Positions 1 through 64,000 of a stretch of DNA of 64,000 bases are shown in pieces. The DNA comes from an uncultured Candidatus Saccharibacteria bacterium (GTDB taxonomy: Bacteria > Patescibacteriota > UBA1384 > CAYGGE01): contig CAYGGE010000001.1 in NCBI GenBank assembly GCA_964349485.1, positions 4,665-68,664 on the forward strand, given 5' to 3'. Numbering within the stretch: the stretch's first letter is position 1; every line of letters begins with the position of its first letter. The notes beneath the pieces were generated by a model. That model did not search any database. It had not been told where the DNA came from and saw only the letters and a list, made by a program, of their open reading frames with translations. The position numbers and the translations under genes were made by a program.

Positions 1-523
1 GATCATCATCTTCCATCTCATCACAGCGTACGTGATCAAGCGATATGATGAAGTGTGGCTCGGCTTCAGCAAGAAACCAGTGGAGATTTTTGATCGGCAG
101 ACTAAGCTCCCTAGCTAGGTCCTCGTCGCACACGCTGTGTGAACCGTTACGAATCTCCAGAAGCAAAAGTGCCTGGTTCAGCCGTTTTTGTTTGACGCGG
201 ACACTACGGGGAACCCAATCTTCTTGACGTAGATACTCATGCATCGCACCACGGATGCATTTGATTGCGTAGGACTCGAACTTAGCACCCCGAGTTGATT
301 CAAAGCGATGAATCGCCCTAAATAGGGCGATCGAACCTACCTGCATCAAATCATCAATCAAGATATGAATTGGGATCGTGGGGATGGTTCGACATCGGGT
401 TATGGTGACGAGGTGAAGATAGTGCTCATAGAGAGCTTGCCCAGCACGTTGGTTGCCATCTCGTTTAAACTGCTTCCAGAGTAACGAGACATCTTTTTCC
501 AGCTCGACTGATTTTTGACTCAT
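1..523 (-). CDS. RNA polymerase sigma factor, sigma-70 family (FliA/sigma-28-like); C-terminus lies beyond the left window edge
   Basis: ATG at complement of 521-523 and an open frame to position 1 (about 174 aa, no stops, translated by hand). The sequence ...DDLMQVGSIALFRAIHRFESTRGAKFESYAIKCIRGAMHEYLRQEDWVPRSVRVKQKRLNQA matches sigma region 2 and the IRGA-EYLR-DWVPRSVR block typical of FliA-type sigma factors. It is absent from the ORF track because it runs off the edge. Confidence 0.7.
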   Translation of the reverse strand, partial: MSQKSVELEKDVSLLWKQFKRDGNQRAGQALYEHYLHLVTITRCRTIPTIPIHILIDDLMQVGSIALFRAIHRFESTRGAKFESYAIKCIRGAMHEYLRQEDWVPRSVRVKQKRLNQALLLLEIRNGSHSVCDEDLARELSLPIKNLHWFLAEAEPHFIISLDHVRCDEMEDDD

Positions 524-628
524 AACGTCACTCCAAAAAAGGACACCGGACCGTTTACCGGATGGAAGTTAGATTATCATAGACTAACCTATTAGACAAA
601 TAGAGTGCTAGAGAGGCTTAGCGGATGG

Positions 629-2269
629 TCACTTAGCCTTAATTGCCACTCTAACGAACTCTTTAAATAATGGATGCGGTTTTTGAGGTCTCGATTTAAA
701 CTCAGGGTGGAACTGGACGCCCACGAAGAATGGATGCTTATCGGCCGGTAGTTCAACGATCTCAACTAGGTGGCCGTCCGGTGATGTACCAGCGATGACC
801 AAACCTTTTTCAGCCAGTTTCTCACGATAGTCGTTATTAAACTCGTAACGATGGCGATGGCGCTCGCTGATATCGCCTTTGCCGTAAGCCTTGGCGGACA
901 AGGTACCATCTTTGAGAACGCAAGGATAGGCGCCTAGTCGCATCGAGTTTCCATAGTCATTATCGAGTAGCTTCTTCTCTTGCTCGGGCATGATGTGGAT
1001 GACCGGGTGACTGGTTTTAGAACTGATCTCAGTCGTATTGGCAGTTTTGAGTCCGGCGACATGGCGGGCAAATTCAATCGTTGCCAATTGCATACCGTAG
1101 CACAAACCAAGGTATGGGATCTTATGTAAGCGAACATATTCAATCGCCTCAATAATCCCTTCAACTGCCCTCGAACCAAAACCGCCCGGGACAATAATGC
1201 CGTCGAACTTCGAGAGCTCTTTGAGTTTCTTGGGATCCTTCTCATAGTCCTCTGAGTTTAGCCAAGTCAGGACAGGCTTGCGGCTATTGGCCCAGGCGGC
1301 ATGCTTGATCGATTCAATGACCGAGATATAGACATCGGACAACACAAAGTTACCGGAAGAGAAATATTTACCTAAGACCCCGATATGAACTTCTTTCTTG
1401 TAGCCTTTGATCTCTTTATTCCACGCTCTCCACGAGTTGAAGGCATTCTTTCGGGCCTTAAGCCCAACTTTACGTAAGATCTTGGTTCCTAAGTCTTGAT
1501 CGTCGTAAACTACTGGTACTTCATAGACGCTAGCCACATTGGGTGACGAGATAATATCTTGGGCATGGACATTACATAGAACGCTCATCTTCTTTTTTCT
1601 TGGTTCGTCGACCGGTTGTTCCGATCTTGCAACGATAAAGTCAGCTTGAATCCCGGCCGCATTAAGCGTTCGGGAAGCGTACTGGGTAGGCTTAGTTTTC
1701 ATCTCGCCGAGCTGAGACGGGATGGGCAAATAACTGACTAACACAAATAGCACATCGTCGGGATTTTCATATTTCATGGTTCGAGCCGCTTCCAGAAAAA
1801 GGATGTTTTGGTACTCACCAACAGTTCCACCGATCTCAACGATCACAAAATCGGCCTTCGAATGTTTGGCGGCATTTTTAATCCGACGGATAATCTCCTC
1901 AGGAACGTGGGGGACGACTTCCACACACTTGCCACCGTATTCAAGGGCTCGTTCACGATTGATGACTGTTTGGTAGACCCGACCAGTAGTCATATAGTTA
2001 ACTGAAAGTATATCGACATCGAGAAATCGTTCGTAGTTACCAATATCCTGGTCGGTTTCATCGCCGTCGTCGGTCACAAAGACTTCACCGTGCTCAACGG
2101 GGTTCATGGTACCGGCATCGACGTTAACGTACGGATCCATCTTGACTGCAGTGACTTCGAAACCTTTGCTCTTAAGCAATCGGCCGATTGCCGCGGCAGA
2201 AGTACCCTTACCAACACCACTCATGACGCCACCGACGATGAAGATGTACTTGGTCGATTGCTTGGCCAT
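629..2269 (-). CDS. pyrG: CTP synthase
   Basis: 546 aa. N-terminal synthetase domain with P-loop VGGVMSGVGKGTSAAAIG and C-terminal glutamine amidotransferase domain (GLCYGMQ and the HPEF histidine). Length and architecture are canonical. Confidence 0.95.
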   Translation of the reverse strand: MAKQSTKYIFIVGGVMSGVGKGTSAAAIGRLLKSKGFEVTAVKMDPYVNVDAGTMNPVEHGEVFVTDDGDETDQDIGNYERFLDVDILSVNYMTTGRVYQTVINRERALEYGGKCVEVVPHVPEEIIRRIKNAAKHSKADFVIVEIGGTVGEYQNILFLEAARTMKYENPDDVLFVLVSYLPIPSQLGEMKTKPTQYASRTLNAAGIQADFIVARSEQPVDEPRKKKMSVLCNVHAQDIISSPNVASVYEVPVVYDDQDLGTKILRKVGLKARKNAFNSWRAWNKEIKGYKKEVHIGVLGKYFSSGNFVLSDVYISVIESIKHAAWANSRKPVLTWLNSEDYEKDPKKLKELSKFDGIIVPGGFGSRAVEGIIEAIEYVRLHKIPYLGLCYGMQLATIEFARHVAGLKTANTTEISSKTSHPVIHIMPEQEKKLLDNDYGNSMRLGAYPCVLKDGTLSAKAYGKGDISERHRHRYEFNNDYREKLAEKGLVIAGTSPDGHLVEIVELPADKHPFFVGVQFHPEFKSRPQKPHPLFKEFVRVAIKAK

Positions 2270-2420
2270 GATTATCTCCCGGAATTAATAGTAGTTCATT
2301 AAAAAAAGACTGTCGGGGGAATCGCCAGGGCGGCGAAGAGGAGAGCCCTTCAGTCATGGCTGCGCTACATGCGGAGCCCTTATCAACATATCGGATAATC
2401 TTTTCACTGTCAAATACGTG

Positions 2421-2448
2421 GTTGGCGGCCAGAAACCCGGCCGCCAAC
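2421..2448 (-). terminator. GC-rich hairpin (10-bp perfect stem GTTGGCGGCC / GGCCGCCAAC, 8-nt loop) directly 3' of the WD40 gene; possible terminator
   Basis: Inverted repeat read directly at 2421-2430 and 2439-2448. It lies 11 nt downstream of the minus-strand stop at 2459. The flanking U-tract is weak. Confidence 0.35.
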
Positions 2449-2458
2449 ATTTACGGGA

Positions 2459-3556
2459 CTAGTCCGGCAAGAGACTCTGCAGTTGGACATTGCCCTTTTG
2501 GTCACCGCTGGCTAGGCGCTGTCCATCGGGTGAGAAGCAGAGGGCAGTTATCGGCTCGGTTCTAGCGAAGGATTGGAGCTCCTTCGCCTCGAGCAGGGAC
2601 CAAAGCGTGACGCTCTTATCATTCCCGCCGGTTGCGAGCAGTTTGCCGTCGGGTGAGATCGCTAGCACAGTTGCGGTTTTGGCTAGTGACTGCCAGACGA
2701 CTGTGCCATCGATGATACGGCCCAGCTGAACCAAACTTTTCGCGTCAATCGCCACCAAGAGCGGCGATTCGCCTGGCTTGATGGTAAGGTAGGGACGATC
2801 GACGACGTTGACTGGGTATGTTGCCGTCGGTTCTTTGGCCCCAACCTTCCAGTGATCAAGCCGATAAGCTAGGTCCTCGACCGGAAAAGGAATCGGCCCT
2901 GCGAGCAGTCGCGTTGGTTTGCCGATTGATCGCGTCCCAACAAACCAGCACTCATCGGGCGACTTGCCATTGACAGCAAGAAGTCGTTGATACTTTGGAT
3001 GGAAAGTTGACTTTCGACCAGACCACGGTATGCAGTCGATAACCTCTCGGGTTGCCGTGATTAGCCGCTCGCCTAACACAACCGTAACGAGCGGACTCCC
3101 ATAGAAGTAGAGTGGATCACTATCCCATGTTCTGTTGATGGCAACCTCGAATCGGTCGAGCACACTAGTGTATCCGACCATCATACTCGTCGTGCTCTTT
3201 GGTTGGTCGATCCGACGTCGCTGGATAATCGGCTGATGCCCGAGGCAGGCTAAACGTTTACCACAACAACAGAAAGTCAGCTTGTCCACGACATTCGCAT
3301 GGCTCATGAAGGTCCGTTTAGTCCGGGTTTTTAGGTCCCAGATCTTCACGAAACGGTCATCTCCACCGGCCGCCAACGATTGACCATCCGGCGAGAAGGC
3401 GAGCGCACGCACCGCGTCATGAAACGCGAATCTGGCTATCGGGTCAGCCAAGACGGGAACTGCCCAGATCGAGAGACCAGTTAGAGCCAGACAGAAAGAA
3501 CGGTAACTCATCGATTTTCTCCATCGCATGTAGCGAATTGTCCAAGGTACAGCCAC
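2459..3556 (-). CDS. Secreted WD40-repeat (beta-propeller) protein with a non-WD central insert
   Basis: N-terminal signal-like segment MSYRSFCLALTGLSIWAVPVLA. WD40 repeats at both ends (FSPDGQSLAAGGDDRFVKIWDL; ISPDGKLLATGGNDKSVTLWSL; FSPDGQRLASGDQKGNVQLQSL). The central roughly 150 aa has no repeat signature. Confidence 0.7.
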   Translation of the reverse strand: MAVPWTIRYMRWRKSMSYRSFCLALTGLSIWAVPVLADPIARFAFHDAVRALAFSPDGQSLAAGGDDRFVKIWDLKTRTKRTFMSHANVVDKLTFCCCGKRLACLGHQPIIQRRRIDQPKSTTSMMVGYTSVLDRFEVAINRTWDSDPLYFYGSPLVTVVLGERLITATREVIDCIPWSGRKSTFHPKYQRLLAVNGKSPDECWFVGTRSIGKPTRLLAGPIPFPVEDLAYRLDHWKVGAKEPTATYPVNVVDRPYLTIKPGESPLLVAIDAKSLVQLGRIIDGTVVWQSLAKTATVLAISPDGKLLATGGNDKSVTLWSLLEAKELQSFARTEPITALCFSPDGQRLASGDQKGNVQLQSLLPD

Positions 3557-3627
3557 GATTACTTTACCCTGCTACTGGGTAAAAAACAAGTTTGTCTCTA
3601 GCTTTTTCTCCTGTATTTTTGTAGAGT

Positions 3628-5439
3628 ATGGATACGAAAGGATCCCCTATGACCGAGATCTTGACGAAACTCGACAGCGCAAAACAGACCGGTGCACTGA
3701 GTGAAGCGGCTGTAATGAACATCAGGGCCTGGCTCATGAACGATCAGTTAGCTGATTTCCACCAACAGATCGTAAAACTGATTGATCAAAGTGATTGGCA
3801 GACGCTTTCCGATGATTTTTATACTCAACTTGAATTCGGGACAGCTGGGATCCGTGGCCGGACCGGACTTGGCTCGGCTAGGATCAATCGTTGGACTGTC
3901 GGTACAGCCACCCAGGGCTTAGCTGATTATATTCAACTAGCCGGTAATCCAACAAAGGGTGTAGTGATTGGCTCGGATACTCGCCTAACTAGCCCTGAAT
4001 TCGTCGAGTTAGTGATAAATATTCTCTCGTCCAACGACATTAAGGTCTATCGCTTTAAGAACCCGCCCCAGGTCGGCATGTTCTCATTTGCCGTAAGGCA
4101 TTTCAAAGCCCAAGCCGGTATCTACATCTCCGCCTCCCACAACCCACCGACCGATAACGGCCTGAAGATCTATTGGGAAGATGGCGCCCAGCTCCTCCCA
4201 CCCCACGACAAAGCGCTGATTGAGGCGGTGAAAAAGGTCGCGAAGTTTAACCAGACAACCAGACAACCAGACAATCAGACAACCATCATAGGTGAATCGT
4301 TTGATGAGACCTACCGTCACCGTGTCTTACAGGAATCTGTCTACGACGGACGAAGTGCCAAGATCGTCTATTCACCCTTCCATGGCACCGGCATCTACGG
4401 TGTACTACCGATCATGCGCGAAGCAGGCTTCGAAGTGATCACTGTCGACGAGCAGATGACCCCAGATGGTAACTTTCCCAATATACCAGGCGGCATACCC
4501 AACCCTCAAAACCGAGAGTCCAATACTCTAACCGCCCAAAAAGTACTAGAGACAGGCGCCGATGTGGGCATATCGACTGATCCCGACGCTGATCGATTAG
4601 CTTTAGTCGTACCAAAAGGAGACACCACATTCATCTTAGACGGCAATGAAACAGCGACATTGCTAGCTTACTTCATCTGTAAACAACTCAAAGAGGGACA
4701 TAAACTACCCACTAATGGGTTTTTAGTTCGGACTTTCGTATCGACTCCCATGATCGATGCCATCGCCGACGACTTTGGTCTGAAGTATTACAGTGACTTG
4801 CCCGTTGGCTTTAAATTTATAGGTGAGTGCATTAAACAGCACGAAGATGTAGGCAATGAACTGTTCATCTTTGCAGGTGAAGAAAGCTTTGGTTGTCTCA
4901 AAGGCTCTTACGCTCGAGATAAGGATGCTTCATCGGCAGTCTTAATTGCCGCTGAAATGATAAGCTGGCTCAAAGACACGGGTAAAACCGTCTGGGATCT
5001 GCTCGACGAGGTCTACAACAAGTACGGTTATTACTTGCTTGATCTTGTAGATATCAAAATCGAAGGCGCATCTGGTTTCGATACCATGACTAAGCTCATG
5101 AACGGTCTGCGCAGTGCACCACCACAGACGATTGGTAGCTGGAATGTTAAGCGAGTTATCGACCGGTCATGCAACGAAGTTAAAGATAATTCAAGCGAAG
5201 TGATAGAGAAACTTGTGGGACACACCACCAATGCGATCATCTTAGAGCTTTCTGACGATCATAATAATTGGGTCGTTGTCCGACCATCGGGTACTGAGCC
5301 AAAAGTGAAGCTCTATACCTGTGTCTATCAACCTGTGACAGGTAGTAAATCTATCGCTTCGGTTCGAGAGACTGCATTGCAAACTAGCCAACAACTCAAA
5401 ACAGCAATAACCACACTGGTTGAGCGATCAACTAGCTAG
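3628..5439 (+). CDS. Phosphoglucomutase/phosphomannomutase (alpha-D-phosphohexomutase family)
   Basis: Catalytic serine loop SASHNPPTDNGLKIY, metal-binding DPDADRLALV, GEESFG sugar-binding loop, and FGTAGIRG near the N-terminus. The true start is possibly ATG 3649 (MTEILTK), which has AAGGA 8 nt upstream. Confidence 0.9.
   Translation: MDTKGSPMTEILTKLDSAKQTGALSEAAVMNIRAWLMNDQLADFHQQIVKLIDQSDWQTLSDDFYTQLEFGTAGIRGRTGLGSARINRWTVGTATQGLADYIQLAGNPTKGVVIGSDTRLTSPEFVELVINILSSNDIKVYRFKNPPQVGMFSFAVRHFKAQAGIYISASHNPPTDNGLKIYWEDGAQLLPPHDKALIEAVKKVAKFNQTTRQPDNQTTIIGESFDETYRHRVLQESVYDGRSAKIVYSPFHGTGIYGVLPIMREAGFEVITVDEQMTPDGNFPNIPGGIPNPQNRESNTLTAQKVLETGADVGISTDPDADRLALVVPKGDTTFILDGNETATLLAYFICKQLKEGHKLPTNGFLVRTFVSTPMIDAIADDFGLKYYSDLPVGFKFIGECIKQHEDVGNELFIFAGEESFGCLKGSYARDKDASSAVLIAAEMISWLKDTGKTVWDLLDEVYNKYGYYLLDLVDIKIEGASGFDTMTKLMNGLRSAPPQTIGSWNVKRVIDRSCNEVKDNSSEVIEKLVGHTTNAIILELSDDHNNWVVVRPSGTEPKVKLYTCVYQPVTGSKSIASVRETALQTSQQLKTAITTLVERSTS
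4249..4281 (+). repeat. In-frame microsatellite (CAGACAAC-like unit x4) inside the phosphoglucomutase gene
   Basis: The DNA reads ccagacaaccagacaaccagacaatcagacaacc, encoding QTTRQPDNQTT. The 13-mer aaccagacaacca recurs at 9083-9095 in the groEL leader. Confidence 0.6.
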
Positions 5440-5447
5440 GAGGACTT

Positions 5448-5828
5448 ATGGAACGAAATATGAACGGAGAACCGATATTTGACAGTGGAGCCAATGGTAA
5501 TCGGCGTGAGACTGACCGCCTGGGTGGTTTCAATATCACGGTCTCCAATATCATTGCTCACGAAATACCCGGACCGACTGAATACCATGTCTCTGCAAGT
5601 CCAGAGATCGATGATACTAAATTATATGAGCAAGATATAAAACCACTAGAGAGAACATACATTGTAACCTCTTTCACTGACGGAAAGTCTGGTGCGACAC
5701 TTAATTCCTATGAGATAAGCAGACTTAAGGATAGTCATGCGGCACTCAGGTTGGAAGTGAATCCAACTAGTCAGCCCGAGAGCCCAGAGAACAGCGACCA
5801 AAAAAGTTATCGAGCGATAGTCAATTGA
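5448..5828 (+). CDS. Hypothetical protein (126 aa), probably co-transcribed with phosphoglucomutase
   Basis: AGGAGG 5 nt upstream of the ATG, 8 nt after the PGM stop. No recognizable motif. Confidence 0.55.
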   Translation: MERNMNGEPIFDSGANGNRRETDRLGGFNITVSNIIAHEIPGPTEYHVSASPEIDDTKLYEQDIKPLERTYIVTSFTDGKSGATLNSYEISRLKDSHAALRLEVNPTSQPESPENSDQKSYRAIVN

Positions 5829-5860
5829 GCCGTCTGATTATGCACTATCAGTCAATAGCT

Positions 5861-6844
5861 CTAAAGTAAACCAACTTTCTGCTTTATCTGTTTGAGCGAT
5901 AGACTGGCCACTACCTGAGCTTTAGCGGCTCCATCTTTTAGAACAACGTCTAGAGCTGATTTGTCGAGAATTAAAGCCTGATACTTTACTTGAATAGGTG
6001 TCAGGAAATTAACAATTTCATCAGCTAGATCAGCCTTAAACCGACCATATCCGGTAGAGCCATAATCCTGTTCTAAATCGCTTATTTCACGATCACTAAT
6101 CGCTGAAAAAATAGTAAGTAAGTTGCTAATCGCTGGTTTGTGCTGCTTATCAAACCGCACCTCAGCTTCTGAATCGGTCACCGCACTTTTAATTTTTTCC
6201 CGAATTTGCGCTGGATTATCCAACAAACTAATGTAATTATTGGGACCCAACGACTTACTCATTTTTTTACTCGGATTATCGAGAGCCATTATCCGGGCGG
6301 TCTGTTCAGGTAGGTAAGGATCGGGGACGACAAAGGTTTTGCCGTACTTAGTGTTGAACCGTGTAGCCAGATTACGAGTCAGCTCAACGTGCTGTTTCTG
6401 GTCATCGCCGACAGGCACGAGTTGGGGCTGATATAGCAAGATATCTGCCGACATTAGCACTGGATAAGTAAAGAGACCAGCCGAAACAGATTCTTGGTCT
6501 TCACCAGCCTTATCTTTGTACTGCGTCATCCGGCGCAATTCACCCATGTAAGTAATACAATTCAAAATCCAAGCTAGCTCGGTATGCTCAGGCACCATCG
6601 ACTGAACAAAAAGGGTAGCTTTTTTAGGATCAAGACCAAGCGCCAGATAGAGAGCAGTTAGTTTGTAAACGTTCTCCCGCAAGACATCTGGCTTGATCGG
6701 CATGGTTAAGGCATGCAGATTAACAATCATGTAGAAAGCCTCATGAACTTCTTGGAACTCAAGCCACTGCTTGACCGCCCCAATGTAGTTACCGAGATGA
6801 AGCTCACCATTGCCGGTCGGCTGGATACCTGAGAGAACTCGCAT
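5861..6844 (-). CDS. trpS: Tryptophanyl-tRNA synthetase
   Basis: 327 aa class I aaRS. The HIGH-type motif is GIQPTGNGELHLGNYIGA. KMSKS is present. Size and motif spacing are typical of TrpS. Confidence 0.9.
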   Translation of the reverse strand: MRVLSGIQPTGNGELHLGNYIGAVKQWLEFQEVHEAFYMIVNLHALTMPIKPDVLRENVYKLTALYLALGLDPKKATLFVQSMVPEHTELAWILNCITYMGELRRMTQYKDKAGEDQESVSAGLFTYPVLMSADILLYQPQLVPVGDDQKQHVELTRNLATRFNTKYGKTFVVPDPYLPEQTARIMALDNPSKKMSKSLGPNNYISLLDNPAQIREKIKSAVTDSEAEVRFDKQHKPAISNLLTIFSAISDREISDLEQDYGSTGYGRFKADLADEIVNFLTPIQVKYQALILDKSALDVVLKDGAAKAQVVASLSLKQIKQKVGLL

Positions 6845-6929
6845 AGAACCTTCACTTTCTATGAAAACTATACCGTATGATAGGATGTGAGTAAACAGGA
6901 AGCATAATCATTAGTTAATCGATATTACG

Positions 6930-7448
6930 ATGTCACATTGGCAAAACGACAATCAGCAAACACTGACGAAAGCACTAAAAATTATTCGGGCTATCCCTTT
7001 CACGCGGGGGATCTCCTTGACTGGCTCACAAGCCGAGCGTCGGGCAACGGCGAAAAGCGATATCGATCTTTTCGTACAGATCGAGCCGGATTGGATATGG
7101 AGTACTCGGTTTTTTGTGACCTTAATCGTCCACCTAGCAGGCATCCGACGGACTAATACAGATATTGCGGGCAAGATTTGTTTGAACTGGTTCGCGACGT
7201 TTAATGCTCCAGCGGACCAGAAAGATAGACTATACCTGCAGTTATGGCAGGCCACAAACAAGGAAGGAGGTAGTTTGAAACCATTTATGGAAAAAATGAT
7301 TTCAATTCTCCAGGGAAAATACGTAGAAAAATTACTAAAATATTATCAAATTAAGCGAATAGAGCGCGATCCAAGAACTCACATTATAGGATCGTTAGTC
7401 CGCCATTCGGACCAAGAGCTCGGTTTCCACCCGCCAAAGAACCGTTAG
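6930..7448 (+). CDS. Minimal nucleotidyltransferase-fold protein (Pol-beta-like NTase)
   Basis: GISLTGSQAERRATAKSDIDLFVQ fits the [GS]-x(9-13)-DxD nucleotidyltransferase signature. No HEPN partner lies adjacent. Confidence 0.5.
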   Translation: MSHWQNDNQQTLTKALKIIRAIPFTRGISLTGSQAERRATAKSDIDLFVQIEPDWIWSTRFFVTLIVHLAGIRRTNTDIAGKICLNWFATFNAPADQKDRLYLQLWQATNKEGGSLKPFMEKMISILQGKYVEKLLKYYQIKRIERDPRTHIIGSLVRHSDQELGFHPPKNR

Positions 7449-7453
7449 AATAG

Positions 7454-7483
7454 CAAAACCCGCCGCTCGAACCCGAGGGCGGG
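7454..7483 (-). terminator. Rho-independent terminator for the minus-strand small-membrane-protein pair
   Basis: Hairpin CCCGCCGCTCG-AACC-CGAGGGCGGG at 7459-7483. On the minus strand it is followed by the U-tract GGGUUUUGCUAUU (plus-strand 7454-7458 caaaa). Confidence 0.55.
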
Positions 7484-7510
7484 CATGTATTGCTCCCTGA
7501 ACCGATCATG

Positions 7511-7780
7511 TCACATGAAGTCGGGCAGTTTATACTGGCCCTTTTTCGCCTGTTGTTCCAATGTGAGACCGATCACTTGACAGGCAAATGAAAGGACGAC
7601 GAGAAAGGTGGACAGATAGTTGTCCAGGCGGTACTCGACCGCCGCTATAGCGAGTAATGTCACGGCGACGGCCGTCACTTTAACTTTCCATGACTCCCGC
7701 AGAAGACATGCTACATCTTCGTTCTTAGGTTTGGAAACGGCGGACTTGTCGAACCCCTTCTGGTGTACACTTGGCATCAC
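7511..7780 (-). CDS. Small membrane protein (89 aa), hypothetical
   Basis: ORF with a central hydrophobic segment (VTAVAVTLLAIAAVEY...LVVLSFACQVIGL). Its start overlaps the stop of the upstream ORF by 4 nt. Confidence 0.4.
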   Translation of the reverse strand: MMPSVHQKGFDKSAVSKPKNEDVACLLRESWKVKVTAVAVTLLAIAAVEYRLDNYLSTFLVVLSFACQVIGLTLEQQAKKGQYKLPDFM

Positions 7781-8037
7781 TGCTCCTCCTTTTCCAGGTG
7801 GATAATCACCAGCCTACAGACAAGCGTGATTAGCAGGAATACAATGGCCAGCTCGGGTAACCGCTGAGTCGCGGAAACCACCGCGAGAGCCAACACGCAA
7901 CAGGATGTCAAATCAATCCTTTTGATCTCCGTCTCCGGATCAATACCGCCGATATCTTCTTCTTCCCGCATTTTACCCAACCTTCCCCAAACGAGACAGC
8001 CACGATTGACGCGCTGTAAGTTTAAACTAAACCGCAC
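7777..8037 (-). CDS. Small membrane protein (86 aa), hypothetical
   Basis: Hydrophobic stretches (LTSCCVLALAVVSA; IVFLLITLVCRLVII). Translationally coupled to 7511-7780. Confidence 0.4.
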   Translation of the reverse strand: MRFSLNLQRVNRGCLVWGRLGKMREEEDIGGIDPETEIKRIDLTSCCVLALAVVSATQRLPELAIVFLLITLVCRLVIIHLEKEEQ

Positions 8038-8231
8038 CCTATGTCAAGGCTAGGACCTTCATTGAACCGACAATTGTAGGGTTAGTAGTGTCTGATGGCA
8101 TGACGAAACAAGTACAGGTCAGGACAATTAAAAAGCAGTCCGCCGGGTAAAACACCCAGGCGGACCGTGCAAGTTGTGCCACAGTAAGCCCAATGGGGCG
8201 GTGTGGCAAAGTAGCGATCGAGCCCAACTTT

Positions 8232-8354
8232 TTATAGATGAGACTCGGCGTTGGGGGTTCGCAGACCCTGGGCTGGCCAGTAGCCGGCCCGTAATTCAGA
8301 CAGTATCGCCGCGATCGCGGCGAGCAGCAGTAGTGCGAGGAAAATGTTGCGCAT
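8232..8354 (-). CDS. Candidate small hydrophobic peptide (about 40 aa) in a GC-rich islet
   Basis: Minus-strand ATG (complement of 8352-8354) gives MRNIFLALLLLAAIAAILSELRAGYWPAQGLRTPNAESHL. It lies 7 nt downstream of the stop of the preceding candidate peptide. It is below the ORF-track size cut-off. Confidence 0.3.
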   Translation of the reverse strand: MRNIFLALLLLAAIAAILSELRAGYWPAQGLRTPNAESHL

Positions 8355-8358
8355 GTAC

Positions 8359-8508
8359 TTCACTGCGTATCCTCCACTTTCACCCGAGCCGGGAAGCGGT
8401 TCGGGAACTCACGCTGTAAACATGCTCTTACTTCGGGCCAGAAGGCCCAGACGTAAAGTGGGGGAACCAACGCGATGCCCCCGAGTACCCACCAATTCAA
8501 TCCCAGCA
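8359..8508 (-). CDS. Candidate small membrane peptide (about 49 aa) in a GC-rich islet
   Basis: Strong SD AAAGGAGG sits 6 nt upstream of a TTG start (complement of 8506-8508). The product is MLGLNWWVLGGIALVPPLYVWAFWPEVRACLQREFPNRFPARVKVEDTQ. Coordinates are approximate to +/-1 nt. Confidence 0.35.
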
Positions 8509-8620
8509 ATTTATGCCTCCTTTCTGGGATGAAGCCACGCAGGGTCGAAAACGTAGCCTCCTAATCTAACACTTCTAAACCTGTTTGGTCAAGACAGAAT
8601 TGCTGAAATGTAAAGGGGAC

Positions 8621-8648
8621 TTGACATTTACTCTGCTGGCATTATAAT
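8621..8648 (+). promoter_or_regulatory. Sigma-70-type promoter of groES-groEL (TTGACA-N16-TATAAT)
   Basis: TTGACA at 8621-8626 and TATAAT at 8643-8648, about 95 nt upstream of groES. No CIRCE (TTAGCACTC-N9-GAGTGCTAA) was seen. Confidence 0.65.
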
Positions 8649-8744
8649 TATTGTCTGGTGCTAGGCTGCGTCTTGGTATCCCCCTTCCAAGAATGCCTAG
8701 CGCCGTGAGTCATCTGCTACCAAGATAAGTAGAAAGGAACCAAC

Positions 8745-9029
8745 ATGGCTACGAAAATCCGGCCACTGGGTGACAACGTTCTCGTGAAGCCTGCCGAGGC
8801 CGAAGAAAAGACAGCATCGGGCATCGTTCTTCCCGATTCAGCCAAAGAGAAAACAAAAAAAGGTGAGGTCATCGCCGTCGGAACAGGCAAATATATCGAT
8901 GGTAATTTGAAACCACTTGAAGTTAAGAAGGGCGACACCGTACTCTACTCATGGGGCGAAGAATTGAAGATTGACGGAGAAGAGTATGTCATGGTGAGTG
9001 AGGGAAGTATCCAAGCAGTTATCGAGTAG
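8745..9029 (+). CDS. groES: Co-chaperonin GroES
   Basis: 94 aa; MATKIRPLGDNVLVKP...GIVLPDSAKEK...GEVIAVGTG has classic GroES features (mobile loop and roof hairpin). Confidence 0.95.
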   Translation: MATKIRPLGDNVLVKPAEAEEKTASGIVLPDSAKEKTKKGEVIAVGTGKYIDGNLKPLEVKKGDTVLYSWGEELKIDGEEYVMVSEGSIQAVIE

Positions 9030-9038
9030 TTCTCTAGT

Positions 9039-9075
9039 TATCTGGTTAGCTAGTTTCCTAGTAACTAACCAGATA
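9039..9075. promoter_or_regulatory. 11-bp perfect inverted repeat (TATCTGGTTAG-N15-CTAACCAGATA) in the groES-groEL spacer
   Basis: Arms at 9039-9049 and 9065-9075, read directly. The spacer contains two CTAG tetramers. It belongs to a recurrent CTAGTTA / AACCAG motif family (see findings). Confidence 0.5.
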
Positions 9076-9100
9076 GCAAGGCGAATAGACAACGAGATAA

Positions 9101-10765
<1,665 letters not shown>

Positions 10766-10800
10766 TTAACTAGTTATCTTATTCTCTAGTTACTAATACT

Positions 10801-10829
10801 AAAAAGTCCGCCTTACAAGCGGGCTTTTT
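10801..10829. terminator. Bidirectional rho-independent terminator between groEL (+) and the 10858-11199 ORF (-)
   Basis: AAAAAG-TCCGCC-ttacaa-GCGGGC-TTTTT: a 6-bp stem (one G-U pair) flanked by an A-run on one side and a T-run on the other. Confidence 0.6.
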
Positions 10830-10857
10830 AGATTTCGCCAGTTTATTGACTGATTAG

Positions 10858-11199
10858 CTACAGCGTTGGTGATGGAGTTGGTGATGGGGATAGCGAAGGA
10901 TCGATAGTTGGACTGGGTATAGGCGTGGCCTGGTCTTCGACATAATTGATTGACGGGATCTGTTGGGTACGATCGATGTAAGGAATTAGCGTGTTGACCG
11001 CTGGTTTAAGCACATCTACCCGGGCTAAACCGTTTAAGGCCCAAACGATGACAGCCAAGACGAGTGTCGCCCCAATTGCTGCGCCAATACCCGACAGCAT
11101 ACCATTGGTCAGATGACGCCAGGGAACCCAACGCTTGTTCAGCTCTTCAATCGACTGCGTAAGGTGTTCGATACTCTCTTTTAGGTCATCATAATCCAT
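10858..11199 (-). CDS. Hypothetical membrane protein with S/P/T-rich C-terminal tail
   Basis: TM segment GIGAAIGATLVLAVIVWAL; tail TPIPSPTIDPSLSPSPTPSPTL. Confidence 0.5.
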   Translation of the reverse strand: MDYDDLKESIEHLTQSIEELNKRWVPWRHLTNGMLSGIGAAIGATLVLAVIVWALNGLARVDVLKPAVNTLIPYIDRTQQIPSINYVEDQATPIPSPTIDPSLSPSPTPSPTL

Positions 11200-11222
11200 A
11201 CCACTCCTTTACTAATTCGAAT

Positions 11223-11720
11223 CTAGGCTTCAGCCGGTGCTGTCACCATGGTCATCGCTTCGTTATCTACAATAATACCACGCTTATCGATCGTGATCAC
11301 CTGTTCAGCGGCGATGATTCGATCAGAGAGCAAGTGGTGAACATAATATTTAACAATCATGCCAAGCTCCGTATCAAGCAGTAGGTCATGGGCTAGACCA
11401 AGATAATTGCCGTGTAGAGTCAATACTTTAGCTCCGAGAACTGGGACTTTTTTGGTTATGATAGCGCTTAACTTCGGCTCTTCGCTGGTTATCAGAGCGA
11501 TGTCTTCATGAGATGCGATAACTCGACTCTGGTCATAGCCAATAATATCATGAACCGAAACAATGTCTTGTTTAAGGTTCAAAAAACCATGGGAGTAAAA
11601 ATAGCCGACAAGCTTACCATTGGTAGGGTCAATAATCGGTTCACCAAGCAAACCAATCGTTTCGGCACCATCGAAGCTGATAATTGGTTGTCCAACCAGT
11701 TGGGAGATCAGGATGAGCAT
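11223..11720 (-). CDS. PRC-barrel-like protein (two tandem PRC-like modules), hypothetical
   Basis: LVGQPIISFDGAETIGLLGEPIIDPTNGKLVGY and KVPVLGAKVLTLHGNYLGLAHDLLLDTELGMIV resemble the G..V.d..G..lG.v.d PRC-barrel pattern. This is a weak call. Confidence 0.4.
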   Translation of the reverse strand: MLILISQLVGQPIISFDGAETIGLLGEPIIDPTNGKLVGYFYSHGFLNLKQDIVSVHDIIGYDQSRVIASHEDIALITSEEPKLSAIITKKVPVLGAKVLTLHGNYLGLAHDLLLDTELGMIVKYYVHHLLSDRIIAAEQVITIDKRGIIVDNEAMTMVTAPAEA

Positions 11721-11752
11721 GTATTTATTATAAGGTAAAAATTATAAGTTAA

Positions 11753-11812
11753 AAGGCAAAAGCGCAAGTAAAAATTCAAAACTTATTACTTTTAACCTGC
11801 AATTTTGCCTTT
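11753..11812. repeat. Copy A of a repeated intergenic element flanking efp (AAGGCAAAAG ... CAAGTAAAAAT ... CCTGCAATTTTGCCTT)
   Basis: It shares with copy B the terminal inverted repeat AAGGCAAAA/TTTTGCCTT, the internal CAAGT(T)AAAAAT block and CACCTGCAATTTTGCCTT, read directly. Confidence 0.7.
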
Positions 11813-11833
11813 CGGTCCATACCTTTTGATTTT

Positions 11834-12406
11834 TTATCTCACCCGTTCTACGTATTCCCCTGTTTCAGTGTTGATTCTAATCCTATCACCGATCTTCACG
11901 AAAGCGGGGACTTTAATAGTAGCACCTGTCTCTACTTTGGCGTCTTTCAAGACACTAGAAACAGTGTTACCTGAGGAGACCGACTCGGTATAGGTGACTT
12001 CTAGATCGATTTTAGGAGGAAGATTAACGCCAATCGGTTTATCGCGAAACGATAGAAGATCAACCATAGTGCCATCTTTAAGCAGTTCTCCTTGCTGACC
12101 AACAAGGTCAGATGGCAGTTCAAACTGATCGTAGGTCTCCATGTTCATAAAATGGTAGCTCGCCCCATCTTTATAGAGAAATTGCGCCTCATCGTGCGAC
12201 AAATTACCTTCTTCCAGGCGGTCAGAGTCTTTAAATGACTGCTCAGTAATTGCTCCCGAGAGCAAATTCTTTAGCTTTGCCTTAAGAATACCGGCCCCCC
12301 TGGCCTGTTTGATGTGTTGAGAAGCCATCACACGATAGGGTTCATCGCGAAAAGTGATAAACATGCCAGGTTTAACTTGAGCAATTGAATAGATAGAAAC
12401 CTCCAA
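11834..12406 (-). CDS. efp: Elongation factor P
   Basis: 190 aa; N-terminal region aligns with EF-P (SIAQVKPGMFITFRDEPYRV...KQARGAGILKAKLKNL replaces KPGKGxAFxRTKLKN). Length is typical. The start codon is uncertain (TTG 12406 or the internal ATG). Confidence 0.85.
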   Translation of the reverse strand: MEVSIYSIAQVKPGMFITFRDEPYRVMASQHIKQARGAGILKAKLKNLLSGAITEQSFKDSDRLEEGNLSHDEAQFLYKDGASYHFMNMETYDQFELPSDLVGQQGELLKDGTMVDLLSFRDKPIGVNLPPKIDLEVTYTESVSSGNTVSSVLKDAKVETGATIKVPAFVKIGDRIRINTETGEYVERVR

Positions 12407-12415
12407 TTAAGTCAG

Positions 12416-12488
12416 AAGGCAAAAGTTTGAGGGTATAAGTACAAGTTAAAAATAAAAACTTTGTACTCTTCACCTGCAATTTTGCCTT
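12416..12488. repeat. Copy B of the repeated intergenic element, between rpsR and efp
   Basis: It has the same terminal inverted repeat and internal conserved blocks as copy A, in the same orientation. Confidence 0.7.
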
Positions 12489-12500
12489 CTGTCTTTTGAG

Positions 12501-12713
12501 TTAGCGCGTTGTATAAGGCAGTAACGCTAAGAACCTCGCCCGCTTAATGGCGTCGGTTAATTGGCGTTGATGTCTGGAACATGCGCCGGTATCTTTACCG
12601 GGGCGAATTTTGGCCCATGGACTGGTGTAGCGGGCGAGTAAGGCGGCATCTTTGTAATCCACCTCATCTACCTTACGCTTACAAAATTGGCACTCTTTGC
12701 GTTTCATTCTCAT
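12501..12713 (-). CDS. rpsR: 30S ribosomal protein S18
   Basis: 70 aa; CQFCKRKVDEVDYKDAALLARYTS...RHQRQLTDAIKRARFLALLPY is canonical bS18. Confidence 0.95.
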   Translation of the reverse strand: MRMKRKECQFCKRKVDEVDYKDAALLARYTSPWAKIRPGKDTGACSRHQRQLTDAIKRARFLALLPYTTR

Positions 12714-12725
12714 AAATCATCCTTT

Positions 12726-13235
12726 TTAAAATGGTATGTCTTCAAGATTGATCTCATCATCAGCTGGTTCGGCTTTGGCTGGCGTGGCTTTAGCGATTGG
12801 TTTGGCTGACGCTTTCGGAGCCTCAGAGACGTCTAGGGTAGGGGCGGCATCGTTATTGAGGTCATCGAGACTATCGAAGTTGGCACCGTCACCACTTTGG
12901 CCTTTGGGCGTCAGAGGAACGAAGTTCTCAACGATTATCTCGGTCCGGCGTTGTTTCACCCCATCGGGTGTTTCCCAGGTTCGGGTTTGTAGGCGACCAT
13001 CGACGTAGATCTTGTTGCCTTTTTTGAGGTAGTTAGCGACAAATTCTGCCGCTTTCCCCCAGGCCACTACATCATGGTATTCCGTAGCCTCTTGAAACTC
13101 TCCCGAGCCCTGATTCTTCCAGCGACGATTGGTCGCTACCGAGAAAGTGGTTACTGCTTGACCATTTGGCGTGTAGCGAAGCTCCGGATCTCGAGTGATA
13201 TTGCCGATTACCTGGGCGCGATTCAATGAATACAT
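12726..13235 (-). CDS. ssb: Single-stranded DNA-binding protein
   Basis: OB-fold N-terminus (NRAQVIGNITRDPELRYTPNGQAV...), Gly/Ala/Pro-rich linker and acidic C-terminal tail ending DDEINLEDIPF. Confidence 0.95.
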   Translation of the reverse strand: MYSLNRAQVIGNITRDPELRYTPNGQAVTTFSVATNRRWKNQGSGEFQEATEYHDVVAWGKAAEFVANYLKKGNKIYVDGRLQTRTWETPDGVKQRRTEIIVENFVPLTPKGQSGDGANFDSLDDLNNDAAPTLDVSEAPKASAKPIAKATPAKAEPADDEINLEDIPF

Positions 13236-13340
13236 CGCGTCTCCTTTCCTACATCGAGTAATACTTCTATGATTCTATACGTGCTCGATGCGCTTATCTA
13301 TGTATTGTCTTAATTATACTATAAGGTGCAAGAGGCGATC

Positions 13341-13964
13341 TTAGTCTTTGAGGATGTCAGAAAGCTTGTCTTCCAAGGCCTTCAAACGGTCTTCTTCTGT
13401 CGCTTCGGAAGCATCTTGATTCTTAGCGGCTTTCTTAGGAGCACGCTTTGGCTTCTCTTCTTTGGCAGTCTCAGTTACTTCTGGGGTAGTTTCTTCGGTA
13501 ACGACAGTTTCGTCTGGTGCTTCTTCGGCAGGAATCTCGTCAGCGATAGCTTTATCGAGAGCTTCCATCTTGGTTGCTTCAGTCTCTTCTTGGTTAGTGT
13601 TTACTACTTCTTGATTCACCGGCTCAGCCACTGTATCTTCCAACATCTCGGCGGCGGCAATTGCTTCACGAACTGTTTTAGAGACTTCCTTATTCGCCTT
13701 AGGAATCCGTTTGGTTACGATCAGGTGTCGTATGATCGCTGTGTTCAACCGAAGTTTTCGGTCAAGCGCAGCTTGTGCAGCTTCGTTAATATCGAAAACA
13801 AAGGTCGTGTAGACGGCCTGAGTCTCTTTATTGATTGGGTAGACGAGGCGACGTCGGCCCATGGTGCTTTCGACCTGAATAGTTCCGCCTGCCTCTTCGA
13901 TCGCGGCTTTTACGCCAGGATCAGCCTCTTCCTTGGTCAGGAAGGTAATTTCGTAGAGTGCCAT
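13341..13964 (-). CDS. rpsF: 30S ribosomal protein S6 with extended acidic C-terminal tail
   Basis: MALYEITFLTKEE...TMGRRRLVYPINKETQAVYTTFVFD is the canonical bS6 core. The rpsF-ssb-rpsR gene order is conserved. Confidence 0.95.
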   Translation of the reverse strand: MALYEITFLTKEEADPGVKAAIEEAGGTIQVESTMGRRRLVYPINKETQAVYTTFVFDINEAAQAALDRKLRLNTAIIRHLIVTKRIPKANKEVSKTVREAIAAAEMLEDTVAEPVNQEVVNTNQEETEATKMEALDKAIADEIPAEEAPDETVVTEETTPEVTETAKEEKPKRAPKKAAKNQDASEATEEDRLKALEDKLSDILKD

Positions 13965-13983
13965 AACTATGGTCCTCCGTACC

Positions 13984-14004
13984 TCTTACTATGAGTAAGA
14001 GGAT
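13984..14004 (-). promoter_or_regulatory. Leader hairpin in the rpsF 5' UTR (9-bp stem CCTCTTACT/AGTAAGAGG, 3-nt loop), about 10 nt upstream of the RBS
   Basis: Inverted repeat read directly at 13984-13992 / 13996-14004. The GGAGGA RBS follows on the minus strand. It is a possible autoregulatory or stability element. Confidence 0.45.
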
Positions 14005-14055
14005 CCCCATTTCGACAATCCAAGGGGATATGGATACTTTGGATATAATAGAAGA

Positions 14056-14083
14056 ATTATAACAGGTTTGAGAAAAATAACAA
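14056..14083 (-). promoter_or_regulatory. Promoter of the rpsF-ssb-rpsR operon (TTGTTA-N16-TATAAT on the minus strand)
   Basis: TATAAT = complement of 14056-14061. TTGTTA = complement of 14078-14083. Confidence 0.5.
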
Positions 14084-14089
14084 GTACGT

Positions 14090-15202
14090 TTAGGTATTAA
14101 ATCGAAAATGCATGACGTCGCCGTCAGCTACGAGGTAATCCTTACCTTCGCTCTTCATCTTGCCAGCTTGCTTAGCCCCTTGTTCACCGTTTAAGGCAAT
14201 ATAGTCCTCATAGGCAATCACTTCAGCTCGAATAAAGCCTTTTTCAAAGTCGCCGTGGATCACGCCAGCAGCTTGCGGTGCCATAAAACCTTGCTTGATG
14301 GTCCAAGCCCGGACCTCCATAGGGCCAGCAGTAAAGTAGGTAGCCAGGCCTAACAGATCAAACCCAGAGCGGATAAGACGGTTTAATCCTGGCTCGGTTA
14401 GTCCGAGACTTTCCAGATATTCTTTGACCTCTGCCTCATCGAGCTCAGCTAGTTCAGCCTCGACTTTGGCGCTGATAACCATCAGCTTCCCTGGCGTCTG
14501 CTCGTAGAGGGGGGCGAGATTCCATTCTTGGATTATTACTTCAGGCGTCTTGTCAGCGTCCTCCTCAGAGACGTTGGCGACATAGAGAATAGGTTTGAGA
14601 GTCAGTAGATGCAGTTCTTTCAGAAATGGTGCTTCGGCTTTTTCGTCGAGCAAGGGGACAGTAGAGGCCAATTGTTCGTTTTCGAGGGCTGAAAGTAACC
14701 GCGAATAGAGTCCATTTTTGATGATGGCGTCCTTGTTTCCGGATCGTACATCGCCGGCCAAGGCATCAATTCTCTTCTGTAAAGTGCTTAGGTCAGCGAG
14801 TATAAGCTCTAGCAATACGACCTTCGCGTCCTCCAAAGGATCCACTGTTCCGGCGACATGGATAATGTTGTCGTTCCTAAAGCATCGAAGGACAATGGCT
14901 AGGGCATCAGCCTCGCGAATATGGGAGAGAAACTGGTTCCCCAAACCTTCACCTTGGCTGGCACCCTTAATAATTCCGGCGATATCAACGAAGGTGACGG
15001 TGGCTGGTACGATTTTCTCAGGTTTAGCGATTTCAGCTAGCTTTCCCAACCGTTCATCAGGTAAATCGACAACGCCAATATTTGGCTCAATCGTCGTAAA
15101 CGGATGATTAGCCGCAGCAGCAACAGCTCGCTTCATGAGGGCGTTAAACAGAGTGGATTTGCCGACATTAGGTAAGCCGACGATCCCGATCTTTAAACTC
15201 AT
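14090..15202 (-). CDS. ychF: Ribosome-binding ATPase YchF (Obg-family GTPase with C-terminal TGS domain)
   Basis: 370 aa; GIVGLPNVGKSTLFNAL P-loop, G-domain motifs and a conserved C-terminal TGS-like region (...GFIRAEVIAYEDY...). Confidence 0.9.
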   Translation of the reverse strand: MSLKIGIVGLPNVGKSTLFNALMKRAVAAAANHPFTTIEPNIGVVDLPDERLGKLAEIAKPEKIVPATVTFVDIAGIIKGASQGEGLGNQFLSHIREADALAIVLRCFRNDNIIHVAGTVDPLEDAKVVLLELILADLSTLQKRIDALAGDVRSGNKDAIIKNGLYSRLLSALENEQLASTVPLLDEKAEAPFLKELHLLTLKPILYVANVSEEDADKTPEVIIQEWNLAPLYEQTPGKLMVISAKVEAELAELDEAEVKEYLESLGLTEPGLNRLIRSGFDLLGLATYFTAGPMEVRAWTIKQGFMAPQAAGVIHGDFEKGFIRAEVIAYEDYIALNGEQGAKQAGKMKSEGKDYLVADGDVMHFRFNT

Positions 15203-15251
15203 GAAGTCATACTATCAGGTTCAGAGTGTTTTGTCGAGGTAGCACCAAATT

Positions 15252-15677
15252 CTACATCAACCCGATAACTTTGCCCATCGCTAACATGGCGACGAGTTGG
15301 TAGCAGGTGTCGATACCGAAGAGAGCCCACTGTTTTTTGTCGCTAAAGAGCGTCGCTGTAGCCTGAACTGGCATGACGAAACCAAGCCACATCCAGAAGG
15401 CGGTGGACAGACCAGTTGAGAGGTCCGAGTAGTGATAGAACGCCTGGGAGAGACCCACAACATGGGCTAAGACGTAGGCGGTTACAATGCTGAAGATGGC
15501 GCTAATTACATAGGCCTTGCCGGCCTCTTTTTGACTAGCTTTCATCTTTTCCGCATCCATGCCATGCAGTGCCGCCCATTTTTTACCGAACAAAGCAGGG
15601 CTGTACCAGATAAACCCTACGACCATTGAGGCAACCATCGCCAACAAGACCGCAAGATAGTTTATTTCGATTTCCAT
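15252..15677 (-). CDS. Integral membrane protein (DUF1761-like), hypothetical
   Basis: 141 aa with four hydrophobic helices. The N-terminal NYLAVLLAMVASMVVGFIWYSPALFG pattern is typical of that family. Confidence 0.45.
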   Translation of the reverse strand: MEIEINYLAVLLAMVASMVVGFIWYSPALFGKKWAALHGMDAEKMKASQKEAGKAYVISAIFSIVTAYVLAHVVGLSQAFYHYSDLSTGLSTAFWMWLGFVMPVQATATLFSDKKQWALFGIDTCYQLVAMLAMGKVIGLM

Positions 15678-15694
15678 TTGTCCTCCTAAGTTAT

Positions 15695-16984
15695 TTACCT
15701 ATTATCAAGTGAGGTACGAATATATTCAAGGTCGGGGATCAGGATTTGGGCGGCTTGCTTATCTGGGTTGAGTTGTTTAAGACAACCAAGAGCGCTGAAG
15801 ACAACATTTCTGACGATCTTTCGGTCATCAGTACTGGGTAGCGCTTCATAGTTGTGAACAAATTCAACAGCATAGAAACGCAGAACTGTTAGTGTCGAAG
15901 CAAAAAGCTCGTCATAGCGATCATATGGATGCCCTGCACGGGCCCCGTTTTCTCTTATATCTTTGTTGTCGATATACGTTGATTCATCAAAGAGCCGAAC
16001 TAGTTTAAAAGCAGCGCTCTTCTCGGATCGGTTGGCCTCTTCAAGAGACTGTTTCATTCGTGTTTCATAGTAGGGAAGCGGTAGTCGTGAGTGTTGCATC
16101 AATGTTTCATAGGACCGGTAGAAATCAAGATAGGCTGCAGTGCCCTTATCGTGTCTTTGGAACTCTCCTTGCAACTGCCTGATAACACAGTGAGACATCT
16201 CGTGAAAAAGACTATCATCACCATCTTGGCTGTATCGAGGCTTCTGGAAACTATCGGCGGTAATCGTCACATAGTTATCGGTTGAGTTTGCTGATGCATT
16301 GTAGGTCGCTAGCTGGTCCACTGGGTGTAAGACATAGACAGACGGACGCAAGAACTTAAGATAGGGATCAAAATAACCTGCAATCTCGTCGATTTGTTTA
16401 AATATAGCTTCAGGCAACTCGACTTCTGAGAGAATATGGGTGTTGGTCATGTATGACTGATGATGGTTCACCGGCTTTATTGTATATGTTCGTTCAGTCT
16501 CTTTTGTTTCCCTACTACGGTAAGCTTCTTCGGCGAAGGTAACCCGTACCGTGTCAGACGTTCTAGATGGTAGTAGGCTGTTCACAAGATATTGGCGACC
16601 ATCCCTGTTAACCGTTACGAAATCAGTGGGTTTCAGATCAGAATTGATTCGAAGCGGAATAATCTGCTTCACCTCGCTGCCCTCAATCATAAAAGTTGCT
16701 CGACCCTTGTCCGGATCAGCTAAATAGTTATTAATATCCTCGAGATCAATAAGCAGTAACCAGCCTTCAATACGGACCCTGGCTACGGGATCTTCAATAA
16801 TCTCCCCATCTTGGTAAAACTCTTGCTCTGCTTTCTCTTCCGATCTGGGAGTTAGGACCGTTTCGCCAAGTTTATAGGTTGCCGCTCCGGCAGCGGCTGT
16901 GCCGAGATATTTCAAGAGTTGACGTCGGTCTAAGGATCGAGTGCTCGGGTCCTTTGGCTGAGAATCTGGCTGACGTTCATTCAT
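15695..16984 (-). CDS. Secreted putative zinc metallopeptidase with twin-arginine (Tat) signal peptide
   Basis: N-terminus ...SLDRRQLLKYLGTAAAGAATYKLG fits the RRxhh Tat motif plus an h-region. A single HExxH motif is present (LFHEMSHCVIRQ). Confidence 0.55.
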   Translation of the reverse strand: MNERQPDSQPKDPSTRSLDRRQLLKYLGTAAAGAATYKLGETVLTPRSEEKAEQEFYQDGEIIEDPVARVRIEGWLLLIDLEDINNYLADPDKGRATFMIEGSEVKQIIPLRINSDLKPTDFVTVNRDGRQYLVNSLLPSRTSDTVRVTFAEEAYRSRETKETERTYTIKPVNHHQSYMTNTHILSEVELPEAIFKQIDEIAGYFDPYLKFLRPSVYVLHPVDQLATYNASANSTDNYVTITADSFQKPRYSQDGDDSLFHEMSHCVIRQLQGEFQRHDKGTAAYLDFYRSYETLMQHSRLPLPYYETRMKQSLEEANRSEKSAAFKLVRLFDESTYIDNKDIRENGARAGHPYDRYDELFASTLTVLRFYAVEFVHNYEALPSTDDRKIVRNVVFSALGCLKQLNPDKQAAQILIPDLEYIRTSLDNR

Positions 16985-17005
16985 ATAGTTAAGTATACCA
17001 CCAGA

Positions 17006-17770
17006 TTAATGATTTGGGGCTCTTCTCGCAACAACTAATGCATATGGCTGGGTGTCAATTGCTCCTCGCCAGAACTGTTGACCAAGTTTCTCTAGACTTT
17101 CGGTTGTCGGTTGTAGTGGCCGCCAATCAACCGAATCGAAACCGCCGGATTTCGCGGCAGCCTCGTACTCTTCTCGAGAGAATTGGTGCAGGATCGCAGT
17201 GAAATCCACGTCCAGTGTATTGGGCTTAAGAAACTGAACCTCAACATTAAGGTCATCCAATTTTACAAAACGCCGGTTCGCCACTACTTCGTTAAAGGCT
17301 TGGAAATCAGGATTGAAAATTACACTGTGGAATCTACCGCCCTCATTTAATGCTCGGTAAGTCGAGGCGAAAAATTGGGTTAAGGCTGCCTCATCGGGAG
17401 CATAAGGTAGAACCATGACCGAAACAGCTTCATCGAAAGGTTTGTCGGCCACAAAGGTCGTAGCATCGGCTTCGACGTAGTCGATACCATCACGCCGACG
17501 CTCTTCTTCTCGCTTGGCAATCGTAATGAGGTTCGATGCTTTATCGTAGCCGGTAACTTTTGCGCCACGAAAGGCTAAAGCACGATCAAACAGGCCATCA
17601 CCACAACCGACGTCGAGAATGCGTCGCTCCGTTACATCGCCAAGGCTACCGATCACCATAGGATAGTGGAGTGCATTTCTAACAGGATCGCCACCGACAA
17701 AACCGGCATACTGCTCCTTTTTCTCATCAAACTGTTCAACTTCACGCTGCATATCCTCGTATTGTAACAT
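17006..17770 (-). CDS. Class I SAM-dependent methyltransferase
   Basis: Motif I ILDVGCGDGLF..., post-I acidic residue and Rossmann-like layout. Confidence 0.75.
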   Translation of the reverse strand: MLQYEDMQREVEQFDEKKEQYAGFVGGDPVRNALHYPMVIGSLGDVTERRILDVGCGDGLFDRALAFRGAKVTGYDKASNLITIAKREEERRRDGIDYVEADATTFVADKPFDEAVSVMVLPYAPDEAALTQFFASTYRALNEGGRFHSVIFNPDFQAFNEVVANRRFVKLDDLNVEVQFLKPNTLDVDFTAILHQFSREEYEAAAKSGGFDSVDWRPLQPTTESLEKLGQQFWRGAIDTQPYALVVARRAPNH

Positions 17771-17829
17771 AACGAGCAGAGATCCTTCGATACCTCAGGA
17801 CGAGCTAGGAGAAAAATAAGATCTATTTC

Positions 17830-20082
17830 ATGACTGGTAGTGTATACTGGGTAGACATGAATAAACCTGATTCTATCCACGCCCTGCTCAAGAAACACTT
17901 TGGTTATGATGCCTTTCGACCCCTTCAAGAAGAGGTGATTAAGACTATTCTCGAGAAACGGGATGCCTTAGTACTCATGCCGACCGGGGGTGGGAAGTCG
18001 TTGTGTTACCAGTTGCCGGCGCTGTATCTACCTGGTTTGACGTTAGTGATATCACCTTTGATTGCACTCATGAAAGATCAGGTCGATTCGTTGCAAGCCA
18101 ATGGCATTGCTGCGGCCTTTCTGAATAGTACCTTGAGCGTCAAAGAGACGAAGCAGATCGAAAAAGAGGCCCAAGGGGGGAAGTTGAAGCTGCTCTACAT
18201 CGCTCCGGAACGCTTAGCGACCGAAAGTTTTCGCGAATTTCTGGGCACGCTCGATGTAAGTCTTTTAGCGATTGACGAAGCCCATTGTATCTCCGAATGG
18301 GGTCACGATTTTCGGCCCGATTACCGCAATTTGAAACGCTTACGTCATCAATTTTCCCGAATTCCCGCCATCGCCTTAACCGCGACGGCGACCGAAAAAG
18401 TGCGGGAAGATATTGTCAGTCAGCTGGAGTTTGAAAAAGCGACGACGTTCATTTCGAGCTTTAATCGAGCGAACTTGACCTATCACGTGCGGCCAAAGCA
18501 ATCGAGCTACGAGAACTTGCTTGAATTATTGAAAAAATACCAGAACGAGCCGGCTATCGTATACTGTTTCTCACGAAAGGATACTGAGAAGTTGGCTATG
18601 GATTTGAATGCGGCCGGTTTCCAGGCGTTGCCATATCACGCGGGGCTATCGGCCGACGACCGAGAAGCTAATCAGAACCAGTTTATTCGCGATGAAGTAC
18701 AGGTTATGGTGGCCACTATCGCCTTTGGCATGGGCATCGATAAGCCCGATGTTCGGCTCATTGTTCATATGGATTTGCCTAAAACACTCGAAGGGTATTA
18801 CCAAGAGACAGGCCGGGCTGGACGCGATGGTTTACCCAGCGAATGCGTCCTTTTTTACTCCTACGGCGACAAGATGAAACAGGATTTCTTTATCAATCAG
18901 CTGGCTGATCCGCGTGAACGAGCCAAAGCACAAGAGAAGGTTGCCCAAGTTATCGACTTCTGTCAGTTGCAGTCCTGCCGGCGCGGTTATCTGCTACGCT
19001 ATTTCGGCGAAGAGTGGGACGAGACCGTGTGCAACGCCTGTGACATCTGCCTCAATCCCCGAGATCAGTTCGATGCGACCGAGATTACGAAGAAGATTCT
19101 TTCGGCGGTCATCCGGACCGGGGAACGGTTTGGGGCGGGCTACGTGATTGAAGTCCTAACCGGCAAGAAGAGTAAGAAGTTGACTGAACGAGCCCACGAT
19201 GAGCTATCGGTCTTCGGGATTGTGACTGAATTTACGGCTTCGCAGCTGCGCCAATTGTTTGCTGCCTTAATCGATAAGCAATTTCTCATGAAAAATGACG
19301 GCGAATATGCAACCTACCGAGTCGGTCCCAACGGTAAGCTCTTTCTGAAGTCAGGGGAGTCGGTGACGTTGTACCAGCCAGCAGCCACTGAAATCTCCAA
19401 AACCCGTCAGAAGACCAATCTCGATTACGACCAGTCGCTCTTTGAGGAACTGCGTAAAAAACGGAAGGAACTGGCTGATGCCCGTGGAGTACCACCGTTC
19501 GTTATCTTTGGCGATGTCACGCTTCAGGAAATGTCCACCTTCTTCCCACAAAGTGCCGAGGCACTTGGTCAGGTTACTGGGGTTGGAGCGGCCAAGCTCA
19601 AACAATTTGGCGACATATTTCTGGCCATCATCCAAACTTATTCAGCAGTCCATGGGCTAGAAGAGAAGATCCGCTTAGTTCGACCATCAAAAAGGAAACC
19701 ACCAATCGTCAGAAGTAACGCCAGTCTCGAGCGAGCCAGTTCAACCTACAATGAGACTAAGCGGTTAATCGAACAAGGACTATCCCTTGAAGCGATCGCC
19801 AAGGAGCGAAGTGTCACGATCGGCACAGTGATCAGCCACATCGAAAAGATTATTGCGCTCGATCCCAAGCTTGATCTCAACCATCTTCGCCCGAAAGCGG
19901 AAAGGGAGTCCTTAATCAACGCCGCCTTCGAGCGCTTCGGCACCGGCTTCCTCTCGCCCGTTCGCCAGCACCTCGGCGAAGACTTCTCGTTCGACGAGAT
20001 CCGTCTAGCTCGTATTATCTATGACCAGCGAGTGGTTAAATTAGGATTACAGACAACTACCAAGCGATGGCTCTTGCCGTGA
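17830..20082 (+). CDS. recQ: ATP-dependent DNA helicase RecQ (with RQC, HRDC and extra C-terminal helix-turn-helix-like extension)
   Basis: Motif I LMPTGGGKSLCYQLPAL, DEAH box DEAHCISEWGHDFRPDY, Zn-binding Cys cluster CRRGYLLRYFGE...CNACDIC, and an HRDC-like region. Confidence 0.92.
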   Translation: MTGSVYWVDMNKPDSIHALLKKHFGYDAFRPLQEEVIKTILEKRDALVLMPTGGGKSLCYQLPALYLPGLTLVISPLIALMKDQVDSLQANGIAAAFLNSTLSVKETKQIEKEAQGGKLKLLYIAPERLATESFREFLGTLDVSLLAIDEAHCISEWGHDFRPDYRNLKRLRHQFSRIPAIALTATATEKVREDIVSQLEFEKATTFISSFNRANLTYHVRPKQSSYENLLELLKKYQNEPAIVYCFSRKDTEKLAMDLNAAGFQALPYHAGLSADDREANQNQFIRDEVQVMVATIAFGMGIDKPDVRLIVHMDLPKTLEGYYQETGRAGRDGLPSECVLFYSYGDKMKQDFFINQLADPRERAKAQEKVAQVIDFCQLQSCRRGYLLRYFGEEWDETVCNACDICLNPRDQFDATEITKKILSAVIRTGERFGAGYVIEVLTGKKSKKLTERAHDELSVFGIVTEFTASQLRQLFAALIDKQFLMKNDGEYATYRVGPNGKLFLKSGESVTLYQPAATEISKTRQKTNLDYDQSLFEELRKKRKELADARGVPPFVIFGDVTLQEMSTFFPQSAEALGQVTGVGAAKLKQFGDIFLAIIQTYSAVHGLEEKIRLVRPSKRKPPIVRSNASLERASSTYNETKRLIEQGLSLEAIAKERSVTIGTVISHIEKIIALDPKLDLNHLRPKAERESLINAAFERFGTGFLSPVRQHLGEDFSFDEIRLARIIYDQRVVKLGLQTTTKRWLLP

Positions 20083-20133
20083 TAAATGATAGGTGTATAC
20101 TCTATGTATATCAAACTACTTAAAGTGTAAGAA

Positions 20134-20394
20134 ATGGGAGGGGTCATGAGTAAAGTAGGTGGCGTTGTTGTCGTTGTTCTCTCGTTACTAGCTGGGTTCG
20201 GCGGTGGATGGACATATCAAGCGACAGTTGGTAAGTCGGCTACTGGCACATCTACCAGTAGCTCATCCACAAAACAGTCTAAGGCAGATTGTCTCAAAGA
20301 AGTTTGGGGTGATGACAAATACGCAGCAATCGGCGCTAACCCAGGCCTCGCTACTACTGAAGATAACCTGGCGGCCCTTAAGTGTTACGAATAA
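20134..20394 (+). CDS. Small secreted/membrane-anchored protein, hypothetical (true start probably ATG 20146)
   Basis: GGGAGGGG RBS overlaps the first ATG, so ATG 20146 (MSKVGGVVVVVLSLLAGFGG...) is better placed. It has a signal/anchor sequence and two Cys. Confidence 0.5.
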   Translation: MGGVMSKVGGVVVVVLSLLAGFGGGWTYQATVGKSATGTSTSSSSTKQSKADCLKEVWGDDKYAAIGANPGLATTEDNLAALKCYE

Positions 20395-20405
20395 GGGAGG
20401 GATAA

Positions 20406-22391
20406 ATGAACCGACTGATCTATAGTCTGGTCGCACTCGCCGTTACATTGTCTACATACGTTATTTCACCAGTCTTTGCCCAAGACGAGACGAAGTCTGA
20501 AACGGCTCCGGTAGAGTTTAGCACAGAGCTCAAAGGCTGTTTGGAGAGTTCAAAGACAGGTATCGGTAAAGAGCTTTACACCGAACTTGCTGACGGAATT
20601 GACGTTGAATTACCCGATGAAGCAAAAAAGAACGCTGATGGTTGTTTTGAACAACACCCACCACAGGCAGTCGGTGGAGCACAAAGTAATCCGACAAATC
20701 TCAGTTTTTCACCAGCCACTGAAGAATGTCTAACTAAAGCCCTAGGCGGCGACTTTAAGTCGAAGATGATTAGCCTCGGCAAAGAAGCTAGGGGTTCTAT
20801 AAGTGGTTGCTTTGGTGTAGGTGTCGTCGGTGGCCCAAAAGGCCTCGATGAATTTAAGAGTTGCGTAACGGCAGCTGTCGGTGAGGCAGACGCAAAAAAG
20901 ATGTTTGAAACCGCTACACCGCCAACGCCCGGATCTCCGTTAAGCACAAAACTCTTTAATGCTGGATGTGGCAAGAAGATGCAACATCAATTTGGTGGCG
21001 AACGGCCTCCCATGCCACCGGAGATGGCAGCCTGTTTTGAAAAGAATGGCTTTAATGTAAAGAGTCAGGTAGTTGAAGACGTTGGTGAAGCCAAGGTAGC
21101 CGAGATTCAGAAGGCCTGTAACATTGGTGGGCCCAATGGACCGGGTGGGGCCAAGGCAGCCGAGATGATGGCCTGTCTCCAAGGCTTAGGTATCGATCCA
21201 AAGCAAGCAACGCGAGGCGCTGCTGCTGGTGTAGTCAGCACTACTGAGATTGAAGCTTCGAAGAAATGTGCGCAACAAGTCGGTTTCCAACCTGGTGGCC
21301 ACGGTGGGTCAATGCCAGAGGATATTCGTCGATGCTTAGAAGGTAAGGGAATCGCGGTTCCTGCACCTCAAGCCATGCGTTCTGGGCATGAATCGCAATT
21401 TAATTCATGGATTCGCAGCAACTTTATCGCTAGCGCACAAGAATCTCCGCCGCCTAGACAGCCGGATAACTTACCGCAAGGCGGTCCACAAGGTGGGCCA
21501 CCCCAGTTAAATCCAGATCAGCAAAAAGAAGCCCAAGGTTGCTTTAGAGGACCGGGCGGTGGCCAAGGCGTAGGACCAGGTGGCCCTGGTAATAATGACC
21601 CAGGACATCAAAAATGTTTCCAGGAAGCTGGCGCCACACCAGGGGCAGGGACACCATTGTCCGAAGATAAGGTTAAATTGGTCCGTGAATGCATGTCAAA
21701 AAACAATATCGGTGGCTTCGGGCCTGGGCCTGGCGGGCCAAATAATGGACAGCCTGGTCCAAATGGACAACCGGGCGGACCAAACTGTGGTGAGCAACAG
21801 AAAGTTAGAGGAGTTGAGAAGATTCGACAATTCTTAGCTCTAGGCCCAGGTGACCGAGAAGGACAAGATCAGCAACCTGGCAACGGCCCACAATGTGGTC
21901 AACATTCTGGTGGACCGAATGGGTCACAGAACGGGCAACGTGAGGGTCAACAACCAGGTCAAAACTGTGGTGAGACACAAAGAGTCAGAGGTATCGCTAA
22001 AATTAGACAGCTCTTAGCTCTAGGCCCAGGTGATCAAGGTCAGCAACCTGGCAACGGACCACAGTGTGGCCAACAGCCGGGTGGACCAAATGGGCCGCAG
22101 GATGGACAACAGCGCCCCATCGAAGGTCAGTTCCAGAACAATCAACCGGGATTCAATGGTCAACAGCCACCCCCTGGTGGTCAACAATTCCAGAACAGCC
22201 AGCAGGGGCCGCAGGACGGACAACAGCGCCCCATCGAAGGTCAGTTCCAGAACAATCAACCGGGATTCAATGGTCAACAGCCACCCCCTGGTGGGCAACA
22301 GTTCCAAGGATCCCAGAGTGGTCAACAACCACCTCCACCGCCTACGAGTGGTCAACAGAATCCTCCACCGGGAGGAATCCCTCCAGTATAG
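20406..22391 (+). CDS. Secreted low-complexity G/P/Q/N-rich tandem-repeat protein, hypothetical surface protein
   Basis: Signal peptide MNRLIYSLVALAVTLSTYVISPVFAQ, a Cys-containing N-terminal half, then degenerate collagen-like repeats (GPGGPNNGQPGPNGQPGG...) and two near-identical 37-aa repeats. Confidence 0.7.
   Translation: MNRLIYSLVALAVTLSTYVISPVFAQDETKSETAPVEFSTELKGCLESSKTGIGKELYTELADGIDVELPDEAKKNADGCFEQHPPQAVGGAQSNPTNLSFSPATEECLTKALGGDFKSKMISLGKEARGSISGCFGVGVVGGPKGLDEFKSCVTAAVGEADAKKMFETATPPTPGSPLSTKLFNAGCGKKMQHQFGGERPPMPPEMAACFEKNGFNVKSQVVEDVGEAKVAEIQKACNIGGPNGPGGAKAAEMMACLQGLGIDPKQATRGAAAGVVSTTEIEASKKCAQQVGFQPGGHGGSMPEDIRRCLEGKGIAVPAPQAMRSGHESQFNSWIRSNFIASAQESPPPRQPDNLPQGGPQGGPPQLNPDQQKEAQGCFRGPGGGQGVGPGGPGNNDPGHQKCFQEAGATPGAGTPLSEDKVKLVRECMSKNNIGGFGPGPGGPNNGQPGPNGQPGGPNCGEQQKVRGVEKIRQFLALGPGDREGQDQQPGNGPQCGQHSGGPNGSQNGQREGQQPGQNCGETQRVRGIAKIRQLLALGPGDQGQQPGNGPQCGQQPGGPNGPQDGQQRPIEGQFQNNQPGFNGQQPPPGGQQFQNSQQGPQDGQQRPIEGQFQNNQPGFNGQQPPPGGQQFQGSQSGQQPPPPPTSGQQNPPPGGIPPV
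22095..22316 (+). repeat. Two tandem about 111-nt near-identical coding repeats (PQDGQQRPIEGQFQNNQPGFNGQQPPPGGQQFQ...)
   Basis: Direct repeat visible in the DNA. It explains the spurious opposite- and alternate-frame ORFs 22020-22446. A second repeat pair (CGEQQKVRGVEKIRQFLALGPGD / CGETQRVRGIAKIRQLLALGPGD) lies at about 21787-22030. Confidence 0.8.
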
Positions 22392-22400
22392 ACAGCTACA

Positions 22401-22428
22401 AGAGCCCGCTAACGCGGGCTCTTTGTTT
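22401..22428 (+). terminator. Rho-independent terminator (9-bp stem AGAGCCCGC/GCGGGCTCT, loop TAAC, TTGTTT tail)
   Basis: Read directly at 22401-22428, 10 nt after the stop of 20406-22391. Confidence 0.75.
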
Positions 22429-22485
22429 AAGTTAAGAATTATTTAATCTGGCCTTTGAGAGACTAGTCGCAAGGGGGATAAAACA

Positions 22486-22902
22486 ATGCGACTTTGGCCT
22501 GCTTTCGCCTGTCTCTTACTCTTGGCAATGGTCGGTAGACGGCCGATACCATCAACTGGCCAATATGTACTCGAGTGCTGGGAACGTAATCTCGCTAAGG
22601 GACAAGATACCTGCTATCTGTGTGGCGCCAATCTTGGTTATGTCAACGAGCAGACACTCTACCTAGACGCCAAATATCGAGCGGGGCGTGACCGCTGGGT
22701 ACCAGCCTATATCGGTATATGTGAGGGTTGTGCGGCGCGATACGGATGGCCGTTGCCAATTAGTCAGCAGAATCAAGCAGTCAAGCACTGGAAAGTAGTC
22801 GAGTACCAATACTTCGGCCCCTTATATCAGACAGCTCCTGATGTTTGGGAGCGACGGCGTAAACAGATTGACAGTGCCCAGGTGACAGCGTCCACCGAGT
22901 AA
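22486..22902 (+). CDS. Small secreted Cys-containing protein, hypothetical
   Basis: Signal peptide MRLWPAFACLLLLAMVG; CYLCGANLGY...CEGCAARYGW is a possible zinc-ribbon-like 4-Cys arrangement. Confidence 0.5.
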   Translation: MRLWPAFACLLLLAMVGRRPIPSTGQYVLECWERNLAKGQDTCYLCGANLGYVNEQTLYLDAKYRAGRDRWVPAYIGICEGCAARYGWPLPISQQNQAVKHWKVVEYQYFGPLYQTAPDVWERRRKQIDSAQVTASTE

Positions 22903-22919
22903 CTTGTAGCGAAGATTTC

Positions 22920-22975
22920 GCAGAAAGATAATAACATCCACAACCAGTTAGGTGTGGATGTTATTATCTTTCTGC
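22920..22975. repeat. 23-bp perfect inverted repeat (GCAGAAAGATAATAACATCCACA-N10-TGTGGATGTTATTATCTTTCTGC) between convergent genes; overlaps the last 4 codons of the recombinase gene
   Basis: Arms at 22920-22942 and 22953-22975, read directly. It is a bidirectional terminator and/or a recombinase-associated site. Confidence 0.7.
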
Positions 22976-24061
22976 AAAATCTTCTTGAGAGGCCGAGTGG
23001 AATTTTTTATGAACATCAAGTAACTGTTTATTGGTTACGTGGGTGTAGATTTGAGTGGTCGTGATAGAGGAGTGGCCGAGGAGTTGTTGGACTGAGCGGA
23101 TATCGGCGCCGTTACTTAGCAGATCAGTCGCGAAGGAATGCCGAAGCGTGTGAGGGTGAATATCTTTGGTAATGCCGGCCGCTTTGGCATATTTTTTAAC
23201 GATCCGTTGGATGGAGCGGGGAGTGAGTCGGAGCTGTGAAACCGCATCGCCACTAATTTTGACTGGGTAGTCACCTTCGGAGGCACCGTTTTTGGCTCCT
23301 TTATGCCCAATTCTTGGGGCAAAGGCGGCCGAAACCGCTTTCTTGCCATGACGGATGAAGAGAGCCGGGTCTTTATCTCGACGACGCTTCAAGTAGTTAG
23401 CCAGGGCGGCATTGGCATGATCGGAAATGAAGACTAGACGAGCTTTACCACCTTTGCCTATTACTGTTAGCTCTTCGGTCTTAAGATTCAATTGGTCTCG
23501 ATCGAGATTGGTTAATTCAGCAACTCGTAGACCGGTCGAGAATAGGGTAGCAAGTAGTGCAGCGTCACGAGCTCCAATAAGCGTAGTTGCTTTTGGTGCC
23601 TCGACAAGACGAACCAGTTCTTCTGGTTCGAGATAACTGATTTCTCGGTCAGGCGTGTCGGCTAGTTCAATCCGTTCAGGAGAGAGAGTAGTCACATCGC
23701 GTTTGGCGAGGAACTTTAAGAAGGAGCGGAGGGCGATTAGGTGGTAGTTCTGGGTAGATTTGGACAATGTATCGAAGGGCGATACACTTGTGGATAAGTT
23801 AGGGTTGGGGAGCCGATTCAACCATAAGCGATAATCGTGTATTCCCTCTTGAGTTATTTTTTCTGGATTTGAAATTTGTCTACTGTCACAAAATTGTAGA
23901 AACCGTTCCAGATAATGTGCGTAATTACTGACTGTCAGCGGTGAGTGTCCCCTATCCACTTCACAATATTCTAAAAACAGTCGCACCCATTGCGAAAGCG
24001 GTTTAGTGGGGCCGGCTGGTAGCGTATCTTTCAAGATCGGCTCGAGACTATCTGGTGGCAT
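22964..24061 (-). CDS. Tyrosine site-specific recombinase, XerC/XerD family (with about 40-aa internal insertion)
   Basis: N-terminal Xer-type SAM-like domain (LFLEYCEVDRGHSPLTVSNYAHYLERFLQF). The C-terminal catalytic box is HTLRHSFATDLLSNGADIRSVQQLLGHSSITTTQIYTHV with R..H..R..Y residues. At 365 aa it is longer than typical XerC/D. Confidence 0.85.
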   Translation of the reverse strand: MPPDSLEPILKDTLPAGPTKPLSQWVRLFLEYCEVDRGHSPLTVSNYAHYLERFLQFCDSRQISNPEKITQEGIHDYRLWLNRLPNPNLSTSVSPFDTLSKSTQNYHLIALRSFLKFLAKRDVTTLSPERIELADTPDREISYLEPEELVRLVEAPKATTLIGARDAALLATLFSTGLRVAELTNLDRDQLNLKTEELTVIGKGGKARLVFISDHANAALANYLKRRRDKDPALFIRHGKKAVSAAFAPRIGHKGAKNGASEGDYPVKISGDAVSQLRLTPRSIQRIVKKYAKAAGITKDIHPHTLRHSFATDLLSNGADIRSVQQLLGHSSITTTQIYTHVTNKQLLDVHKKFHSASQEDFAER

Positions 24062-24225
24062 CTTCCCCTCACATAAAGTTCAGTTCATAGTGCTATAAAA
24101 ACAAAATTGTGCGACATAATACGATTATAAGGTATCGGATAGCGGGTAGCAAGTATCGGCACAAAATTACTAATTCCTAATCTCCTACTTTAACCTCCTC
24201 CCTATTTCTGCTACACTACTTCCAT

Positions 24226-24795
24226 ATGCAATCCTTGATTACGCTTGATCAGAACCTTTCCGCGGTCTTCTCCACCTTCGTTGGAGATCATTTTTTATTG
24301 GCCACCACCTTCAAGATCCTTGGAGTAGGATTGGTCTACCTAATCCCCCTGATTCTGCTGACAATGTGGTTTACAGCCTCTCGTAAGATAGCGCTACAGG
24401 CGATGATAGCAGGTGTATTTGCCTGGGAAGGGCTTAGTAAAGTTATCGCCAATGCCGTCAATCGTGACCGCCCAGCGATGAGTCAGATCGGAGCCAAAGA
24501 GCTCATCTTTCATAGACCCGATACCTCTTTCCCTTCCGATCACGCCGCCTTTCTCGTTGCGATTACCGTAACATTTTACCTCATGGGCCAGAAGAGATAT
24601 GGTCATCTCGCTTTGGTGATGGCATTAATCGTTGGCATCTCACGAGTCGGCATCGGTGTTCACTTTCCTGGCGATATCTTAGCTGGCTACCTAGTCGGTA
24701 CTGTCACTGCCCTACTCTTTCACATGATTCGTCAACCACTAGACCGTTACGTTATCGAGCCATTGATTAAAATAGCCCGCAAGTTACACATATAG
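24226..24795 (+). CDS. PAP2-family phosphatase (BcrC/PgpB-like undecaprenyl-diphosphate phosphatase candidate)
   Basis: PAP2 motifs: ...NRDRP (KX6RP), PSDHA (PSGH) and SRVGIGVHFPGDI (SRX5HX3D). Six TM helices. Confidence 0.8.
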   Translation: MQSLITLDQNLSAVFSTFVGDHFLLATTFKILGVGLVYLIPLILLTMWFTASRKIALQAMIAGVFAWEGLSKVIANAVNRDRPAMSQIGAKELIFHRPDTSFPSDHAAFLVAITVTFYLMGQKRYGHLALVMALIVGISRVGIGVHFPGDILAGYLVGTVTALLFHMIRQPLDRYVIEPLIKIARKLHI

Positions 24796-24807
24796 TAAGG
24801 TTGTCCT

Positions 24808-25410
24808 ATGGAAGTACTAACTGAGTATATTCTAACTTTTGGTTATATTGCCCTTTTAGCAACGATCTACGCCGAAAGTGGTCTGTTTTTCGCTTTTTTT
24901 CTGCCAGGTGACTCATTGTTGTTCACCGCCGGGATCTTCGCCGCCAGAGGCGATCTCAACATCGTTGCTATCTGCATCGGCTGTTTTGTAGCGGCCATAC
25001 TCGGCAATCAAACCGGCTACTGGTTTGGAGCGAAGGTCGGAAAAAGTTTGTACAATAAGCCAGACTCATTCTTGTTTCGTAAAGAGCATATCAAGAAGAC
25101 CCAGGCATTCTTCGACCAATACGGTAGCACGGCGATAGTCATCGCCCGATTCGCCCCAGTGATTAGAACCTTCGCCCCTATCCTCGCCGGTGTTGTAGCC
25201 ATGGACTACAAACGATTCACCCTATTTAACATCCTGGGGAGCGTGCTTTGGGCTATCTTAATCCCCTTACTGGGTTATTGGCTGGGCAATGTCATCCCCG
25301 ATATCGATCGTTATCTCTTGCCGATCCTCGCCGTACTGATTATCGGCTCACTATTACCGGCAATCTGGCACCTATGGCCTAAGAAAAAGAGTGGTCATGA
25401 TCAAGTTTGA
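24808..25410 (+). CDS. DedA-family (VTT/SNARE-associated domain) membrane protein
   Basis: FLPGDSLLFTAGIFAA...GYWFG...ARFAPVIRTFAPILAGV is a canonical DedA core. Confidence 0.85.
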   Translation: MEVLTEYILTFGYIALLATIYAESGLFFAFFLPGDSLLFTAGIFAARGDLNIVAICIGCFVAAILGNQTGYWFGAKVGKSLYNKPDSFLFRKEHIKKTQAFFDQYGSTAIVIARFAPVIRTFAPILAGVVAMDYKRFTLFNILGSVLWAILIPLLGYWLGNVIPDIDRYLLPILAVLIIGSLLPAIWHLWPKKKSGHDQV

Positions 25411-26686
25411 GAGTCATGTCTTAGATAACGGCCTACGAGTCTTCCTGGCTCCAATGCATGAGACCAAAGCAGTCACTGTTTTGTTCTTAATGAATGTCGG
25501 TTCCCGTTACGAAACCGCCAAGCAGAATGGACTTTCCCATTTTCTTGAGCATATGTTCTTTAAGGGAACGGGACTACGGCCAACAACTTTGGACATTTCT
25601 CAGGAGCTCGACACCCTGGGTGCTGAATACAATGCTTTCACTGGTGAAGAGTACACTGGCTATTACGTCGCCACTGCAGGAGTGCATTTTAACATTGCTT
25701 TTGATGTCTTAGCCGACATGATATATGAATCAAAATTTGAGCCTAAGGAGATTGAGAAGGAAAAAGGGGTCATCGTTGAAGAGATCAAGATGTATCACGA
25801 CAACCCAAATTCGTATCTCAATCAGATCGCTAAGACCTTAGTCTACGGCGACACGCCTCTTGGTCGGGACATCGCCGGCACGCCAGAAACTGTCCGATCA
25901 TTTAACCGAGATGATTTCTTGAGCTATCGTCAGCAGTACTATGGGCCGAGCAACACCATTGTGGTCATCGCCGGTAATCCAGTCAATCACGACTGGTTGA
26001 AGATTGTCGACGCAGGATTGAGTCACATTCCAGCCGGGTCGGTAAAACAATTTGAGCATCCAGCTAAGATGACCGACGGCCATGTGGTGGCCATTGGCCA
26101 TAAGCCGATCAAACAGGTTCATCTTAACCTTATGCACTACGCCTTTGGTCACAAAGATCCTCGGGTACCGGCCATGAGTGTCTTGTCGAATATTCTTGGT
26201 GGCACCATGAGTAGTCGGCTATTTATCGAGGTTCGGGAGAAGCGCGGTCTCGCCTACTATGTCCGCAGTTCTTTAGATACCTTTCATGATATCGGCACTT
26301 TCGACTGTACCGCTGGGGTTGATCCAGAGAAATTAAATGAGGCCTTAGGATTGATGATCACCGAGATCGATCGTCTGAAAACAGAGCCGGTTGGCGAGAT
26401 TGCCTTAGCTCGCGCCAAACAGAATATCCAAGGTCGGATGAGCCTACGACTCGAAGACTCTCACTCAATCGCCCGCTACATCGCGAGTGAGGAACTTGAG
26501 ATGGGTGAGGTCGTTCAACCCGAAGCTTATCTCGAAAGGATTGAAAAAGTGACAGAAAAGGATATTATTGAGCTGGCCAATGACCTTTTAATTACAGATA
26601 ACCGGCGAATAGCCGTTGTTGGGCCACTCGATGAAGCAAAGATAGACGAATTAACGGAAATCATTCTAGAAACTAAGAAAGGATAA
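25391..26686 (+). CDS. M16-family zinc peptidase (insulinase/pitrilysin-like)
   Basis: Inverted zinc motif HxxEH within GLSHFLEHMFFKGT, the downstream Glu in the EE region, 431 aa. It overlaps dedA by 20 nt. Confidence 0.85.
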   Translation: MVMIKFESHVLDNGLRVFLAPMHETKAVTVLFLMNVGSRYETAKQNGLSHFLEHMFFKGTGLRPTTLDISQELDTLGAEYNAFTGEEYTGYYVATAGVHFNIAFDVLADMIYESKFEPKEIEKEKGVIVEEIKMYHDNPNSYLNQIAKTLVYGDTPLGRDIAGTPETVRSFNRDDFLSYRQQYYGPSNTIVVIAGNPVNHDWLKIVDAGLSHIPAGSVKQFEHPAKMTDGHVVAIGHKPIKQVHLNLMHYAFGHKDPRVPAMSVLSNILGGTMSSRLFIEVREKRGLAYYVRSSLDTFHDIGTFDCTAGVDPEKLNEALGLMITEIDRLKTEPVGEIALARAKQNIQGRMSLRLEDSHSIARYIASEELEMGEVVQPEAYLERIEKVTEKDIIELANDLLITDNRRIAVVGPLDEAKIDELTEIILETKKG

Positions 26687-26690
26687 TATT

Positions 26691-27158
26691 ATGACCATGC
26701 AACGAACCCTGATCATCATCAAACCCGACGCGATTAACCGTGGTCTCGCGGGCGAGATACTCTCTCGATTCGAGAATAAAGGCCTCAAAATTGTTGGCAT
26801 GAAGATGAAGCACTTGGAAGATGCCGAACTAGAAGAACATTATAGTCATATTAAAGACAAGCCGTTCTTTCCTGCGCTCCGCGATTTCATGAAGCACTCT
26901 CCCTCACTCGTTATCTGTCTCGAGGGTAACGGTGTGGTTGACGCGGTCCGCTTGATGTGCGGCCCAACCCACGGCCTCCAGGCAGCTCCTGGAACGATTC
27001 GCGGTGACTTTTCGATGAGTATTCAACAGAACGTCGTCCACGCCTCAGAGAGCGACGAGATGGCCGAATCCGAGATCAAGCGTTTCTTCACTACTGAAGA
27101 GCTCTTCGACTACCCACGCGTCGATGCCGAAATGATCTACTCGCAGGAAGAACGCTAA
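26691..27158 (+). CDS. ndk: Nucleoside diphosphate kinase
   Basis: TLIIIKPDAINRGLAGEILSRFE...GLKIVGMK, Kpn loop and active-site His context NVVHASES. Confidence 0.9.
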   Translation: MTMQRTLIIIKPDAINRGLAGEILSRFENKGLKIVGMKMKHLEDAELEEHYSHIKDKPFFPALRDFMKHSPSLVICLEGNGVVDAVRLMCGPTHGLQAAPGTIRGDFSMSIQQNVVHASESDEMAESEIKRFFTTEELFDYPRVDAEMIYSQEER

Positions 27159-27205
27159 GAACATCTTTTCTAGCCTTTTCCCCTGCACTTAGGTAATATA
27201 ACCCT

Positions 27206-28255
27206 ATGGAATACGTACTTAGTGCTGTCCTCACTACAATTTTAGCCGTGCTTCTGACACCACTTGTTCGCAAAGTGGCGATTGATCGGCATATCGTTGA
27301 TGTTCCTGGTGGCCGCCGGGTGAATACGAGTCCAATACCCCGAATGGGAGGCTTAGCGGTAGTAGTCGCCTTCTGGCTTACGGTGCTTGGTATCCAATTA
27401 GTTAAACCAGAGCTTCTGCACTTTAGTGGGGTTGAAATCTTCGGTATCGATCAAAACTTGCTTGGCGTCTTTCTTGGATCGATGATCCTGTTAGTTACTG
27501 GGATCATCGATGACGTAAAAGGCCTCTCCCCACTCCAAAAGCTAACCGCTCAATTCGCCGCCGCCGCCTGTGTCCCTTTATTTGGGATCCATATCCAATG
27601 GTTGGCTCACCCTCTCGGTGGTGCTGACCTCCAGCTACCCCTTTGGCTAGACACGATCGGGATTATTATCTGGATTGTGGCAATTATCAATGTGGTGAAT
27701 TGGCTCGATGGCTTAGATGGCTTAGCGACCGGTATCGGCACCATTGCCGGGGTAATCCTCTTCTTTCTCTCTCTTGCTCCATTCGTCAATCAACCAGCCA
27801 CGGCATTGCTGGCCCTTATCCTCGCCGGTTCAAGCCTCGGCTTTTTGCGCTATAACTATAACCCAGCTAAGATATTTCTCGGCGACTCTGGTTCGATGTT
27901 TCTAGGCTATATCTTAGCGATTATTGCCGTTATCTCAGGGGGGAAGTTAGCCACCGCTGGTTTAGTCCTCGGCATCCCTATTCTTGATGCCGGATGGGTA
28001 ATCGTTCGTCGTCTCGCCACTGGCCAATCCCCTTGGGCAGCCGATCGGAAGCATCTCCATCACCGGCTACTTGACGCCGGTCTCAACCAACGTCAAACCG
28101 TAGCCCTCTATTGGACATTTTCCGCCCTCTTTGGCGGCATCGCCCTAGCTAGCCAAACCTACGGCAAAACCCTGGCCGGACTGGCCATAGTAGTACTGAT
28201 GATTGCTCTAGGCATCACCTTAATGATAATCGAGAAACGAATCGTTAAAGATTAA
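27206..28255 (+). CDS. Polyprenyl-phosphate N-acetylhexosamine-1-phosphate transferase (MraY/WecA family, GT4)
   Basis: NVVNWLDGLDGLATG signature; the DD..D motif contexts and about 10 TM helices are characteristic. MraY and WecA cannot be discriminated by eye. Confidence 0.8.
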   Translation: MEYVLSAVLTTILAVLLTPLVRKVAIDRHIVDVPGGRRVNTSPIPRMGGLAVVVAFWLTVLGIQLVKPELLHFSGVEIFGIDQNLLGVFLGSMILLVTGIIDDVKGLSPLQKLTAQFAAAACVPLFGIHIQWLAHPLGGADLQLPLWLDTIGIIIWIVAIINVVNWLDGLDGLATGIGTIAGVILFFLSLAPFVNQPATALLALILAGSSLGFLRYNYNPAKIFLGDSGSMFLGYILAIIAVISGGKLATAGLVLGIPILDAGWVIVRRLATGQSPWAADRKHLHHRLLDAGLNQRQTVALYWTFSALFGGIALASQTYGKTLAGLAIVVLMIALGITLMIIEKRIVKD

Positions 28256-28803
28256 TGTTTGATTAGTCGGCGCTTGGCTCGTAGCGCGGTCTCAACTCGC
28301 TCGCCAGATAGTGCACGGGTGGCCGTCAGTATTTTTTCTTGGACTTCAAACGGATCCTCAACGAACGGTAGTTCGACTCGGTCCTTGATCCCCATAATTG
28401 CCAGCATAACGATGCCGAAATTTAACATGGTTCCCGACATTCCCTGGGTGTTCGAAGCCACAGATTGAATCTTTTCGAGACTATAATCCTCAATCTGGCG
28501 TGACCAAAGGCTACTTTGAGTAATGGTTATTACCCGCTGGTTAGTGATGAGATAGAGCGAGTTCCACCAGAGGAACCATTCGTAACCACCATAAATCAGT
28601 AAGATTGGCCCCAAGATGAAAAGGCTCCAGATTGAGGGACCAGAAAATTGGAAGTAGACGAAAATGAGGATGAGAAGAACTAAACCAAGGCTCACAAATA
28701 AGCCTGGCTTCGCCAACGCCCAAGGATGACGATGGATAAGCTGAATTAGCTCCTCATCCTCCCGCTGTCCACGAAAAGTTGTCATGTTTTTGTCATTATG
28801 CAT
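28252..28803 (-). CDS. Membrane protein with bacterial PH (bPH_2/YdbS-like) domain, hypothetical
   Basis: Two N-terminal TMs followed by ...YLITNQRVITITQSSLWSRQIEDYSLEKIQSVASNTQGMSGTMLNFGIVML, which resembles the DUF304/bPH fold pattern. Confidence 0.4.
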   Translation of the reverse strand: MHNDKNMTTFRGQREDEELIQLIHRHPWALAKPGLFVSLGLVLLILIFVYFQFSGPSIWSLFILGPILLIYGGYEWFLWWNSLYLITNQRVITITQSSLWSRQIEDYSLEKIQSVASNTQGMSGTMLNFGIVMLAIMGIKDRVELPFVEDPFEVQEKILTATRALSGERVETALRAKRRLIKH

Positions 28804-28823
28804 TTGGATTTTGTCGTTAATGA

Positions 28824-30359
28824 TTAATGTACCGTCGGTTCCTTGGCTCCAGCGAACAATTTGCTGATGCCGCCAACTATCTCATGTAGACCACTAGCGA
28901 AGTCTTCAATAGCCAGGGTCTCTTTCTTGGTATCGTACCATATCGGCATCTGAAACGGATGCTCTCGAAACCGTCTGGCCCAAGAAGTTTCCTGACGTAG
29001 TACCACCGCGTATGGCAAAAAGCGTTGGTAATAATCTTGAGAGCCCTCGGTATAACCTATGAGCGTTGGGTCGGCAAGGTAATTACTAAACAGCTGCCAC
29101 TGCTGTCTGGCCGCCTCCCCTGTCTTAGTCAGTAAAGGCATAGAAGTTGCGAAAAATATAATGACTAGAGCCGTGGTCATCATGCCAGCAAATAAGAAGA
29201 CGAGATAGGCTGGCTCAATCTCAAGAAGCAACGTTGTCGCAAAGCTCATTAGGCCCAAGAAAAACAGAAAGAATCCGAGGAAACGATATCGGGCATGAAC
29301 CGAGGCAGGGTTATGCAAAAAGTAACCAGCTGACGTGGCCCCATCGTACATAGCAAGATAGACTTTAGCGATGGTCCGGGAGAACAGTGCTCCACCAAGT
29401 CCGAGCTCTACATCCTGTTGATTCGCCTTATAATTTTTGTCTGGGAACATTTGAGTCAGTAGGAGGAGTTCAAACGATTGTAGATTCTGCCATGGCGCTC
29501 GCTTAGCAAACGAGAATTGCCCGTCGCCTTTATTAAAAATAGTCAGGTAACCACGATTCGCCAGATCGATCAAGGTCGCCGCAATCTCTCGGCTAGTAAT
29601 CCGGCCATGGACGATAATGCCGACAATTGCTGGTGGCAAGCGTTGGGGGATATCTGATATTTCACCTGTTGGTTGGCCAGCAAAGAAGCTTTTGATAGTT
29701 AATCTAAACATCACTATAAGGGCCATAAAGGTGAGTAGTGGCAATGTGATACCTACTCCTAGCCATATGCTCGGTGGTAAGTTGACCATCGTCGCTATGA
29801 CTGTTCGCCATAAAGGCCAGCTAACGGTCCCCTTTGGCAGCTGAGCAGCAATGGTGTATGTTGCTTCAGGGCCGAGGCCAACTGCACTATACTCGATCGT
29901 CTGTTCATCGACTTTGGTCGCACTGGCTTGATCGATACCGTGGACAGCAAAGGACTGAATCTTGGTACCCGCTGGCAGGCCAGCAGTGAAGGTAACCCGA
30001 ACAGTCAGGTAATCAAGATAATTTTTTGGCTTGTCGATTACTTTATACTTAAACTCATCGAAATTCCGTTGTGGCCGAAAGAGCCCAGAGGTCGGTTGAC
30101 CGTCGACCATGACCCGACCGTCACTGGCTACCGCAACGTTAATCACCGCGGCGGCTGATGGATCGACACTGTAATTCTCTTGAATCTCTTCCGGTGAAGC
30201 GAAGGGCGAATCGATTGCGCTAATCGTATACCCTACTCCACCGATGAACAATGCTATGACCAGCCAGAAAAACAAGTGACGTTTTCGTAAACGCACCGAT
30301 GAAGCCAATCCTTGTATGACTGCGAGAAGACTCGATGATTTTTTGGTTTTCTTGGCCAT
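28824..30359 (-). CDS. Large membrane protein (DUF2207-like topology: N-terminal TM, exported domain, C-terminal TM bundle), hypothetical
   Basis: N-terminal anchor HLFFWLVIALFIGGVGY, about 170-aa exported region, then four or more hydrophobic helices. Confidence 0.4.
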   Translation of the reverse strand: MAKKTKKSSSLLAVIQGLASSVRLRKRHLFFWLVIALFIGGVGYTISAIDSPFASPEEIQENYSVDPSAAAVINVAVASDGRVMVDGQPTSGLFRPQRNFDEFKYKVIDKPKNYLDYLTVRVTFTAGLPAGTKIQSFAVHGIDQASATKVDEQTIEYSAVGLGPEATYTIAAQLPKGTVSWPLWRTVIATMVNLPPSIWLGVGITLPLLTFMALIVMFRLTIKSFFAGQPTGEISDIPQRLPPAIVGIIVHGRITSREIAATLIDLANRGYLTIFNKGDGQFSFAKRAPWQNLQSFELLLLTQMFPDKNYKANQQDVELGLGGALFSRTIAKVYLAMYDGATSAGYFLHNPASVHARYRFLGFFLFFLGLMSFATTLLLEIEPAYLVFLFAGMMTTALVIIFFATSMPLLTKTGEAARQQWQLFSNYLADPTLIGYTEGSQDYYQRFLPYAVVLRQETSWARRFREHPFQMPIWYDTKKETLAIEDFASGLHEIVGGISKLFAGAKEPTVH

Positions 30360-30435
30360 ACCCTACCTTCGTGACGAGCTTCTTCGTGTTCTAGCACGGT
30401 TAGTGCTCAATGCCTACTAAACGAAGAACTTAAGC

Positions 30436-31434
30436 CTATTGTACCATCTTTTCTTCACTGATTTCAGGTAGAACCAGTGGTTTTTGCGTAAGGCTAGCGG
30501 CTAAAACTTTAAGACCTAAGAGTGGCTCGGCGATCGAGAGCTTACCGGCCATATCGAGCTCGAACAGATAATAGTAGACAATCCGCAATTCATCTTGAGT
30601 ATAATGATGAAGCATTGAGAGAGTCTTCTCGACCACAAATGGATGAAGACCAAGCTGTTTGGAGAGTTGCTGACGGGGCATGTCCTGAGCTAAAGCATCG
30701 GCAAGGAGAATCATGGTTCGATACTGACTGGCTACCAAACCAAGGAGACCGTGACCCGATTCGTCGGGATCGGTGGCCGAAAGCAAGGTTAGCGCCCGCT
30801 TGCCTTCTCTCGCGCCAAAGGCATCGGTCAGGGCAAAGATGGAATCAAGCCCAGGCTTTTGCATAGTCAGCGCCTCGATATCCGCTTCAACTATAACGTC
30901 TGTCTGGCCATTCGCCATTGCGTAAAGAGCTAGTTTTTCCAATTCATTCTCAACCTGCCAGAGATCGCCACCAACTCGTGTAACTAGCAACTCAATCTGT
31001 TTAGGCTGCAAGGTTAAACCCTTTAGTTCGGCCTGTTTTTTGACATATGTCGCTAATGCTGAACCGACTGGTAGGTCGAAGGCCTCAGATTGCTTTGGCT
31101 GGTTAAGAGCGTTAAAGATCTTGGTACGGACATCGGGCTTACCGGTTTCATAGAAAAATAAGACCGTCGACGATGGTACGACCTTTAGTTCCCCGACCAG
31201 GTCAGCGATAACCTCTTTGTTGCCTTTGGTCAACAGATCGCGAACAATTACCAGACGGTTCTTGGCCAAGAAAGGCCGAGTTTGGACCTGCCGACGGAAA
31301 TCATCCTTGGTTAGGGACTCCCCTTCCAGTGTTACGAGATCAGTATCACCAGACACGCTTAAGTAACGCTGCTTAATTTGCTGCAACTTCTTGAAGCTTC
31401 GATAGGTGTCAGGGCCGTGAAGAAAATAGATCAT
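30436..31434 (-). CDS. holA: DNA polymerase III delta subunit
   Basis: 332 aa; N-terminus MIYFLHGPDTYRSFKKLQQIKQRY follows the delta-subunit pattern and its size fits. Confidence 0.65.
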   Translation of the reverse strand: MIYFLHGPDTYRSFKKLQQIKQRYLSVSGDTDLVTLEGESLTKDDFRRQVQTRPFLAKNRLVIVRDLLTKGNKEVIADLVGELKVVPSSTVLFFYETGKPDVRTKIFNALNQPKQSEAFDLPVGSALATYVKKQAELKGLTLQPKQIELLVTRVGGDLWQVENELEKLALYAMANGQTDVIVEADIEALTMQKPGLDSIFALTDAFGAREGKRALTLLSATDPDESGHGLLGLVASQYRTMILLADALAQDMPRQQLSKQLGLHPFVVEKTLSMLHHYTQDELRIVYYYLFELDMAGKLSIAEPLLGLKVLAASLTQKPLVLPEISEEKMVQ

Positions 31435-31593
31435 GGGGCTGGTTACCGAGAATAATTATACCAGTTACTAGCAACCAGTTACTAGCACAACCAGCCCCGG
31501 TGGTTGACAGAAGCGCTCTCTGGCGGTAAACTGCGCATACTACTGAAGTAGCAACGGGCGGCTTCAGCGCTCCTTGGAGAAACGGAGAGTCAG

Positions 31594-32124
31594 ATGGGAC
31601 TTTTTATCGGGCTATGTGGCCTTGTGTTGCTCGTTAGCGGCTTCGTGTTGTACCGAGCTGGAACGCTCGGCTACACACTAAAAGTCGACAACGACCACGA
31701 AATTAACTTGGAGCATACGGGGTTAATCGTCGTGAGAAGGGTCGAGCCGGCGGCCGGAGAGTTTAGGGTGATTGCCTCACCGGCTGACCAATCGAATAAC
31801 CCGGCGAAGGATATCGGACTAACTATACCTTCTAAGCGAGTTATCCCGCTTTCCCAGCTCGCCAAGGCGAGAGGAATAATACTCTACGCTCCGGCGTTCC
31901 TAGTGATCGACCAGGAACTGTATCTCGCTCGACCTGATGAGATTATCAGGAACGCTGACCAACGCGAAGTAATCAAGCCTAGGGCGAGGATCATGCTTCT
32001 GTCTGAATACCACATATGGCGACGTAATCAAGCTATGTTCGGCCTGATTGGCTGCGGCCTAGGTATGGCTGGTCTAATTGGTGCACTGATCGTCACCTAT
32101 GTTGGTGTCGGCGGTGGTCCGTAA
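31594..32124 (+). CDS. Hypothetical membrane protein (N- and C-terminal TM segments)
   Basis: MGLFIGLCGLVLLVSGFVLY...FGLIGCGLGMAGLIGALIVTYVGVGGGP. Confidence 0.45.
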   Translation: MGLFIGLCGLVLLVSGFVLYRAGTLGYTLKVDNDHEINLEHTGLIVVRRVEPAAGEFRVIASPADQSNNPAKDIGLTIPSKRVIPLSQLAKARGIILYAPAFLVIDQELYLARPDEIIRNADQREVIKPRARIMLLSEYHIWRRNQAMFGLIGCGLGMAGLIGALIVTYVGVGGGP

Positions 32125-32193
32125 AGCGCGGACCGGGTGAGCGCTCTACCTCAAGGCCCTGCTAGGGCCAGAAAGCGAGTAATCGATTAACAG

Positions 32194-32221
32194 GCCGCCG
32201 CGGGACGAACTACCCGCGGCG
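32194..32221. terminator. GC-rich hairpin (10-bp perfect stem CCGCCGCGGG/CCCGCGGCGG, 8-nt loop) in convergent intergenic region
   Basis: Read directly. Two further short hairpins lie in 32130-32180. There is no strong U-tract. Confidence 0.35.
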
Positions 32222-32227
32222 GACCCC

Positions 32228-33043
32228 TTATCTTGAAGCAGTGAACTCAGCAACGACGGCAGAAAGGCCGCTTTTTTGATTGTCCCAATCGGAGCCCCAG
32301 CGTGTGGCGGCTTCGATTTCAACATACGAGACGCCGTTCTCTTCGCACCACTCTCTAGCCGTGCCTGTCTGCTTGAGTTCTTCCCATTCTTTATCGGAGC
32401 TGAGACGATAGCCGGTCTTTTCTGAGAATAGCTTGGCGATCATTCGGGCTAAAGGCTGTTTGTTGGCCATAACGTCACGGCCAGCGCTATGGAATGCGAT
32501 AACGAGTTCGATCTTTTCTATTAGTATCAAGTTAGTCAACGCCTTGATCTCCGGCTCTGAGCCTCCTGTCTCACCACAAAAGACCGAGGTCCGCTCTTGG
32601 TAGTCTTTCCCATGATTCCAGTCGGACCGAGACTGAAAGCTCTTGGTTGGATAGTTCCGGTTGAGGTCAACGTTGCGGCCGTTAAACCGACCAATTCGTC
32701 CGCCATTGAAGTAGTCGGGATGTTTTTGTGCGAGAGCATAGCCATCAGGATTCAGACAAGGAATAGCGTACAGGGTCAGACCCTGCAGAGGGTTGTTCCC
32801 TAGCCAAGCCAATAGATGATGGATGAGCTTGACGGTCCCTACTTCGTTCCCATGGGTTCCGCCAACAATAAGAATTTTTCTTTGGCCATTGCCAACTTGA
32901 GACAATTCGACTTTGCGATCCTGCGCGCTCTTAGTAAGAGTGATCAATTCAAAAGGAATTGTCGGCACTAGCTCGGCATTCTGCCAGATGCCAAGTAGAC
33001 CACGACGGATTGAGCCAACTTGTTTTTTTAGTTTTGAGCGCAT
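32228..33043 (-). CDS. M14-like zinc carboxypeptidase / AstE-AspA family hydrolase
   Basis: ILIVGGTHGNEVGTV (HxxE zinc site in context), downstream His in FHSAGR...; 271 aa. Confidence 0.5.
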   Translation of the reverse strand: MRSKLKKQVGSIRRGLLGIWQNAELVPTIPFELITLTKSAQDRKVELSQVGNGQRKILIVGGTHGNEVGTVKLIHHLLAWLGNNPLQGLTLYAIPCLNPDGYALAQKHPDYFNGGRIGRFNGRNVDLNRNYPTKSFQSRSDWNHGKDYQERTSVFCGETGGSEPEIKALTNLILIEKIELVIAFHSAGRDVMANKQPLARMIAKLFSEKTGYRLSSDKEWEELKQTGTAREWCEENGVSYVEIEAATRWGSDWDNQKSGLSAVVAEFTASR

Positions 33044-33105
33044 GTATGTCCTAAACCTGCTAAGGGTCCGACCCTCTGAACCTGATAGAATCTACACGTT
33101 GATTG

Positions 33106-35868
33106 TTAAATAACCAGTTTATCCATCTCGTCCCAGTTATCGCCAACTTTGACTTCGGCTAGCAATGGAACCGATAAATTATCTACGTCTTCCATCAGGC
33201 TTTTTGTCTGGCGCGAGAAATCGCTAACCGCAGCAATAGGCACCTCAAAGACCAGTTCATCGTGAACTTGCAGTAGCATCTTTGCACCATATTTCTCGAG
33301 CACGCTAGAATGGGCGATCTGAATCATCGCCAGCTTCATAATATCAGCAGCCGTGCCTTGAACAGGCATGTTCGTTGCCGTTCGTTCCGCAGCCCCGCGA
33401 ACGACGAAGTTAGCCGACTTAATCTCCGGAATATAGCGACGCCTCCCAAAAACTGTTTCAACATAGCCCTCACTTCGAGCTCTAGCGAGAACATCGTCTA
33501 AGAACTTTCGTACTCCAGCGTATGTCGTGAAGTACTGATCGATATACTCCTTAGCTTGTTTCATGGGCACCCCAAGCTGATAGGCCGTAGAATAGGCACC
33601 CTGACCGTACAACACAGCGAAATTAAGGGTCTTGCCTACCCGTCTATCGACCATCAAGGTATCGGCTACTTCCTGGTGGATGTCCCGGTTCTCAGCGAAG
33701 GCCTTAATGAGCGCTTTGTCTCCTGATAAATGAGCCACAACCCGCAGTTCAATCTGGGAGTAGTCGATCGAAACCAACTTATAGCCTTTGTCAGCGATGA
33801 ACGCTCGGCGGGTTTCACGGCCGAGTTCAGTGCGAATAGGGATGTTCTGTAGGTTGGGATCGAGGCTAGCTAGCCGTCCGGTCGCGGCCGTAGTCTGACT
33901 GTAGTTGGTATGGATTCGTTGGTCTTTATCGACCTGCTTGGGAAGGGTTTCGATGTAGGTTGAGAGCAACTTGGCAATCTCGCGGTACTCAAACATGAGT
34001 TCAATTATTGGGTGCATGCCGCGGAGTTTCTCTAGTTCAGATGCTGCCGTAGAAAAACCAGTCTTGGTCTTCTTCATGTCCGGATGTTTCAATTGGAGCT
34101 TATCAAAAAGAACAACCGCTAGTTGCTGGGTTGAGTTAATATTAAACTCTTGCCCCGCATGGTGGTAAATCTCTTTGATCAGTTCCTCGATACGTTTCTG
34201 AAGTCGTTTGGCCAGTTCTAACAGGTAACCAACGTCGAGTTTCACCCCAATCTCTTCCATGCTCGCCAAGACTGGAACTAGTGGCATTTCGAGTTCATAA
34301 AAAACTTTATGCAACGAGCCGTCATCTATCTGTGGAGCAAAGCGGTGATAAAGACGCAAGGTACAGTCAGCATCTTCGCAAGCGTAATCGGCAACTTTAT
34401 CGATAGGAGCATCGATTAAAGACTCAAGTTTCTTCACGCCGATAAGGTCAGCTAAGGGTATCTTTTCGATACCGAGCTCAACGAAGCTTACTGGGTCGAG
34501 CCCGTGCTGACGATTGCCTGGATTTAGCAAGAATGAAGCGATCATCGTATCAAATGACAGTGGGGTAACCGTAATACCCTCTTTGCGCATAGCCAGATAG
34601 TCATATTTCATATTATGACCAACTTTTTTGAGCGCCTCGTTTTCGAGTATCGGCTTGAGTGCGGCCAGTAGCTCATGGCGTTTACCTTTGCTCCATGAGG
34701 CATTGAGGGGAACATAATGCGCCTCCCCTTCCTTAATAGAGAATGACATCCCAATCACTGGACCGTTAAGGTAGTCCGTTTCCGTATCAAAAGCCATCAG
34801 TTTAGCGGATTTTAGAGTCTTTATGAGCGCTTCAAACTGACTTTGAGAGTCGATCAGTTGGTAATGCTTGTTGATGACTTTTGAGGAGACCGCATGAGGG
34901 ACTGGATGGCCAAACAAACTGGTTTGGGATGCATTGGGCGAAACGACAGATTCAGCTAACGCTCTATCACTAGTTTCCGGTAACCGTGGCAGTAACGACC
35001 GGAATTCGAGCTCCTTAAGCAAGGCAATAGCTTTTGGGCGGTCATAGTCTTTAAGTTTCGCCGCCATCAAATCCAATTCGATCGGCACATCGCAAACGAT
35101 TTGAGAGAGATGTTGACTGTCGTATGCTTGCTGTTTACCGTCAAGAAGGATCTGTCGAATCCGTGGGGTAATCTTTACTGGCGCCTTATCAGGATCACCC
35201 TTCTCAAGATACTCATATAAACCATCGAGCGAGTGAAAGGCCTGGATCAGCGCACTAGCTGTCTTCTCGCCAATGCCGTCGACACCGGTAATATTGTCTG
35301 ACACATCACCTTTTAACGCTTTAAAGTCGACGAACTGTTCAGGACTCAGACCATATTTCTCGATGACTGTCTCAGAGTCGTACACTACCGTATCGGTAAA
35401 ACCTTTGCGCATTGTGTAAACTTTGACCAAGTGATTAACGAGCTGTAACGTATCCATGTCACCAGTAACGATCATGGTTTCCACATTCAGCTTTTTGGCT
35501 TGTACGGAGATGGTCCCGATCACGTCATCAGCCTCAAAACCTTTGACTTCGAATATGGGGATGTTCAAGGTCCGAACGATCTCCTTAACTCGATCAAACT
35601 GAGCGTAAAGATCATCGGGTGCTTTGGCCCGAGTAGCTTTATATTCCTTATAGGCTTCATGACGAAAGGTCGGTCCAGCTAAATCGAAAGCGACTGCTAC
35701 GTATTCCGGCTGCATATCTTGAATCGCTTTCAACAATAGAGTCGTAAAGCCATAAACCGCATTCACTAACTCACCCTGTTTGGTGGTCAGGGGCGGCAAG
35801 GCGTGGTAAGCCCGATGGATGAGGGCATTCCCATCAACTAAGACGAGACGTTTGAGCTTGGTTGGCAT
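33106..35868 (-). CDS. polA: DNA polymerase I
   Basis: 920 aa; N-terminal 5'-3' exonuclease (FEN) domain, a 3'-5' exonuclease-like middle domain, and a C-terminal family-A polymerase domain (DYSQIELR..., QVHDEL...). Confidence 0.95.
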   Translation of the reverse strand: MPTKLKRLVLVDGNALIHRAYHALPPLTTKQGELVNAVYGFTTLLLKAIQDMQPEYVAVAFDLAGPTFRHEAYKEYKATRAKAPDDLYAQFDRVKEIVRTLNIPIFEVKGFEADDVIGTISVQAKKLNVETMIVTGDMDTLQLVNHLVKVYTMRKGFTDTVVYDSETVIEKYGLSPEQFVDFKALKGDVSDNITGVDGIGEKTASALIQAFHSLDGLYEYLEKGDPDKAPVKITPRIRQILLDGKQQAYDSQHLSQIVCDVPIELDLMAAKLKDYDRPKAIALLKELEFRSLLPRLPETSDRALAESVVSPNASQTSLFGHPVPHAVSSKVINKHYQLIDSQSQFEALIKTLKSAKLMAFDTETDYLNGPVIGMSFSIKEGEAHYVPLNASWSKGKRHELLAALKPILENEALKKVGHNMKYDYLAMRKEGITVTPLSFDTMIASFLLNPGNRQHGLDPVSFVELGIEKIPLADLIGVKKLESLIDAPIDKVADYACEDADCTLRLYHRFAPQIDDGSLHKVFYELEMPLVPVLASMEEIGVKLDVGYLLELAKRLQKRIEELIKEIYHHAGQEFNINSTQQLAVVLFDKLQLKHPDMKKTKTGFSTAASELEKLRGMHPIIELMFEYREIAKLLSTYIETLPKQVDKDQRIHTNYSQTTAATGRLASLDPNLQNIPIRTELGRETRRAFIADKGYKLVSIDYSQIELRVVAHLSGDKALIKAFAENRDIHQEVADTLMVDRRVGKTLNFAVLYGQGAYSTAYQLGVPMKQAKEYIDQYFTTYAGVRKFLDDVLARARSEGYVETVFGRRRYIPEIKSANFVVRGAAERTATNMPVQGTAADIMKLAMIQIAHSSVLEKYGAKMLLQVHDELVFEVPIAAVSDFSRQTKSLMEDVDNLSVPLLAEVKVGDNWDEMDKLVI

Positions 35869-35907
35869 GCCTTGAGTATATATGAGATAGCTTGAGTTGA
35901 TAAGTAG

Positions 35908-37209
35908 TTATTTTGATTTAGCTAAAACCTTTAGTTCCTCCTTAACCACTTCCTGGTCGGCCCATGGCACATGTGCTGAACCAACAACCCGGTGGGTCAG
36001 AGCCCCCATCCCAGAAACGAGAACAACGTCACCTTTTTTGGCCAGCTCTAACGCTCTCCGAATCGCCTCCCTGCGGTCGGAGATAGTTAGGAAATTTTGG
36101 CCTTCGGTCATGGGGTGATTCTTGTTAGCGCCCCTTGGTACTCCTCTAGCAATCTCTTCGATAATCTTAGCGGAATCTTCAGTGTAAGGCTCTTCATCAG
36201 TTAGAATCACTACATCAGCGTTGCGGCCGGCGATAGCACCCATAATCGGTCGTTTGGTCTTATCCCGATCCCCTGTCGCGCCAAAGACATGGATGATTTT
36301 ACCGGTCGTGGCTGGGCGTAACGTTTCATAAATCTTTTCAAACGAGTCAGGTGTGTGGGCGTAGTCAACGATCACCGTAAAGTCCTGACCTTCATCGATC
36401 CGCTCCATGCGCCCCTTGACCGATTCAAGGCTTTCTATTGCCTCTTTAATAGTCGGTAGCGGTATACCTAAACCGACACCAACGGTCGCCGCACCAAGCA
36501 TGTTATATACGTTAAACCGACCAGGTAGGGTGCTATTGATCTGGATCTCACCTTTTGGCGCAACCAGAATGAATGAGCTTTGAGTAGCCATGGCGTCGAA
36601 AGTGATCTTTTTAGCGGTTATGTGAGCCCGGTGCTCAATACCAAAGGTTAATTTCTTGTCGGCCGGAAAACGATAAAAGTAAGAGCTATTTTTGTCGTCG
36701 ATGTTGACGATCGAGAGATTGGGGTGATTGGCGAACATCTTCCCCTTCGCCTCGCGGTAGTCTGCGAAGGTTTTGTGGTAGTCTAAATGATCGTGGGTTA
36801 AGTTGGTAAAGACCGAAACATGGTAATCGATCCCAAAAGTCCGCCACTGGGCTAGTGAATGACTCGTCGTCTCAACCACCGCATACTGACAGCCTGCTTC
36901 GGCCATCTGTTTGAGCAGTTGTTGGAGTTGAAATGGGGGTAGGGTACCCATATTTGTCTCATTCGGCCACTCCTTATCCGCAATCTTGAACATGACAGTC
37001 GAAAGCATACCAACTTTATAGCCGGCAGCTTGGATGATGCGAGCAATCAGGTGGGCTGTGGTAGTTTTGCCTTTTGTACCAGTGACCCCGATGATGATCA
37101 TCTTCTTTGCAGGAAAACCATAAATATACGCTGCAGCTACTCCTCGAACCTTGTGGCTAGCAAGAATGGCAGACTCTGGAAGAATTTTTCTGAGAAGTTT
37201 TTTGATCAT
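35908..37209 (-). CDS. Mur ligase family protein, MurE-like (UDP-MurNAc-tripeptide synthetase) lacking most of the N-terminal domain
   Basis: P-loop IIGVTGTKGKTTTAHLI, VDYAHTPDSFEKIY (MurE-type DYAHTPD), C-terminal domain. The usual DNPR position reads TDEEPY, suggesting a non-mDAP amino acid. Only 433 aa, so MurT-like identity cannot be excluded. Confidence 0.65.
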   Translation of the reverse strand: MIKKLLRKILPESAILASHKVRGVAAAYIYGFPAKKMIIIGVTGTKGKTTTAHLIARIIQAAGYKVGMLSTVMFKIADKEWPNETNMGTLPPFQLQQLLKQMAEAGCQYAVVETTSHSLAQWRTFGIDYHVSVFTNLTHDHLDYHKTFADYREAKGKMFANHPNLSIVNIDDKNSSYFYRFPADKKLTFGIEHRAHITAKKITFDAMATQSSFILVAPKGEIQINSTLPGRFNVYNMLGAATVGVGLGIPLPTIKEAIESLESVKGRMERIDEGQDFTVIVDYAHTPDSFEKIYETLRPATTGKIIHVFGATGDRDKTKRPIMGAIAGRNADVVILTDEEPYTEDSAKIIEEIARGVPRGANKNHPMTEGQNFLTISDRREAIRRALELAKKGDVVLVSGMGALTHRVVGSAHVPWADQEVVKEELKVLAKSK

Positions 37210-37261
37210 GAAGGTATCGTATTAGGTTTACTACAGAGGCGCAAGGACTAGACCAACAATG

Positions 37262-38203
37262 CTACCGGCGGCGGATCTTCTGGCCAAGTTTAAACGCCTC
37301 GTACCATAATGGCAGATAGACATAATCCCACCCCCCTACCAGATCAACCCGCTCTCCGCCAAAGCGTTCTTTAAACTGAGTCAAATTGGAGTAAGGGTGG
37401 TTCCCCTTAGCGTCTGGTGGCGATACCTGAAGGAGATCATAGACCGTGCAACTCCTCTCCTTCGCTCGTCTCATGGCTTCAAAATGAGCTGCATAAGGCG
37501 CCATGACGTTTCGATGCTCATTGCTTGAGGCGCCGTAGAGGTAGTTGGCCAGACCATCGTAGTAGGTCATGATGAAGGTGGTTAGTGGTTGACCTTCATA
37601 TTCGGCGATAACCAACTCGCCAAGACCGTGTTCGAAAAGCATGGTGCAAAGATCGTGGAAATAAGTTTTAGAGCGAATGCTGAACCTATTTCGGCCACCG
37701 GTCAAGCGAAACAAGTCATAGAATACCTCGACGTCCTTTATATCAGTCGAGAACCGTACCTCGACCCCCTTCCTATTGGCCAATTTTACGTTGTATCGAC
37801 CCTTTTCAGTCATGTTTGCGAGGATCGTCGTCTCGTCTTGAGTAATATCGACTTGTTGTCGGTGTTCTGGTTGTGTCTCTTCGAAGGCCTTTCGGAAACC
37901 AGCCTTTTTTAACGCAGTGACTGTGGCGCTCTCCCCTTTGTCCTTTACATCGAAGATCTCCAAACGAAGGAAGATCGTCGTTCTCGATAAGGACCGGGCT
38001 TTTTCGATGAATTCCGTTAGCTCAGAAGCCGTTGCCTCGCCCACCGATACCTCAGGCGCGTAGAGGAAAGTTTTGCCTATCCCTAGCTTACGCTCCAGAA
38101 CAAAAATCGACTGGCCATCGTCGCCAAAACCGACCTCATGAGCCTTCCAGCCCCGTGAAGCCTTAAACTGCACCCACTCTTTCGTTTGAAGTAAACTTTT
38201 CAT
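37262..38203 (-). CDS. FemAB-family peptidyltransferase (peptidoglycan interpeptide-bridge formation)
   Basis: 313 aa; GNAT-like duplicated fold pattern of FemABX (...LYAPEVS..., ...YEAFKLGQ...). This is a moderate call. Confidence 0.55.
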   Translation of the reverse strand: MKSLLQTKEWVQFKASRGWKAHEVGFGDDGQSIFVLERKLGIGKTFLYAPEVSVGEATASELTEFIEKARSLSRTTIFLRLEIFDVKDKGESATVTALKKAGFRKAFEETQPEHRQQVDITQDETTILANMTEKGRYNVKLANRKGVEVRFSTDIKDVEVFYDLFRLTGGRNRFSIRSKTYFHDLCTMLFEHGLGELVIAEYEGQPLTTFIMTYYDGLANYLYGASSNEHRNVMAPYAAHFEAMRRAKERSCTVYDLLQVSPPDAKGNHPYSNLTQFKERFGGERVDLVGGWDYVYLPLWYEAFKLGQKIRRR

Positions 38204-38312
38204 AGGTTCATTGTACCCATGACGCTATAGAATAACAACTTATGAAGGGTGAACCCTGAACGAGAGGTCTAAACCTGTTGCCGTTGGATTGAAAGGCTGG
38301 TAGAATAACCCT

Positions 38313-40508
38313 ATGTCACAAGAACTACCTAAAGCTTATGAACCGTCGGCCGTCGAGAGCGATATTGTAGCTCTCTGGAAGAAGCATGAATTAGGGAAGC
38401 CTTCCGAGAAGCATGGTGCCAAGCCTTACTGCATCATCAATCCCCCGACCAATGCCAATGGTGCGCTGCATATTGGTCACGCCGTGGGGATTACGCTCCA
38501 GGATCTCATGATCCGTTACCACCGTATGAAGGGAGATGCCACGTTATGGGTGCCCGGTTTTGATCATGCCGGCTTTGAGACCCAAACGGTTTTCGATAAG
38601 AAGTTGGAAAAAGAGGGTCGTTCTCGCTTTAAGATGAAGCGACAAGAGCTCTACGACGAGATGTACGATTTTACTCAAGAGAAGATTGATGAGATGCGAC
38701 CGCAATTCGAGAAACTCGGAGCTTCACTTGATTGGTCAAAAGAGATCTTTACCCTCGATCCTCGGGTGGTGAATATTGTCTATAAAACCTTTAAAGATTT
38801 ATACGATGATGATCTTGTGTATCGCGGTGAGCGGTCAATTAACTGGTGCGTCAAACATCAGACAACCCTCGCTGAGCTCGAAACTCGCTACGAAGAGCGT
38901 CAGGACGAGTTCTACTACTTTAAATATGGCCCGTTCACCATCGGCACCGCTCGACCGGAAACCAAGTTTGGTGATAAGTACGTCGTCATGCACCCCGATG
39001 ACCCACGCTATAAGGAATACAAACAGGGTCAGACCTTGCAGGTTGAATGGATTAACGGCCCGATTACCGCGACGATCATCAAAGACGAAGCGGTTGACAT
39101 GGAGTTCGGTACCGGGGTCATGACCATCACTCCTTGGCACGATGCGACCGACTTTGAGATCGCCAAACGTCACAACCTGCCCATAGAACAAGTCATCGAC
39201 CAGTTCGGTAAATTACTACCAATCGCCAGCGAATTTGAAGGCATGAAGATTGCTGCCGCCCGGCCATTGATCGTTGAAAAATTGGATAAGAAGAGTCTGG
39301 TTGAAAAGATTGAAGCGAATTACAAACACAACGTTCAGGTTTGTTATAAATGTAACACTGTAGTTGAGCCACAAGTCCTCCCCCAGTGGTATATTGCCAT
39401 GACCAAGACCGGCAACAGTGGCAAGAACTTGCGTGACGATGCCGTTGCAGCGGCCAAAGCGGGTAGGGTGAAGTTCGTGAGTAAGAAGTTTGAGAACCTC
39501 TACTACAGTTGGCTCAGCAATATCCGCGACTGGAACATCTCACATCAGATCGTCTGGGGCATCCAGCTACCGATCTGGTACTGCCGATGCGACGACTGTT
39601 CATGTGAGCCTATTGTGACCGACGGCTCGACCCCCGAGGCGTGTCCTTCTTGTGGGAGTAAGCAGCTCGATCGAGACCCCGATGTCTTCAATACTTGGTT
39701 CTCATCAGGACAATGGCCTTTAGCTGCCCTACGGGCTCAAGATCAGGCTCTATTTGAAAAATATTACCCAACGGCCGTCATGGAAACCGGCTACGACATC
39801 ATCTTTTTCTGGGTCGCCCGCATGATCATGCTGGGGCTCTATACGACCGGCGAGGTCCCCTTCTCCGACGTCTATCTCCACGGTTTAGTGCGAGACAAAG
39901 ATCGTCAGAAGATGAGTAAGTCAAAGGGTAACGTGATCGACCCGCTGGGCATTGCCGAGCATTATGGCTCTGACGCCGTACGGCTAGCCCTGATCTTTGG
40001 CGCTTCCGCCGGCAACGACATCGTTATCACCGAGGAGAAGATTAAAGGCATGCGGAATTTTGCCAATAAGCTTTGGAATATCGCCCGTTTCGTGTTGTTA
40101 AACCTAGAAGACAGCACATTTAACACTGACGAGCTAGCGAACGTCAGCCTCAAAACCGAAGCCGACAAGACCCTATTTAGCAAGCTTGGTTCTGATTTAG
40201 TGCCATCGATCACTCAAAATATCGACAATTATCAGTTTCACTTAGCCGCCGAGAAACTATACGACTTCATCTGGCATGATTTTGCTGATAACTATCTTGA
40301 GACGGCCAAAGCACAACTCGCGAACCCCGAGACAAAAGAATCGACCCAAAAGATCTTACTGGTTGCTCTACGGACACAAGTCTGCCTATTGCATCCGTTG
40401 ATGCCATTCGTAACCGAAGCGATCTATCAGTCATTGCCGATTACCGATAAACCGCCGCTACTTGCTACTGCCGAGTGGCCAAGGACTGCCAGAGAAGCTG
40501 GCGTATGA
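38313..40508 (+). CDS. valS: Valyl-tRNA synthetase (short form, lacking C-terminal coiled-coil extension)
   Basis: HIGH region PPTNANGALHIGHAV, GFDHAGFETQ, editing (CP1) domain and KMSKSKGN; 731 aa. Confidence 0.85.
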   Translation: MSQELPKAYEPSAVESDIVALWKKHELGKPSEKHGAKPYCIINPPTNANGALHIGHAVGITLQDLMIRYHRMKGDATLWVPGFDHAGFETQTVFDKKLEKEGRSRFKMKRQELYDEMYDFTQEKIDEMRPQFEKLGASLDWSKEIFTLDPRVVNIVYKTFKDLYDDDLVYRGERSINWCVKHQTTLAELETRYEERQDEFYYFKYGPFTIGTARPETKFGDKYVVMHPDDPRYKEYKQGQTLQVEWINGPITATIIKDEAVDMEFGTGVMTITPWHDATDFEIAKRHNLPIEQVIDQFGKLLPIASEFEGMKIAAARPLIVEKLDKKSLVEKIEANYKHNVQVCYKCNTVVEPQVLPQWYIAMTKTGNSGKNLRDDAVAAAKAGRVKFVSKKFENLYYSWLSNIRDWNISHQIVWGIQLPIWYCRCDDCSCEPIVTDGSTPEACPSCGSKQLDRDPDVFNTWFSSGQWPLAALRAQDQALFEKYYPTAVMETGYDIIFFWVARMIMLGLYTTGEVPFSDVYLHGLVRDKDRQKMSKSKGNVIDPLGIAEHYGSDAVRLALIFGASAGNDIVITEEKIKGMRNFANKLWNIARFVLLNLEDSTFNTDELANVSLKTEADKTLFSKLGSDLVPSITQNIDNYQFHLAAEKLYDFIWHDFADNYLETAKAQLANPETKESTQKILLVALRTQVCLLHPLMPFVTEAIYQSLPITDKPPLLATAEWPRTAREAGV

Positions 40509-40975
40509 AACGACCTGAAGGAGCGGGACTAGAACTAACCTCAACCCATTGGTTGCAACTCACGGCCACTGTTTTACTGATCCTTGCCGGTTGGCTTTGG
40601 AGTAGCAAGTTAGCGATCGTGACCTATCAAGCCCAGGTCGCCACCATCAATAGTTCACTCGATGATCAAGTCGCCTTGCTTACCGACCGTCTAGCCACCC
40701 AAACCGACACCCTGAGACTGATGGCCACCGGTCATCGGTTTCTTGATGCCAAAAGCCCACGCTTCGCCGTTGTCGCTCTAAGCCAAGCGGTCAAACTCGA
40801 TCCGGCCAATCGCGACTCCTGGTATCTATTGGCCTACAGTTATGTTGAGTTAGCAAATGAACATTATGAACCATTTGTCTCCCGAAGCAAAGCCACGGCG
40901 GCACTAAAGAAAGCCCTGGCGATTGACGCAAACTATGAGCCGGCGAAAGAGCTGTTGGAACAACTTAGTCGCTAA
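40505..40975 (+). CDS. Membrane-anchored TPR-like protein, translationally coupled to valS (ATGA overlap)
   Basis: ATG 40505 overlaps the valS stop. TM WLQLTATVLLILAGWLW, then a helical repeat region (...DPANRDSWYLLAYSYVELANEHYEP...). The ORF track gives a longer alternative 40475 start. Confidence 0.55.
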   Translation: MKRPEGAGLELTSTHWLQLTATVLLILAGWLWSSKLAIVTYQAQVATINSSLDDQVALLTDRLATQTDTLRLMATGHRFLDAKSPRFAVVALSQAVKLDPANRDSWYLLAYSYVELANEHYEPFVSRSKATAALKKALAIDANYEPAKELLEQLSR

Positions 40976-41164
40976 ATCCAGAACCGGGAGACCGGGGCAA
41001 TTATCTGGTTTTCTAGTTTTCTAGTTAGTAACCAGCCAACTACTTGACCTTTTTAATTCGGATTTTTGCCATATAAGTGCTATACTTTTAAGGAAGGAAC
41101 CACCCGTCACCCGCCGTTAAGTCTATGGGTGATGAATCAGGTTTGGGTGGTAAGAAGGAGGGCA

Positions 41165-43081
41165 ATGGTCTCTAGGATCCCACGCCATCTCTCCATTTTT
41201 CTCGTAGCGACAATCGTTATGAGTTATTTCATTTCGCCAACCAATTTGAATGCCCAATCATCAGCAAGCACGACCAGCGCCGATACGATCACTGAAGATG
41301 AGGCAAGTGCGCTCATTGATGAGGCATTGGGTGGCAACGTGGCTGAGATTGTGGCAAGCAAGGACGGTGTAACCGAGGAAGAAGTCCAGCCCGATGCTTG
41401 TCTAGATAGTTTTAACCCAGCCAACGACTCAACAAAGACTGTTTTCAATGCTGGGATCATATTGAGTCGGGGCATTCCTCCCTACCTTCACCAATGTTTT
41501 ACTCTCGATGAAGACGGTGAAACGATTATTCATAAGTTTAAGTATAAGCTCCAAGGTCAGGATGGCGACACGATTTGGGAGCAACGGTTTACGCCGGCGA
41601 AGAAGACAGATCCGTCACTGCCTAAAATCTATGCGGGATGTGTTGGCATATCAAGTATCTCTGCCGCTGGAACGATCCCAATCAGGAGTTGTCAACAAAA
41701 TGCTTACCTATCTCGTGATTATTTTGCCTATGGCGAGAATGATGTCAAACTGACTACCTCGTCGTCATTTTCCGCTGTCGCTGGTTCTGGTGGCAGTATC
41801 AATGAAACTAAGCAAGTATTTAACGAAGAAGTTGAGCTCTACCAATTCGACACCGCACTCAGCCCTCGCCCGAATGCTTTCTTGGTAGTATCAATAAAAA
41901 ATAAGCTAGTGTACGGTCTCTATGAGATGAATACTGCAAGACTCCACATGAGTCCCGCCCAACGCAAGGCAGACCGTACGAAGAGCTTTACCACCGATGA
42001 CCTCAAATTTATTGCCCCAAAAAATAGCGGAACAGACTATGCCAATTTGCCAATCATTCAACACTATATTGCATCTATGAATGGTCTCATTAGCAAACAG
42101 CGTCCTGTCGCTTACCCTTTCCAACCTGTCTCGCCCGTCACCGTTCCAAACGCAGCAGACCGATCAGCCTATACAAGGCAGGGGGTAAAAAACTTGTTCG
42201 GATCAATAACGAACTCGTTTATCTTAAGAGCCGGAAGAGAGAAGGATTTGACACTTGAGGATTCAAGTGCCGATCCAAATCCAACTACCCCTCCCGTGGT
42301 ACGAATCAGCAAAGCAGCGACTGGGCTACCTCAGGATCTCACCCCAACGCTTCGCTACCTGCCCTATGTTTCCACTCGTATCGATCTGACACAATTGGCC
42401 TTCGAGGTGAAAAACAACTACTTCTTCTTTGCGTTTGACAAACTATCGGACGACATGGTCAAATCGTTCAATATTCGGGGCATCGATCCCGATCTGATCT
42501 ATTTAGCCATCGATGTCGGTGGCAATATTGCCTTCGTCGTTGAAGATACTTCCAACGGTGGTGGCATATTCCAAAACGATCGTAAAAAGCTCGATCCATT
42601 TGTTGTGTTTGGCAAGTTTGATAGTGACAATCAAGTCAGCACAAACTTGCTCAATGAATCATTGCACATCGATCGGGAAGAGTACAAACAGGTTCTAACC
42701 ACTCGGGTATATAACGAACCTCAGGTACCGAAGTCTGACGGTAAAGACTGTGGAGCTCTCGTGCTCTATCCACAGTTGAACATAGGCTATGCAGACGAAT
42801 CATTCCCTGACGGTATACCTAAAGGTGATTACCGCAAATGTATCAACACTTCACCGGACGGTTGGCTGTCAACCTGGGGCGTACAAATAAAGAAGCTCGA
42901 TTCCTTGAAAGATCCTTGTGTCTTGGCCTTTGAACAGAAGGGTAACTACTGGTTCAACTTCTTTGTTGGTGGACCGATGGGCCGTTCAGTCTGCTGGGTT
43001 GTGGGGGTAGCTACTAACGCTGCGGTCTGGATGGCTGGCTTTTCAGTCGACTTTCTTATTGGAGCTGTCGGTTTGCAGTAA
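41165..43081 (+). CDS. Secreted protein of unknown function (first gene of giant-ORF cluster); the ORF track starts at TTG 41066
   Basis: ATG 41165 is in frame with AAGGAGG just upstream. The signal peptide is MVSRIPRHLSIFLVATIVMSYFISPTNLNAQ. About 600 aa has no recognizable motif. The C-terminal hydrophobic segment is VVGVATNAAVWMAGFSVDFLIGAVGLQ. Confidence 0.7.
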   Translation: MVSRIPRHLSIFLVATIVMSYFISPTNLNAQSSASTTSADTITEDEASALIDEALGGNVAEIVASKDGVTEEEVQPDACLDSFNPANDSTKTVFNAGIILSRGIPPYLHQCFTLDEDGETIIHKFKYKLQGQDGDTIWEQRFTPAKKTDPSLPKIYAGCVGISSISAAGTIPIRSCQQNAYLSRDYFAYGENDVKLTTSSSFSAVAGSGGSINETKQVFNEEVELYQFDTALSPRPNAFLVVSIKNKLVYGLYEMNTARLHMSPAQRKADRTKSFTTDDLKFIAPKNSGTDYANLPIIQHYIASMNGLISKQRPVAYPFQPVSPVTVPNAADRSAYTRQGVKNLFGSITNSFILRAGREKDLTLEDSSADPNPTTPPVVRISKAATGLPQDLTPTLRYLPYVSTRIDLTQLAFEVKNNYFFFAFDKLSDDMVKSFNIRGIDPDLIYLAIDVGGNIAFVVEDTSNGGGIFQNDRKKLDPFVVFGKFDSDNQVSTNLLNESLHIDREEYKQVLTTRVYNEPQVPKSDGKDCGALVLYPQLNIGYADESFPDGIPKGDYRKCINTSPDGWLSTWGVQIKKLDSLKDPCVLAFEQKGNYWFNFFVGGPMGRSVCWVVGVATNAAVWMAGFSVDFLIGAVGLQ

Positions 43082-43086
43082 ATGCT

Positions 43087-45654
43087 ATGCAAAATAATAA
43101 TCGCCAACAGATCACTTATCTCGCCCTCCTAAGCCTATTCATCATGGGCATGTTTGTGGCTACATCGCCGACCGTAACACACGCCCAAGACCAGGCCGTC
43201 AGTATCGATCTGGCCGATTGTGCGACCACCCAGCGCCAGAGCACAACCAAAGCTAAAAACGATGTCGCACTGACTGAGACTAAACAATTGACCGAGAATT
43301 TTCTGCTAAATGCCTTCACCTACCAAACGCTCAATCAGCGGTTACGTTGTGATCCACTGATTGTCGGCGTTCTCGACGATCAAGGCAAGCCAACGACAAC
43401 AAGTATCTACAAGACATCACAAAACTTGGTTAATTTTGGCGTCTTAGTCGCTTTGCTCATCATTGCTTTTGCCAATATTCTGCCGCTGAAAATTGAGACC
43501 TATGCGGTAAAAAAAGCGGTACCAATGTTAGTACTTGGTGTAGTTCTCGCTAATCTAGCCCTACCAATGATCCGGACCGTAGTCGATTTTTCTGGTGTCC
43601 TGACTGCCACGCTAATTAGCTCTGCCACCCCTGAGCAGACCCGAACGGCCTTCGTCGAACAGCTCGTTAGCACTGTCTATAAGGGCGGAGCGGCGGCCAC
43701 CGGCGATGCCCTACGAGGAATTGCCACAGGTAATGGTGGGTTAAATGCGGCGATCGGCATTGTCGGTTTCGGTGTCGCGCTCGCTGGGGCAACCGGACCA
43801 TTCTTTGTGGCTCTCTTTGTCGGAGTCCTCTTCCTGATCACTCTTCCCAGTATCATTTTCCTCTATCTCGGTATCCTGTTTGTGGCCCGCATTTACGTCT
43901 TAGTCATCCTAACCGCGACCTCACCGATTGCTTTTGCCTCGATTGGCTTTGAGCCGCTCAAAGGGAAGATTTGGGCCTGGTGGTGGAAGCAGTTTATTAA
44001 CTGGACGTTCATGGCCCCGGCAACCTTCTTCCTCATGTGGGTCAGTATTCGGTTCTATCAGGCCGTTAATGAGCAACCAGATATTGGGACCTATGTCCTC
44101 ACGCTCGCCCTCCTCTTCCTCGCGGCCCAAATCCCGACCAAAATGGGTGGGACGATTATCAGTAAATGGAATGACACCTTCGCCGCTCCATTACGCAGTT
44201 TGGCTCTGAAGCCGTTTACCAGCGCCAAGGACTATGTTCAAAAGGCCGCCCCGCGCGATCTGTCTCGGTTCGCCAGCAACCGGGGGCTCAATCCAGTAAA
44301 ATTTGCCTCTGAGTTTGGCGCCGCCGTCGAGAAGAAAAATGCCGAACGCGAGACCTATTCCAAGTCTGCTGGCGCTGGTCGGTTCTATGGGACGATTCGG
44401 GGCTCAATGCAAAATGTATGGTCTAAGCAGGAAAGGGATGAAGCCTGGGCTAATCGGTTTAATAATTCCGATGTCCGCGAAGAGTTTCGAAAGAAATCTC
44501 AAATGGATATCATAAAACGCTACCATTTAGATCAGTCCATGATTGAAGATAAAACGACTAACGCTGGGAATAACGAAGACATTAGGAGTGCGCTTGAAAA
44601 AGATCGAGAGGCGGTTAAGGCTGGCACTATCACCGAACAAGAGAAGATTCGTAACATCATATTAAACCACGGTCAGCTTGGTGGTAAATTAAGCGATATC
44701 GATGCCACCGCCCTTTTTGAAAAGATTCAAAATCCCGCGCTTCGAGATGACTTAAAGAAGCTCTACGCTGCTTACTACACGAGAAAAACCGACGATCCAT
44801 ATAGTTTTGGTACATCGCCAGCCGAGCTGAGCAAGGCCAATGAAAGTCGTGATGAGCAAAATAAGGTGAAGCCGGACGAGCAGTTCTCGAAGGACTTGGC
44901 CGCACTAGGCAATCGAATTGCCAATGCCATCAGCACCGCCGCCGAAAACAAGAAAGAGAAAGAATATCTAACTCGAATGCTAGATCAGCTACGAACTATG
45001 AACATAAACCTTAATGATCTTGGAGCGATCGAAAAAGATATCAATGCCCTAGCTACTGTCAAAGCCTTGCTCAAGTATGGTAAGAATGCGCCAACCGATG
45101 GTCAAAACAGCTCTACCATGGCTGAGATTGAACAACACCGAGCCGCCCTTGGTGTAATTAGGATTGAAAAGCTTATCAGTTCTCCAAGTGGTGCGGCGTT
45201 GGCCGCCGCAATCAACCACCAGCGTCAAGAGCGGGCCGACAGTGGCGGTTCTCCATTTGTTCAGCTTGATCTAAATCAGCTCCAAGGCTTACTATCTCAA
45301 GGGACCAATCATGACCCGGCCCAAAGCCAAGCCATCAGAGAGGCTATAGAAAATACTAAAGAACTTCGAGATTTCCTTAAGCACTTGCTAACTACCTCAC
45401 TTAGTGCAAAACTCGATGTCGGAGATCTTGATAGATTGGTTAATCATGTTCTGCCCGAAGATGGCATACCAACAAAACTACATGCCGAAGCAATCAGGTC
45501 TATTGTCTCCGATAAAAATAAGGCCTCACCGGCAATTGCCCAGGAAATCGCCATGCGGGCCGAGAGCTACAATAATGCAGTCGACCAAATTAACGAAGCA
45601 AAAGCCATGCAGCAGATTACTGCCGGACACGTCACCACGACCGTCAACAGCTAG
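43087..45654 (+). CDS. Polytopic membrane protein with VirB6/TrbL-like architecture plus about 520-aa hydrophilic C-terminal extension
   Basis: Signal peptide (LALLSLFIMGMFVATSPTVTHA), about 90-aa exported N-domain, then 5-6 TM helices (LVNFGVLVALLIIAF; VPMLVLGVVLANLALPMI; IGIVGFGVALAGATGPFFVALFVGVLFLITLPSIIFLYLGILFVARIYVLVILTA; FINWTFMAPATFFLMWVSI; YVLTLALLFLAAQIP), then a long helical tail. This layout is typical of T4SS VirB6/TrbL proteins. Starts 5 nt after the upstream stop. Confidence 0.5.
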   Translation: MQNNNRQQITYLALLSLFIMGMFVATSPTVTHAQDQAVSIDLADCATTQRQSTTKAKNDVALTETKQLTENFLLNAFTYQTLNQRLRCDPLIVGVLDDQGKPTTTSIYKTSQNLVNFGVLVALLIIAFANILPLKIETYAVKKAVPMLVLGVVLANLALPMIRTVVDFSGVLTATLISSATPEQTRTAFVEQLVSTVYKGGAAATGDALRGIATGNGGLNAAIGIVGFGVALAGATGPFFVALFVGVLFLITLPSIIFLYLGILFVARIYVLVILTATSPIAFASIGFEPLKGKIWAWWWKQFINWTFMAPATFFLMWVSIRFYQAVNEQPDIGTYVLTLALLFLAAQIPTKMGGTIISKWNDTFAAPLRSLALKPFTSAKDYVQKAAPRDLSRFASNRGLNPVKFASEFGAAVEKKNAERETYSKSAGAGRFYGTIRGSMQNVWSKQERDEAWANRFNNSDVREEFRKKSQMDIIKRYHLDQSMIEDKTTNAGNNEDIRSALEKDREAVKAGTITEQEKIRNIILNHGQLGGKLSDIDATALFEKIQNPALRDDLKKLYAAYYTRKTDDPYSFGTSPAELSKANESRDEQNKVKPDEQFSKDLAALGNRIANAISTAAENKKEKEYLTRMLDQLRTMNINLNDLGAIEKDINALATVKALLKYGKNAPTDGQNSSTMAEIEQHRAALGVIRIEKLISSPSGAALAAAINHQRQERADSGGSPFVQLDLNQLQGLLSQGTNHDPAQSQAIREAIENTKELRDFLKHLLTTSLSAKLDVGDLDRLVNHVLPEDGIPTKLHAEAIRSIVSDKNKASPAIAQEIAMRAESYNNAVDQINEAKAMQQITAGHVTTTVNS

Positions 45655-45663
45655 GAGAAAGCG

Positions 45664-46092
45664 ATGATGAACATGCAGGAGCGCCAAACGATGGCCAATC
45701 AGTTAGCAAAGCTTAGGGCGCAGATCATCCAATACGATGATTGGGTCTTGAAGGCTATCCCACCTGACCTACAGCAACAGGCACGCAGTTTTTCGGCGCT
45801 CCAGCCGATTACTAGTAGCGGCCTCGAGCCAGTCCATACAATTATCAACCGGCTCGATTGGGCGATCCACTTCCTTAACGACCCCCATTTTCCAGAAAAC
45901 CAGCAGAAACAACGAACATCCATGGCATCGACTAGCATTCGACAGGTCGTGGATACTAGTAGAAACAGCCCACCACAGTATAATAATCAAGAGCCGAAGG
46001 TTACTGCAATGAAGCTAGTCAGCCAGCCAGCCACTACCTCGTCTAAACCGCTTGATTTTGGGCCTTTTGGCCCCAAGAGCCATGGTAGCTAA
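45664..46092 (+). CDS. Hypothetical protein (142 aa)
   Basis: AGGAGA RBS; no motif. Confidence 0.55.
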   Translation: MMNMQERQTMANQLAKLRAQIIQYDDWVLKAIPPDLQQQARSFSALQPITSSGLEPVHTIINRLDWAIHFLNDPHFPENQQKQRTSMASTSIRQVVDTSRNSPPQYNNQEPKVTAMKLVSQPATTSSKPLDFGPFGPKSHGS

Positions 46093-46098
46093 GGCCCA

Positions 46099-49000
46099 AT
46101 GCATAAAGCTAGAACTATACATATGAAAACGACTAAACACGACTATTATTTATATGATTATCCCGCCGACCGATGCCGTACTGAGCGGTTCCTAAAGGAT
46201 CCTATTGAGTTGCCCGGCTATCGACCAGAATTTCTCGGTACGCCACAATCCAACGATCTTCACATCGACTCGCCGCGGTTTAAGGACATGAGCTTTAAGG
46301 ATCAGATGCGGGTAATCGCGGCAAACCCTGACTTTGATCTACCGAGCATTGAGCTTAAAGACCTTGAACGCTCCCCGTTATTGAATTTTGGTGAAGGATT
46401 TGAGAGCCGACAACCGTCATCCCGCGAAGAGTGGCTGAGGCAAGAAAGCGTAGTCATCCCGCCTGGAGTTGGACCAGAAGATATCGACTGGTCAACTGCT
46501 CCTGATGCAGGTTACCAATCACCTAAGTATGGCGCCGGTAAGGCCCCCGAAAGCGCGCCGATGAGCCAAGAGGAGATGCGCGTACTCCTTTGTCATGTCA
46601 TCCCTGCCGAGCTTATCCCCTTTGTCCTAGACAATATGGTTTTCGATTACAGTAGCGATAACGACCCTGATGCACCAGTCGCGACGGTACAAGTGAAATC
46701 GAGAGCTGGTAAAGACAAGATCCATCTCGTCTTTAATAAATCGGCCTTCATCACCCGTGGCGCTCCGCGAAGTCTTCAGGAAACAGCCTTCGAGAAAGCT
46801 AACGCGATTCCCTTTCACAAAGGCAAGGCTGATACAACGATTACTAGCTTTCAAGACCCTTCAAAGATCGCACTGATTGTCAGTCGAGTGTTGGGTATGA
46901 CCCTCCCTCCCCCAGAGAACTGGCAGGACAAAGTCCCACCCGGTTTTAAGTTACTCCAAGACGATACGAAACGGGAGGCGCAACGGCGTGGTGGGCGGGC
47001 GGTAATTGAAATTGAAGATGAAGTGGGTATGGAAAACGCAACCTTCGCCGAAGCTCGTCAGCGACAGTGGGAAGACTTTGTTTCCTTAGCAATAACCGCA
47101 CCGGCTTTAGCCAAACAGACGTCTGGACTGACCTATGCCTACTTCGAACAAGCCGCTAGTCAGATGCTCGATATTAACCTAAGTGACGAGGCAGTCGAAC
47201 GCTTAAAGCTGAAAGGTAAGATTGCGATCAAGAATTTCCAGATGGTTGATCTGCGCAGTCAAGCCGACAAGGATAGAGCCAAGGCCGATGCTGGGACGGC
47301 TGGACCCGGTGGTTATTGGTTCGATAAGATATTCACCGGTGCTAATAAGGCCTTAAAAAAACTAAACCTCTTCGGCTGGAAACTTCGGATCGTCTACGAA
47401 CTACCAGAAGACCCGGCTCGCATGGCAACATTGGGCGACGATGCGGCTGAAGTCAAGAAATACCTTGAAAACTATCGACAAGAAGACCGAGAGAAGATCT
47501 TCGGACGAGTCATGCGCCAGGCTCGTCAAGACAACCCAGAAGACCGAGCTAAAGCTAGACGATTAATTCTAGCGAGTTGTGAGAGTGAAGACTGGCACGA
47601 ATGGCGCGAGATTGCTTATCTATATATGTTCTCAAAAAAATTCCGAGACAGTAAAGGTATGATGATCGACAAGTCCGACTTCCTTGATCTTCGCATGTTC
47701 CATAACACCTCATCACAGCGGGGCAAACGTTTCGGCTCGGACATGATGCCCTACAGTGCTGTCATGGCGCCCGATCCTGACGATGTAACCGGCCGTCAGA
47801 TCTTCCAATTCAAGCGTAAGTCTAAAGAACAGTACTATGCCTCAGTCCGAGCAAAGCTTGAAGAGAAATCGGAACGTGAGGTCCAGGGCGTTGCGCGTTC
47901 AACCTTTGATACATACGAACTTAGTGAGGGCGGCCGAGTAAAACCAGAGGATCTCCACAAAATCTACAGCGCTACACCTGAGGGCATGGACACTACCTAT
48001 GGTCGACTGGATAAATTACTTGGTCCAGTTCTGGCTCGTACAATCGTCAATAATTTTCTTGAGCCTTTGGGAGTTGAGCGGATACCACCCGACTCAATTT
48101 ATAGTCTTGAACGGCTAAGACGCATTGCTCTTGATCCAAAGGGTAAGGGGCTTAACGGTGAGCACATGCCTGGTCCAGCTAAGACCCTGATTGGTCACTT
48201 TGGCGCCCGACTCGACCGCCCACCGACGAAAGAGATTGGTGCGTGGCTCGAAGGAACTCATCACCTGTCATCGTCTACCCCAGCGGATCAAGTGACTGCT
48301 CTCATTAACCAAGGTGAATCACTTAAAGGCCAGCTCCTAGCGCAGATCATCAGTGTAGCGTCCATGCCGGTTGGTGGCGTTGAAGGTGGACAGCCACTCC
48401 TCTCGCGGCCAATGCGAGATAAAATGATCAAGGGCCTGCGCTCAGGCTTCCATAATTATCGCGATATTTACCAATATGTCACCGCTAACCCGCCGGAATT
48501 TAAAGCACCGCCTGATACCCCACCAGACGTCCTCCTTACATTACGCGAGCGTTACGATGAGCGCTTGCGCCAAGAACGGTCGAACCTTCTCTTTGTCCTA
48601 CATAGTCTGGCACATGACGGAACCGGCGAAAACTCGCTCGCCCTTTACGGTGAGATCGCTGAGCGCCAACGGGCAATTCTTCCTGAATCATTGAATACGA
48701 TTAGCAATGCCGCGTCGACTGTTGCACCGGAGTTGGTCATTACGACCGATCCAGGCGAGCCTGACCAAACTAGACCCGAAAATGAGCTGGATAAGAACGC
48801 CCGAGAGGCTCAAAAGGCCCAGCGAGCCGCTGATCTAGCAGACCTCGCCAAGGCTGGCCTTATCGATAAAACGGAGATGACTACCCGACTGTCCGCCAAA
48901 CGAGCAGAGATCGAGGCTTTAGTGCGCAATGAAGTGTTGAACGATGAGTATGGTAAACCTAAAACACTCAACGACGAACAGAAAGCCCAGGCAGAGCTCA

Positions 49001-49443
49001 CCATCGCCGCCCAGGTCAAAGACCGAGCGAAGAATGAGTTGCCTAACGAGGAGGCACGCTATCTGGCTGAAGCTTTCTCGCAAGCTTCAATCGGCAATAA
49101 GGAGCTCTATATCGACGAACGAGTAGCCAACGCACTTTCTGGCAATAATTCGCTCGATGCTTATCTCAAAAAAGCCGGCGTCGATGATGATTACGAGGCA
49201 GTCTACCAAAATTGGGAGAGCGGTCCGGGTCGGATATTTCGACTACCAGCCTTTGCCAAAGTACGCCAAAAACTTATCCAGGCGGTTCATGACATGAACA
49301 GTACATTTAGCTTCAATAGTGGGCTAGCATCTTTAAGCCGGGTCACACAAGATCTCGATCGAACCCTCGCCTTTACCCGAGCTGAACGCACGCCAGTCAA
49401 AGTTGAAAAAAAGAAAGCTAAACCCGACGATGATAGTGATTAG
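46099..49443 (+). CDS. Giant hypothetical protein (1114 aa), predicted soluble, coiled-coil C-terminal third
   Basis: Uninterrupted 3.3-kb ORF with no TM, no Walker A and no known catalytic motif. Coiled-coil-like segment NELDKNAREAQKAQRAADLADLAKAGLIDKTEM... Confidence 0.8.
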   Translation: MHKARTIHMKTTKHDYYLYDYPADRCRTERFLKDPIELPGYRPEFLGTPQSNDLHIDSPRFKDMSFKDQMRVIAANPDFDLPSIELKDLERSPLLNFGEGFESRQPSSREEWLRQESVVIPPGVGPEDIDWSTAPDAGYQSPKYGAGKAPESAPMSQEEMRVLLCHVIPAELIPFVLDNMVFDYSSDNDPDAPVATVQVKSRAGKDKIHLVFNKSAFITRGAPRSLQETAFEKANAIPFHKGKADTTITSFQDPSKIALIVSRVLGMTLPPPENWQDKVPPGFKLLQDDTKREAQRRGGRAVIEIEDEVGMENATFAEARQRQWEDFVSLAITAPALAKQTSGLTYAYFEQAASQMLDINLSDEAVERLKLKGKIAIKNFQMVDLRSQADKDRAKADAGTAGPGGYWFDKIFTGANKALKKLNLFGWKLRIVYELPEDPARMATLGDDAAEVKKYLENYRQEDREKIFGRVMRQARQDNPEDRAKARRLILASCESEDWHEWREIAYLYMFSKKFRDSKGMMIDKSDFLDLRMFHNTSSQRGKRFGSDMMPYSAVMAPDPDDVTGRQIFQFKRKSKEQYYASVRAKLEEKSEREVQGVARSTFDTYELSEGGRVKPEDLHKIYSATPEGMDTTYGRLDKLLGPVLARTIVNNFLEPLGVERIPPDSIYSLERLRRIALDPKGKGLNGEHMPGPAKTLIGHFGARLDRPPTKEIGAWLEGTHHLSSSTPADQVTALINQGESLKGQLLAQIISVASMPVGGVEGGQPLLSRPMRDKMIKGLRSGFHNYRDIYQYVTANPPEFKAPPDTPPDVLLTLRERYDERLRQERSNLLFVLHSLAHDGTGENSLALYGEIAERQRAILPESLNTISNAASTVAPELVITTDPGEPDQTRPENELDKNAREAQKAQRAADLADLAKAGLIDKTEMTTRLSAKRAEIEALVRNEVLNDEYGKPKTLNDEQKAQAELTIAAQVKDRAKNELPNEEARYLAEAFSQASIGNKELYIDERVANALSGNNSLDAYLKKAGVDDDYEAVYQNWESGPGRIFRLPAFAKVRQKLIQAVHDMNSTFSFNSGLASLSRVTQDLDRTLAFTRAERTPVKVEKKKAKPDDDSD

Positions 49444-49477
49444 CGAGCTACAGGTACCTTGATTGCCTGCCTGACTT

Positions 49478-49506
49478 TTGCTAAAATTCTCTGATATCCG
49501 TATAAT
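49478..49506 (+). promoter_or_regulatory. Internal promoter within the cluster (TTGCTA-N17-TATAAT)
   Basis: TATAAT at 49501-49506 and TTGCTA at 49478-49483, in the 81-nt gap before the 49525 ORF. AAGGAG RBS follows. Confidence 0.5.
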
Positions 49507-49524
49507 AACTGTAAGGAGCGGCGC

Positions 49525-52500
49525 ATGCTCGGACAACGGAATATGGAGGAACCCGGATTTCAACTTCTGCCTAAAGCAGAAGATATTTCGGGTAAAGAAG
49601 TCCATTTAGAAGGCACCCCCGGACGCCTAGCCAACTCCGACATCATGCTCGACGAACTCAGTGATCAGGTTGAGGTTGGTCTCAAAAAACGATTTGTCAC
49701 TAACCGACGACGCGAACTTGAAAATGGTGAGGCTAAGTGGCTCACTCGATTTGAAGCTGAGTTTCAGGGAGACGCCCCACACATTTACCGTGACATGGTC
49801 CTCGATAGGGATGAGGCGAGTTGGGATGCAGATTTGAGACTTGCCAAATCTTCGCTACAAGAGCTACTTGAGGAATTAAATAAAGCCAAAGCGACTACTT
49901 TTAAAACACTCGGTGAGCAGATTGGGATCATGACTCGCCAATTCCAAGTTAGTGAGGAGACCGATAGAACAATACGCGCGCTTATACTACAAGCAACAGA
50001 AGATAAAGATGCATTTGATACCGCTCGTAATGAAGCAATTAGAGTTATCAAAGGGATTCTAGACGAGCAGACCGCAATAAAGCTTGAACTAACTCAAGCC
50101 ATGACTACAAGTTGGGATAGTACAAGTAACGCAACTAAAGCATTTATTAAGCGTCGTTGGTTTGCCAAGCGTTGGGCTGAGGAATTAGGAACGATAGAAC
50201 GCGAGGCTGAACTTGATGTGTTGAAACGAAGGTACAACGCGCCGTACGAAGTCCACACTGGACATGAACGAAAAGTCTACGAAGCGATACTCGAGTGGCG
50301 TAAATTGAAAGCTAAGATGAACGCCGGCGGTTTAGACCAGACTCGACGAGCAGAAATTGGTCGAGCGATGAAAGAACAGGCGGCTGTTGTTCAAGAACAT
50401 ACCTCAACTCTTACTGGTACATTCGATAGTCGATTTGAACAAGACGCCGACGGTATCTCACAAGCTAAAGGCGCCGCCTGGGCGGAGATCCATGACCTCA
50501 TCGACAAAAATCGCACGACGACTGGTGACGTGAAAAAAACCTTCCTCGAGATCAACGCTAACTACGACCGGGGTAGTATCGAGACCGCCAACGAAAAAGC
50601 GATGGCCTTCTTCCAGTTTGGCATCGCCAAAAATGCTCTGAAGCAATTTGGTCGCTATAACATAACTCAGTACCTTCGTGACTTCCCCTACCAGACTATG
50701 GAAGAAGACCCTGAGCTTGACGATAAGAGGCGACCAGCTATGGTCGCTGAAAAACGAGATGCTGCCGATGCAGCACACCAAGAAGCAACAAAATTGCGAG
50801 AAATACACAAGGAGCTTAATGATAAGCAGACAGAGACTCAATTACTCTATGAAGATATGGCTGCTGCAGTCAATGAACTAAAAACTCAATATAATATCAA
50901 TCGAGCAAATGCACCGCTTGTGCGTAACCCAGCAGGTGGTGCAGATATCCCTGATCCAGTAGCGCTTAGAGAGTACCGTGAACAATTTCAAACAAGACTT
51001 GCTCACCTTGTTCTTCAGCGCGACAGGATGCAAAAGGCACTCGCTGAAGCACGTAATGAAACAAAAGCAGCCGACCAAAGAGCATTGGCGGCAGAACGCG
51101 ATCACACAGAAAAGCAGGCCGCCTACTCGGCAATCAACACTTTACACTCTACTCCGACCGACCTAGCCACACGCCGTGCCACTGCCGCTCGAACCATCCG
51201 CACCGATAGTGGTGCGTATGCTCGAGAGCGTTTGCGTGACCTTCGCACCAAACTCCAGCAGTTTGTCGGCCAAGACAATCTACGCAAAGACTTTTACAGC
51301 ATCTTCAATGACCGTGAGATACTCGTCATTGCCAAGATCTGCGGCGAGATACCAACTCAAAAACATGAACGCACCGGTCGAAGGATATTTGCGCCACGTG
51401 TCGTCGAGACTTGTGGGGGGGCTGATGCCGACTATTGGTTCATTAACCCTTATGCCATCCCCGAGTGGACAGGCAAGGTTTCGAACGATGTCGTGCGTGA
51501 GCTGTTCGACAACGCAGGCAGGTATCCAGAAGTCCAACAAATGGTTAATGACCTGAAGACCCATAATAAGATAGTAATTGTCGCTGGTTTCCCAGTCAAT
51601 TTCGATCTTGATGGGGGCATGAACGAACAACAGCTCGCCCAAACTGGCCAAGAGCTCGATCTCTCCGATAGCAAATTTAAAGCTATGAAGGCCGCCTACG
51701 GCTTCGCTAACGATTCTGACTTCTTTGCCCGATGGCTTGACGATCTTGAGTTGCAAGAGAAGCTAGGAATGCGCCCCGAGGAGATGGAAGATCGCTACGC
51801 TACCTGGATGGCCAAGCGACACTTACTGCGCAATCAACACTTTGCCGCTGGCGAGGGTTGGACCTATGTCGACACGGCTGTCGCTTCTAGCGCTCGTAGA
51901 TTTGTCGATACCGCCAAGCGACTACGCGACGGTGGCTATGAACTAACTGGAGTAGATTTCCGTCGCTCACCCTACTACAACCGTTTAATACGGGATAATG
52001 AGTATGCTGTCACGGTTACCGAAAACACGGGTCAGCGAAAAGTCAGTTTCCGTAACCAGGAACTGACAGAAAAAAATGAGGCTCCTCAGACCGTCGCCAA
52101 ACGGTTGTACGATTCATATCGCGGAACACTCAATCTTTACTATCAGCGAACCCAGATCGGTGGCCAATCAACCGCTTTCGATGCTGACGCGCCGATCGAC
52201 GATCTCGGTAACTTTGTCCAGGCCAACATGGCTCTTATCCAGAAGAAGATGCAGATCTTGAAATCAATCTACGAATATCCAACCATGAGTGCTGAAGAGA
52301 AGATTAGCAATATGATCCGCTTCCGCAGTGGTGATCCAATATTCGCTCCAAGCATCGGCCTAGTTACTCCTGGCGCACCGCCGCCGGTCGGGGTTCCCCT
52401 ATTTACAGATGCCAACGGCAATCCAGACCCTGGTATGATCTATCTCACCTATGACATCGTTACCGCCGCCGGTGATCCCAACCTTCAGGCAACGAATCCT

Positions 52501-53619
52501 GAGCTTTGGGCTGAACTAGACGCCACAGTCAACTGGCAGAAAAAACTCAATACTGATTATCGCGATGCGGAGCAACGACTGGTTAATACGCTAAGTAATC
52601 GTTCTGCGACCGCCATTGAGATTGACACGGCTGAAGCCTTTTACGATACACAACTTCAATTAATGCGTAACTATAAGGTTCGTTCTCACCTCCTTGGCAT
52701 GCAAGCCGCTGGCCGATTTTCCGAGATGGATAGTAGCGGTATCGCCGAATACATGGCCGATATGCACTCCGATGTGGCCATGACCGCGGTCATCCGCCGT
52801 CAAGAGCTTGAGATGGCGGCACGAAACCGCCTAGATACTGATCATCCTCGAATTCTTCAGCCATTACGTCAGTTGGCCGTCGGTTTAGTCGGTAAGTTAG
52901 CTCGTAATAGAGTAGCTGACTTTGCCCGAGGTGTCGGCAATGCAATCGGTGTTGGAGATAAATTCTTACGAGAACTCGATGAGCGCCAAGTTACTCATCT
53001 AATTGAGAATAAAGTCGACGACGAGGTCTTCCGCCGAGTGGCTGCCCACGTTGCGCTCAATCTTAAGACTGGCTACAGCAACAACTTTTGGCATGTCCGT
53101 CCCGGCAATGCTAAGAGTGATGTCTATCCGCGAACTAGTGATGTTCGTGATTTGCTGGGCCTACGTAGTAACCAAGCGATTACTGGCGGCGTTGAGATGA
53201 CCCAAACCGGTCAACGATTGCTTAAGGGTCTTATGAAGACGCGACTGAAGGACGATGTCAACGAGGCGGTTGAACGAACAATCCGACTCAACATGAGTCA
53301 ATTCGTTCGAGCCGGCAAAAAAGGCGGTTGGAATGTCGATGAAGTTATCCATACTTATCTCAATGCTAAGATGAAAGATACCCAACGAGCTGTCTTCCGT
53401 AGCGGACGTTGGGAGACTAATATGTATGCCACCACCGGCACACCTATTGCCATGGCAGACCGTTGGCTGATGCAGCTGATTCGCGAGCGAACCAACCGAG
53501 GCACTGGCAGGGGCTGGTTCCAGGGTTTGATGCCTAGTGTAGCAGCAAATGATACTCGACCAGGACCGATTAATGAAAATCGCACAACAGTAACCACTGA
53601 CTACATCAATCGACCGTAA
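49525..53619 (+). CDS. Giant hypothetical protein (1364 aa), predicted soluble, N-terminal coiled-coil region
   Basis: 4.1-kb ORF; no TM segment or NTPase motif; helical heptad-like N-terminal 500 aa. Confidence 0.8.
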   Translation: MLGQRNMEEPGFQLLPKAEDISGKEVHLEGTPGRLANSDIMLDELSDQVEVGLKKRFVTNRRRELENGEAKWLTRFEAEFQGDAPHIYRDMVLDRDEASWDADLRLAKSSLQELLEELNKAKATTFKTLGEQIGIMTRQFQVSEETDRTIRALILQATEDKDAFDTARNEAIRVIKGILDEQTAIKLELTQAMTTSWDSTSNATKAFIKRRWFAKRWAEELGTIEREAELDVLKRRYNAPYEVHTGHERKVYEAILEWRKLKAKMNAGGLDQTRRAEIGRAMKEQAAVVQEHTSTLTGTFDSRFEQDADGISQAKGAAWAEIHDLIDKNRTTTGDVKKTFLEINANYDRGSIETANEKAMAFFQFGIAKNALKQFGRYNITQYLRDFPYQTMEEDPELDDKRRPAMVAEKRDAADAAHQEATKLREIHKELNDKQTETQLLYEDMAAAVNELKTQYNINRANAPLVRNPAGGADIPDPVALREYREQFQTRLAHLVLQRDRMQKALAEARNETKAADQRALAAERDHTEKQAAYSAINTLHSTPTDLATRRATAARTIRTDSGAYARERLRDLRTKLQQFVGQDNLRKDFYSIFNDREILVIAKICGEIPTQKHERTGRRIFAPRVVETCGGADADYWFINPYAIPEWTGKVSNDVVRELFDNAGRYPEVQQMVNDLKTHNKIVIVAGFPVNFDLDGGMNEQQLAQTGQELDLSDSKFKAMKAAYGFANDSDFFARWLDDLELQEKLGMRPEEMEDRYATWMAKRHLLRNQHFAAGEGWTYVDTAVASSARRFVDTAKRLRDGGYELTGVDFRRSPYYNRLIRDNEYAVTVTENTGQRKVSFRNQELTEKNEAPQTVAKRLYDSYRGTLNLYYQRTQIGGQSTAFDADAPIDDLGNFVQANMALIQKKMQILKSIYEYPTMSAEEKISNMIRFRSGDPIFAPSIGLVTPGAPPPVGVPLFTDANGNPDPGMIYLTYDIVTAAGDPNLQATNPELWAELDATVNWQKKLNTDYRDAEQRLVNTLSNRSATAIEIDTAEAFYDTQLQLMRNYKVRSHLLGMQAAGRFSEMDSSGIAEYMADMHSDVAMTAVIRRQELEMAARNRLDTDHPRILQPLRQLAVGLVGKLARNRVADFARGVGNAIGVGDKFLRELDERQVTHLIENKVDDEVFRRVAAHVALNLKTGYSNNFWHVRPGNAKSDVYPRTSDVRDLLGLRSNQAITGGVEMTQTGQRLLKGLMKTRLKDDVNEAVERTIRLNMSQFVRAGKKGGWNVDEVIHTYLNAKMKDTQRAVFRSGRWETNMYATTGTPIAMADRWLMQLIRERTNRGTGRGWFQGLMPSVAANDTRPGPINENRTTVTTDYINRP

Positions 53620-53630
53620 GGAGGGAAGCC

Positions 53631-54449
53631 ATGCCTAAACCACTGACCCAATCGCTATTCAAACCAACCGATTTTGATCTGTTTCTCGATTCGATTGGCC
53701 TCTCCAAACAATCGAAGGAAGCTCGGATCAGCTTGATCGATCGCATGCAACAGGCGGTTGAATATCAGATTGTGACTCAAATCTTTAGCCGGCTCACTGG
53801 GGATGAGAAATTAAATCTCATTGATCTCATGAAAGAAGCTGACGAAACTGAAAACGAAAAACCAGTCAATGATTTTCTGCTGGAAAAGATCCCCGATATC
53901 GAGATGCTAGTCGATGAAGCGATCGATAAAGTTAAGAATGATCTCCGGATCGGTACCGCCGGCATGGCAGCCGCCATGGCCGAAGATATGGCCGTGCTCT
54001 CGAATCCAAAGGGGCTTGATTCGGGCGGATCGGCAGACGACTCATCCATCGTGGATCCTACAGCAGACACCATGAACGAGTCACCATCAAAGATCGAGCC
54101 AGTCTCCCATGCCGTAGCTTCCGAGCCAGAGACCGAAACGTCGTTCAGTCATACTGATCTACCATTTCCATGGGAAGCACCAGCCGGGGCCGCTGAAAAC
54201 CTTATGGCCCAACCAACTACGCCGACCGACGGTACAGACCGTAGCCGCCAGACAATTGACGCCTTTCCTTGGGAGGCCGACGTTAAGAACCATTCTGAGC
54301 CCGGGGCTGCTGCGCTCGGCGAGACTATTTCGAAAGCTGTGTTTCCGGCGGTTGACGAGCCAACTGTCAATCCAGCACAGGCGACGAGTAACCCGATTGA
54401 CGACGAACTGCGCGACTTGAACCAACCAACCCAAGTAAATAACCCCTAA
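53631..54449 (+). CDS. Acidic hypothetical protein (272 aa)
   Basis: AAGGAGGG RBS 11 nt after the upstream stop; D/E-rich, P-rich C-terminus. Confidence 0.6.
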   Translation: MPKPLTQSLFKPTDFDLFLDSIGLSKQSKEARISLIDRMQQAVEYQIVTQIFSRLTGDEKLNLIDLMKEADETENEKPVNDFLLEKIPDIEMLVDEAIDKVKNDLRIGTAGMAAAMAEDMAVLSNPKGLDSGGSADDSSIVDPTADTMNESPSKIEPVSHAVASEPETETSFSHTDLPFPWEAPAGAAENLMAQPTTPTDGTDRSRQTIDAFPWEADVKNHSEPGAAALGETISKAVFPAVDEPTVNPAQATSNPIDDELRDLNQPTQVNNP

Positions 54450-54451
54450 CC

Positions 54452-54796
54452 TTGGGCACACGAACCATGATCAAGCTTGACCCGATAAGCGAGAGCATCT
54501 GTCGTCGGCTTCGGCTATTCCAAGGCCTTCGACCGCTAGCTGAAGATACTGATCTAATGCACACCTTCCAAAAGGTTTTTGCGCAAGAACTTTTAACGTT
54601 CGTTGAGAGCCGGTTTGATATTGAACAGAAAACGCAACTAACACGATATCTCGAAAGCGGTCAACAACCAGACGCGACGGCCCTACTCAGTTTTGCGAAT
54701 CAGATTTTTCACGCCAATCCACAGACAGAGACGCAGTTCGAGCAACGTATCACCGCTCTTCTAGACGATTTCGTCAGTAAGGCGACCCATGCGTAG
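54452..54796 (+). CDS. Hypothetical protein (114 aa), overlaps the next gene by 8 nt
   Basis: Starts 2 nt after the upstream stop; its stop overlaps the ATG of the 54789 ORF. Confidence 0.5.
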   Translation: MGTRTMIKLDPISESICRRLRLFQGLRPLAEDTDLMHTFQKVFAQELLTFVESRFDIEQKTQLTRYLESGQQPDATALLSFANQIFHANPQTETQFEQRITALLDDFVSKATHA

Positions 54797-57700
54797 CCCA
54801 GAGCTAACCACTACGAGTAAGGGTAGCCTACACATGCCGCCCGATATTTTGGTTGGCTATTCTCTGACGCCGCCAGTATCAAAAGAATCCGATAAGACTG
54901 TATCAAGCCAACAATATGCTCGTTGGGCACCTGACATTTTGGTTGGCTATTCTCTGACGCCGCCTGTACCCAAGGAAGCTATCAGCCCTGGCATCCTGAA
55001 AGACCTTGAAGACAGTCAACGAGAGTTGCGCGAAGTGGCACAACAGAGCAGATCCGAGATCCGCGTACTTCAAAGTCTGCTCACCGAGGCAGCGGCTAAA
55101 GAGAAGCAGTTAGTCAGCGAACTGGACATACAGAAAGCCGCTCGAAGCGTAGCAGAGGCAAAGGCGAGAGAAAAAGAGACAGCCGCTGCAGCCCAACAGG
55201 CAGAGTTACGATTGAGACAGGATGCGCTCGAGGATGTAAAGCACGAATACCAATCACTCCAGGACCAACTTAAGTTGGTAGCCGAACGAGCTACAACTAT
55301 TCAAAATGAGTTAAACGCTGCGACAGCTCAGATCAAAAAACTAGAGGGAGCGGTTGCTAAGGCGGATCAAACCACAAAACTAAGTGAGGAGGCCTATCAA
55401 CGATTAGCTGAGACGATCAATCATGATGACGTAGATGCCCAAGCGGCCCAAGACGTGACAGTCGCTCGTTTGGCTGAACTCCGCAGACAGCTTACTGAAC
55501 TTCAAAAAGAAAATACTGATCTCAGTCGAGATATAGCATCGAAGACTAGTCAAATTGAGGAGCACGGGCATGCGGTAGCGGTCTCACAAGCACTGACTCT
55601 AAGTCTGATCGCGGAACGTGACCAAGCCCAAGGTTTGTTGCGACAAGCCAATGAGGCCTTCACGGTAACAGTGAAGAGTCATGAAGAGCTAATGGCTAAC
55701 CTCTTGGAGCAGTTTAACTCTACGTACAATGTGCACCAGACAGCCATCGCAACGGCGAGACAAGAAGTGGTCACAGCAATCCAAGCGAAAGATGAAGCCG
55801 AAACAGCCGCCCTCGAAGCGATGAGTAAACTTGAGGAGGCTACTACCAAGTCTGCAGCTGATTCAACGACTATCTCCCAGCTTAATCGTAGGCTCCATGA
55901 GCTAACTGAACGGACTGCGGCCGCTCAAGCCACCGCTGATCAGGCAACAACCAGAGTTAACGAACTCGAGGAGCAGAATCGACAGCTTACCGGCGAGCTA
56001 CAACGCTTCCGCGACGACCCATCAGTCGCCCGGCTTGAACAGGAAAAGATCGAACTGGCAGAGAGCTTGGCTGACAAAGAACGTGAGCTGGTCACTAGGA
56101 CTGAAGAACTCACCACAACGAGCGGTGAGTTTGCGCTACGAATCCGCACTTACGAACTTGAAATCAGTCGCCTCCATACTACTATTGAAGAAATAGTCGC
56201 ACACCACGAAAGCACTGTCGTCGAACTGCGTACAGAGCTGGCACGCGTCTCCGTACCAACAACTCAGACTGACAAAACCAGCGAGGCCGGATCGACACCC
56301 TTAGCGATCAACGAGGCCACACCACGTATTACTGAGCTTCAAGCCGAAATACGCACCCTGGAAGAACAGATTAGTCTCCAACAAGCCACTAATCAATCCT
56401 TAATTGACCAGATGACCGCCGATTCGGCCACTGCTGCGGCTGAGATAGAACGAGCCAGACAGGAATCGACTACCACCAGCCAAGAGCTTACCAGAAGACT
56501 CGACGAAGCAACAGCACAGGTGGCAGATCAAACCAGACAACTTCAGGAGATGACGGAAAGTAGTGCGATCGATATGAAGTCTGTACAGGAATCTCTGACA
56601 CAGACTGGCCTACAACTGGCCGCCGCTACCCAACAAGCGACTGAGGCAATACTACAAACTACTCAATTGACTACAGAGCTTGAGGCTGCTAAACAACAGA
56701 TTACCGAAGCGAAGGCCGAGGCAGAGCGACTGGCTACCCTCCGTGCCGAGGACGCACAACGATGGCAAGCGGAGCGTGATCGTCTGCGCCAACCTGGGTT
56801 ACTCCAACAGCTCCTCGATCGACTAATTCGACCAACACCCCCACCCCCGCCAGTCGCTCCTGGTCCTGTAGCCCCTAAGCCGGTCACTCCAGCAACCATG
56901 TCAGAAGAAGCTGAGCGAAAAAAGGTCAGTCGTCGAAGGCTATTACAGCTTGGCGGAGGCATCGCCACAACGATCACTGCGGCAGTTGTGCTTGAGAAAG
57001 TAATTAGTCCTCCAGTTAGTCAAAAAACTACGGAGACCCGCAGGGCCTTTATCGAGTCCCCTTCCCTAGCTACTCTCTATGCTGATATCAAAGAACCAGT
57101 CACAGAACAGCTGTTCATCGAACGCGGTAGTCTCATCGAAGATAAGGAAATTATCCATACGGGCTCGATTGTTCATACCGGCGACCTCCTAGATCGCTGG
57201 ACCTATTTAGCTCGTGAGCTCGCCGAAACTCAGGAAGATCACTTGAATGCAGCAACGCTGATTAAATATCGCAATACCATCCTCCTTTGTCGAAGCGCGA
57301 AAGATCTTTACCCTCAGGCAGTTAAATTTCAATTTATCGAGAAAGATGGCAAACTAACTATCATCCCGCTCGACTGGAAGGAGAAAGTAGCCGTTCGCCG
57401 AGAGATTAAGTCAGACCTAGTAATTGCCGGCGGTGAGATCGAAGCGATCGTGGCGGCGATGCATGCCGTCAAGAAAGGTATGCGACCAACTTTGATCTAT
57501 CAAACAGGCAAGTTAGGCGGTCTCAATTCGGATACTGGCGCCAATATGGCTTACTTTGATGCCGTGAATAACGGTACGGTCAAACCACCAGAGGAGATGG
57601 TTGAACTATTTCAAATTGGACTTGGCATGCCAGCAGGTAGCCTCATCTCTCTAAACAATGAAGGCCTAGATCAAAAACTACACCGGTTTTTGAAAACCCA

Positions 57701-58907
57701 TTACCCAACAGTTACTTTGATCCCCACCCGGACATTGAACTCAACGCACACCCGTACCTTGACGACCGATGTATTAGGAAAGGCACCTCGCATTGAACTC
57801 GTAACCGAGGAGGGCACCCAAATTCACGCTAACAATATGATCGACATGAGCACTGAATGCTTAATCGGTGAGAAGCTGGGTCTTGACATGACACCAGACA
57901 CGCCAAACTTGGCCTATGGCATGGTCTTCGATATCAAAAATATTAAACACCCAGAGTTAAACGCCACTGTCAAAGATGGTCGGCTTCACCCTGATAAAAT
58001 CTTAGTACTTATGGGACTCACACACACCGCTGTCGATGAACACGAAGAGCTGAAACCGTACTATCGTGAGTGTCTGGCCGCTCAGTCGAAAAACACCAAC
58101 TACTCCCCTAGCGAGAGTTGGGGCTATGCCGCCTTAGGCAACGCCTTTAATTTTTATATGAAGCTTCAGGAGTTCCACGGACCTGCAGAGCTACGGGGCA
58201 TCATTAAGGAGCTTAATCAACTTCGCCTGGTTGATGGCTTCAATGTTGCCTACCATCAAGGTGACCGAGCGACCTTCAATAGTATCAGTTGGAAATTTAA
58301 GAAACGACTCTACCAAAGTGACCACAGCGTCCACACTGATCCGGAATTTGCTGCCATCCGCCAAGTTGAGATCCCCTTACTGCAACAATTTATGCGCCAG
58401 ATCGTGGGCAACGATAGCCTTACTGTGGTACTTCCACAGGAGATGTATGTCCGTCAAGCTACGGCTCACTTCCCAACTTCGCTCGAACGAACTCGACACG
58501 ACCTTAGTCACACCCCGCTGGGTGATCCTGAAGATTCATTTAAGTATTACAACGACTATCGTGGTCTTACTCCACGTAACCAATGGGATACCTACCCTGC
58601 CGAGCTTAAGGGTGAGACCCCGGTTTACATGAAAGCCGACCCTCGTTTTACTGTGACCGTAATCCCTGGTGTCTATCTAGTCAATAAGAACGCCCAAAGC
58701 GCTGTGACCTTCGGAATTGGCCGAATTCAACAAAATCTAGCTCTCCAAGCCAGGGCGACTGTCGACGCCATGAGCCAAGGCCGGCTCGAGGCGATGGCTA
58801 GACCTTTACGTGACCAAGCAGTCGCGAGTACTAAACGATTTAACCCCAATCGAGCTTTGGTCGCTCGCTTAATCCAAAAAATGCCAAGTGAAGTCCGCAC
58901 CGTCTAA
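54789..58907 (+). CDS. Giant membrane-anchored protein (1372 aa): N-terminal duplicated motif, about 600-aa coiled coil, Pro-rich linker, single TM, about 650-aa C-terminal globular domain
   Basis: PDILVGYSLTPPV(S/P)KE x2; long Q/E/A-rich heptad region; RPTPPPPPVAPGPVAPKPVTPA linker; RRRLLQLGGGIATTITAAVVL TM; the C-domain contains a Rossmann-like beta-alpha-beta string DLVIAGGEIEAIVAAMHAVKKGMRPTLIYQ. Confidence 0.8.
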   Translation: MRSPELTTTSKGSLHMPPDILVGYSLTPPVSKESDKTVSSQQYARWAPDILVGYSLTPPVPKEAISPGILKDLEDSQRELREVAQQSRSEIRVLQSLLTEAAAKEKQLVSELDIQKAARSVAEAKAREKETAAAAQQAELRLRQDALEDVKHEYQSLQDQLKLVAERATTIQNELNAATAQIKKLEGAVAKADQTTKLSEEAYQRLAETINHDDVDAQAAQDVTVARLAELRRQLTELQKENTDLSRDIASKTSQIEEHGHAVAVSQALTLSLIAERDQAQGLLRQANEAFTVTVKSHEELMANLLEQFNSTYNVHQTAIATARQEVVTAIQAKDEAETAALEAMSKLEEATTKSAADSTTISQLNRRLHELTERTAAAQATADQATTRVNELEEQNRQLTGELQRFRDDPSVARLEQEKIELAESLADKERELVTRTEELTTTSGEFALRIRTYELEISRLHTTIEEIVAHHESTVVELRTELARVSVPTTQTDKTSEAGSTPLAINEATPRITELQAEIRTLEEQISLQQATNQSLIDQMTADSATAAAEIERARQESTTTSQELTRRLDEATAQVADQTRQLQEMTESSAIDMKSVQESLTQTGLQLAAATQQATEAILQTTQLTTELEAAKQQITEAKAEAERLATLRAEDAQRWQAERDRLRQPGLLQQLLDRLIRPTPPPPPVAPGPVAPKPVTPATMSEEAERKKVSRRRLLQLGGGIATTITAAVVLEKVISPPVSQKTTETRRAFIESPSLATLYADIKEPVTEQLFIERGSLIEDKEIIHTGSIVHTGDLLDRWTYLARELAETQEDHLNAATLIKYRNTILLCRSAKDLYPQAVKFQFIEKDGKLTIIPLDWKEKVAVRREIKSDLVIAGGEIEAIVAAMHAVKKGMRPTLIYQTGKLGGLNSDTGANMAYFDAVNNGTVKPPEEMVELFQIGLGMPAGSLISLNNEGLDQKLHRFLKTHYPTVTLIPTRTLNSTHTRTLTTDVLGKAPRIELVTEEGTQIHANNMIDMSTECLIGEKLGLDMTPDTPNLAYGMVFDIKNIKHPELNATVKDGRLHPDKILVLMGLTHTAVDEHEELKPYYRECLAAQSKNTNYSPSESWGYAALGNAFNFYMKLQEFHGPAELRGIIKELNQLRLVDGFNVAYHQGDRATFNSISWKFKKRLYQSDHSVHTDPEFAAIRQVEIPLLQQFMRQIVGNDSLTVVLPQEMYVRQATAHFPTSLERTRHDLSHTPLGDPEDSFKYYNDYRGLTPRNQWDTYPAELKGETPVYMKADPRFTVTVIPGVYLVNKNAQSAVTFGIGRIQQNLALQARATVDAMSQGRLEAMARPLRDQAVASTKRFNPNRALVARLIQKMPSEVRTV
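54842..54959 (+). repeat. Two copies of a 32/33-nt near-identical direct repeat (GA(T/C)ATTTTGGTTGGCTATTCTCTGACGCCGCC) spaced 86 nt start-to-start, inside the 54789 ORF
   Basis: Read directly at 54842-54873 and 54928-54959; each encodes DILVGYSLTPP. Confidence 0.8.
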
Positions 58908-58990
58908 AACCTGGGGATAGGCCGCTTTCCTTATCGTCTCGTACTCTGTATAATGTTAGCTAGTACGGTTTGTGAACTATAAGGAGAGGG

Positions 58991-61900
58991 ATGCCCGGAC
59001 CAGAAGGAGCAAGGCCAGGCCCTGACGAAGTTGGTATTGACGACACAGACAGTGTCGTTGATCCGGTTGCGCCTGAAGTGGCGAAACCTGAAGAAAAGTC
59101 ACCGACGCCACCTGACCCAGAGCAAGAACGTCAGAGTAGTCGAAGACTTGAACTAACCAGACAGGTTAGTTCGATGCGCAATTCTGAGTTGTTCGATGGT
59201 CTAACCGACACAGAAGATCTAATTGATATTGAGTCCTTAGCCCATACTCAACCGATTACCGAAGCGGGAAACAGTACAGTCGCAGTAGCTAGCCACGAGT
59301 TCATGCGAGACTTGATCGTACGTCGGATCGAGGGCGCAGTTAGATATATTGCCGAAGTAATTAGGCCGAGGCTTTCCGAGACGAGAGGTACAGGCACAAG
59401 ACCAGCTAAAGAACTCGCCGATGAGATCGATAACGAACTAGAGCAGGCTAGGCACAATATTGACTGGGAAATGGGAGATCTCAATTCGTTATTCAACTTC
59501 TATGTGACCCAAGTGCAGGGCCATGCACAGCGAATAACCGATCGGTTAGCGCCTAACCTTGATCTGCCTGGTCCTGGCGACTGGAACACCTGGATTCGTG
59601 AGCACCCTGAAGATATTGAAGCTGAATCAGTCGCCAGCCCAGAAACTGCCGAGCCTAAACTAGAGCGAAAAAGTGTTGCCGAACCAGTGAAGCGTCTCGA
59701 TAAAGGCGCAGCACGGGCGATTGCGGCAGGAGCGATGAGTACAATAGATAGTCTTAACCGAGGCTGGGATATTTTGATTAAAGAAATTCGCGCCTTAGGC
59801 AAAAAGAAAGTTGACGATGAACCGGTCAAACTCGATGAACCTAGGGAAGAACCTTCAGAAACAACCGAGACTACACCGCGGGTTGAACGTCAGGCAACTG
59901 AAATCGACCCTGAAGAAATACAGATGACGATGATCGATATGTATCGACGAGATGTATCTGCCGATACAGAAGAACAAGATCGTCGGGGCGATCTAACTAA
60001 TCAACAGATTTTGGAAGAAATGAGTAGGGAGCCAGAAATATACGACGCGCTTGTCAGTAAAGCGATCGCTAAAACTCTAATCAATCGAGAACTGGCGAAC
60101 GTGCGGAAAGCAACTTATGAACGCCAAAAGCAACTCGAGAAAAAGGGTGTAGCTAAAAAGCTCCTCGCCTTCCTAGGTACGACTTATGCTGGTGTTTTAG
60201 CTAGACATCTTATCCAACAAGGCCTAATCGGTGAAGCCGTTAAATGGGCTGGAACAGAAGCGACTAAAGAAACAGTTCTGGCCGCCGCTCGTGGAGTCAG
60301 CATGTGGTCAGGTATTGCCGTCGGCGGCGCCGTCGGTGCCGGATTTGGTGCCTACAGAGCCAGGGAACGGGCCAAGCGGAAGCAGTTTGAAGTCACAGCC
60401 CTCCTTGAGGCCGCCGATAGTGACGAAAAACTCAATCTCACGCCTCAAGAACGAGCCGATCTTGTCCGTAAACTATTGGTTGAAAAACGGTTCTACGGCA
60501 CGAGTGAAGCCATCGAACAAGCCTACACCTCAATTGAAGAGACCCGTCAAGCACAACTAGCCAACGAGCTACGGATTGTCCGAGACCGCCAGAAGGCTGA
60601 GACAGCTGATTATGAGAATCTCACACTCGAAGAGCGATTGAGATTAGTTGCCGAAGCCTTAACCCAGCTCTATCAAACAAGAATGGACGAGAGCGGTTCA
60701 GAAGCTACCAAAACGAGAGAGATCCAGGCTTTTATCGACGGTCGGCAACGAGTCGTCAACAAAGAGACTTGGAAGGGCGCGGCGCTTGGTGCCGTTGCCG
60801 GAGCTGTTCCAGCCGGTATCTTTGGCTGGTTCTTCCCCTCTTCAGGCTTGGTGACACAGATTAATACTGAAGTCGTGATGCGCGCTCCAGAGCGCTTGGC
60901 TGACATGGTGTCTGCGTTCACCGGAAGTAGCCCCGATCTAGCACTAGGCGACAATATGGGAGTCGATCTTCGTCATGAGTATAACGGGAAACAACTCGCG
61001 ACTTGGGCTGCTGACTATATTAAGGACGCCAAGGCTAACGGTGTCAGTACCGAGAATATTGAACGTGGGTTGCACCATCTCCTCTCCCATGCTGAAGCGA
61101 TCACCAAGAACTGGGATCAGTTCCAAAGCATCGTCCATCAACATGCAACTGATACCGGTAAAGACTTCACCCTTTCAGTCATCCACGGCGGCGCGAACGG
61201 CTTGCTCGTACCTTTTTCAGACATGGGCGCTGGTGGTGAGCTCGGCAAAGACATGGCCCACTCAATGCACAGCTACGTCACCCATGGCTTTACTAGAGAC
61301 ACGTTAAATCCCAGCTACTTACCTTACGGTGACCATCTCCATAAAACCATCAACCATATGGGATTCGAGACACCGTGGTTTGTCAGCGACCCCGTTCCCT
61401 TGATTGGAGCAATTGGTAGTTCGGCAGGAGCCAAGTTAAGCGGTAGCAGTGAGAGTATCAAGGGAGCTGTTGATAAATTGCGTAACCGTAAAAGCGAAGC
61501 AACGAAAGAACAGGTCAAGGAAAAGGAAAAGTTGGGTAATCGAGGTCCTCATGAAACGGCAGAGATCGAGATCAACCCGACGATATTCGTTGATCCGAAT
61601 GAAAATAGAGACAAGCTAGCCGACCTCAATAACTTTGTCGTCCACCGACACGGTTACTTCGTCTTTAAGCAAGACGCAGTGACTGGTAAGATGCGAGCCT
61701 TTCGACTCTGGCCTATGCAGACTGCCAAGGCAAAGACCTGGGGCGATTCTCCTAGTGGCCTGCCAGCCGCTAACGATCCAAGCATGATGAATAGCGGACC
61801 AGAAAATGGTCTCGTCCCGCATGACCCAAATGCAGTTGAATTTGGCGAGATCTATTGTCATGAAGTCGAGTTTATTGATGTTTATAACTCGAGTCGTAGT

Positions 61901-63091
61901 ATCGACCATGAAACATATAAACCGCTCGATGATCAAGACCAGGTAGCTAACACTTGGACATCAAGACGCTGGAAGACGCCCGTAGGGAAAGTACCTACGC
62001 GCATCTCCTATCAGGAACTTACAAGTGACAACAAACTTGTCGTTATCCACCCCCAGGACGCCGACAAATACGCCTACCTCATCCACCGCGATCCCAGCTT
62101 AGTCGGGCAGATTCTGGGCGATAATAAACCTGAAGCACTAGATGATTTAATCGCCAAAGTTGATAAAGCAAAGAAGCCGGAACCAACACTCGAACCAGAG
62201 CCGGAGTCAAAAGACGAAATCAAAGCCGATACTGATCCGAACAGCCTTGAAACAGCTGACTTTACCGACATTGTCGAACCGAAAGAACTCAAGCCGGGCG
62301 AGATCTTAAAACATAAGTCCGGTATCTTCTTACGGGTCAAAGATAACTTATCTGATAGAATCACCGCCTACCGTTTCAGTAAGGATGATAAGCGCACGGG
62401 CAATGAGTTACTTTGGCTCGACCCCCAACAGATTGCCCACACTATCCTAGTGACTGATTTTCAGATTTATCGTAAAGAAGATCCGGCTCCAGAGCCACCG
62501 AAAGATGACGATTCAAGCGCGATTGAGCCTGAGCCAGATAAACGTTTTGAGTCTGCTCTTTACCCCAATAACCAATTTAGGAGAATCGAACAGCAAGATG
62601 TTGATGAAGGCAAAATCAGGCCTGAGGCGATCATCATGAATCAACAATACGGCACCAAATACAAGCTGATTGAACGACAGACTGTATATGATCAGAATGG
62701 TAATGAGGTACATACTTGGAGAATTGGCCTACTCGACCCCAACGACAACTTTAATGAATTAAATAGCGCCAAGCAGCCAATGTATCTTCTTGAGCAGTTC
62801 AACACCAATGATTACTTACTTTTTGAACCTTTATCCGAAACCCCACCCACCCTAGATAAATTTGTCGCCGAGAATTTTGAAGTTAATGATGATCCAAGGG
62901 TCTATGAGTCAAAATTCGTAGTCAGAAAAGACCACAATGTATATAAACTGCTTACGAAGAAAGATGATTTCTGGTTTGTCAGAATCTTGCGCGATGGTAG
63001 ATGGCAGAAGTCAGGAGATAGGATTACTGAAGATGAGATCGAAGCAGGCAAGATTTCGTTACATAAGGAGCAAACGCCCGAAGTCACTTAG
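58991..63091 (+). CDS. Giant hypothetical protein (1366 aa) with acidic N-terminus and two glycine-zipper hydrophobic segments
   Basis: AAGGAGAGGG RBS; GIAVGGAVGAGFGAY and GAALGAVAGAVPAGIFGWFF GxxxG-type segments; no enzymatic motif recognized. Confidence 0.8.
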   Translation: MPGPEGARPGPDEVGIDDTDSVVDPVAPEVAKPEEKSPTPPDPEQERQSSRRLELTRQVSSMRNSELFDGLTDTEDLIDIESLAHTQPITEAGNSTVAVASHEFMRDLIVRRIEGAVRYIAEVIRPRLSETRGTGTRPAKELADEIDNELEQARHNIDWEMGDLNSLFNFYVTQVQGHAQRITDRLAPNLDLPGPGDWNTWIREHPEDIEAESVASPETAEPKLERKSVAEPVKRLDKGAARAIAAGAMSTIDSLNRGWDILIKEIRALGKKKVDDEPVKLDEPREEPSETTETTPRVERQATEIDPEEIQMTMIDMYRRDVSADTEEQDRRGDLTNQQILEEMSREPEIYDALVSKAIAKTLINRELANVRKATYERQKQLEKKGVAKKLLAFLGTTYAGVLARHLIQQGLIGEAVKWAGTEATKETVLAAARGVSMWSGIAVGGAVGAGFGAYRARERAKRKQFEVTALLEAADSDEKLNLTPQERADLVRKLLVEKRFYGTSEAIEQAYTSIEETRQAQLANELRIVRDRQKAETADYENLTLEERLRLVAEALTQLYQTRMDESGSEATKTREIQAFIDGRQRVVNKETWKGAALGAVAGAVPAGIFGWFFPSSGLVTQINTEVVMRAPERLADMVSAFTGSSPDLALGDNMGVDLRHEYNGKQLATWAADYIKDAKANGVSTENIERGLHHLLSHAEAITKNWDQFQSIVHQHATDTGKDFTLSVIHGGANGLLVPFSDMGAGGELGKDMAHSMHSYVTHGFTRDTLNPSYLPYGDHLHKTINHMGFETPWFVSDPVPLIGAIGSSAGAKLSGSSESIKGAVDKLRNRKSEATKEQVKEKEKLGNRGPHETAEIEINPTIFVDPNENRDKLADLNNFVVHRHGYFVFKQDAVTGKMRAFRLWPMQTAKAKTWGDSPSGLPAANDPSMMNSGPENGLVPHDPNAVEFGEIYCHEVEFIDVYNSSRSIDHETYKPLDDQDQVANTWTSRRWKTPVGKVPTRISYQELTSDNKLVVIHPQDADKYAYLIHRDPSLVGQILGDNKPEALDDLIAKVDKAKKPEPTLEPEPESKDEIKADTDPNSLETADFTDIVEPKELKPGEILKHKSGIFLRVKDNLSDRITAYRFSKDDKRTGNELLWLDPQQIAHTILVTDFQIYRKEDPAPEPPKDDDSSAIEPEPDKRFESALYPNNQFRRIEQQDVDEGKIRPEAIIMNQQYGTKYKLIERQTVYDQNGNEVHTWRIGLLDPNDNFNELNSAKQPMYLLEQFNTNDYLLFEPLSETPPTLDKFVAENFEVNDDPRVYESKFVVRKDHNVYKLLTKKDDFWFVRILRDGRWQKSGDRITEDEIEAGKISLHKEQTPEVT

Positions 63092-63111
63092 GCTAATAAC
63101 AAGGAGACAAT

Positions 63112-63513
63112 ATGGATGACGACAATGCCCAATCGCTCGACACTTACCGTGAACAATACACTTTTTACGCAAAGAAGTTGCTCTCTGACCTTGGTCTCGG
63201 TGATCTCGGCCAACCCGAACGAACAGAGCTACTTTCAACTATTGAGCAGTATGTCCAGCAAGTGATCATGAATACCCTGCTCGAGAACCTTGATGAGCCA
63301 ATTACTACCGAGGCAGAGAAAATACTGAACGAAGGTGGCACGCAGGAAGATGCCTTGGTCTATATCATGAGCGCCATCCCCGACATTGAATACCGCATTA
63401 CCGTCGCCCTGACTGAATCGTACGCCCGCATGGTCGACGAGGCCAGACAGCTTGCTGATACTCTCGCCGCCAATAAGCCCAAGCAAGCGGCACACGCCCA
63501 AGCGACTGAGTAA
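63112..63513 (+). CDS. Small acidic hypothetical protein (133 aa), last gene of the cluster
   Basis: AAGGAGA RBS; followed by a terminator. Confidence 0.6.
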   Translation: MDDDNAQSLDTYREQYTFYAKKLLSDLGLGDLGQPERTELLSTIEQYVQQVIMNTLLENLDEPITTEAEKILNEGGTQEDALVYIMSAIPDIEYRITVALTESYARMVDEARQLADTLAANKPKQAAHAQATE

Positions 63514-63544
63514 TAACGGGCGAATAAGTTAACCCGAACCGAGA

Positions 63545-63572
63545 AACGGGCTTGACAGACAGCCCGTTTTTT
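63545..63572 (+). terminator. Rho-independent terminator closing the giant-ORF cluster
   Basis: Stem AACGGGCT/AGCCCGTT (8 bp), loop TGACAGAC, followed by TTTTTTGG. Confidence 0.75.
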
Positions 63573-63580
63573 GGTACAAT
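63552..63580 (+). promoter_or_regulatory. Near-consensus promoter TTGACA-N17-TACAAT embedded in the terminator hairpin
   Basis: TTGACA at 63552-63557 and TACAAT at 63575-63580. It drives the downstream GTG-start ORF. Confidence 0.5.
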
Positions 63581-63628
63581 CCTAGGTCGTCAATCAAGGC
63601 GACTCGTGATCAACTAAGGAGATCACTC

Positions 63629-64000
63629 GTGTCCATTAAGAACCTCAAGACCCTGCTACACCGTCACTGGGTGCTGGTGCTATGGGTCGGGCTCTTCGTG
63701 GTCTCCTTCACGGTGACCACTGGGATTATGACTTGGCGCAACCGAGCCCTCCTGAAGACCACCGGTCTTGCTGGGGCGACGGTTGAAGGTCGCATCCGCA
63801 GTATGGGGCTGGCAATGTGGTATTGGCAGATCCCTCGCTGTGACTGCGACTGTCCGAAAAACCGGCGCGGTCAGCACCGGAGCTGGAACGCAAAGGGACG
63901 GGGACGGCACTACGTATCGGTAGCCAGTAACGCCCGGCGTAGTGGCGTAAAGACGGCCTACGTCAAAGTGCACGACGGCACCCAGCCATATGCATCATAT
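63629..64000 (+). CDS. Partial CDS (runs off the right edge): membrane protein with CDCDC motif, GC-rich
   Basis: AAGGAG is 7 nt upstream of GTG 63629. The frame is open for 124 codons to the window end (VSIKNLKTLLHRHWVLVLWVGLFVVSFTVTTGIMTW...YWQIPRCDCDCPKNRR...). Local GC is about 57-62 percent against about 47 percent upstream. The ORF-track minus-strand ORF 63680-63973 is probably a shadow. Confidence 0.45.
   Translation, partial: MSIKNLKTLLHRHWVLVLWVGLFVVSFTVTTGIMTWRNRALLKTTGLAGATVEGRIRSMGLAMWYWQIPRCDCDCPKNRRGQHRSWNAKGRGRHYVSVASNARRSGVKTAYVKVHDGTQPYASY

Follow-up and report, generated by a model that had tools for sequence, protein, structure and literature searches.

In the window (the whole 64-kb stretch of DNA analysed, which belongs to an uncultured Patescibacteria (CPR) bacterium), efp is the last gene of a minus-strand string, rpsF-ssb-rpsR-efp, and is followed on the same strand by a PRC-barrel gene and a DUF5665 gene. 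Each of the two spacers that border efp contains one copy of a short AT-rich element, copy B between rpsR and efp and copy A between efp and the PRC-barrel gene. The features of the region, from upstream to downstream, are as follows.

14056-14083, minus strand: candidate promoter of the rpsF-ssb-rpsR-(efp) string, TTGTTA-16-TGnTATAAT, from a consensus scan (10/12 positions plus the TG)
13341-13964, minus strand: rpsF, first gene of the rpsF-ssb-rpsR string
12726-13235, minus strand: ssb
12501-12713, minus strand: rpsR (S18), from the ORF list, with Pfam PF01084 in the same-strain loci; directly upstream of copy B
12395-12500, minus strand: the whole rpsR-efp spacer (106 nt), consisting of the left flank TCAAAAG, then copy B, then the ancestral efp upstream sequence CTGACTTAATTGGAGG
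12416-12488, minus strand: core of copy B (73 nt), AAGGCAAAA...TTTTGCCTT, in the rpsR-efp spacer; coding strand from 12488 to 12416, AAGGCAAAATTGCAGGTGAAGAGTACAAAGTTTTTATTTTTAACTTGTACTTATACCCTCAAACTTTTGCCTT
12472-12488 (copy B) and 11795-11811 (copy A), minus strand: exact common 17-mer AAGGCAAAATTGCAGGT, the 5′ arm, with 0 mismatches in both
12426-12439, minus strand: 14-nt segment CTTATACCCTCAAA, present in copy B and missing from copy A in a gapped alignment
11834-12394, minus strand: efp, 186 codons if the start is the ATC at 12394-12392
11753-11811, minus strand: core of copy A (59 nt), in the efp-PRC spacer; coding strand from 11811 to 11753, AAGGCAAAATTGCAGGTTAAAAGTAATAAGTTTTGAATTTTTACTTGCGCTTTTGCCTT
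11727-11754, minus strand: two tandem 14-nt units with a TATAAT each (11746-11741 and 11732-11727); TRF period 14, 2 copies, 92%
11223-11720, minus strand: PRC-barrel gene, downstream of copy A, from the ORF list, with PF05239 in the loci
10858-11199, minus strand: DUF5665 gene
10808-10822, minus strand: GC-rich intrinsic terminator of the ordinary type, after the DUF5665 gene

The sequence at 14056-14083 is likely to be the promoter of the rpsF-ssb-rpsR-(efp) string, judging from its match to the consensus. Terminators of the source genome are usually short GC-rich hairpins with T-runs, such as the one at 10808-10822. Searches with EF-P and S18 returned metagenomic matches, the named relatives among them being annotated as Saccharimonadales, Berkelbacteria, Moranbacteria and Patescibacteria group, and efp is a syntenic core gene in all of the relatives compared.

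A preliminary description of this DNA had reported two copies of an element bracketing efp in the same orientation. Sequence checks, 17-mer statistics and two further assemblies all confirm this, and A and B are paralogous. On the plus strand both copies open with AAGGCAAAAG (at 11753 and 12416) and close with ACCTGCAATTTTGCCTT (at 11811 and 12488), while on the coding strand both terminate in the closing arm CTTTTGCCTT. The common ends described earlier are thus present in both copies, with the correction that the longer block is 17 nt rather than 18, since the base preceding ACCTGCAATTTTGCCTT is A in copy A and C in copy B. The 9-bp terminal inverted repeat AAGGCAAAA/TTTTGCCTT was also found in both, and is longer than first thought, reaching 12 bp in B (CAGAAGGCAAAA/TTTTGCCTTCTG) and 10 bp in A. 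By blastn-short the copies are 85% identical over the first 47 nt (E = 1e-5), the nhmmer match at B has E = 9e-20, and repeat finding over the window also pairs A with B as one family (D5). With up to three mismatches allowed, the 17-mer was found three times, against 0.17 expected from window shuffles, and all three lie within A/B; in the window it is confined to the two copies, plus an imperfect inverted arm. Both copies recur without any change in two independent assemblies of the same strain, with 100% (L040) and 99.9% (L041) identity over 2.1 kb, which excludes a misassembly.

The relationship between the copies extends beyond the inverted repeat described earlier. Weaker homology, visible in an alignment of the two spacers, runs from TCAAAAG just after the upstream stop codon (contexts TAA-C-TCAAAAG and TAA-AAAA-TCAAAAG) to ACTTA on the 3′ side, and copy B has 14 nt more than copy A (12439-12426). 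The tails are GCC-TTTTAAC in A and GCC-TTCTGAC in B; after the GCC, copy A reads TTTTAACT (5 T in 8) at the end of the operon and copy B reads TTCTGACT (4 T in 8) in mid-operon. The GC content of the copies is 31–34%, compared with 48.9% for the window, and the 59–73-nt unit contains no ORF.

A 14-nt periodicity is seen on the 3′ side of both copies (11721-11762 and 12413-12439, minus strand). The periodic units are CTTTTGCCTTTTAA, CTTATAATTTTTAC and CTTATAATAAATAC at copy A, and CTTATACCCTCAAA, CTTTTGCCTTCTGA and CTTAATTGGAGGTT at copy B; the two copies differ in length by exactly one such unit. The periodicity possibly stems from replication slippage.

Both copies are predicted to form hairpins on the coding strand, with −31.1 kcal/mol and z = −6.3 for B, and −23.0 kcal/mol and z = −3.6 for A. 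The B hairpin stretches to 12413-12491 through CAG/CTG, and the A hairpin occupies 11752-11812 and is followed by UUUUAAC. The stem of A has a GGC/GCC core and is long, AT-rich (31% GC) and interrupted, with an apical region of ~27 nt. As coding-strand RNA it is more stable than its complement (−23.0 versus −15.2 kcal/mol) because of G-U pairs, and this asymmetry of the modelled folds points to a role of A at the RNA level rather than the DNA level. The outer fold common to both copies has 19 pairs, of which 14 are identical; one is changed on both sides (A-U to G-C), three are changed on one side yet still paired, and one is broken, in A only. The compensatory evidence that these two sequences provide is a single double change. 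Further in, the folds differ, with CTTATACCCTCAAA pairing with TTGCAGGTG in B and TGCAGGT pairing with ACTTGCG in A (MFE and constrained folds).

The efp loci of eleven relatives were available for comparison, nine of them at 63–87% EF-P identity. The rpsR-efp junction is only 18 nt long in L002 and 28–38 nt in L128, L129 and L131; that of L130 measures 167 nt and carries a terminator and its own promoter. In the closest outgroup, L132-L135 (EF-P 86.6%, GroEL 92.3%), it is 90 nt long and contains a hairpin of unlike sequence that has no U-tract and is not a terminator. This junction is evolutionarily plastic in the clade, ranging from 18 to 167 nt with three solutions among the relatives. When the junctions are aligned, B stands out as ~83 nt inserted after the rpsR stop codon and before the conserved TGACT...GGAGG sequence upstream of efp, and it is confined to the lineage of the window. 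The element had been called conserved, a label that has to be withdrawn, as none of the eleven efp loci carries a sequence homologue and Rfam has no match.

In almost all relatives, efp is followed by a terminator-like hairpin and then by a −10 hexamer before the PRC-barrel ATG. Copy A stands at the position where the relatives have their efp terminators. In L002 this terminator is GACGCTGC...GCAGCGTTTTTT; L129, L130 and L001 have one terminator hairpin each after efp, and L132 has a compact terminator overlapping the efp stop codon. The sequence directly after efp in L131 (3049-3116) is a perfect palindrome, 27 bp in the stem, flanked by an A-run and TTTAAGTTT. By eye, the hairpins of relatives resemble B (GGCAA-TTG...CTCAAA-TTGCC), and the L131 palindrome and the L132-L135 hairpin were considered as homologues of A/B. 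Such homology is unproven: shuffle tests gave p values of 0.02–0.9, and the similarity of the L131 palindrome to the B motifs (GGCAA-TTG, CTCAAA-TTGCC) is statistically indistinguishable from chance. A covariance model of B scored the L131 palindrome at 31 bits, and generic terminators also scored (11–16 bits).

A perfect TATAAT had been assigned to copy A. The sequence is there, in two boxes, but both are outside the repeated unit, in the tandem 14-nt duplication, and copy B has no TATAAT (the equivalent places read TATACC or CTTAATT). The proximal box is separated by 6 nt from the PRC-barrel ATG at 11720 (TATAAT-N6-ATG). It is kept in relatives that do not have the element: TATAAT or TATACT occurs 6 nt before the PRC ATG in L001 (1215-1224), L002 (4625-4645), L128, L129, L130 and L132, and L131 has a −10 hexamer 9 nt before it. 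No SD precedes the PRC-barrel ATG in the window or in six relatives. A −10 hexamer this close to a start codon that has no SD indicates that the PRC-barrel mRNA is probably leaderless, and that this is a conserved trait. The consensus scan found no sigma-70-like site, with −35 and −10 hexamers 16–18 nt apart, in 11753-11811, in 12416-12488 or after B. Hand inspection of B turned up TTGCAG-17-TTTATT (TTGAAT in A), which was rejected as a promoter because its −10 hexamer does not have the A that is essential in second place.

The start of efp had been described as having no SD and possibly using TTG, which does not agree with the sequence. A perfect SD, GGAGG, is found upstream of efp at 12404-12400 (minus strand), and 5 nt after it comes an ATC, in the alignment column where relatives have their ATG; the homologues begin M(L/Y)SIAQ. 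The TTG overlaps this SD and is therefore unlikely to be the start. The codon in the start column is ATC in the window (identical in three assemblies), ATA in L131 and ATG in the others, and in L131 (EF-P 69%) the ATA follows GAGGAGG and 4 nt (2460-2475). Judged from this alignment, efp appears to begin at a non-canonical codon. Gene callers chose an internal ATG both in the window (12364) and in L131, giving 176 aa rather than 186, and the ATG at 12364 cuts the conserved EF-P N-terminus. Elsewhere in the gene, the L041 assembly has a 2-nt deletion (4528-4531, corresponding to window ~12298-12303) that shortens a run of six G from GGGGGG to GGGG and puts efp out of frame in the conserved KQARGAG loop; the deletion is a mistake of that assembly or else a variant in the population.

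A count of copies had been proposed as a check, and the preliminary description had held that it would count against the proposal if only these two existed and relatives lacked them. This is largely what was found. No third copy or half-site was detected by HMM, BLAST or pattern searches in ~77 kb of the source genome, made up of the 64-kb window and ~13 kb of additional flanks taken from other assemblies of the same strain; the count of two refers to this length, the source contig alone being 211 kb. Rfam gave no match at gathering thresholds across the whole window, and at E values up to 10 over the copies it returned only two miRNA-precursor models and one scaRNA model, with 13–24 bits against thresholds of 65–107. 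There was no detectable homologue in ~690 kb of fetched loci, which include the efp loci of the eleven relatives. CPR loci with 35–46% identity were among the matches listed by an EF-P alignment search, and none of them contains the element. Elements with the same ends were absent from 14 long stretches (10–64 kb), and the window holds no second pair of matching ends of a parent IS or transposase. Pattern scans covered public collections that evidently do not include the source genome. Species-representative genomes gave 37 scattered single matches in unrelated phyla, none scored by the element HMM and all judged to be chance; JGI metagenome contigs gave no match and viral contigs two chance matches. 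BLAST against plasmids and phages returned only 28-nt AT-rich chance matches.

Several known classes of intergenic sequence resemble A/B in part. The general description of MITEs fits the inverted repeat, small size, AT-richness and hairpin transcript (PMC10969869). The inverted repeat of 9–12 bp falls within the ~4–30 bp of that class, and the unit is non-coding, shorter than 500 bp, AT-rich and able to form a stable stem-loop, but neither copy is flanked by direct repeats, which in MITEs differ between insertions. SPRITE is also a short, non-coding, hairpin-forming intergenic repeat with terminator-like copies at gene ends (PMC10969869); compared by description, it is dispersed in many copies within one genome, whereas A and B are two adjacent copies and have no sequence relation to it. 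The Correia elements (CREE) of Neisseria are likewise small, bounded by inverted repeats and inserted between operon genes, and they form an RNA hairpin that RNase III can bind or cleave and that can alter the expression of neighbours (PMC2649163). CREE occur in hundreds of copies, with inverted repeats of ~26 bp, an IHF site, a duplicated TA target and promoters that point outwards from the ends. A/B show none of these traits, having two copies, no TSD and no promoter.

Intrinsic terminators resemble A in some respects, as it also lies at an operon end, with a GGC/GCC stem core, flanking A-run and U-run, and the next promoter following. It departs from them in its long, interrupted, AT-rich stem and ~27-nt apical region, which are outside the criteria of the scan and set A apart from the usual terminators of the genome, and B has no U-tract. 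REP/BIME and REPIN sequences, such as the malE-malF REP of E. coli, are intercistronic palindromes that act as barriers at mRNA 3′ ends and uncouple operon genes. By analogy, B may be such an uncoupling barrier. REPs are GC-rich, ~35 nt long, marked by a strongly conserved 16–25-mer, present in high copy number and tied to RAYT transposases; A/B are AT-rich, 60–80 nt long and present twice, and are not assignable to the REP/REPIN class. An integron attC site is an imperfect palindrome ending in an inverse core RYYYAAC and a core GTTRRRY, next to an intI-linked cassette array. This identity was rejected for A/B: their ends are AAGGCAAAA/TTTTGCCTT, the flanks are TTAAC and CTGAC, there is no GTTRRRY, and efp is a core gene in syntenic position.

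The interpretation we prefer, with middling confidence, is that A and B are a lineage-local paralogous duplication of an AT-rich palindromic spacer, whose function, if any, would be that of RNA stem-loops. With 85% identity between the copies and no detectable similarity between the spacers on either side of the split from L132, the duplication must, on sequence divergence, be much younger than that split. Copy A would replace the usual efp terminator, its long hairpin with a GGC/GCC core followed by UUUUAAC ending the rpsF-ssb-rpsR-efp transcript directly upstream of the leaderless promoter of the PRC-barrel gene. It has the U-rich tract and operon-end position of a terminator, yet a long AT-rich stem, and was not called by the consensus scan. 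Copy B would be the same module inserted in the normally tight rpsR-efp junction, with the tail UUCUGAC, and might work as a leaky or attenuating intercistronic hairpin; alternatively it may be a barrier to 3′-exonucleases or a target of a double-strand RNase (RNase III). As no promoter was found in or after B, efp expression would need transcription through B, and B could uncouple the amount of EF-P made from that of the ribosomal proteins. The functions first suggested included RNA processing and attenuation, and a role as an RNA hairpin (in termination, attenuation or processing) is still the functional reading that fits best; the sequence would predict termination at A, read-through at B and effects on processing or stability.

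This local duplication is favoured over a MITE- or REPIN-like non-autonomous mobile element that is dispersed in the genome, flanks efp by chance and alters expression only as a by-product, a reading that is possible but doubtful. Such an element would be expected to look much like A and B, which are small, without an ORF, bounded by a 9–12 bp inverted repeat, AT-rich in a 49% GC genome and able to give a stable hairpin transcript; B is moreover a clean insertion relative to the relatives, and known MITEs may be low-copy (1–22 per genome) and may cluster. The boundaries do not fit. Neither copy shows a target-site duplication. On the right the flanks are GAC and AAC, and the GAC on the left of each copy is homologous flank; GAC as a 3-bp target duplication around B was rejected on this account, since the left GAC also occurs in the homologous flank of A. 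The homology of A and B passes the inverted repeat on both sides. The distribution also argues against mobility, as there are only two copies, adjacent to each other, with no third copy or half-site in the window and its flanks (~77 kb), same-ended elements are absent from the 14 long stretches, plasmids and phages, and the pattern scans were unconvincing. A less probable account still is that a local duplication and deletion left A and B behind as neutral debris, for example from a tandem efp-plus-terminator unit that lost one efp. In that case B would have no function, and since an insert that pairs with itself leaves neighbouring signals undisturbed, the hairpins would be tolerated. Several observations would be consistent with debris: in both copies a stop codon immediately precedes the homologous region, A and B are neighbours in direct orientation, each has diverged 14-nt slippage units on its 3′ side, and no relative carries the element by sequence. 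Against it, the changes between A and B leave the common helices paired, and the closest outgroup also has a hairpin at the position of B. Copy A fills the only terminator position of the operon, so that A at least is probably used.

The remaining two readings are both very improbable. One is a conserved cis-regulatory RNA, or a small ncRNA as had also been suggested, dedicated to efp or to the PRC-barrel gene. The predicted structure is strong, and the copy upstream of efp stops 9–12 nt before the SD, but Rfam, searched up to E = 10, gave nothing beyond miRNA noise, no homologue by sequence occurs in the relatives, A and B fold differently inside, A lies upstream of the PRC promoter and not in a 5′ UTR, and no promoter/terminator pair delimits an sRNA. 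Nor is the accessibility of the SD altered when a ribosome is modelled at the rpsR stop codon; translational coupling through the base of the hairpin was rejected, the predicted accessibility being the same when the rpsR stop region is held open. The other, equally remote, is the promoter-bearing repeat of the preliminary description, which would give efp and the PRC-barrel gene transcription starts of their own. A perfect TATAAT does adjoin copy A, and the efp gene of L130 has its own promoter inside a palindromic spacer. The TATAAT boxes, however, are not in the common unit and belong to the leaderless promoter of the PRC-barrel gene itself, which relatives keep without the element; B has none, no sigma-70-like site was found by scanning either copy, and the hexamers picked by hand lack the A at −10 position 2.

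A more far-reaching view, which we consider improbable, is that A and B are the tip of an undescribed Patescibacteria family of small AT-rich palindromic mobile elements. These would serve as portable terminator or insulator hairpins, and would have made efp, formerly the co-translated tail of S6-SSB-S18, a cistron tuned on its own, with a weak AUC start. If the preferred reading of a local duplication acting through RNA stem-loops is true, a streamlined CPR genome has put a single hairpin module to two uses, ending the operon with one copy and parting an essential translation factor from ribosomal protein genes with the other. No new class of element or mechanism is opened by this; the feature is real but ordinary and lineage-specific, and its main practical value is in annotation, where it concerns the start codon of efp, the leaderless state of the PRC gene and how the terminator is called.

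Other intergenic sequences of the window and its relatives also form palindromes. Repeats with an 8-nt period, TCTGGTTn/TCTAGTTn (complement AACCAGAn/AACTAGAn), do so in several spacers of the window (4240-4293, 9030-9130, 10766-10800, 31435-31500 and 40995-41040), and are found on both sides of groEL. In L130 (2395-2500) they surround the TATAAT in the rpsR-efp spacer and make up the SD-less 5′ UTR of efp. These repeats constitute a second, clade-wide intergenic repeat family, unrelated in sequence to A/B. A 372-nt spacer at 7972-8343 (53% GC) has a predicted fold of −136 kcal/mol and no Rfam match at gathering thresholds, and looks like an unannotated structured RNA as far as modelling can tell. 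At the other end of the window, ~4–7 kb past its right edge, L047 carries PrgI-, TraC- and VirB4/TraG-like genes (5694-8616), a type IV secretion or conjugation-like cluster that lies just downstream of the giant ORFs at window 46–63 kb.

Follow-up and report, generated by a model that had tools for sequence, protein, structure and literature searches.

A gene cluster for giant proteins in a Saccharibacteria genome, probable upstream arm of a type IV secretion locus of the Patescibacteria type

A block of ten genes (g1 to g10) in a 64,000-nucleotide stretch of DNA from an uncultured Candidatus Saccharibacteria bacterium, hereafter the window, probably makes up the upstream arm of a type IV secretion system (T4SS) locus, a chromosomal one of the Patescibacteria type and of monoderm, MPF-FATA-derived kind. 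Such systems have already been described (PMC10633639, PMC12102498), and the unusual feature here is that genes for four very large proteins stand between that of the channel and those of the motor. The first-pass annotation had favored an undescribed apparatus that was not a conventional T4SS, which is not borne out, as the block belongs to a T4SS locus with linked virB4. Its alternative reading, a T4SS with its NTPases encoded elsewhere, proved right in view of the remote PF04610 matches, the gene linkage in relatives, and the PrgI, TrsD-like and VirB4 genes located just past the end of the window in the same genome.

Results

Gene layout and transcription signals

All ten plus-strand ORFs are present in the ORF list of the window, with the following features.

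41165..43081, + strand: g1, exported protein, 638 aa; ATG behind GGAGG, same as the gene call of the source contig
43087..45654, + strand: g2, extended VirB6-like polytopic membrane protein, 855 aa; 5 nt 3′ of g1
45664..46092, + strand: g3, 142-aa soluble protein, small and basic (pI 9.45); directly 3′ of g2
46099..49443, + strand: g4, ORF for a soluble protein, 1114 aa; no signal peptide, no transmembrane (TM) segment
49478..49506, + strand: promoter-like TTGCTA-17-TATAAT; 81-nt gap before g5
49525..53619, + strand: g5, soluble protein, 1364 aa; best conserved among the giants
53631..54449, + strand: g6, acidic protein, 272 aa, pI 4.2; always follows g5
54452..54796, + strand: g7, small helical protein, 114 aa, pI 5.5; its last 8 nt shared with the start of g8
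54789..58907, + strand: g8, 1372 aa; coiled coil and C-terminal flavoprotein-fold domain
58949..58954, + strand: TATAAT −10 box; 83-nt gap before g9, no convincing −35 box
58991..63091, + strand: g9, 1366 aa; no homologue found
63112..63513, + strand: g10, acidic helical protein, 133 aa, pI 4.2; last gene of the cluster
63538..63575, + strand: intrinsic terminator, hairpin (dG −23.7 kcal/mol, z −6.4) followed by a U run; ends the g9-g10 unit
63629..64000, + strand: start of a co-directional gene with weak GH25 similarity, 345 aa, one TM segment; first gene of the downstream arm

Their co-directionality and spacing agree with the first-pass annotation, with gaps of 5, 9, 6, 81, 11 and 2 nt from g1 to g7, the g7/g8 overlap and the 83-nt gap between g8 and g9; the 20-nt gap between g9 and g10 had been left out. 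Chance cannot account for ORFs 855 to 1372 aa in length that have homologues elsewhere. The g1 ORF is real, but the start assigned to it at TTG 41066, which would give 671 aa, is most likely to be replaced by ATG 41165, as judged from the sequence. The description of four small acidic proteins fits g6 and g10, but not g7 and the basic g3. GC content is 0.48 to 0.52, as in the rest of the window, confirming a composition similar to the surroundings. No Walker A motif was found in any of the ten proteins, and searches of Pfam, NCBIfam, PHROGs and PADLOC gave nothing above threshold for them.

Both long gaps contain the predicted TATAAT (49501-49506 and 58949-58954), the second of which is missing from the promoter-scan output, and the closing terminator was confirmed. 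A strong promoter-like site (63552-63580) overlaps the terminator hairpin. With these three promoter or terminator signals, the block is better read as about three transcription units (g1-g4, g5-g8 and g9-g10) than as the single operon proposed earlier. In relatives, a minus-strand gene of 382 to 412 aa lies between the homologues of g4 and g5.

Conservation of the locus

Gene order is kept from g1 to g6 in loci L002, L003 and L009, and from g1 to g4 in L010, at protein identities of 23 to 40%, and in all four the conserved genes adjoin the same chromosomal flank, FemAB-LeuRS-TPR. Of the ten-gene block whose synteny had been envisaged, g1-g6 are shown to be syntenic, beside LeuRS in relatives; the g7-g8 pair also occurs outside any such cluster. 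This setting makes it extremely unlikely that the block is an integrative conjugative element, conjugative island, prophage or contractile injection system. T4SS genes are classically found on mobile elements, and a tyrosine recombinase is encoded at 22964-24061. However, the PolA, Mur ligase, FemAB, LeuRS and TPR genes of the flank are common to four diverged relatives, GC is even, no tRNA is present, and plasmid and phage collections gave no match; we found no relaxase, T4CP, capsid, terminase, sheath or tube gene and no phage or defence matches.

An exported protein and a VirB6-like subunit

The g1 protein has hydrophobic segments at residues 5-23 (N-terminal signal or anchor helix) and 619-637 (extreme C terminus), and its body between these helices is extracytoplasmic and contains Cys residues. 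It has no Pfam match and no PDB sequence match; its homologues, with invariant Cys, lie directly 5′ of the g2 homologue in L002, L003, L009 and L010.

The g2 protein comprises a signal peptide, a loop that bears a pair of invariant Cys residues, approximately six TM helices with a WxxWW motif (residues ~100-390), and a tail of hydrophilic helical repeats of ~455 aa. Topology analysis gave six to seven hydrophobic helices and the long hydrophilic tail, which fits the description of an "extended VirB6" (PMC12857230). The test proposed for 43087-45654, a match to PF04610 (TrbL/VirB6), fails for g2: neither g2 nor its 16 close homologues matched that model at E <= 1, and a PDB-sequence profile search with g2 did not find VirB6. 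In 5.8 billion sequences, no more than 17 belong to the g2 subfamily. A profile of its TM domain retrieves 6206 proteins, and in a sample of 56 of these remote relatives, PF04610 was matched by seven (best E 5.8e-7) and TrbL_4 by one. VirB6 came first in two independent fold searches, albeit with modest structural scores; in the Foldseek search, ranks 1 to 4 were all R388 stalk chains (probability 0.91 to 0.98). The VirB6/TrbL-like call thus stands on remote-relative matches, topology, fold and linkage to PrgI, TrsD-like and VirB4 genes, and not on PF04610 directly. Fold, neighborhood and remote-family matches, rather than a direct family-model match, support g2 as an extended VirB6-like subunit.

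T4SS core genes downstream of the block

Bases 1-2404 of sequence L006 are identical to positions 61597-64000 of the window (2404/2404), showing that it is the same DNA. Past the window, it extends the downstream arm with genes for three paralogous single-pass proteins, PrgI/VirB3, a TrsD-like protein, VirB4 and a PEGA protein. The central three, given below in window-equivalent coordinates, lie shortly beyond the end of the window, 3.8 to 6.7 kb after g10.

~67290-67763, + strand: PrgI (E 1.3e-9)
~67772-68401, + strand: TrsD-like
~68398-70212, + strand: VirB4 ATPase (P-loop_TraG E 1.2e-28, plus AAA_10 and DUF87)

The statement that the 22 kb contain no NTPase is therefore correct inside the window, but the search beyond it for a VirB4-like ATPase that the first-pass annotation had suggested found one ~4.9 kb past g10. 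Between g10 and PrgI lie a terminator and four further genes. Among relatives, the Saccharibacteria metagenome-assembled genome L007 has two VirB6-like genes that abut PrgI, a TrsD-like gene and VirB4, and in L012 a g2 relative lies 3.3 kb 5′ of PrgI, TraC-like, VirB4 and SLT genes; the VirB4 proteins of these two share 55 to 59% identity with ours. The ~76 kb examined yielded no T4CP/VirD4, VirB8-like protein or VirB2-like pilin.

These data bear on the idea of an undescribed envelope or surface machine apart from type IV secretion, in which the VirB6-like fold would be a convergent helical bundle. It would account for the nine of ten proteins without a family-model match, for the missing PF04610 match of g2 and for its modest structural scores. 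Nevertheless, we regard it as very unlikely: the top rank of VirB6 in both fold searches, the TrbL matches of remote g2 relatives, the position of g2 relatives beside PrgI, TrsD-like and VirB4 genes in L007, L012 and Southlakia, and the separability of g7-g8 all speak against it, and the VirB4 gene 4.9 kb downstream in the same genome largely refutes it.

The giant proteins and their small partners

In this lineage, g3 always follows the VirB6-like gene; homologues are present in L002, L003 and L009, and small genes of 81 and 122 aa occupy its position in L010 and L011, respectively. Homologues of g4 at the same position (L002, L003, L009 and L010) and of g5 (L002, L003 and L009; 23 to 34% identity) are confined to this narrow lineage. 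Searches of Pfam, NCBIfam, PDB, PHROGs, PADLOC and plasmids for g4, and of Pfam, PDB, plasmids and phages for g5, returned nothing, and a word-indexed search with g5 returned only itself. The g6 protein has a highly conserved N-terminal helical domain of ~110 aa that faintly resembles DUF5663, and a tail that is acidic and variable; its first 109 aa are 57 to 60% identical to the homologues in L002 and L003.

In L004 and L008, a g7 homologue lies directly 5′ of the g8 homologue; in L005, a 95-aa gene has the same overlapping position. In g8, ~620 aa of coiled coil and a Pro-rich linker are combined with an SRRRLLQLGGG motif plus weakly hydrophobic segment (together residues 714-739) and, at the C terminus, a domain of ~600 aa whose fold is that of two-dinucleotide-binding flavoproteins (PF12831-like), its GxGxxG motif being degenerate. 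The segment behind its annotation as single-pass is only weakly hydrophobic (Kyte-Doolittle 1.49, residues 721-739). In L004 and L005, the pair is found among unrelated housekeeping or metabolic genes with no T4SS genes nearby; judged by gene order, g7-g8 is a separable two-gene module.

The g9 protein consists of an acidic N-terminal third, Gly-rich weakly hydrophobic segments (~386-455 and 597-615) and a C-terminal half of ~600 aa. It matched nothing in Pfam, NCBIfam, PDB, plasmids, phages or the retrieved loci beyond its own genome. Both g7 and the g6 N-terminal domain are weakly similar to g10, and a g10 homologue (E 1e-39) precedes the g7 and g8 homologues in L008, in the order g10-g7-g8. 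The term "ORFan giants" thus suits g9, but not g8, which belongs to a PF12831-related flavoprotein-fold family; g4 and g5 have homologues in the narrow lineage only.

A small acidic protein repeatedly comes after a large one, which could indicate toxin-immunity cassettes, with the giants as polymorphic antibacterial toxins against the host bacterium and g6 and g10 as immunity proteins. The model would suit the damage or death that epibiotic Patescibacteria bring to their hosts, the known existence of interbacterial T4SS effectors that come with immunity genes, and the apparent species specificity of g9-g10. We nevertheless consider it unlikely, since Pfam and NCBIfam detected no toxin, RHS/YD or nuclease domains, g5-g6 are conserved orthologues in fixed synteny and not a variable-tip polymorphic family, the g6 N-terminal domain is more conserved than g5 (57 to 60% versus 23 to 34%), and g7 precedes g8, the opposite order.

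A more serious contender, which we hold possible but not favored, is that only g1-g2, perhaps with g3, belong to the T4SS, and that g4, g5, g8, g9 and their small partners are functionally independent genes in a permissive region between virB6 and virB4, the giants being, for example, lineage-specific cytoskeletal, envelope or host-interaction proteins. The g7-g8 homologues among unrelated genes in L004 and L005, the g10-g7-g8 order of L008, the opposite-strand gene between g4 and g5 in relatives, and the promoter-like signals and terminator that split the block are in line with it, and in L012, L007 and Southlakia the VirB6-like and PrgI genes have no giant genes between them. However, the order g3-g6 right after the VirB6-like gene is held at 23 to 40% protein identity, which exceeds what is expected of a neutral insertion site, and g2, g3 and g4 are tightly spaced (9 and 6 nt).

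Discussion

If the block is indeed the upstream arm of a T4SS locus, T4SS architecture suggests how it may work. Oligomers of g2 in the cytoplasmic membrane would form the translocation channel or stalk base and dock via PrgI onto a VirB4 hexamer, the transport motor. The exported, Cys-containing, C-terminally anchored g1 might be the extracytoplasmic partner of g2, and wall hydrolases, from the GH25-like gene and genes after VirB4, would open the peptidoglycan. Position points more faintly to the remaining roles. The g3-g6 genes, whose order with g2 is fixed across the lineage, may encode lineage-specific accessory factors or substrates. The signal-less g4, g5 and g9 would most likely serve as cargo or effector-like proteins, each partnered by an adaptor or chaperone, the alternative being a role as cytoplasmic scaffolds; a small helical protein is described as following each of them, and g4 is also preceded by one. 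The g7-g8 pair could be an independently distributed module that landed in the locus, a small protein with a membrane-anchored coiled-coil/flavoprotein-fold protein. It is only by position that g4, g5, g8 and g9 are tied to secretion, and that g4, g5 and g9 can be proposed as secreted substrates or accessory factors.

Comparison with known systems

Compared with PF12831 (FAD_oxidored), the glycine motif reads GGEIEA/GNELES in place of GxGxxG, and the score of g8 itself falls below the Pfam threshold. A hydrophobic segment precedes the domain in the same protein, as does, in g8, a coiled coil of ~620 aa, and g8-type proteins are always paired with a small upstream gene.

R388 TrwI/VirB6 (PDB 7o3v, 8rt9 and 8rtd) is 12 to 14% identical to g2, which differs from it and from PF04610 by a cleavable-looking signal peptide, the Cys-pair loop and the 455-aa hydrophilic tail. 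Unlike in R388, the VirB7/9/10 outer-membrane core is absent, as the organism is monoderm, and no VirB5 homologue was recognized; g1 holds that upstream position with no detectable similarity.

The Gram-positive MPF-FATA systems (pCF10 PrgH-PrgI-PrgJ, pGO1 TrsC/TrsD/TrsE) resemble our locus in the succession of PrgI family protein, TrsD-like protein and VirB4-type ATPase, with a polytopic VirB6/PrgH analogue upstream (PMC12102498). In contrast to them, our locus is chromosomal and syntenic across species rather than plasmid-borne, shows no relaxase, coupling protein or PrgB-type adhesin, and has giant proteins interposed.

Close counterparts of our locus are SEML1_0004-0019, the T4SS locus of Candidatus Southlakia epibionticum ML1 (Wang et al. 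2023, PMC10633639), and the clade of Patescibacteria T4SSs that Quinonero-Coronel et al. described (2025, PMC12102498). Shared traits are a chromosomal location, no relaxase, co-directionality of all genes, a monoderm-type core (extended VirB6-like proteins with helical-repeat tails, PrgI/VirB3, TrsD-like, VirB4), wall hydrolases and a PEGA-domain protein; VirB4 shares 55% identity with its counterpart in a Saccharibacteria metagenome-assembled genome. The Southlakia core comprises two VirB6-like genes, PrgI, TrsD-like, VirB4, hydrolases and PEGA; here a single VirB6-like gene is present, no VirB2-like pilin array or NTF2/VirB8-like gene was recognized, and the locus adjoins LeuRS, not dnaA. 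In our locus, ~22 kb part the VirB6-like gene from PrgI-VirB4, an interval that encodes four proteins of 1114 to 1372 aa, four small partners, the GH25-like protein and the three paralogous single-pass proteins.

Organization of the gene cluster

The cluster consists of ten plus-strand genes, g1 to g10, four of which (g4, g5, g8 and g9) encode giant proteins. Its genes and signals are as follows.

Genes and signals of the cluster (window coordinates)
41066/41165-43081, plus strand: g1, 671/638 aa
43087-45654, plus strand: g2, 855 aa, polytopic membrane protein
45664-46092, plus strand: g3, 142 aa
46099-49443, plus strand: g4, 1114 aa
49478-49506: promoter-like TTGCTA-17-TATAAT within the 81-nt gap between g4 and g5
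49525-53619, plus strand: g5, 1364 aa
53631-54449, plus strand: g6, 272 aa
54452-54796, plus strand: g7, 114 aa
54789-58907, plus strand: g8, 1372 aa
58949-58954: TATAAT within the 83-nt gap between g8 and g9
58991-63091, plus strand: g9, 1366 aa
63112-63513, plus strand: g10, 133 aa
63538-63575: terminator hairpin of dG -23.7 kcal/mol (z -6.4) with a U run behind it, ending the series

The coordinates of the ten ORFs, their spacing (from g1 to g10, gaps of 5, 9, 6, 81, 11 and 2 nt, the 8-nt g7/g8 overlap and gaps of 83 and 20 nt), the TATAAT boxes in the two larger gaps and the terminator all confirmed the first-pass annotation. The GC content of the cluster is like that of the remainder of the window, in line with the composition reported for it, and there are neither tRNAs nor Rfam elements. 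The block had been described as one operon; because of the promoter-like and terminator signals that it contains, we argue for about three transcription units instead. Other details needed adjustment: the g1 ORF exists, but its start is probably the ATG at 41165 behind GGAGG, giving 638 aa; g3, counted among four small acidic proteins, is basic (pI 9.45); and the segment that made g8 a single-pass protein is present but only weakly hydrophobic.

A near-consensus promoter-like site at 63552-63580 (TTGACA-17-TACAAT, 11/12 matches, TG present) overlaps the terminator hairpin and precedes a gene starting at GTG 63629.

Type IV secretion genes downstream of the cluster

A Logan contig of the same DNA, L006, whose first 2404 bases are identical to positions 61597-64000 of the window, carries g10 and continues past the window end.

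Genes following g10
From 63629, same strand as the cluster: 345-aa protein with one transmembrane (TM) segment and weak GH25 similarity (E 0.002, below threshold)
L006 3120-5598, equivalent to about 64716-67194 of the window: three paralogous single-pass proteins (208, 246 and 230 aa)
L006, same strand: PrgI/VirB3-family protein (PF12666, E 1.3e-9, above the gathering threshold)
L006, next after PrgI: 209-aa TrsD/TraC-like protein (precomputed PF26593 TraC-like match)
L006 6802-8616, equivalent to about 68398-70212 of the window: VirB4 ATPase, 604 aa (P-loop_TraG, E 1.2e-28; AAA_10, E 7e-13; DUF87, E 1.5e-10)
L006, after VirB4, same strand: exported proteins, including a PEGA-domain protein

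PrgI, the TrsD-like gene and VirB4 are thus in the same genome as g2, downstream of it and on the same strand, with VirB4 starting about 4.9 kb past g10. This VirB4 is 55-59% identical to those of two other loci, L007, from an uncultured Candidatus Saccharibacteria metagenome-assembled genome (MAG), and L012, in which PrgI, TraC-like, VirB4, SLT and M23 genes follow 3.3 kb downstream of a g2 relative (E 1e-73). Taken with the gene content, this identity puts the organism inside or close to the Saccharibacteria, in the Patescibacteria. The PF26593 match of the 209-aa protein was not reproduced in our own Pfam scan; the protein is homologous to the equivalent genes in L007 and L012. As to a VirB1-like cell-wall hydrolase, the GH25 similarity of the 345-aa protein is weak, a 264-aa gene after VirB4 has no Pfam match, and L012 has SLT and M23 at that place. 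In L007, two tandem VirB6-like genes directly precede PrgI, the TrsD-like gene and VirB4; they encode 933 and 811 aa (L007 27-5456), an arrangement also found in Candidatus Southlakia epibionticum ML1 (SEML1_0013 and 0011).

These observations support a co-directional chromosomal neighbourhood shared by the VirB6-like protein g2, PrgI/VirB3, the TrsD-like protein and VirB4. The proposal of an undescribed apparatus other than a type IV secretion system (T4SS) is not supported in view of these three downstream genes together with g2. The alternative put forward at the same time, a T4SS-like channel whose NTPases are encoded elsewhere, is borne out by the nearby VirB4, and a Walker A motif is missing from all ten cluster proteins, as had been stated from inspection. 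The system belongs to the Patescibacteria (MPF-FATA-derived) T4SS, a kind already known. Neither a coupling protein (VirD4/TcpA) nor a relaxase, both needed by conjugative systems, was found in the window or L006 (about 76 kb), a lack typical of the Patescibacteria T4SS clade (PMC12102498).

No Pfam pilin match was obtained among the proteins scanned. VirB2-like pilin arrays are seen in many Saccharibacteria. The three single-pass paralogues are diverged and in tandem, and a single WD40-like repeat motif (SPNGSRL...DGY.HLWN) is present in each. They separate the cluster from PrgI and so occupy the place at which divergent pilin arrays are often found in Saccharibacteria.

g2 as a divergent VirB6-like protein

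The direct test of g2 against the TrbL/VirB6 family failed: neither g2 nor its 16 close homologues match PF04610 at E <= 1. NCBIfam likewise gave no VirB6-type match for g2, and VirB6 was not found in sequence-profile searches of the PDB. The predicted topology agreed with the earlier proposal: a signal peptide is followed by six to seven hydrophobic helices at residues 107-386 and by a tail of about 455 aa that is hydrophilic and helical. Two cysteines in the loop between the signal peptide and the hydrophobic helices are invariant, as is a WxxWW-F-W-FMxP stretch within the latter. This layout conforms to the definition of 'extended VirB6' proteins, i.e., polytopic proteins with five or more TM helices and a large hydrophilic domain (PMC12857230).

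An AF2 model of residues 1-400 was generated from a 17-member alignment (pLDDT 66.5, mostly 70-90 in the TM core). Foldseek comparison of this model with the PDB placed R388 stalk chains in the top four positions (prob 0.91-0.98, E 0.15-0.6). The modelled fold thus appears to resemble that of solved VirB6; the scores are modest, and two methods rank the same protein first.

Searched against 1.84 billion representatives, a profile of the g2 TM domain retrieved 6206 proteins at E <= 1e-3. Among 56 sampled TM-domain relatives, seven match PF04610 (best E 5.8e-7) and one has a TrbL_4 match within the shared domain, at residues 230-336. This suggests a possible chain of homology from g2 to recognised TrbL/VirB6 members, which we treat as no more than supportive, since where the PF04610 matches fall in these remote relatives was not seen. 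The g2 subfamily itself is small, with 17 members among 5.8 billion clustered proteins, and is absent from the scanned GTDB species-representative genomes; a genome scan with the TM domain recovered a single distant Saccharibacteria MAG.

Topology, fold and neighbourhood thus agree in identifying g2 as VirB6-like even though the direct family test fails, with the possible homology chain in support, and the original VirB6 idea is sustained. g2 shows how far VirB6 can diverge, being invisible to PF04610 yet retaining its fold and gene neighbours.

Conservation of the locus

Upstream of the cluster lie housekeeping genes, namely CTP synthase, a TrpRS/TyrRS-type synthetase, GroEL, YchF, RecQ, a tyrosine recombinase, M16 peptidases, an MraY-type transferase, DUF2207, holA, PolA, a Mur ligase, FemAB and LeuRS, then a TPR protein. 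The order g1-g6 is kept beside FemAB-LeuRS-TPR in three loci of relatives (L002, L003 and L009), and g1-g4 are kept in the more distant L010. In these relatives g1 is 26-35% identical, g2 31-39% (its TM domain 44-55%), g4 24-27% and g5 23-34%. For the g6 N-terminal domain, identity reaches 57-60% in L002 and L003, the L009 version having diverged further. The expected synteny of the ten-gene block therefore holds for g1-g6 in three loci, whereas a g7-g8 type pair was found elsewhere. An integrative and conjugative element was rejected in view of the conserved housekeeping flanks and the lack of a relaxase.

g1 is exported, has invariant cysteines and ends in a hydrophobic helix at its extreme C terminus, and its homologues always lie directly upstream of g2 homologues.

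Several further features of these regions were recorded. In the relatives, the g4 and g5 homologues are separated by a gene on the minus strand that encodes 382-412 aa and matches no Pfam family (L002 16191-17396, L003 12127-13365, L009 16414-17562); it is absent from the window, where 49444-49524 is the 81-nt gap with a promoter-like site instead. Two sizeable ORFs amid the housekeeping genes, 20406-22391 (plus strand, 661 aa) and 15695-16984 (minus strand, 429 aa), match no Pfam family. At 2459-3556 (minus strand) lies a gene for a bacterial WD40 beta-propeller protein (365 aa), with a similar gene beside PolA in L002 (595-1680). The tyrosine recombinase at 22964-24061 (minus strand; Phage_integrase plus SAM-like N-terminal domain) is probably of XerC/D type, and no mobile-element features were seen nearby.

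Family searches with the cluster proteins

None of the ten proteins gave a curated-threshold match in Pfam, NCBIfam, PHROGs or PADLOC. Against PDB sequences, g9 itself and the family profiles of g1, g2, g4 and g5 gave coiled-coil and designed-repeat noise only. By tblastn, g4, g5 and g9 had no match in plasmids, and g5 and g9 none in phages. The giants are not paralogous to each other by all-against-all comparison and hhalign of the cluster families, the only likeness within the cluster being a marginal hhalign similarity among the g6 N-terminal domain, g7 and g10. Scans of genome, metagenome and viral collections for the g5 family, and of metagenomes for the g6 family, retrieved no locus, and a g5 profile homologue search returned the query alone. 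g4, g5 and g9, which lack a signal peptide, are without a match in Pfam, PDB sequences and plasmids, and for g9 no homologue was found in these or in phages. g4 and g5 are fixed in a rare lineage, and g9 looks species-specific.

Assignment of the giants to well-known families (RHS, adhesin repeats, SMC) would have spoken against the first-pass annotation; no such assignment was obtained. RHS or adhesin repeats were discarded since no profile matched and g9 has no internal repeats. A prophage, a contractile injection system and a defence island were rejected, there being no capsid, terminase, sheath, tube or defence profile match. PHROGs gave one faint match of unknown function and PADLOC none, and with the phage tblastn of g5 and g9 they lend no support to a phage origin, consistent with the original statement that the block is neither a prophage nor a contractile injection system.

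The g7-g8 module

g8 had been classed as an ORFan, which does not hold: its C-terminal 650 aa have 11 homologues, eight of them with a precomputed PF12831 match. The C-terminal domain of g8 has a PF12831 (FAD_oxidored) match, below the Pfam cut-off in g8 itself, and a flavoprotein fold. All 12 aligned sequences of the family carry the glycine motif G-[GN]-E-[LI]-E-[SA] (GGEIEA/GNELES, not GxGxxG), and because GxGxxG is degenerate, cofactor binding is uncertain. The N-terminal part is about 620 aa of coiled coil, which accounts for SMC-like noise in NCBIfam; SMC/Rad50 was rejected, as g8 has no ABC ATPase head and no Walker A and scores 22 bits against cut-offs of 567-729 (NCBIfam).

Residues 714-739 of g8 (window 56928-57005) comprise a twin-arginine-like SRRRLLQLGGG directly before its only, weakly hydrophobic segment. 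The flavoprotein-fold domain lies downstream of this motif; should that domain be exported, the motif and segment would act as a Tat-like signal anchor in an unusual, internal position. Near the N terminus of g8, the 13-aa sequence PDILVGYSLTPPV occurs twice without change, at residues 18-30 and 48-60 (window 54840-54968).

g8 homologues with a small overlapping upstream g7-like gene occur in three loci (L004, L005 and L008), and in L008 a g10 homologue lies ahead of them. As the pair occurs there apart from T4SS genes, g7-g8 is a separable module.

Possible roles of the giants and comparison with known systems

What is new at the level of the locus is that its virB6 and virB4 parts are about 22 kb apart, with four proteins of 1114-1372 aa and small partners between them. 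In the single Patescibacteria species in which this was tested, epibiotic growth requires the T4SS; the cargo of the Patescibacteria system is unknown, and it has neither a relaxase nor known effectors (PMC10633639; PMC12857230). Large signal-less proteins fixed with small partners between virB6 and virB4 provide concrete candidates, whether as substrates or as new components of the structure. Judging from gene position, g4, g5 and g9 with their small helical neighbours g3, g6 and g10 might be substrates with adaptors or chaperones, or cytoplasmic accessory scaffolds, and we hold either assignment with low confidence.

The main rival explanation is that the giants and their small neighbours are unrelated lineage-specific genes in a permissive gap of a T4SS locus, as the separability of g7-g8 and the absence of giants from the L012, L007 and Southlakia loci would suggest. 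For g3-g6, this rival is opposed by the order g2-g3-g4 ... g5-g6, which diverged genomes have kept. If the giants are unrelated to secretion, this would simply be a T4SS locus with hitch-hiking lineage-specific genes. A bolder and rather unlikely reading is that an essential-type T4SS of a rare uncultured Patescibacteria lineage gained g1, g3, g4, g5 and g6 as conserved partners, to which species-specific g9 and the g7-g8 pair were added here, the giants being either substrates that are passed into the host bacterium or a novel superstructure of the machine in the cytoplasm, each with a small helical adaptor. Were this reading true, the giants would be the first proteins put forward as cargo of a Patescibacterial T4SS.

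By analogy with T4SS architecture (the R388 structure and monoderm systems), g2 oligomers would form a membrane channel or stalk base, energised via PrgI by a VirB4 hexamer; g1 may act as the extracytoplasmic partner of g2, and putative hydrolases would open the cell wall. Compared with R388, g1 holds the gene position of VirB5, with no detectable similarity to it. The T4SS core is common to the locus of Candidatus Southlakia epibionticum ML1, where it comprises VirB6-like proteins of 1088 and 998 aa whose tails contain ARM repeats, PrgI, a TrsD-like protein, VirB4 and a PEGA protein; the hydrolases of the Southlakia core have only putative counterparts here. The Southlakia locus is experimentally essential and has two VirB6-like genes, whereas a single one, g2, is seen in the roughly 76 kb examined here.

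Follow-up and report, generated by a model that had tools for sequence, protein, structure and literature searches.

Genes and features at the locus

The stretch of DNA that we analyzed (the window) is 64,000 nt long, and a real, conserved open reading frame on its forward strand encodes a membrane protein that we refer to as VirB6-like (Table 1). The locus lies among housekeeping genes (PolA, Mur ligase, FemAB, and LeuRS), and its GC content is uniform. Relatives with VirB6-like proteins of only 28–39% identity retain this housekeeping synteny.

Between LeuRS and the VirB6 cassette, the first gene, which is conserved, encodes a TPR-like protein. Its orthologues in L003 and L004 are likewise placed, and L016 and L017 have genes of comparable size after LeuRS or FemAB; that of L017 has a faint TPR_17 match, and its counterpart in L016 is without a Pfam match. 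A secreted partner is encoded immediately upstream of the VirB6-like gene. The N-termini of its orthologues and a GGAGG Shine-Dalgarno sequence indicate that its true start is probably the ATG and not the TTG that opens the ORF. It carries a signal peptide, and its C-terminus is a conserved module (a cysteine, about 20 residues, another cysteine, a hydrophobic stretch, and a terminal ...GLQ); in L003–L008, the genes that precede the VirB6-like genes end with a counterpart of its last ~50 aa. As an earlier, sequence-only reading of the window had pointed out, just 5 nt separate the stop codon of the secreted partner from the start of the VirB6-like gene.

Table 1. Features of the locus. The last four rows lie past the end of the window, and their positions are given as if the window continued.
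Feature	Position	Strand	Basis or remark
Small TPR-like protein, 166 aa, one hydrophobic segment	40475..40975	+	Weak TPR_11 match
Secreted partner protein, 638 aa (probable start)	41165..43081	+	Translation; ORF opens at TTG 41066
Extended VirB6-like protein, 855 aa	43087..45654	+	Principal finding
Signal peptide (aa 1–33) and exported N-domain (aa 34–112)	43087..43422	+	Hydropathy, family alignment
Conserved hydrophobic core, aa 65–395	43279..44271	+	AF2 model, pLDDT 88.7
Segment aa 268–355, aligned to TrwI/VirB6 residues 169–266	43888..44151	+	hhalign
Hydrophilic helical tail, aa 353–855 (~500 aa), predicted cytoplasmic	44143..45654	+	Alignment, positive-inside count
Gln/Pro-rich small protein, 142 aa	45664..46092	+	Orthologues in L002–L004
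1114-aa hydrophilic protein	46099..49443	+	Orthologues in L002–L004, 26–28% identity
1364-aa hydrophilic giant	49525..53619	+	No Pfam match; orthologues in L002–L004
272-aa acidic small protein	53631..54449	+	Weakly DUF5663-like; weak paralogue of the 133-aa protein
114-aa ORF, TTG start, putative coding	54452..54796	+	ORF list
1372-aa acidic giant	54789..58907	+	Duplicated PDILVGYSLTPPV motif at N-terminus
1366-aa very acidic giant, net charge -61	58991..63091	+	Homologous to the 1818-aa giant of L015
133-aa acidic small protein	63112..63513	+	Orthologues in sister genomes immediately precede PrgI/VirB3
Terminator-like hairpin, 15-bp stem then U run	63538..63580	+	dG -23.7 kcal/mol, z -6.7
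345-aa membrane-anchored, weakly GH25-like protein, start only	63629..64000	+	Cut by window end
Three WD40-like paralogues	beyond window, between GH25-like gene and PrgI	same strand	L009 gene calls
PrgI/VirB3	67290-67763 (window-equivalent)	+	PF12666, E 1.3e-9
TraC-like protein	67772-68401 (window-equivalent)	+	Precomputed match only
VirB4 ATPase	68398-70212 (window-equivalent)	+	P-loop_TraG 1.2e-28, AAA_10 7e-13

The VirB6-like protein begins with a hydrophobic segment (aa 9–27) and a likely signal-peptide cleavage site (...THA, then Q). The exported N-domain (~85 aa, about aa 28–112) contains two invariant cysteines, C45 and C88. C-terminal to it, hydropathy indicates seven hydrophobic helices that are conserved in the family, so the protein is polytopic (at least five hydrophobic helices), and an AF2 model of the core is all-helical. 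The sequence-only reading had recognized the signal peptide, the exported domain, and the long tail, but it counted 5–6 transmembrane helices; its one very long hydrophobic run (aa 221–288) is three helices. The charges of the loops agree with the positive-inside rule and with an N-out/C-in orientation. Hydropathy thus suggests an N-out/7-TM/C-in topology; where the tail lies is uncertain because just two VirB6 helices are membrane-embedded in the R388 structure (PMC12857230).

Conservation is concentrated in the core. Among 17 full-length homologues (32–39% identity overall), about 70 residues are invariant, which is far above the chance expectation, and nearly all of these lie within aa 45–368. 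The tail is poorly conserved, with scattered conserved positions in the family alignment, and its sole Pfam trace is a sub-threshold match to DUF2935. A profile search found the core domain in 7,571 cluster representatives, and the total length of all 152 relatives listed ranges from 459 to 1592 aa.

Most of the loci examined have a small gene after the VirB6-like gene (98–155 aa in L006, L007, and L017). In this lineage, giant genes and neighboring small acidic genes are intercalated between the VirB6 cassette and virB3/virB4. These giant, lineage-restricted genes span ~17 kb. None of the four giants (1114, 1364, 1372, and 1366 aa) belongs to a convincing Pfam family; their best match, of the 1372-aa giant to FAD_oxidored (E 2e-5), is sub-threshold. 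The 1114-aa protein has no Pfam match, signal peptide, or transmembrane segment. At the same position, L007 and L017 encode proteins of 920–966 aa, with no detectable sequence similarity to it. The sequence-only reading was right that these genes are giant, but strictly speaking they are no ORFans: sister genomes have orthologues of three of the giants (1114, 1364, and 1366 aa), and only for the 1372-aa giant was none seen there. The 1818-aa giant of L015 sits upstream of PrgI. The 133-aa protein is 48% identical to a 144-aa protein of L013 and 52% identical to a 140-aa protein of L015. That the giants might be repeat adhesins or targets of a diversity-generating retroelement finds no support in the window: they show no detectable paralogy to each other, and, save for one 48-nt duplication, they lack internal DNA repeats.

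The motor genes lie past the end of the window

The sequence-only reading noted, as an implied oddity, that no ATPase of a type IV secretion system (T4SS) accompanies the gene. This is correct for the flanking 20 kb: the Walker A motif [AG]x4GK[ST] is absent from every ORF between 40475 and 63513, and its two occurrences in the whole window are in a 370-aa P-loop protein and in a polytopic membrane protein. We rejected the idea of a degenerate VirB4 hidden in a giant ORF, as neither a Walker A motif nor an ATPase domain was found in any giant. But the “missing” ATPase is a window-edge effect. Another contig (L009) matches window positions 61597–64000 with 0 mismatches over 2,404 nt and runs on past the window end, where it encodes PrgI/VirB3, a TraC-like protein, and VirB4 on the same strand, 3.3–6.2 kb further on. 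For the TraC-like protein, hmmscan at E ≤ 0.01 gave nothing. The Walker A motif of VirB4 is GKAGSGKS. PrgI/VirB3 is 21.6 kb downstream of the VirB6-like gene and VirB4 starts 22.7 kb after its stop codon, with 15 genes between virB6 and virB4 by our count. The 3' part of the cluster also holds further conserved genes, including one for a PEGA-domain protein, and the gene directly after VirB4 in sister genomes encodes an SLT-type cell-wall hydrolase. The VirB6-like gene is the 5' member of this co-oriented cluster of ~30 kb.

The terminator-like hairpin overlaps the region's best sigma-70-like promoter site (TTGACA-17-TACAAT, 11/12 matches). Together, they are predicted to mark the boundary between a transcription unit with the VirB6-like gene and the giants and another with VirB3 and VirB4. 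With ~22 kb, the hairpin, and the promoter between them, co-expression of the VirB6-like gene with virB3/virB4 is uncertain.

These features, and the lack of an ATPase within 20 kb, would also fit an orphan VirB6 paralogue that works without any T4SS motor, perhaps as a channel in its own right or as an anchor for the giant proteins, a view close to that of the sequence-only reading. In the same vein, no VirB4 was seen within 10 kb downstream in L017, and 176 of 480 reported VirB6 homologues of Patescibacteria are not near virB4 (PMC12102498). We nevertheless consider an orphan unlikely, given that VirB3, the TraC-like gene, and VirB4 follow on the same strand. For an identical VirB4 (P0273), the longest contig on record is 211,632 bp, the same figure as for the VirB6-like protein (P0001), and the two proteins agree likewise in two sister genomes. 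Also, no second VirB6-like gene was seen beside VirB4 in L009, L013, or L015. Finally, L016, a more distant relative, has the same neighborhood of PolA, Mur ligase, FemAB, and LeuRS, but with a compact cluster of VirB6, a 320-aa protein, PrgI, TraC, VirB4, SLT, and PEGA genes, which shows that the VirB6 part and the VirB3/VirB4 part belong together ancestrally.

The VirB6-like protein is a divergent homologue of VirB6

The sequence-only reading assigned the protein to the VirB6/TrbL family and named the lack of a PF04610 match as evidence against itself. Formally, this is what we found: neither the VirB6-like protein nor its core matches PF04610 at E ≤ 0.1 in a Pfam scan. An NCBIfam scan of the protein at E ≤ 0.1 was likewise without a match, Pfam and NCBIfam scans of its neighbors turned up no relevant family, and nothing was found when the PDB was searched by sequence with the protein or the core profile. 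(A PDB search with a full-length profile of 51 sequences gave only coiled-coil noise from the tails, such as ClpC and SMC, and was discarded.) We attribute the lack of a PF04610 match to divergence and not to absent homology, and four independent lines of evidence place the protein in the VirB6/TrbL superfamily.

First, 7 of 51 distant relatives match PF04610 (best E 5.8e-7), and further ones match TrbL_4 or TrbL_3, on the same hydrophobic core. Protein P0066 matches PF04610 at E 0.009, with a score of 16.2 bits that does not reach the cut-off of 25.9 bits. Second, we used hhalign to compare a profile of 149 core domains with the TrwI family (121 sequences, all PF04610), and the two aligned with a probability of 92.1% (E 6.1e-7, 88 columns) over the C-terminal half of the core only. 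The aligned segment contains the motifs R-x11-SP-IAFASIGFEPLKGKIWAWWW and QIPTKMGG. The R-x11-[AS]P spacing is also present in PrgH of pCF10, and hhalign against the single sequence of this PrgH was not significant. Third, as the sequence-only reading had proposed, we compared a structural model with known structures. The AF2 model of the core (pLDDT 88.7, pTM 0.83) was searched against 350,542 PDB chains with Foldseek, and ranks 1–6 were all R388 TrwI/VirB6 chains, with probabilities of 0.98–1.00 (rank 7 was at 0.11), although the TM-scores to TrwI were 0.31–0.47 (below 0.5) and the E-values 0.01–0.16. An earlier, poorer model gave the same result. Fourth, distant homologues are encoded 1–5 kb from PrgI, TraC-like, and VirB4 genes. 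In addition, tblastn of the core against plasmids gave matches only at E ~1, two of three of them in a truncated “TrbL family” gene, which is suggestive only; tblastn with P0066 gave no match.

Might the likeness to VirB6 simply reflect generic hydrophobic helices in an unrelated, CPR-specific polytopic protein, such as a transporter, flippase, or sensor? No curated model matches the protein, its TM-scores to TrwI are low, and profile matches with hydrophobic helical proteins can be spurious. This explanation is very improbable because specific motifs ([AS]P-L/I...P-T-x-x-F-x-x-W and Q-L/I-P...G), rather than composition, underlie the hhalign match; because TrwI was the sole high-probability match in the PDB, with no transporter; and because a transporter would not be expected to lie near PrgI and VirB4 time and again in unrelated contigs. 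Overall, the hydrophobic core shares ancestry with TrwI, a bona fide VirB6. With its hydrophilic tail at aa 353–855, the protein combines a VirB6 core with a large central or C-proximal hydrophilic domain, which is how extended VirB6 proteins are defined (PMC12857230), and the resemblance to the extended C-termini of some VirB6 paralogs that the sequence-only reading had noted is borne out. Taken as a whole, that reading's interpretation is partly supported.

A chromosomal T4SS in Candidatus Berkelbacteria

Among genomes, the closest match comes from a MAG of an uncultured Candidatus Berkelbacteria (core identity 83%), and relatives of the VirB4 at 61–62% identity are also named Candidatus Berkelbacteria, so the host is a patescibacterium. 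By its gene content (VirB4, PrgI/VirB3, a TraC-like protein, a chromosomal location, and no relaxase seen), the system is an MPF_FATA-related T4SS of the Patescibacteria. We are confident that the gene encodes a very divergent extended VirB6 subunit of this chromosomal, monoderm-type T4SS of Candidatus Berkelbacteria (Patescibacteria/CPR).

The least credible alternative, that the locus is part of an integrated conjugative element that transfers DNA by classical conjugation, would agree with the conjugative nature of the closest characterized machinery (MPF_FATA/MPF_FA) and with the annotation of VirB4 relatives as “conjugal transfer protein TraC,” but it is contradicted by the location among housekeeping genes whose synteny outlasts the divergence of the VirB6-like proteins, by the uniform GC content, by the lack of any relaxase, integrase, or coupling protein in the ~73 kb examined, and by the absence of a relaxase from most T4SS loci of Patescibacteria (PMC12102498). 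The T4SS of this locus is probably not conjugative, and a role in host interaction, by effector export or macromolecule uptake, is more likely.

By analogy with R388, the extended VirB6 subunit, once its signal peptide is cleaved, would oligomerize and form the central platform or protochannel in the membrane, on top of the VirB3/VirB4 motor. The N-domain with its cysteine pair and the translationally coupled secreted partner, with its conserved C-terminal anchor, may build the extracellular part, in a VirB5-like role. The fast-evolving tail of ~500 aa would point toward the cytoplasm, as the same analogy suggests, and could serve there as a docking site for the ATPase, for substrates, or for a coupling protein.

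This account covers the locus but for the intercalated giant genes. The four acidic giants (1114–1372 aa), which interrupt what was anciently a compact virB6-virB3-virB4 operon, have no signal peptide, and next to each lies a small acidic gene. It is conceivable, though less likely than not, that they are lineage-specific cargo (effectors) of the T4SS with dedicated chaperones or adaptors, or else new cytoplasmic or structural additions to the machine. In that case, they would dock on the VirB6 tail and would offer a first handle on what the essential T4SS of Patescibacteria transports.

A cultivated patescibacterium cannot live as an epibiont without its T4SS, one of only a few systems for which such a need has been shown. 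In 2023, Wang et al. reportedly described a patescibacterial T4SS in Southlakia epibionticum. As these systems were already described in 2023–2025, the gene is a newly recognized, unannotated VirB6 member, and for most readers it will be an expected component of a known system. Its recognition removes the apparent anomaly of a VirB6 without a motor. It also identifies as VirB6 homologues a very large family of membrane proteins that have long tails and escape Pfam, which could improve the annotation of T4SS in Patescibacteria: the core profile, with its 7,571 cluster representatives, may find the “missing” VirB6 in classes for which published HMM surveys report few or none, such as Microgenomatia and Gracilibacteria (PMC12102498). 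The Berkelbacteria-specific block of giant genes within the cluster is a source of candidate substrates or accessory parts.

Comparison with known systems

The protein shares a homologous helical core with TrwI (VirB6) of R388, a member of PF04610, and both loci have VirB3 and VirB4. In both, a gene for a secreted protein lies upstream; in R388 this is TrwJ/VirB5, with a small lipoprotein gene between. TrwI is only 342 aa, versus 855 aa here, and it lacks the cleavable signal peptide, the N-domain with a cysteine pair, and the hydrophilic tail of ~500 aa; conversely, the protein described here has no direct PF04610 match. The Berkelbacteria locus is also chromosomal and probably non-conjugative, unlike R388, and its host is a monoderm and so has no periplasm or outer-membrane complex.

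Extended VirB6 proteins of 700–900 aa are known (PMC12857230). At the level of architecture, our protein resembles those of MPF_FA systems (TcpH, ConG, and Orf15) and the Rickettsiales paralogues in having at least five helices, a large C-proximal hydrophilic domain, and a similar length (PMC12857230). It differs from these proteins in its neighbors, as VirB4, PrgI, and a TraC-like protein are of the MPF_FATA-related type of Patescibacteria, whose prototype PrgH is short (266 aa).

The T4SS of Patescibacteria are chromosomal, MPF_FATA-like, and without a relaxase, and their VirB6 is often undetectable by HMMs, according to the survey of Quinonero-Coronel et al. 2025 (PMC12102498), which used profiles of MPF_T VirB6 and PrgH and a limit of -20/+20 CDS. 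The Berkelbacteria locus is alike in its chromosomal VirB4, PrgI/VirB3, TrsD/TraC-like protein, divergent VirB6, and cell-wall hydrolases, and in that no relaxase was seen. It stands apart in that this VirB6 was undetected by Pfam at E ≤ 0.1 and in that no VirB2 pilin, let alone a pilin array, was seen in the ~73 kb examined. The other difference is the 21.6-kb gap between virB6 and virB3, which consists of ~17 kb of giants and small acidic partners and, just past the window end, a 3.7-kb insert with the GH25-like and three WD40-like genes; with 15 intervening genes, it places virB6 close to the limit of the survey.

A divergent VirB6 homologue

The open reading frame that the sequence-only reading had singled out encodes an 855-aa protein, as described apart from small corrections. 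We derived its layout (see table) from single-sequence and family-averaged hydropathy. The claimed signal-like segment, exported domain, and hydrophilic tail are all present, but there are seven hydrophobic helices instead of the claimed 5-6, and the single very long hydrophobic run that had been quoted is three separate helices. Lysine and arginine are enriched in loops 134-145 and 289-303 and immediately past residue 352, and loops 167-220 and 325-333 are acidic or neutral. This charge distribution is consistent with a predicted topology of the N-out, C-in type. Of the VirB6 helices in the R388 structure, only two are actually embedded in the membrane (PMC12857230).

A word-indexed search identified 17 full-length homologues (32-39% overall identity), none of which is annotated. 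The closest genome match is an uncultured Candidatus Berkelbacteria MAG. Conservation lies mostly within aa 45-368 (about 70 invariant residues), and the tail can hardly be aligned across the family. With a profile made from alignment A2, which covers the core (aa 65-395), we searched 1.84 billion cluster representatives; 7,571 of them reached E <= 1e-3, and 1,297 reached E <= 1e-10. The 152 matches listed are all long (459-1592 aa), with variable N- and C-terminal extensions bordering the core.

Four independent lines of evidence agree that the earlier assignment, VirB6/TrbL-like, is right. First, the protein itself matches no Pfam model (PF04610 included), no NCBIfam model, and no PDB sequence, but seven of 51 distant relatives match PF04610 (TrbL; best E 5.8e-7). 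Other distant relatives match TrbL_4 or TrbL_3, and in the relatives checked, the TrbL-type matches fall within the shared core. Second, we collected 120 homologues of TrwI (the VirB6 of plasmid R388), all with PF04610, for an hhalign comparison of that family's profile with our own. The core profile aligned to the TrwI family over 88 columns (probability 92.1%, E 6.1e-7), which pairs aa 268-355 with TrwI 169-266; the shared motifs are SPIAFASIGFEPLKGKIWAWWW with GPLFILALIWQPTHRFFDQW and QIPTKMGG with QLPSIASG (VirB6-like versus TrwI). Third, we searched an AlphaFold2 model of the core (pLDDT 88.7, pTM 0.83, from a 100-sequence alignment) against 350,542 PDB chains with Foldseek. The top six matches were all TrwI/VirB6 chains of the R388 stalk (probability 0.98-1.00, versus 0.11 for the seventh match), and the ranking was the same for an earlier model of low confidence. 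As the TM-scores to the TrwI chains were only 0.31-0.47, we consider the modeled TrwI/VirB6-like fold to be suggestive rather than decisive. The fourth line is genomic context.

Features of the VirB6-like protein and of the loci that carry it (window coordinates unless a locus is named; aa, residues of the VirB6-like protein)
Feature	Position	Strand	Details
VirB6-like gene	43087-45654	+	855 aa
Signal-like N-terminal segment	aa 9-27		then ...THA/Q; hydropathy
Exported domain			~85 aa; two invariant cysteines, C45 and C88
Hydrophobic helices (7)	aa 113-133, 146-166, 221-241, 245-265, 268-288, 304-324, 334-352		hydropathy
C-terminal tail			~500 aa; hydrophilic
C-terminal module of secreted protein	42930-43081		last ~50 residues
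Carriers of the module in relatives	L003 8046-10004, L004 8410-9996, L005 63-1421, L006 1507-2307, L007 7424-8314
Small acidic proteins	53631-54449, 63112-63513		272 aa, 133 aa
Direct duplication, 48 nt	54840-54977		88% identity; 90-nt spacing
Terminator-like hairpin	63538-63580		15-bp stem, then U run; dG -23.7 kcal/mol, z -6.7
Weakly GH25-like, membrane-anchored protein	63629 to window-equivalent 64666	+	345 aa; GTG start; E 0.002, sub-threshold; cut by window end
Three tandem paralogues	L009 3120-5598 (window-equivalent 64716-67194)	+	208, 246, 230 aa; N-terminal membrane anchor
PrgI/VirB3	window-equivalent 67290-67763	+	PF12666, E 1.3e-9
TraC-like protein	after PrgI/VirB3 in L009	+	209 aa
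VirB4 ATPase	window-equivalent 68398-70212	+	604 aa; P-loop_TraG 1.2e-28, AAA_10 7e-13, DUF87 1.5e-10
More conserved genes	beyond VirB4 in L009	+	include a PEGA-domain protein
Conserved order	orthologous loci		PolA, Mur ligase, FemAB, LeuRS, TPR protein, secreted protein, VirB6-like, ~135 aa, ~1000-1100 aa, ~1400 aa, ~250 aa
Compact cluster	L016		363 aa, VirB6-like (974 aa), 320 aa, PrgI, TraC-like, VirB4, SLT/NlpC, PEGA, on to VirB2-like pilins
23S_rRNA_IVP/bAvd-like genes	L005 9138-9518, L006 5368-5739		small
661-aa ORF	20406-22391		N-terminal hydrophobic segment; no Pfam match

The VirB4 ATPase lies just beyond the window

No ORF from 40475 to 63513 has a Walker A motif, so the claim that no T4SS ATPase is adjacent holds within the flanking 20 kb. 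Using the 133-aa gene, the last one that is complete in the window, we retrieved L009, a 21.9-kb contig that is identical to window positions 61597-64000 across 2,404 nt. It encodes a VirB4 with the Walker A sequence GKAGSGKS on the same strand, starting 22.7 kb past the VirB6-like stop codon, just outside those 20 kb and 4.4 kb past the point where the window ends (25.3 kb from virB6 start to virB4 start). For both an identical VirB4 (P0273) and the VirB6-like protein (database entry P0001), the longest contig on record is 211,632 bp long; longest contigs likewise match for the sister Berkelbacteria MAG (40,557 bp) and the genome of P0008 (50,117 bp). VirB4 relatives from the same lineage bear Berkelbacteria names. 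The apparent absence of an ATPase is a product of the window boundary, about 17 kb of giant genes lying in between, and a 3.7-kb insert just beyond the window.

The weakly GH25-like protein may serve the T4SS as a VirB1-like cell-wall hydrolase. The tandem paralogues share 30-36% identity, and two of the three give weak matches to WD40-like repeats. Between the 133-aa gene and PrgI, they are found in this genome only and are absent from sister loci L013 and L015.

The loop and 3' arm of the terminator-like hairpin overlap the region's best sigma-70-like promoter match (TTGACA-17-TACAAT with TG), and the site marks a transcription-unit boundary in this genome. The other genes of the window are ordinary housekeeping genes (CTP synthase, phosphoglucomutase, GroEL, RecQ, PolA, Mur ligase, FemAB, LeuRS), and GC content is uniform along it. 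The 661-aa ORF lies in a stretch of unusually positive GC skew (20-24 kb).

Gene order in relatives

Gene order is kept in orthologous loci at 37-39% VirB6 identity. In the sister MAG, the stretch from the VirB6 cassette to PrgI continues with even larger giants of 3015 and 2043 aa (L013 1-8322); next comes the 133-aa protein's orthologue (144 aa), with PrgI, TraC-like, VirB4, and an SLT hydrolase directly behind it. The virB6 and virB4 starts are 31.4 kb apart in this MAG and 25.3 kb apart here; both the content and the size of the giant-gene block therefore vary. A third genome encodes an 1818-aa homologue of the window's 1366-aa giant and, next to it, the 133-aa protein's orthologue (140 aa); one opposite-strand gene separates the latter from PrgI, and in the sister genomes the orthologues are directly upstream of PrgI. 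The much more distant relative P0150 (profile E 3.5e-29) retains the PolA, Mur ligase, FemAB, and LeuRS neighbourhood beside a compact cluster (L016), and other distant relatives have PrgI, TraC-like, and VirB4 genes and hydrolases 3-5 kb away. Read most simply, these gene orders go back to an ancient T4SS cluster that was compact and chromosomal, and into which giants and small acidic neighbour genes would have been inserted in Berkelbacteria, between virB6 and virB3.

Genes of the bAvd type are accessory genes of diversity-generating retroelements. Two distant VirB6-like/T4SS loci (L005 and L006) have 23S_rRNA_IVP/bAvd-like genes that adjoin large unannotated genes; the window has no such counterpart.

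Putative partner proteins

As had been reported, the VirB6-like gene starts 5 nt past the stop codon of its upstream neighbour. This short gap and the lack of a Shine-Dalgarno sequence of its own suggest translational coupling. The upstream gene encodes a secreted protein (638 aa) that is weakly conserved overall, but its C-terminal module (Cys, ~20 residues, Cys, and a hydrophobic stretch ending ...GLQ) recurs at the very end of the protein encoded just before the VirB6-like gene in every locus inspected. The proteins bearing this module, which matches no known family, are otherwise unrelated and always precede VirB6-like genes. In R388, a VirB5 pentamer is docked on the VirB6 pentamer (PMC12857230), and by analogy, the secreted protein may be an extracellular partner of the VirB6-like platform.

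All four giants (1114, 1364, 1372, and 1366 aa) are acidic, with no signal peptide, transmembrane segment, convincing Pfam domain, or detectable mutual similarity. At its N-terminus, the 1372-aa protein carries a repeated PDILVGYSLTPPV motif, which the 48-nt duplication encodes. The genes of the two small acidic proteins each follow a giant. The two proteins are weakly paralogous (profile E 1.7e-4, small database) and, given a faint similarity, are possibly DUF5663-like.

Comparison with known systems

Our results raise the questions of what the giants and small partners do inside a T4SS cluster and whether the core profile recovers "missing" VirB6 proteins across Patescibacteria. A survey (PMC12102498) detected only 480 VirB6 homologues, 304 of them near virB4; it called VirB6 "scarce or absent" for some of the classes and read this as "suggesting extreme sequence divergence". 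The T4SS of Patescibacteria are described as chromosomal, related to monoderm MPF_FATA systems, free of relaxases, and made up of VirB4, TrsD, PrgI/VirB3, VirB6, and VirB2-like proteins (PMC12102498). In Southlakia epibionticum, the T4SS is essential, with proposed roles in effector delivery or in nucleotide/DNA uptake (PMC11665869, PMC12857230). "Extended VirB6" is a recognised subfamily of 700-900 aa with hydrophilic domains (PMC12857230). The VirB6-like protein agrees with these descriptions on all points; it is very probably a very divergent, previously unannotated extended VirB6 of an already known system.
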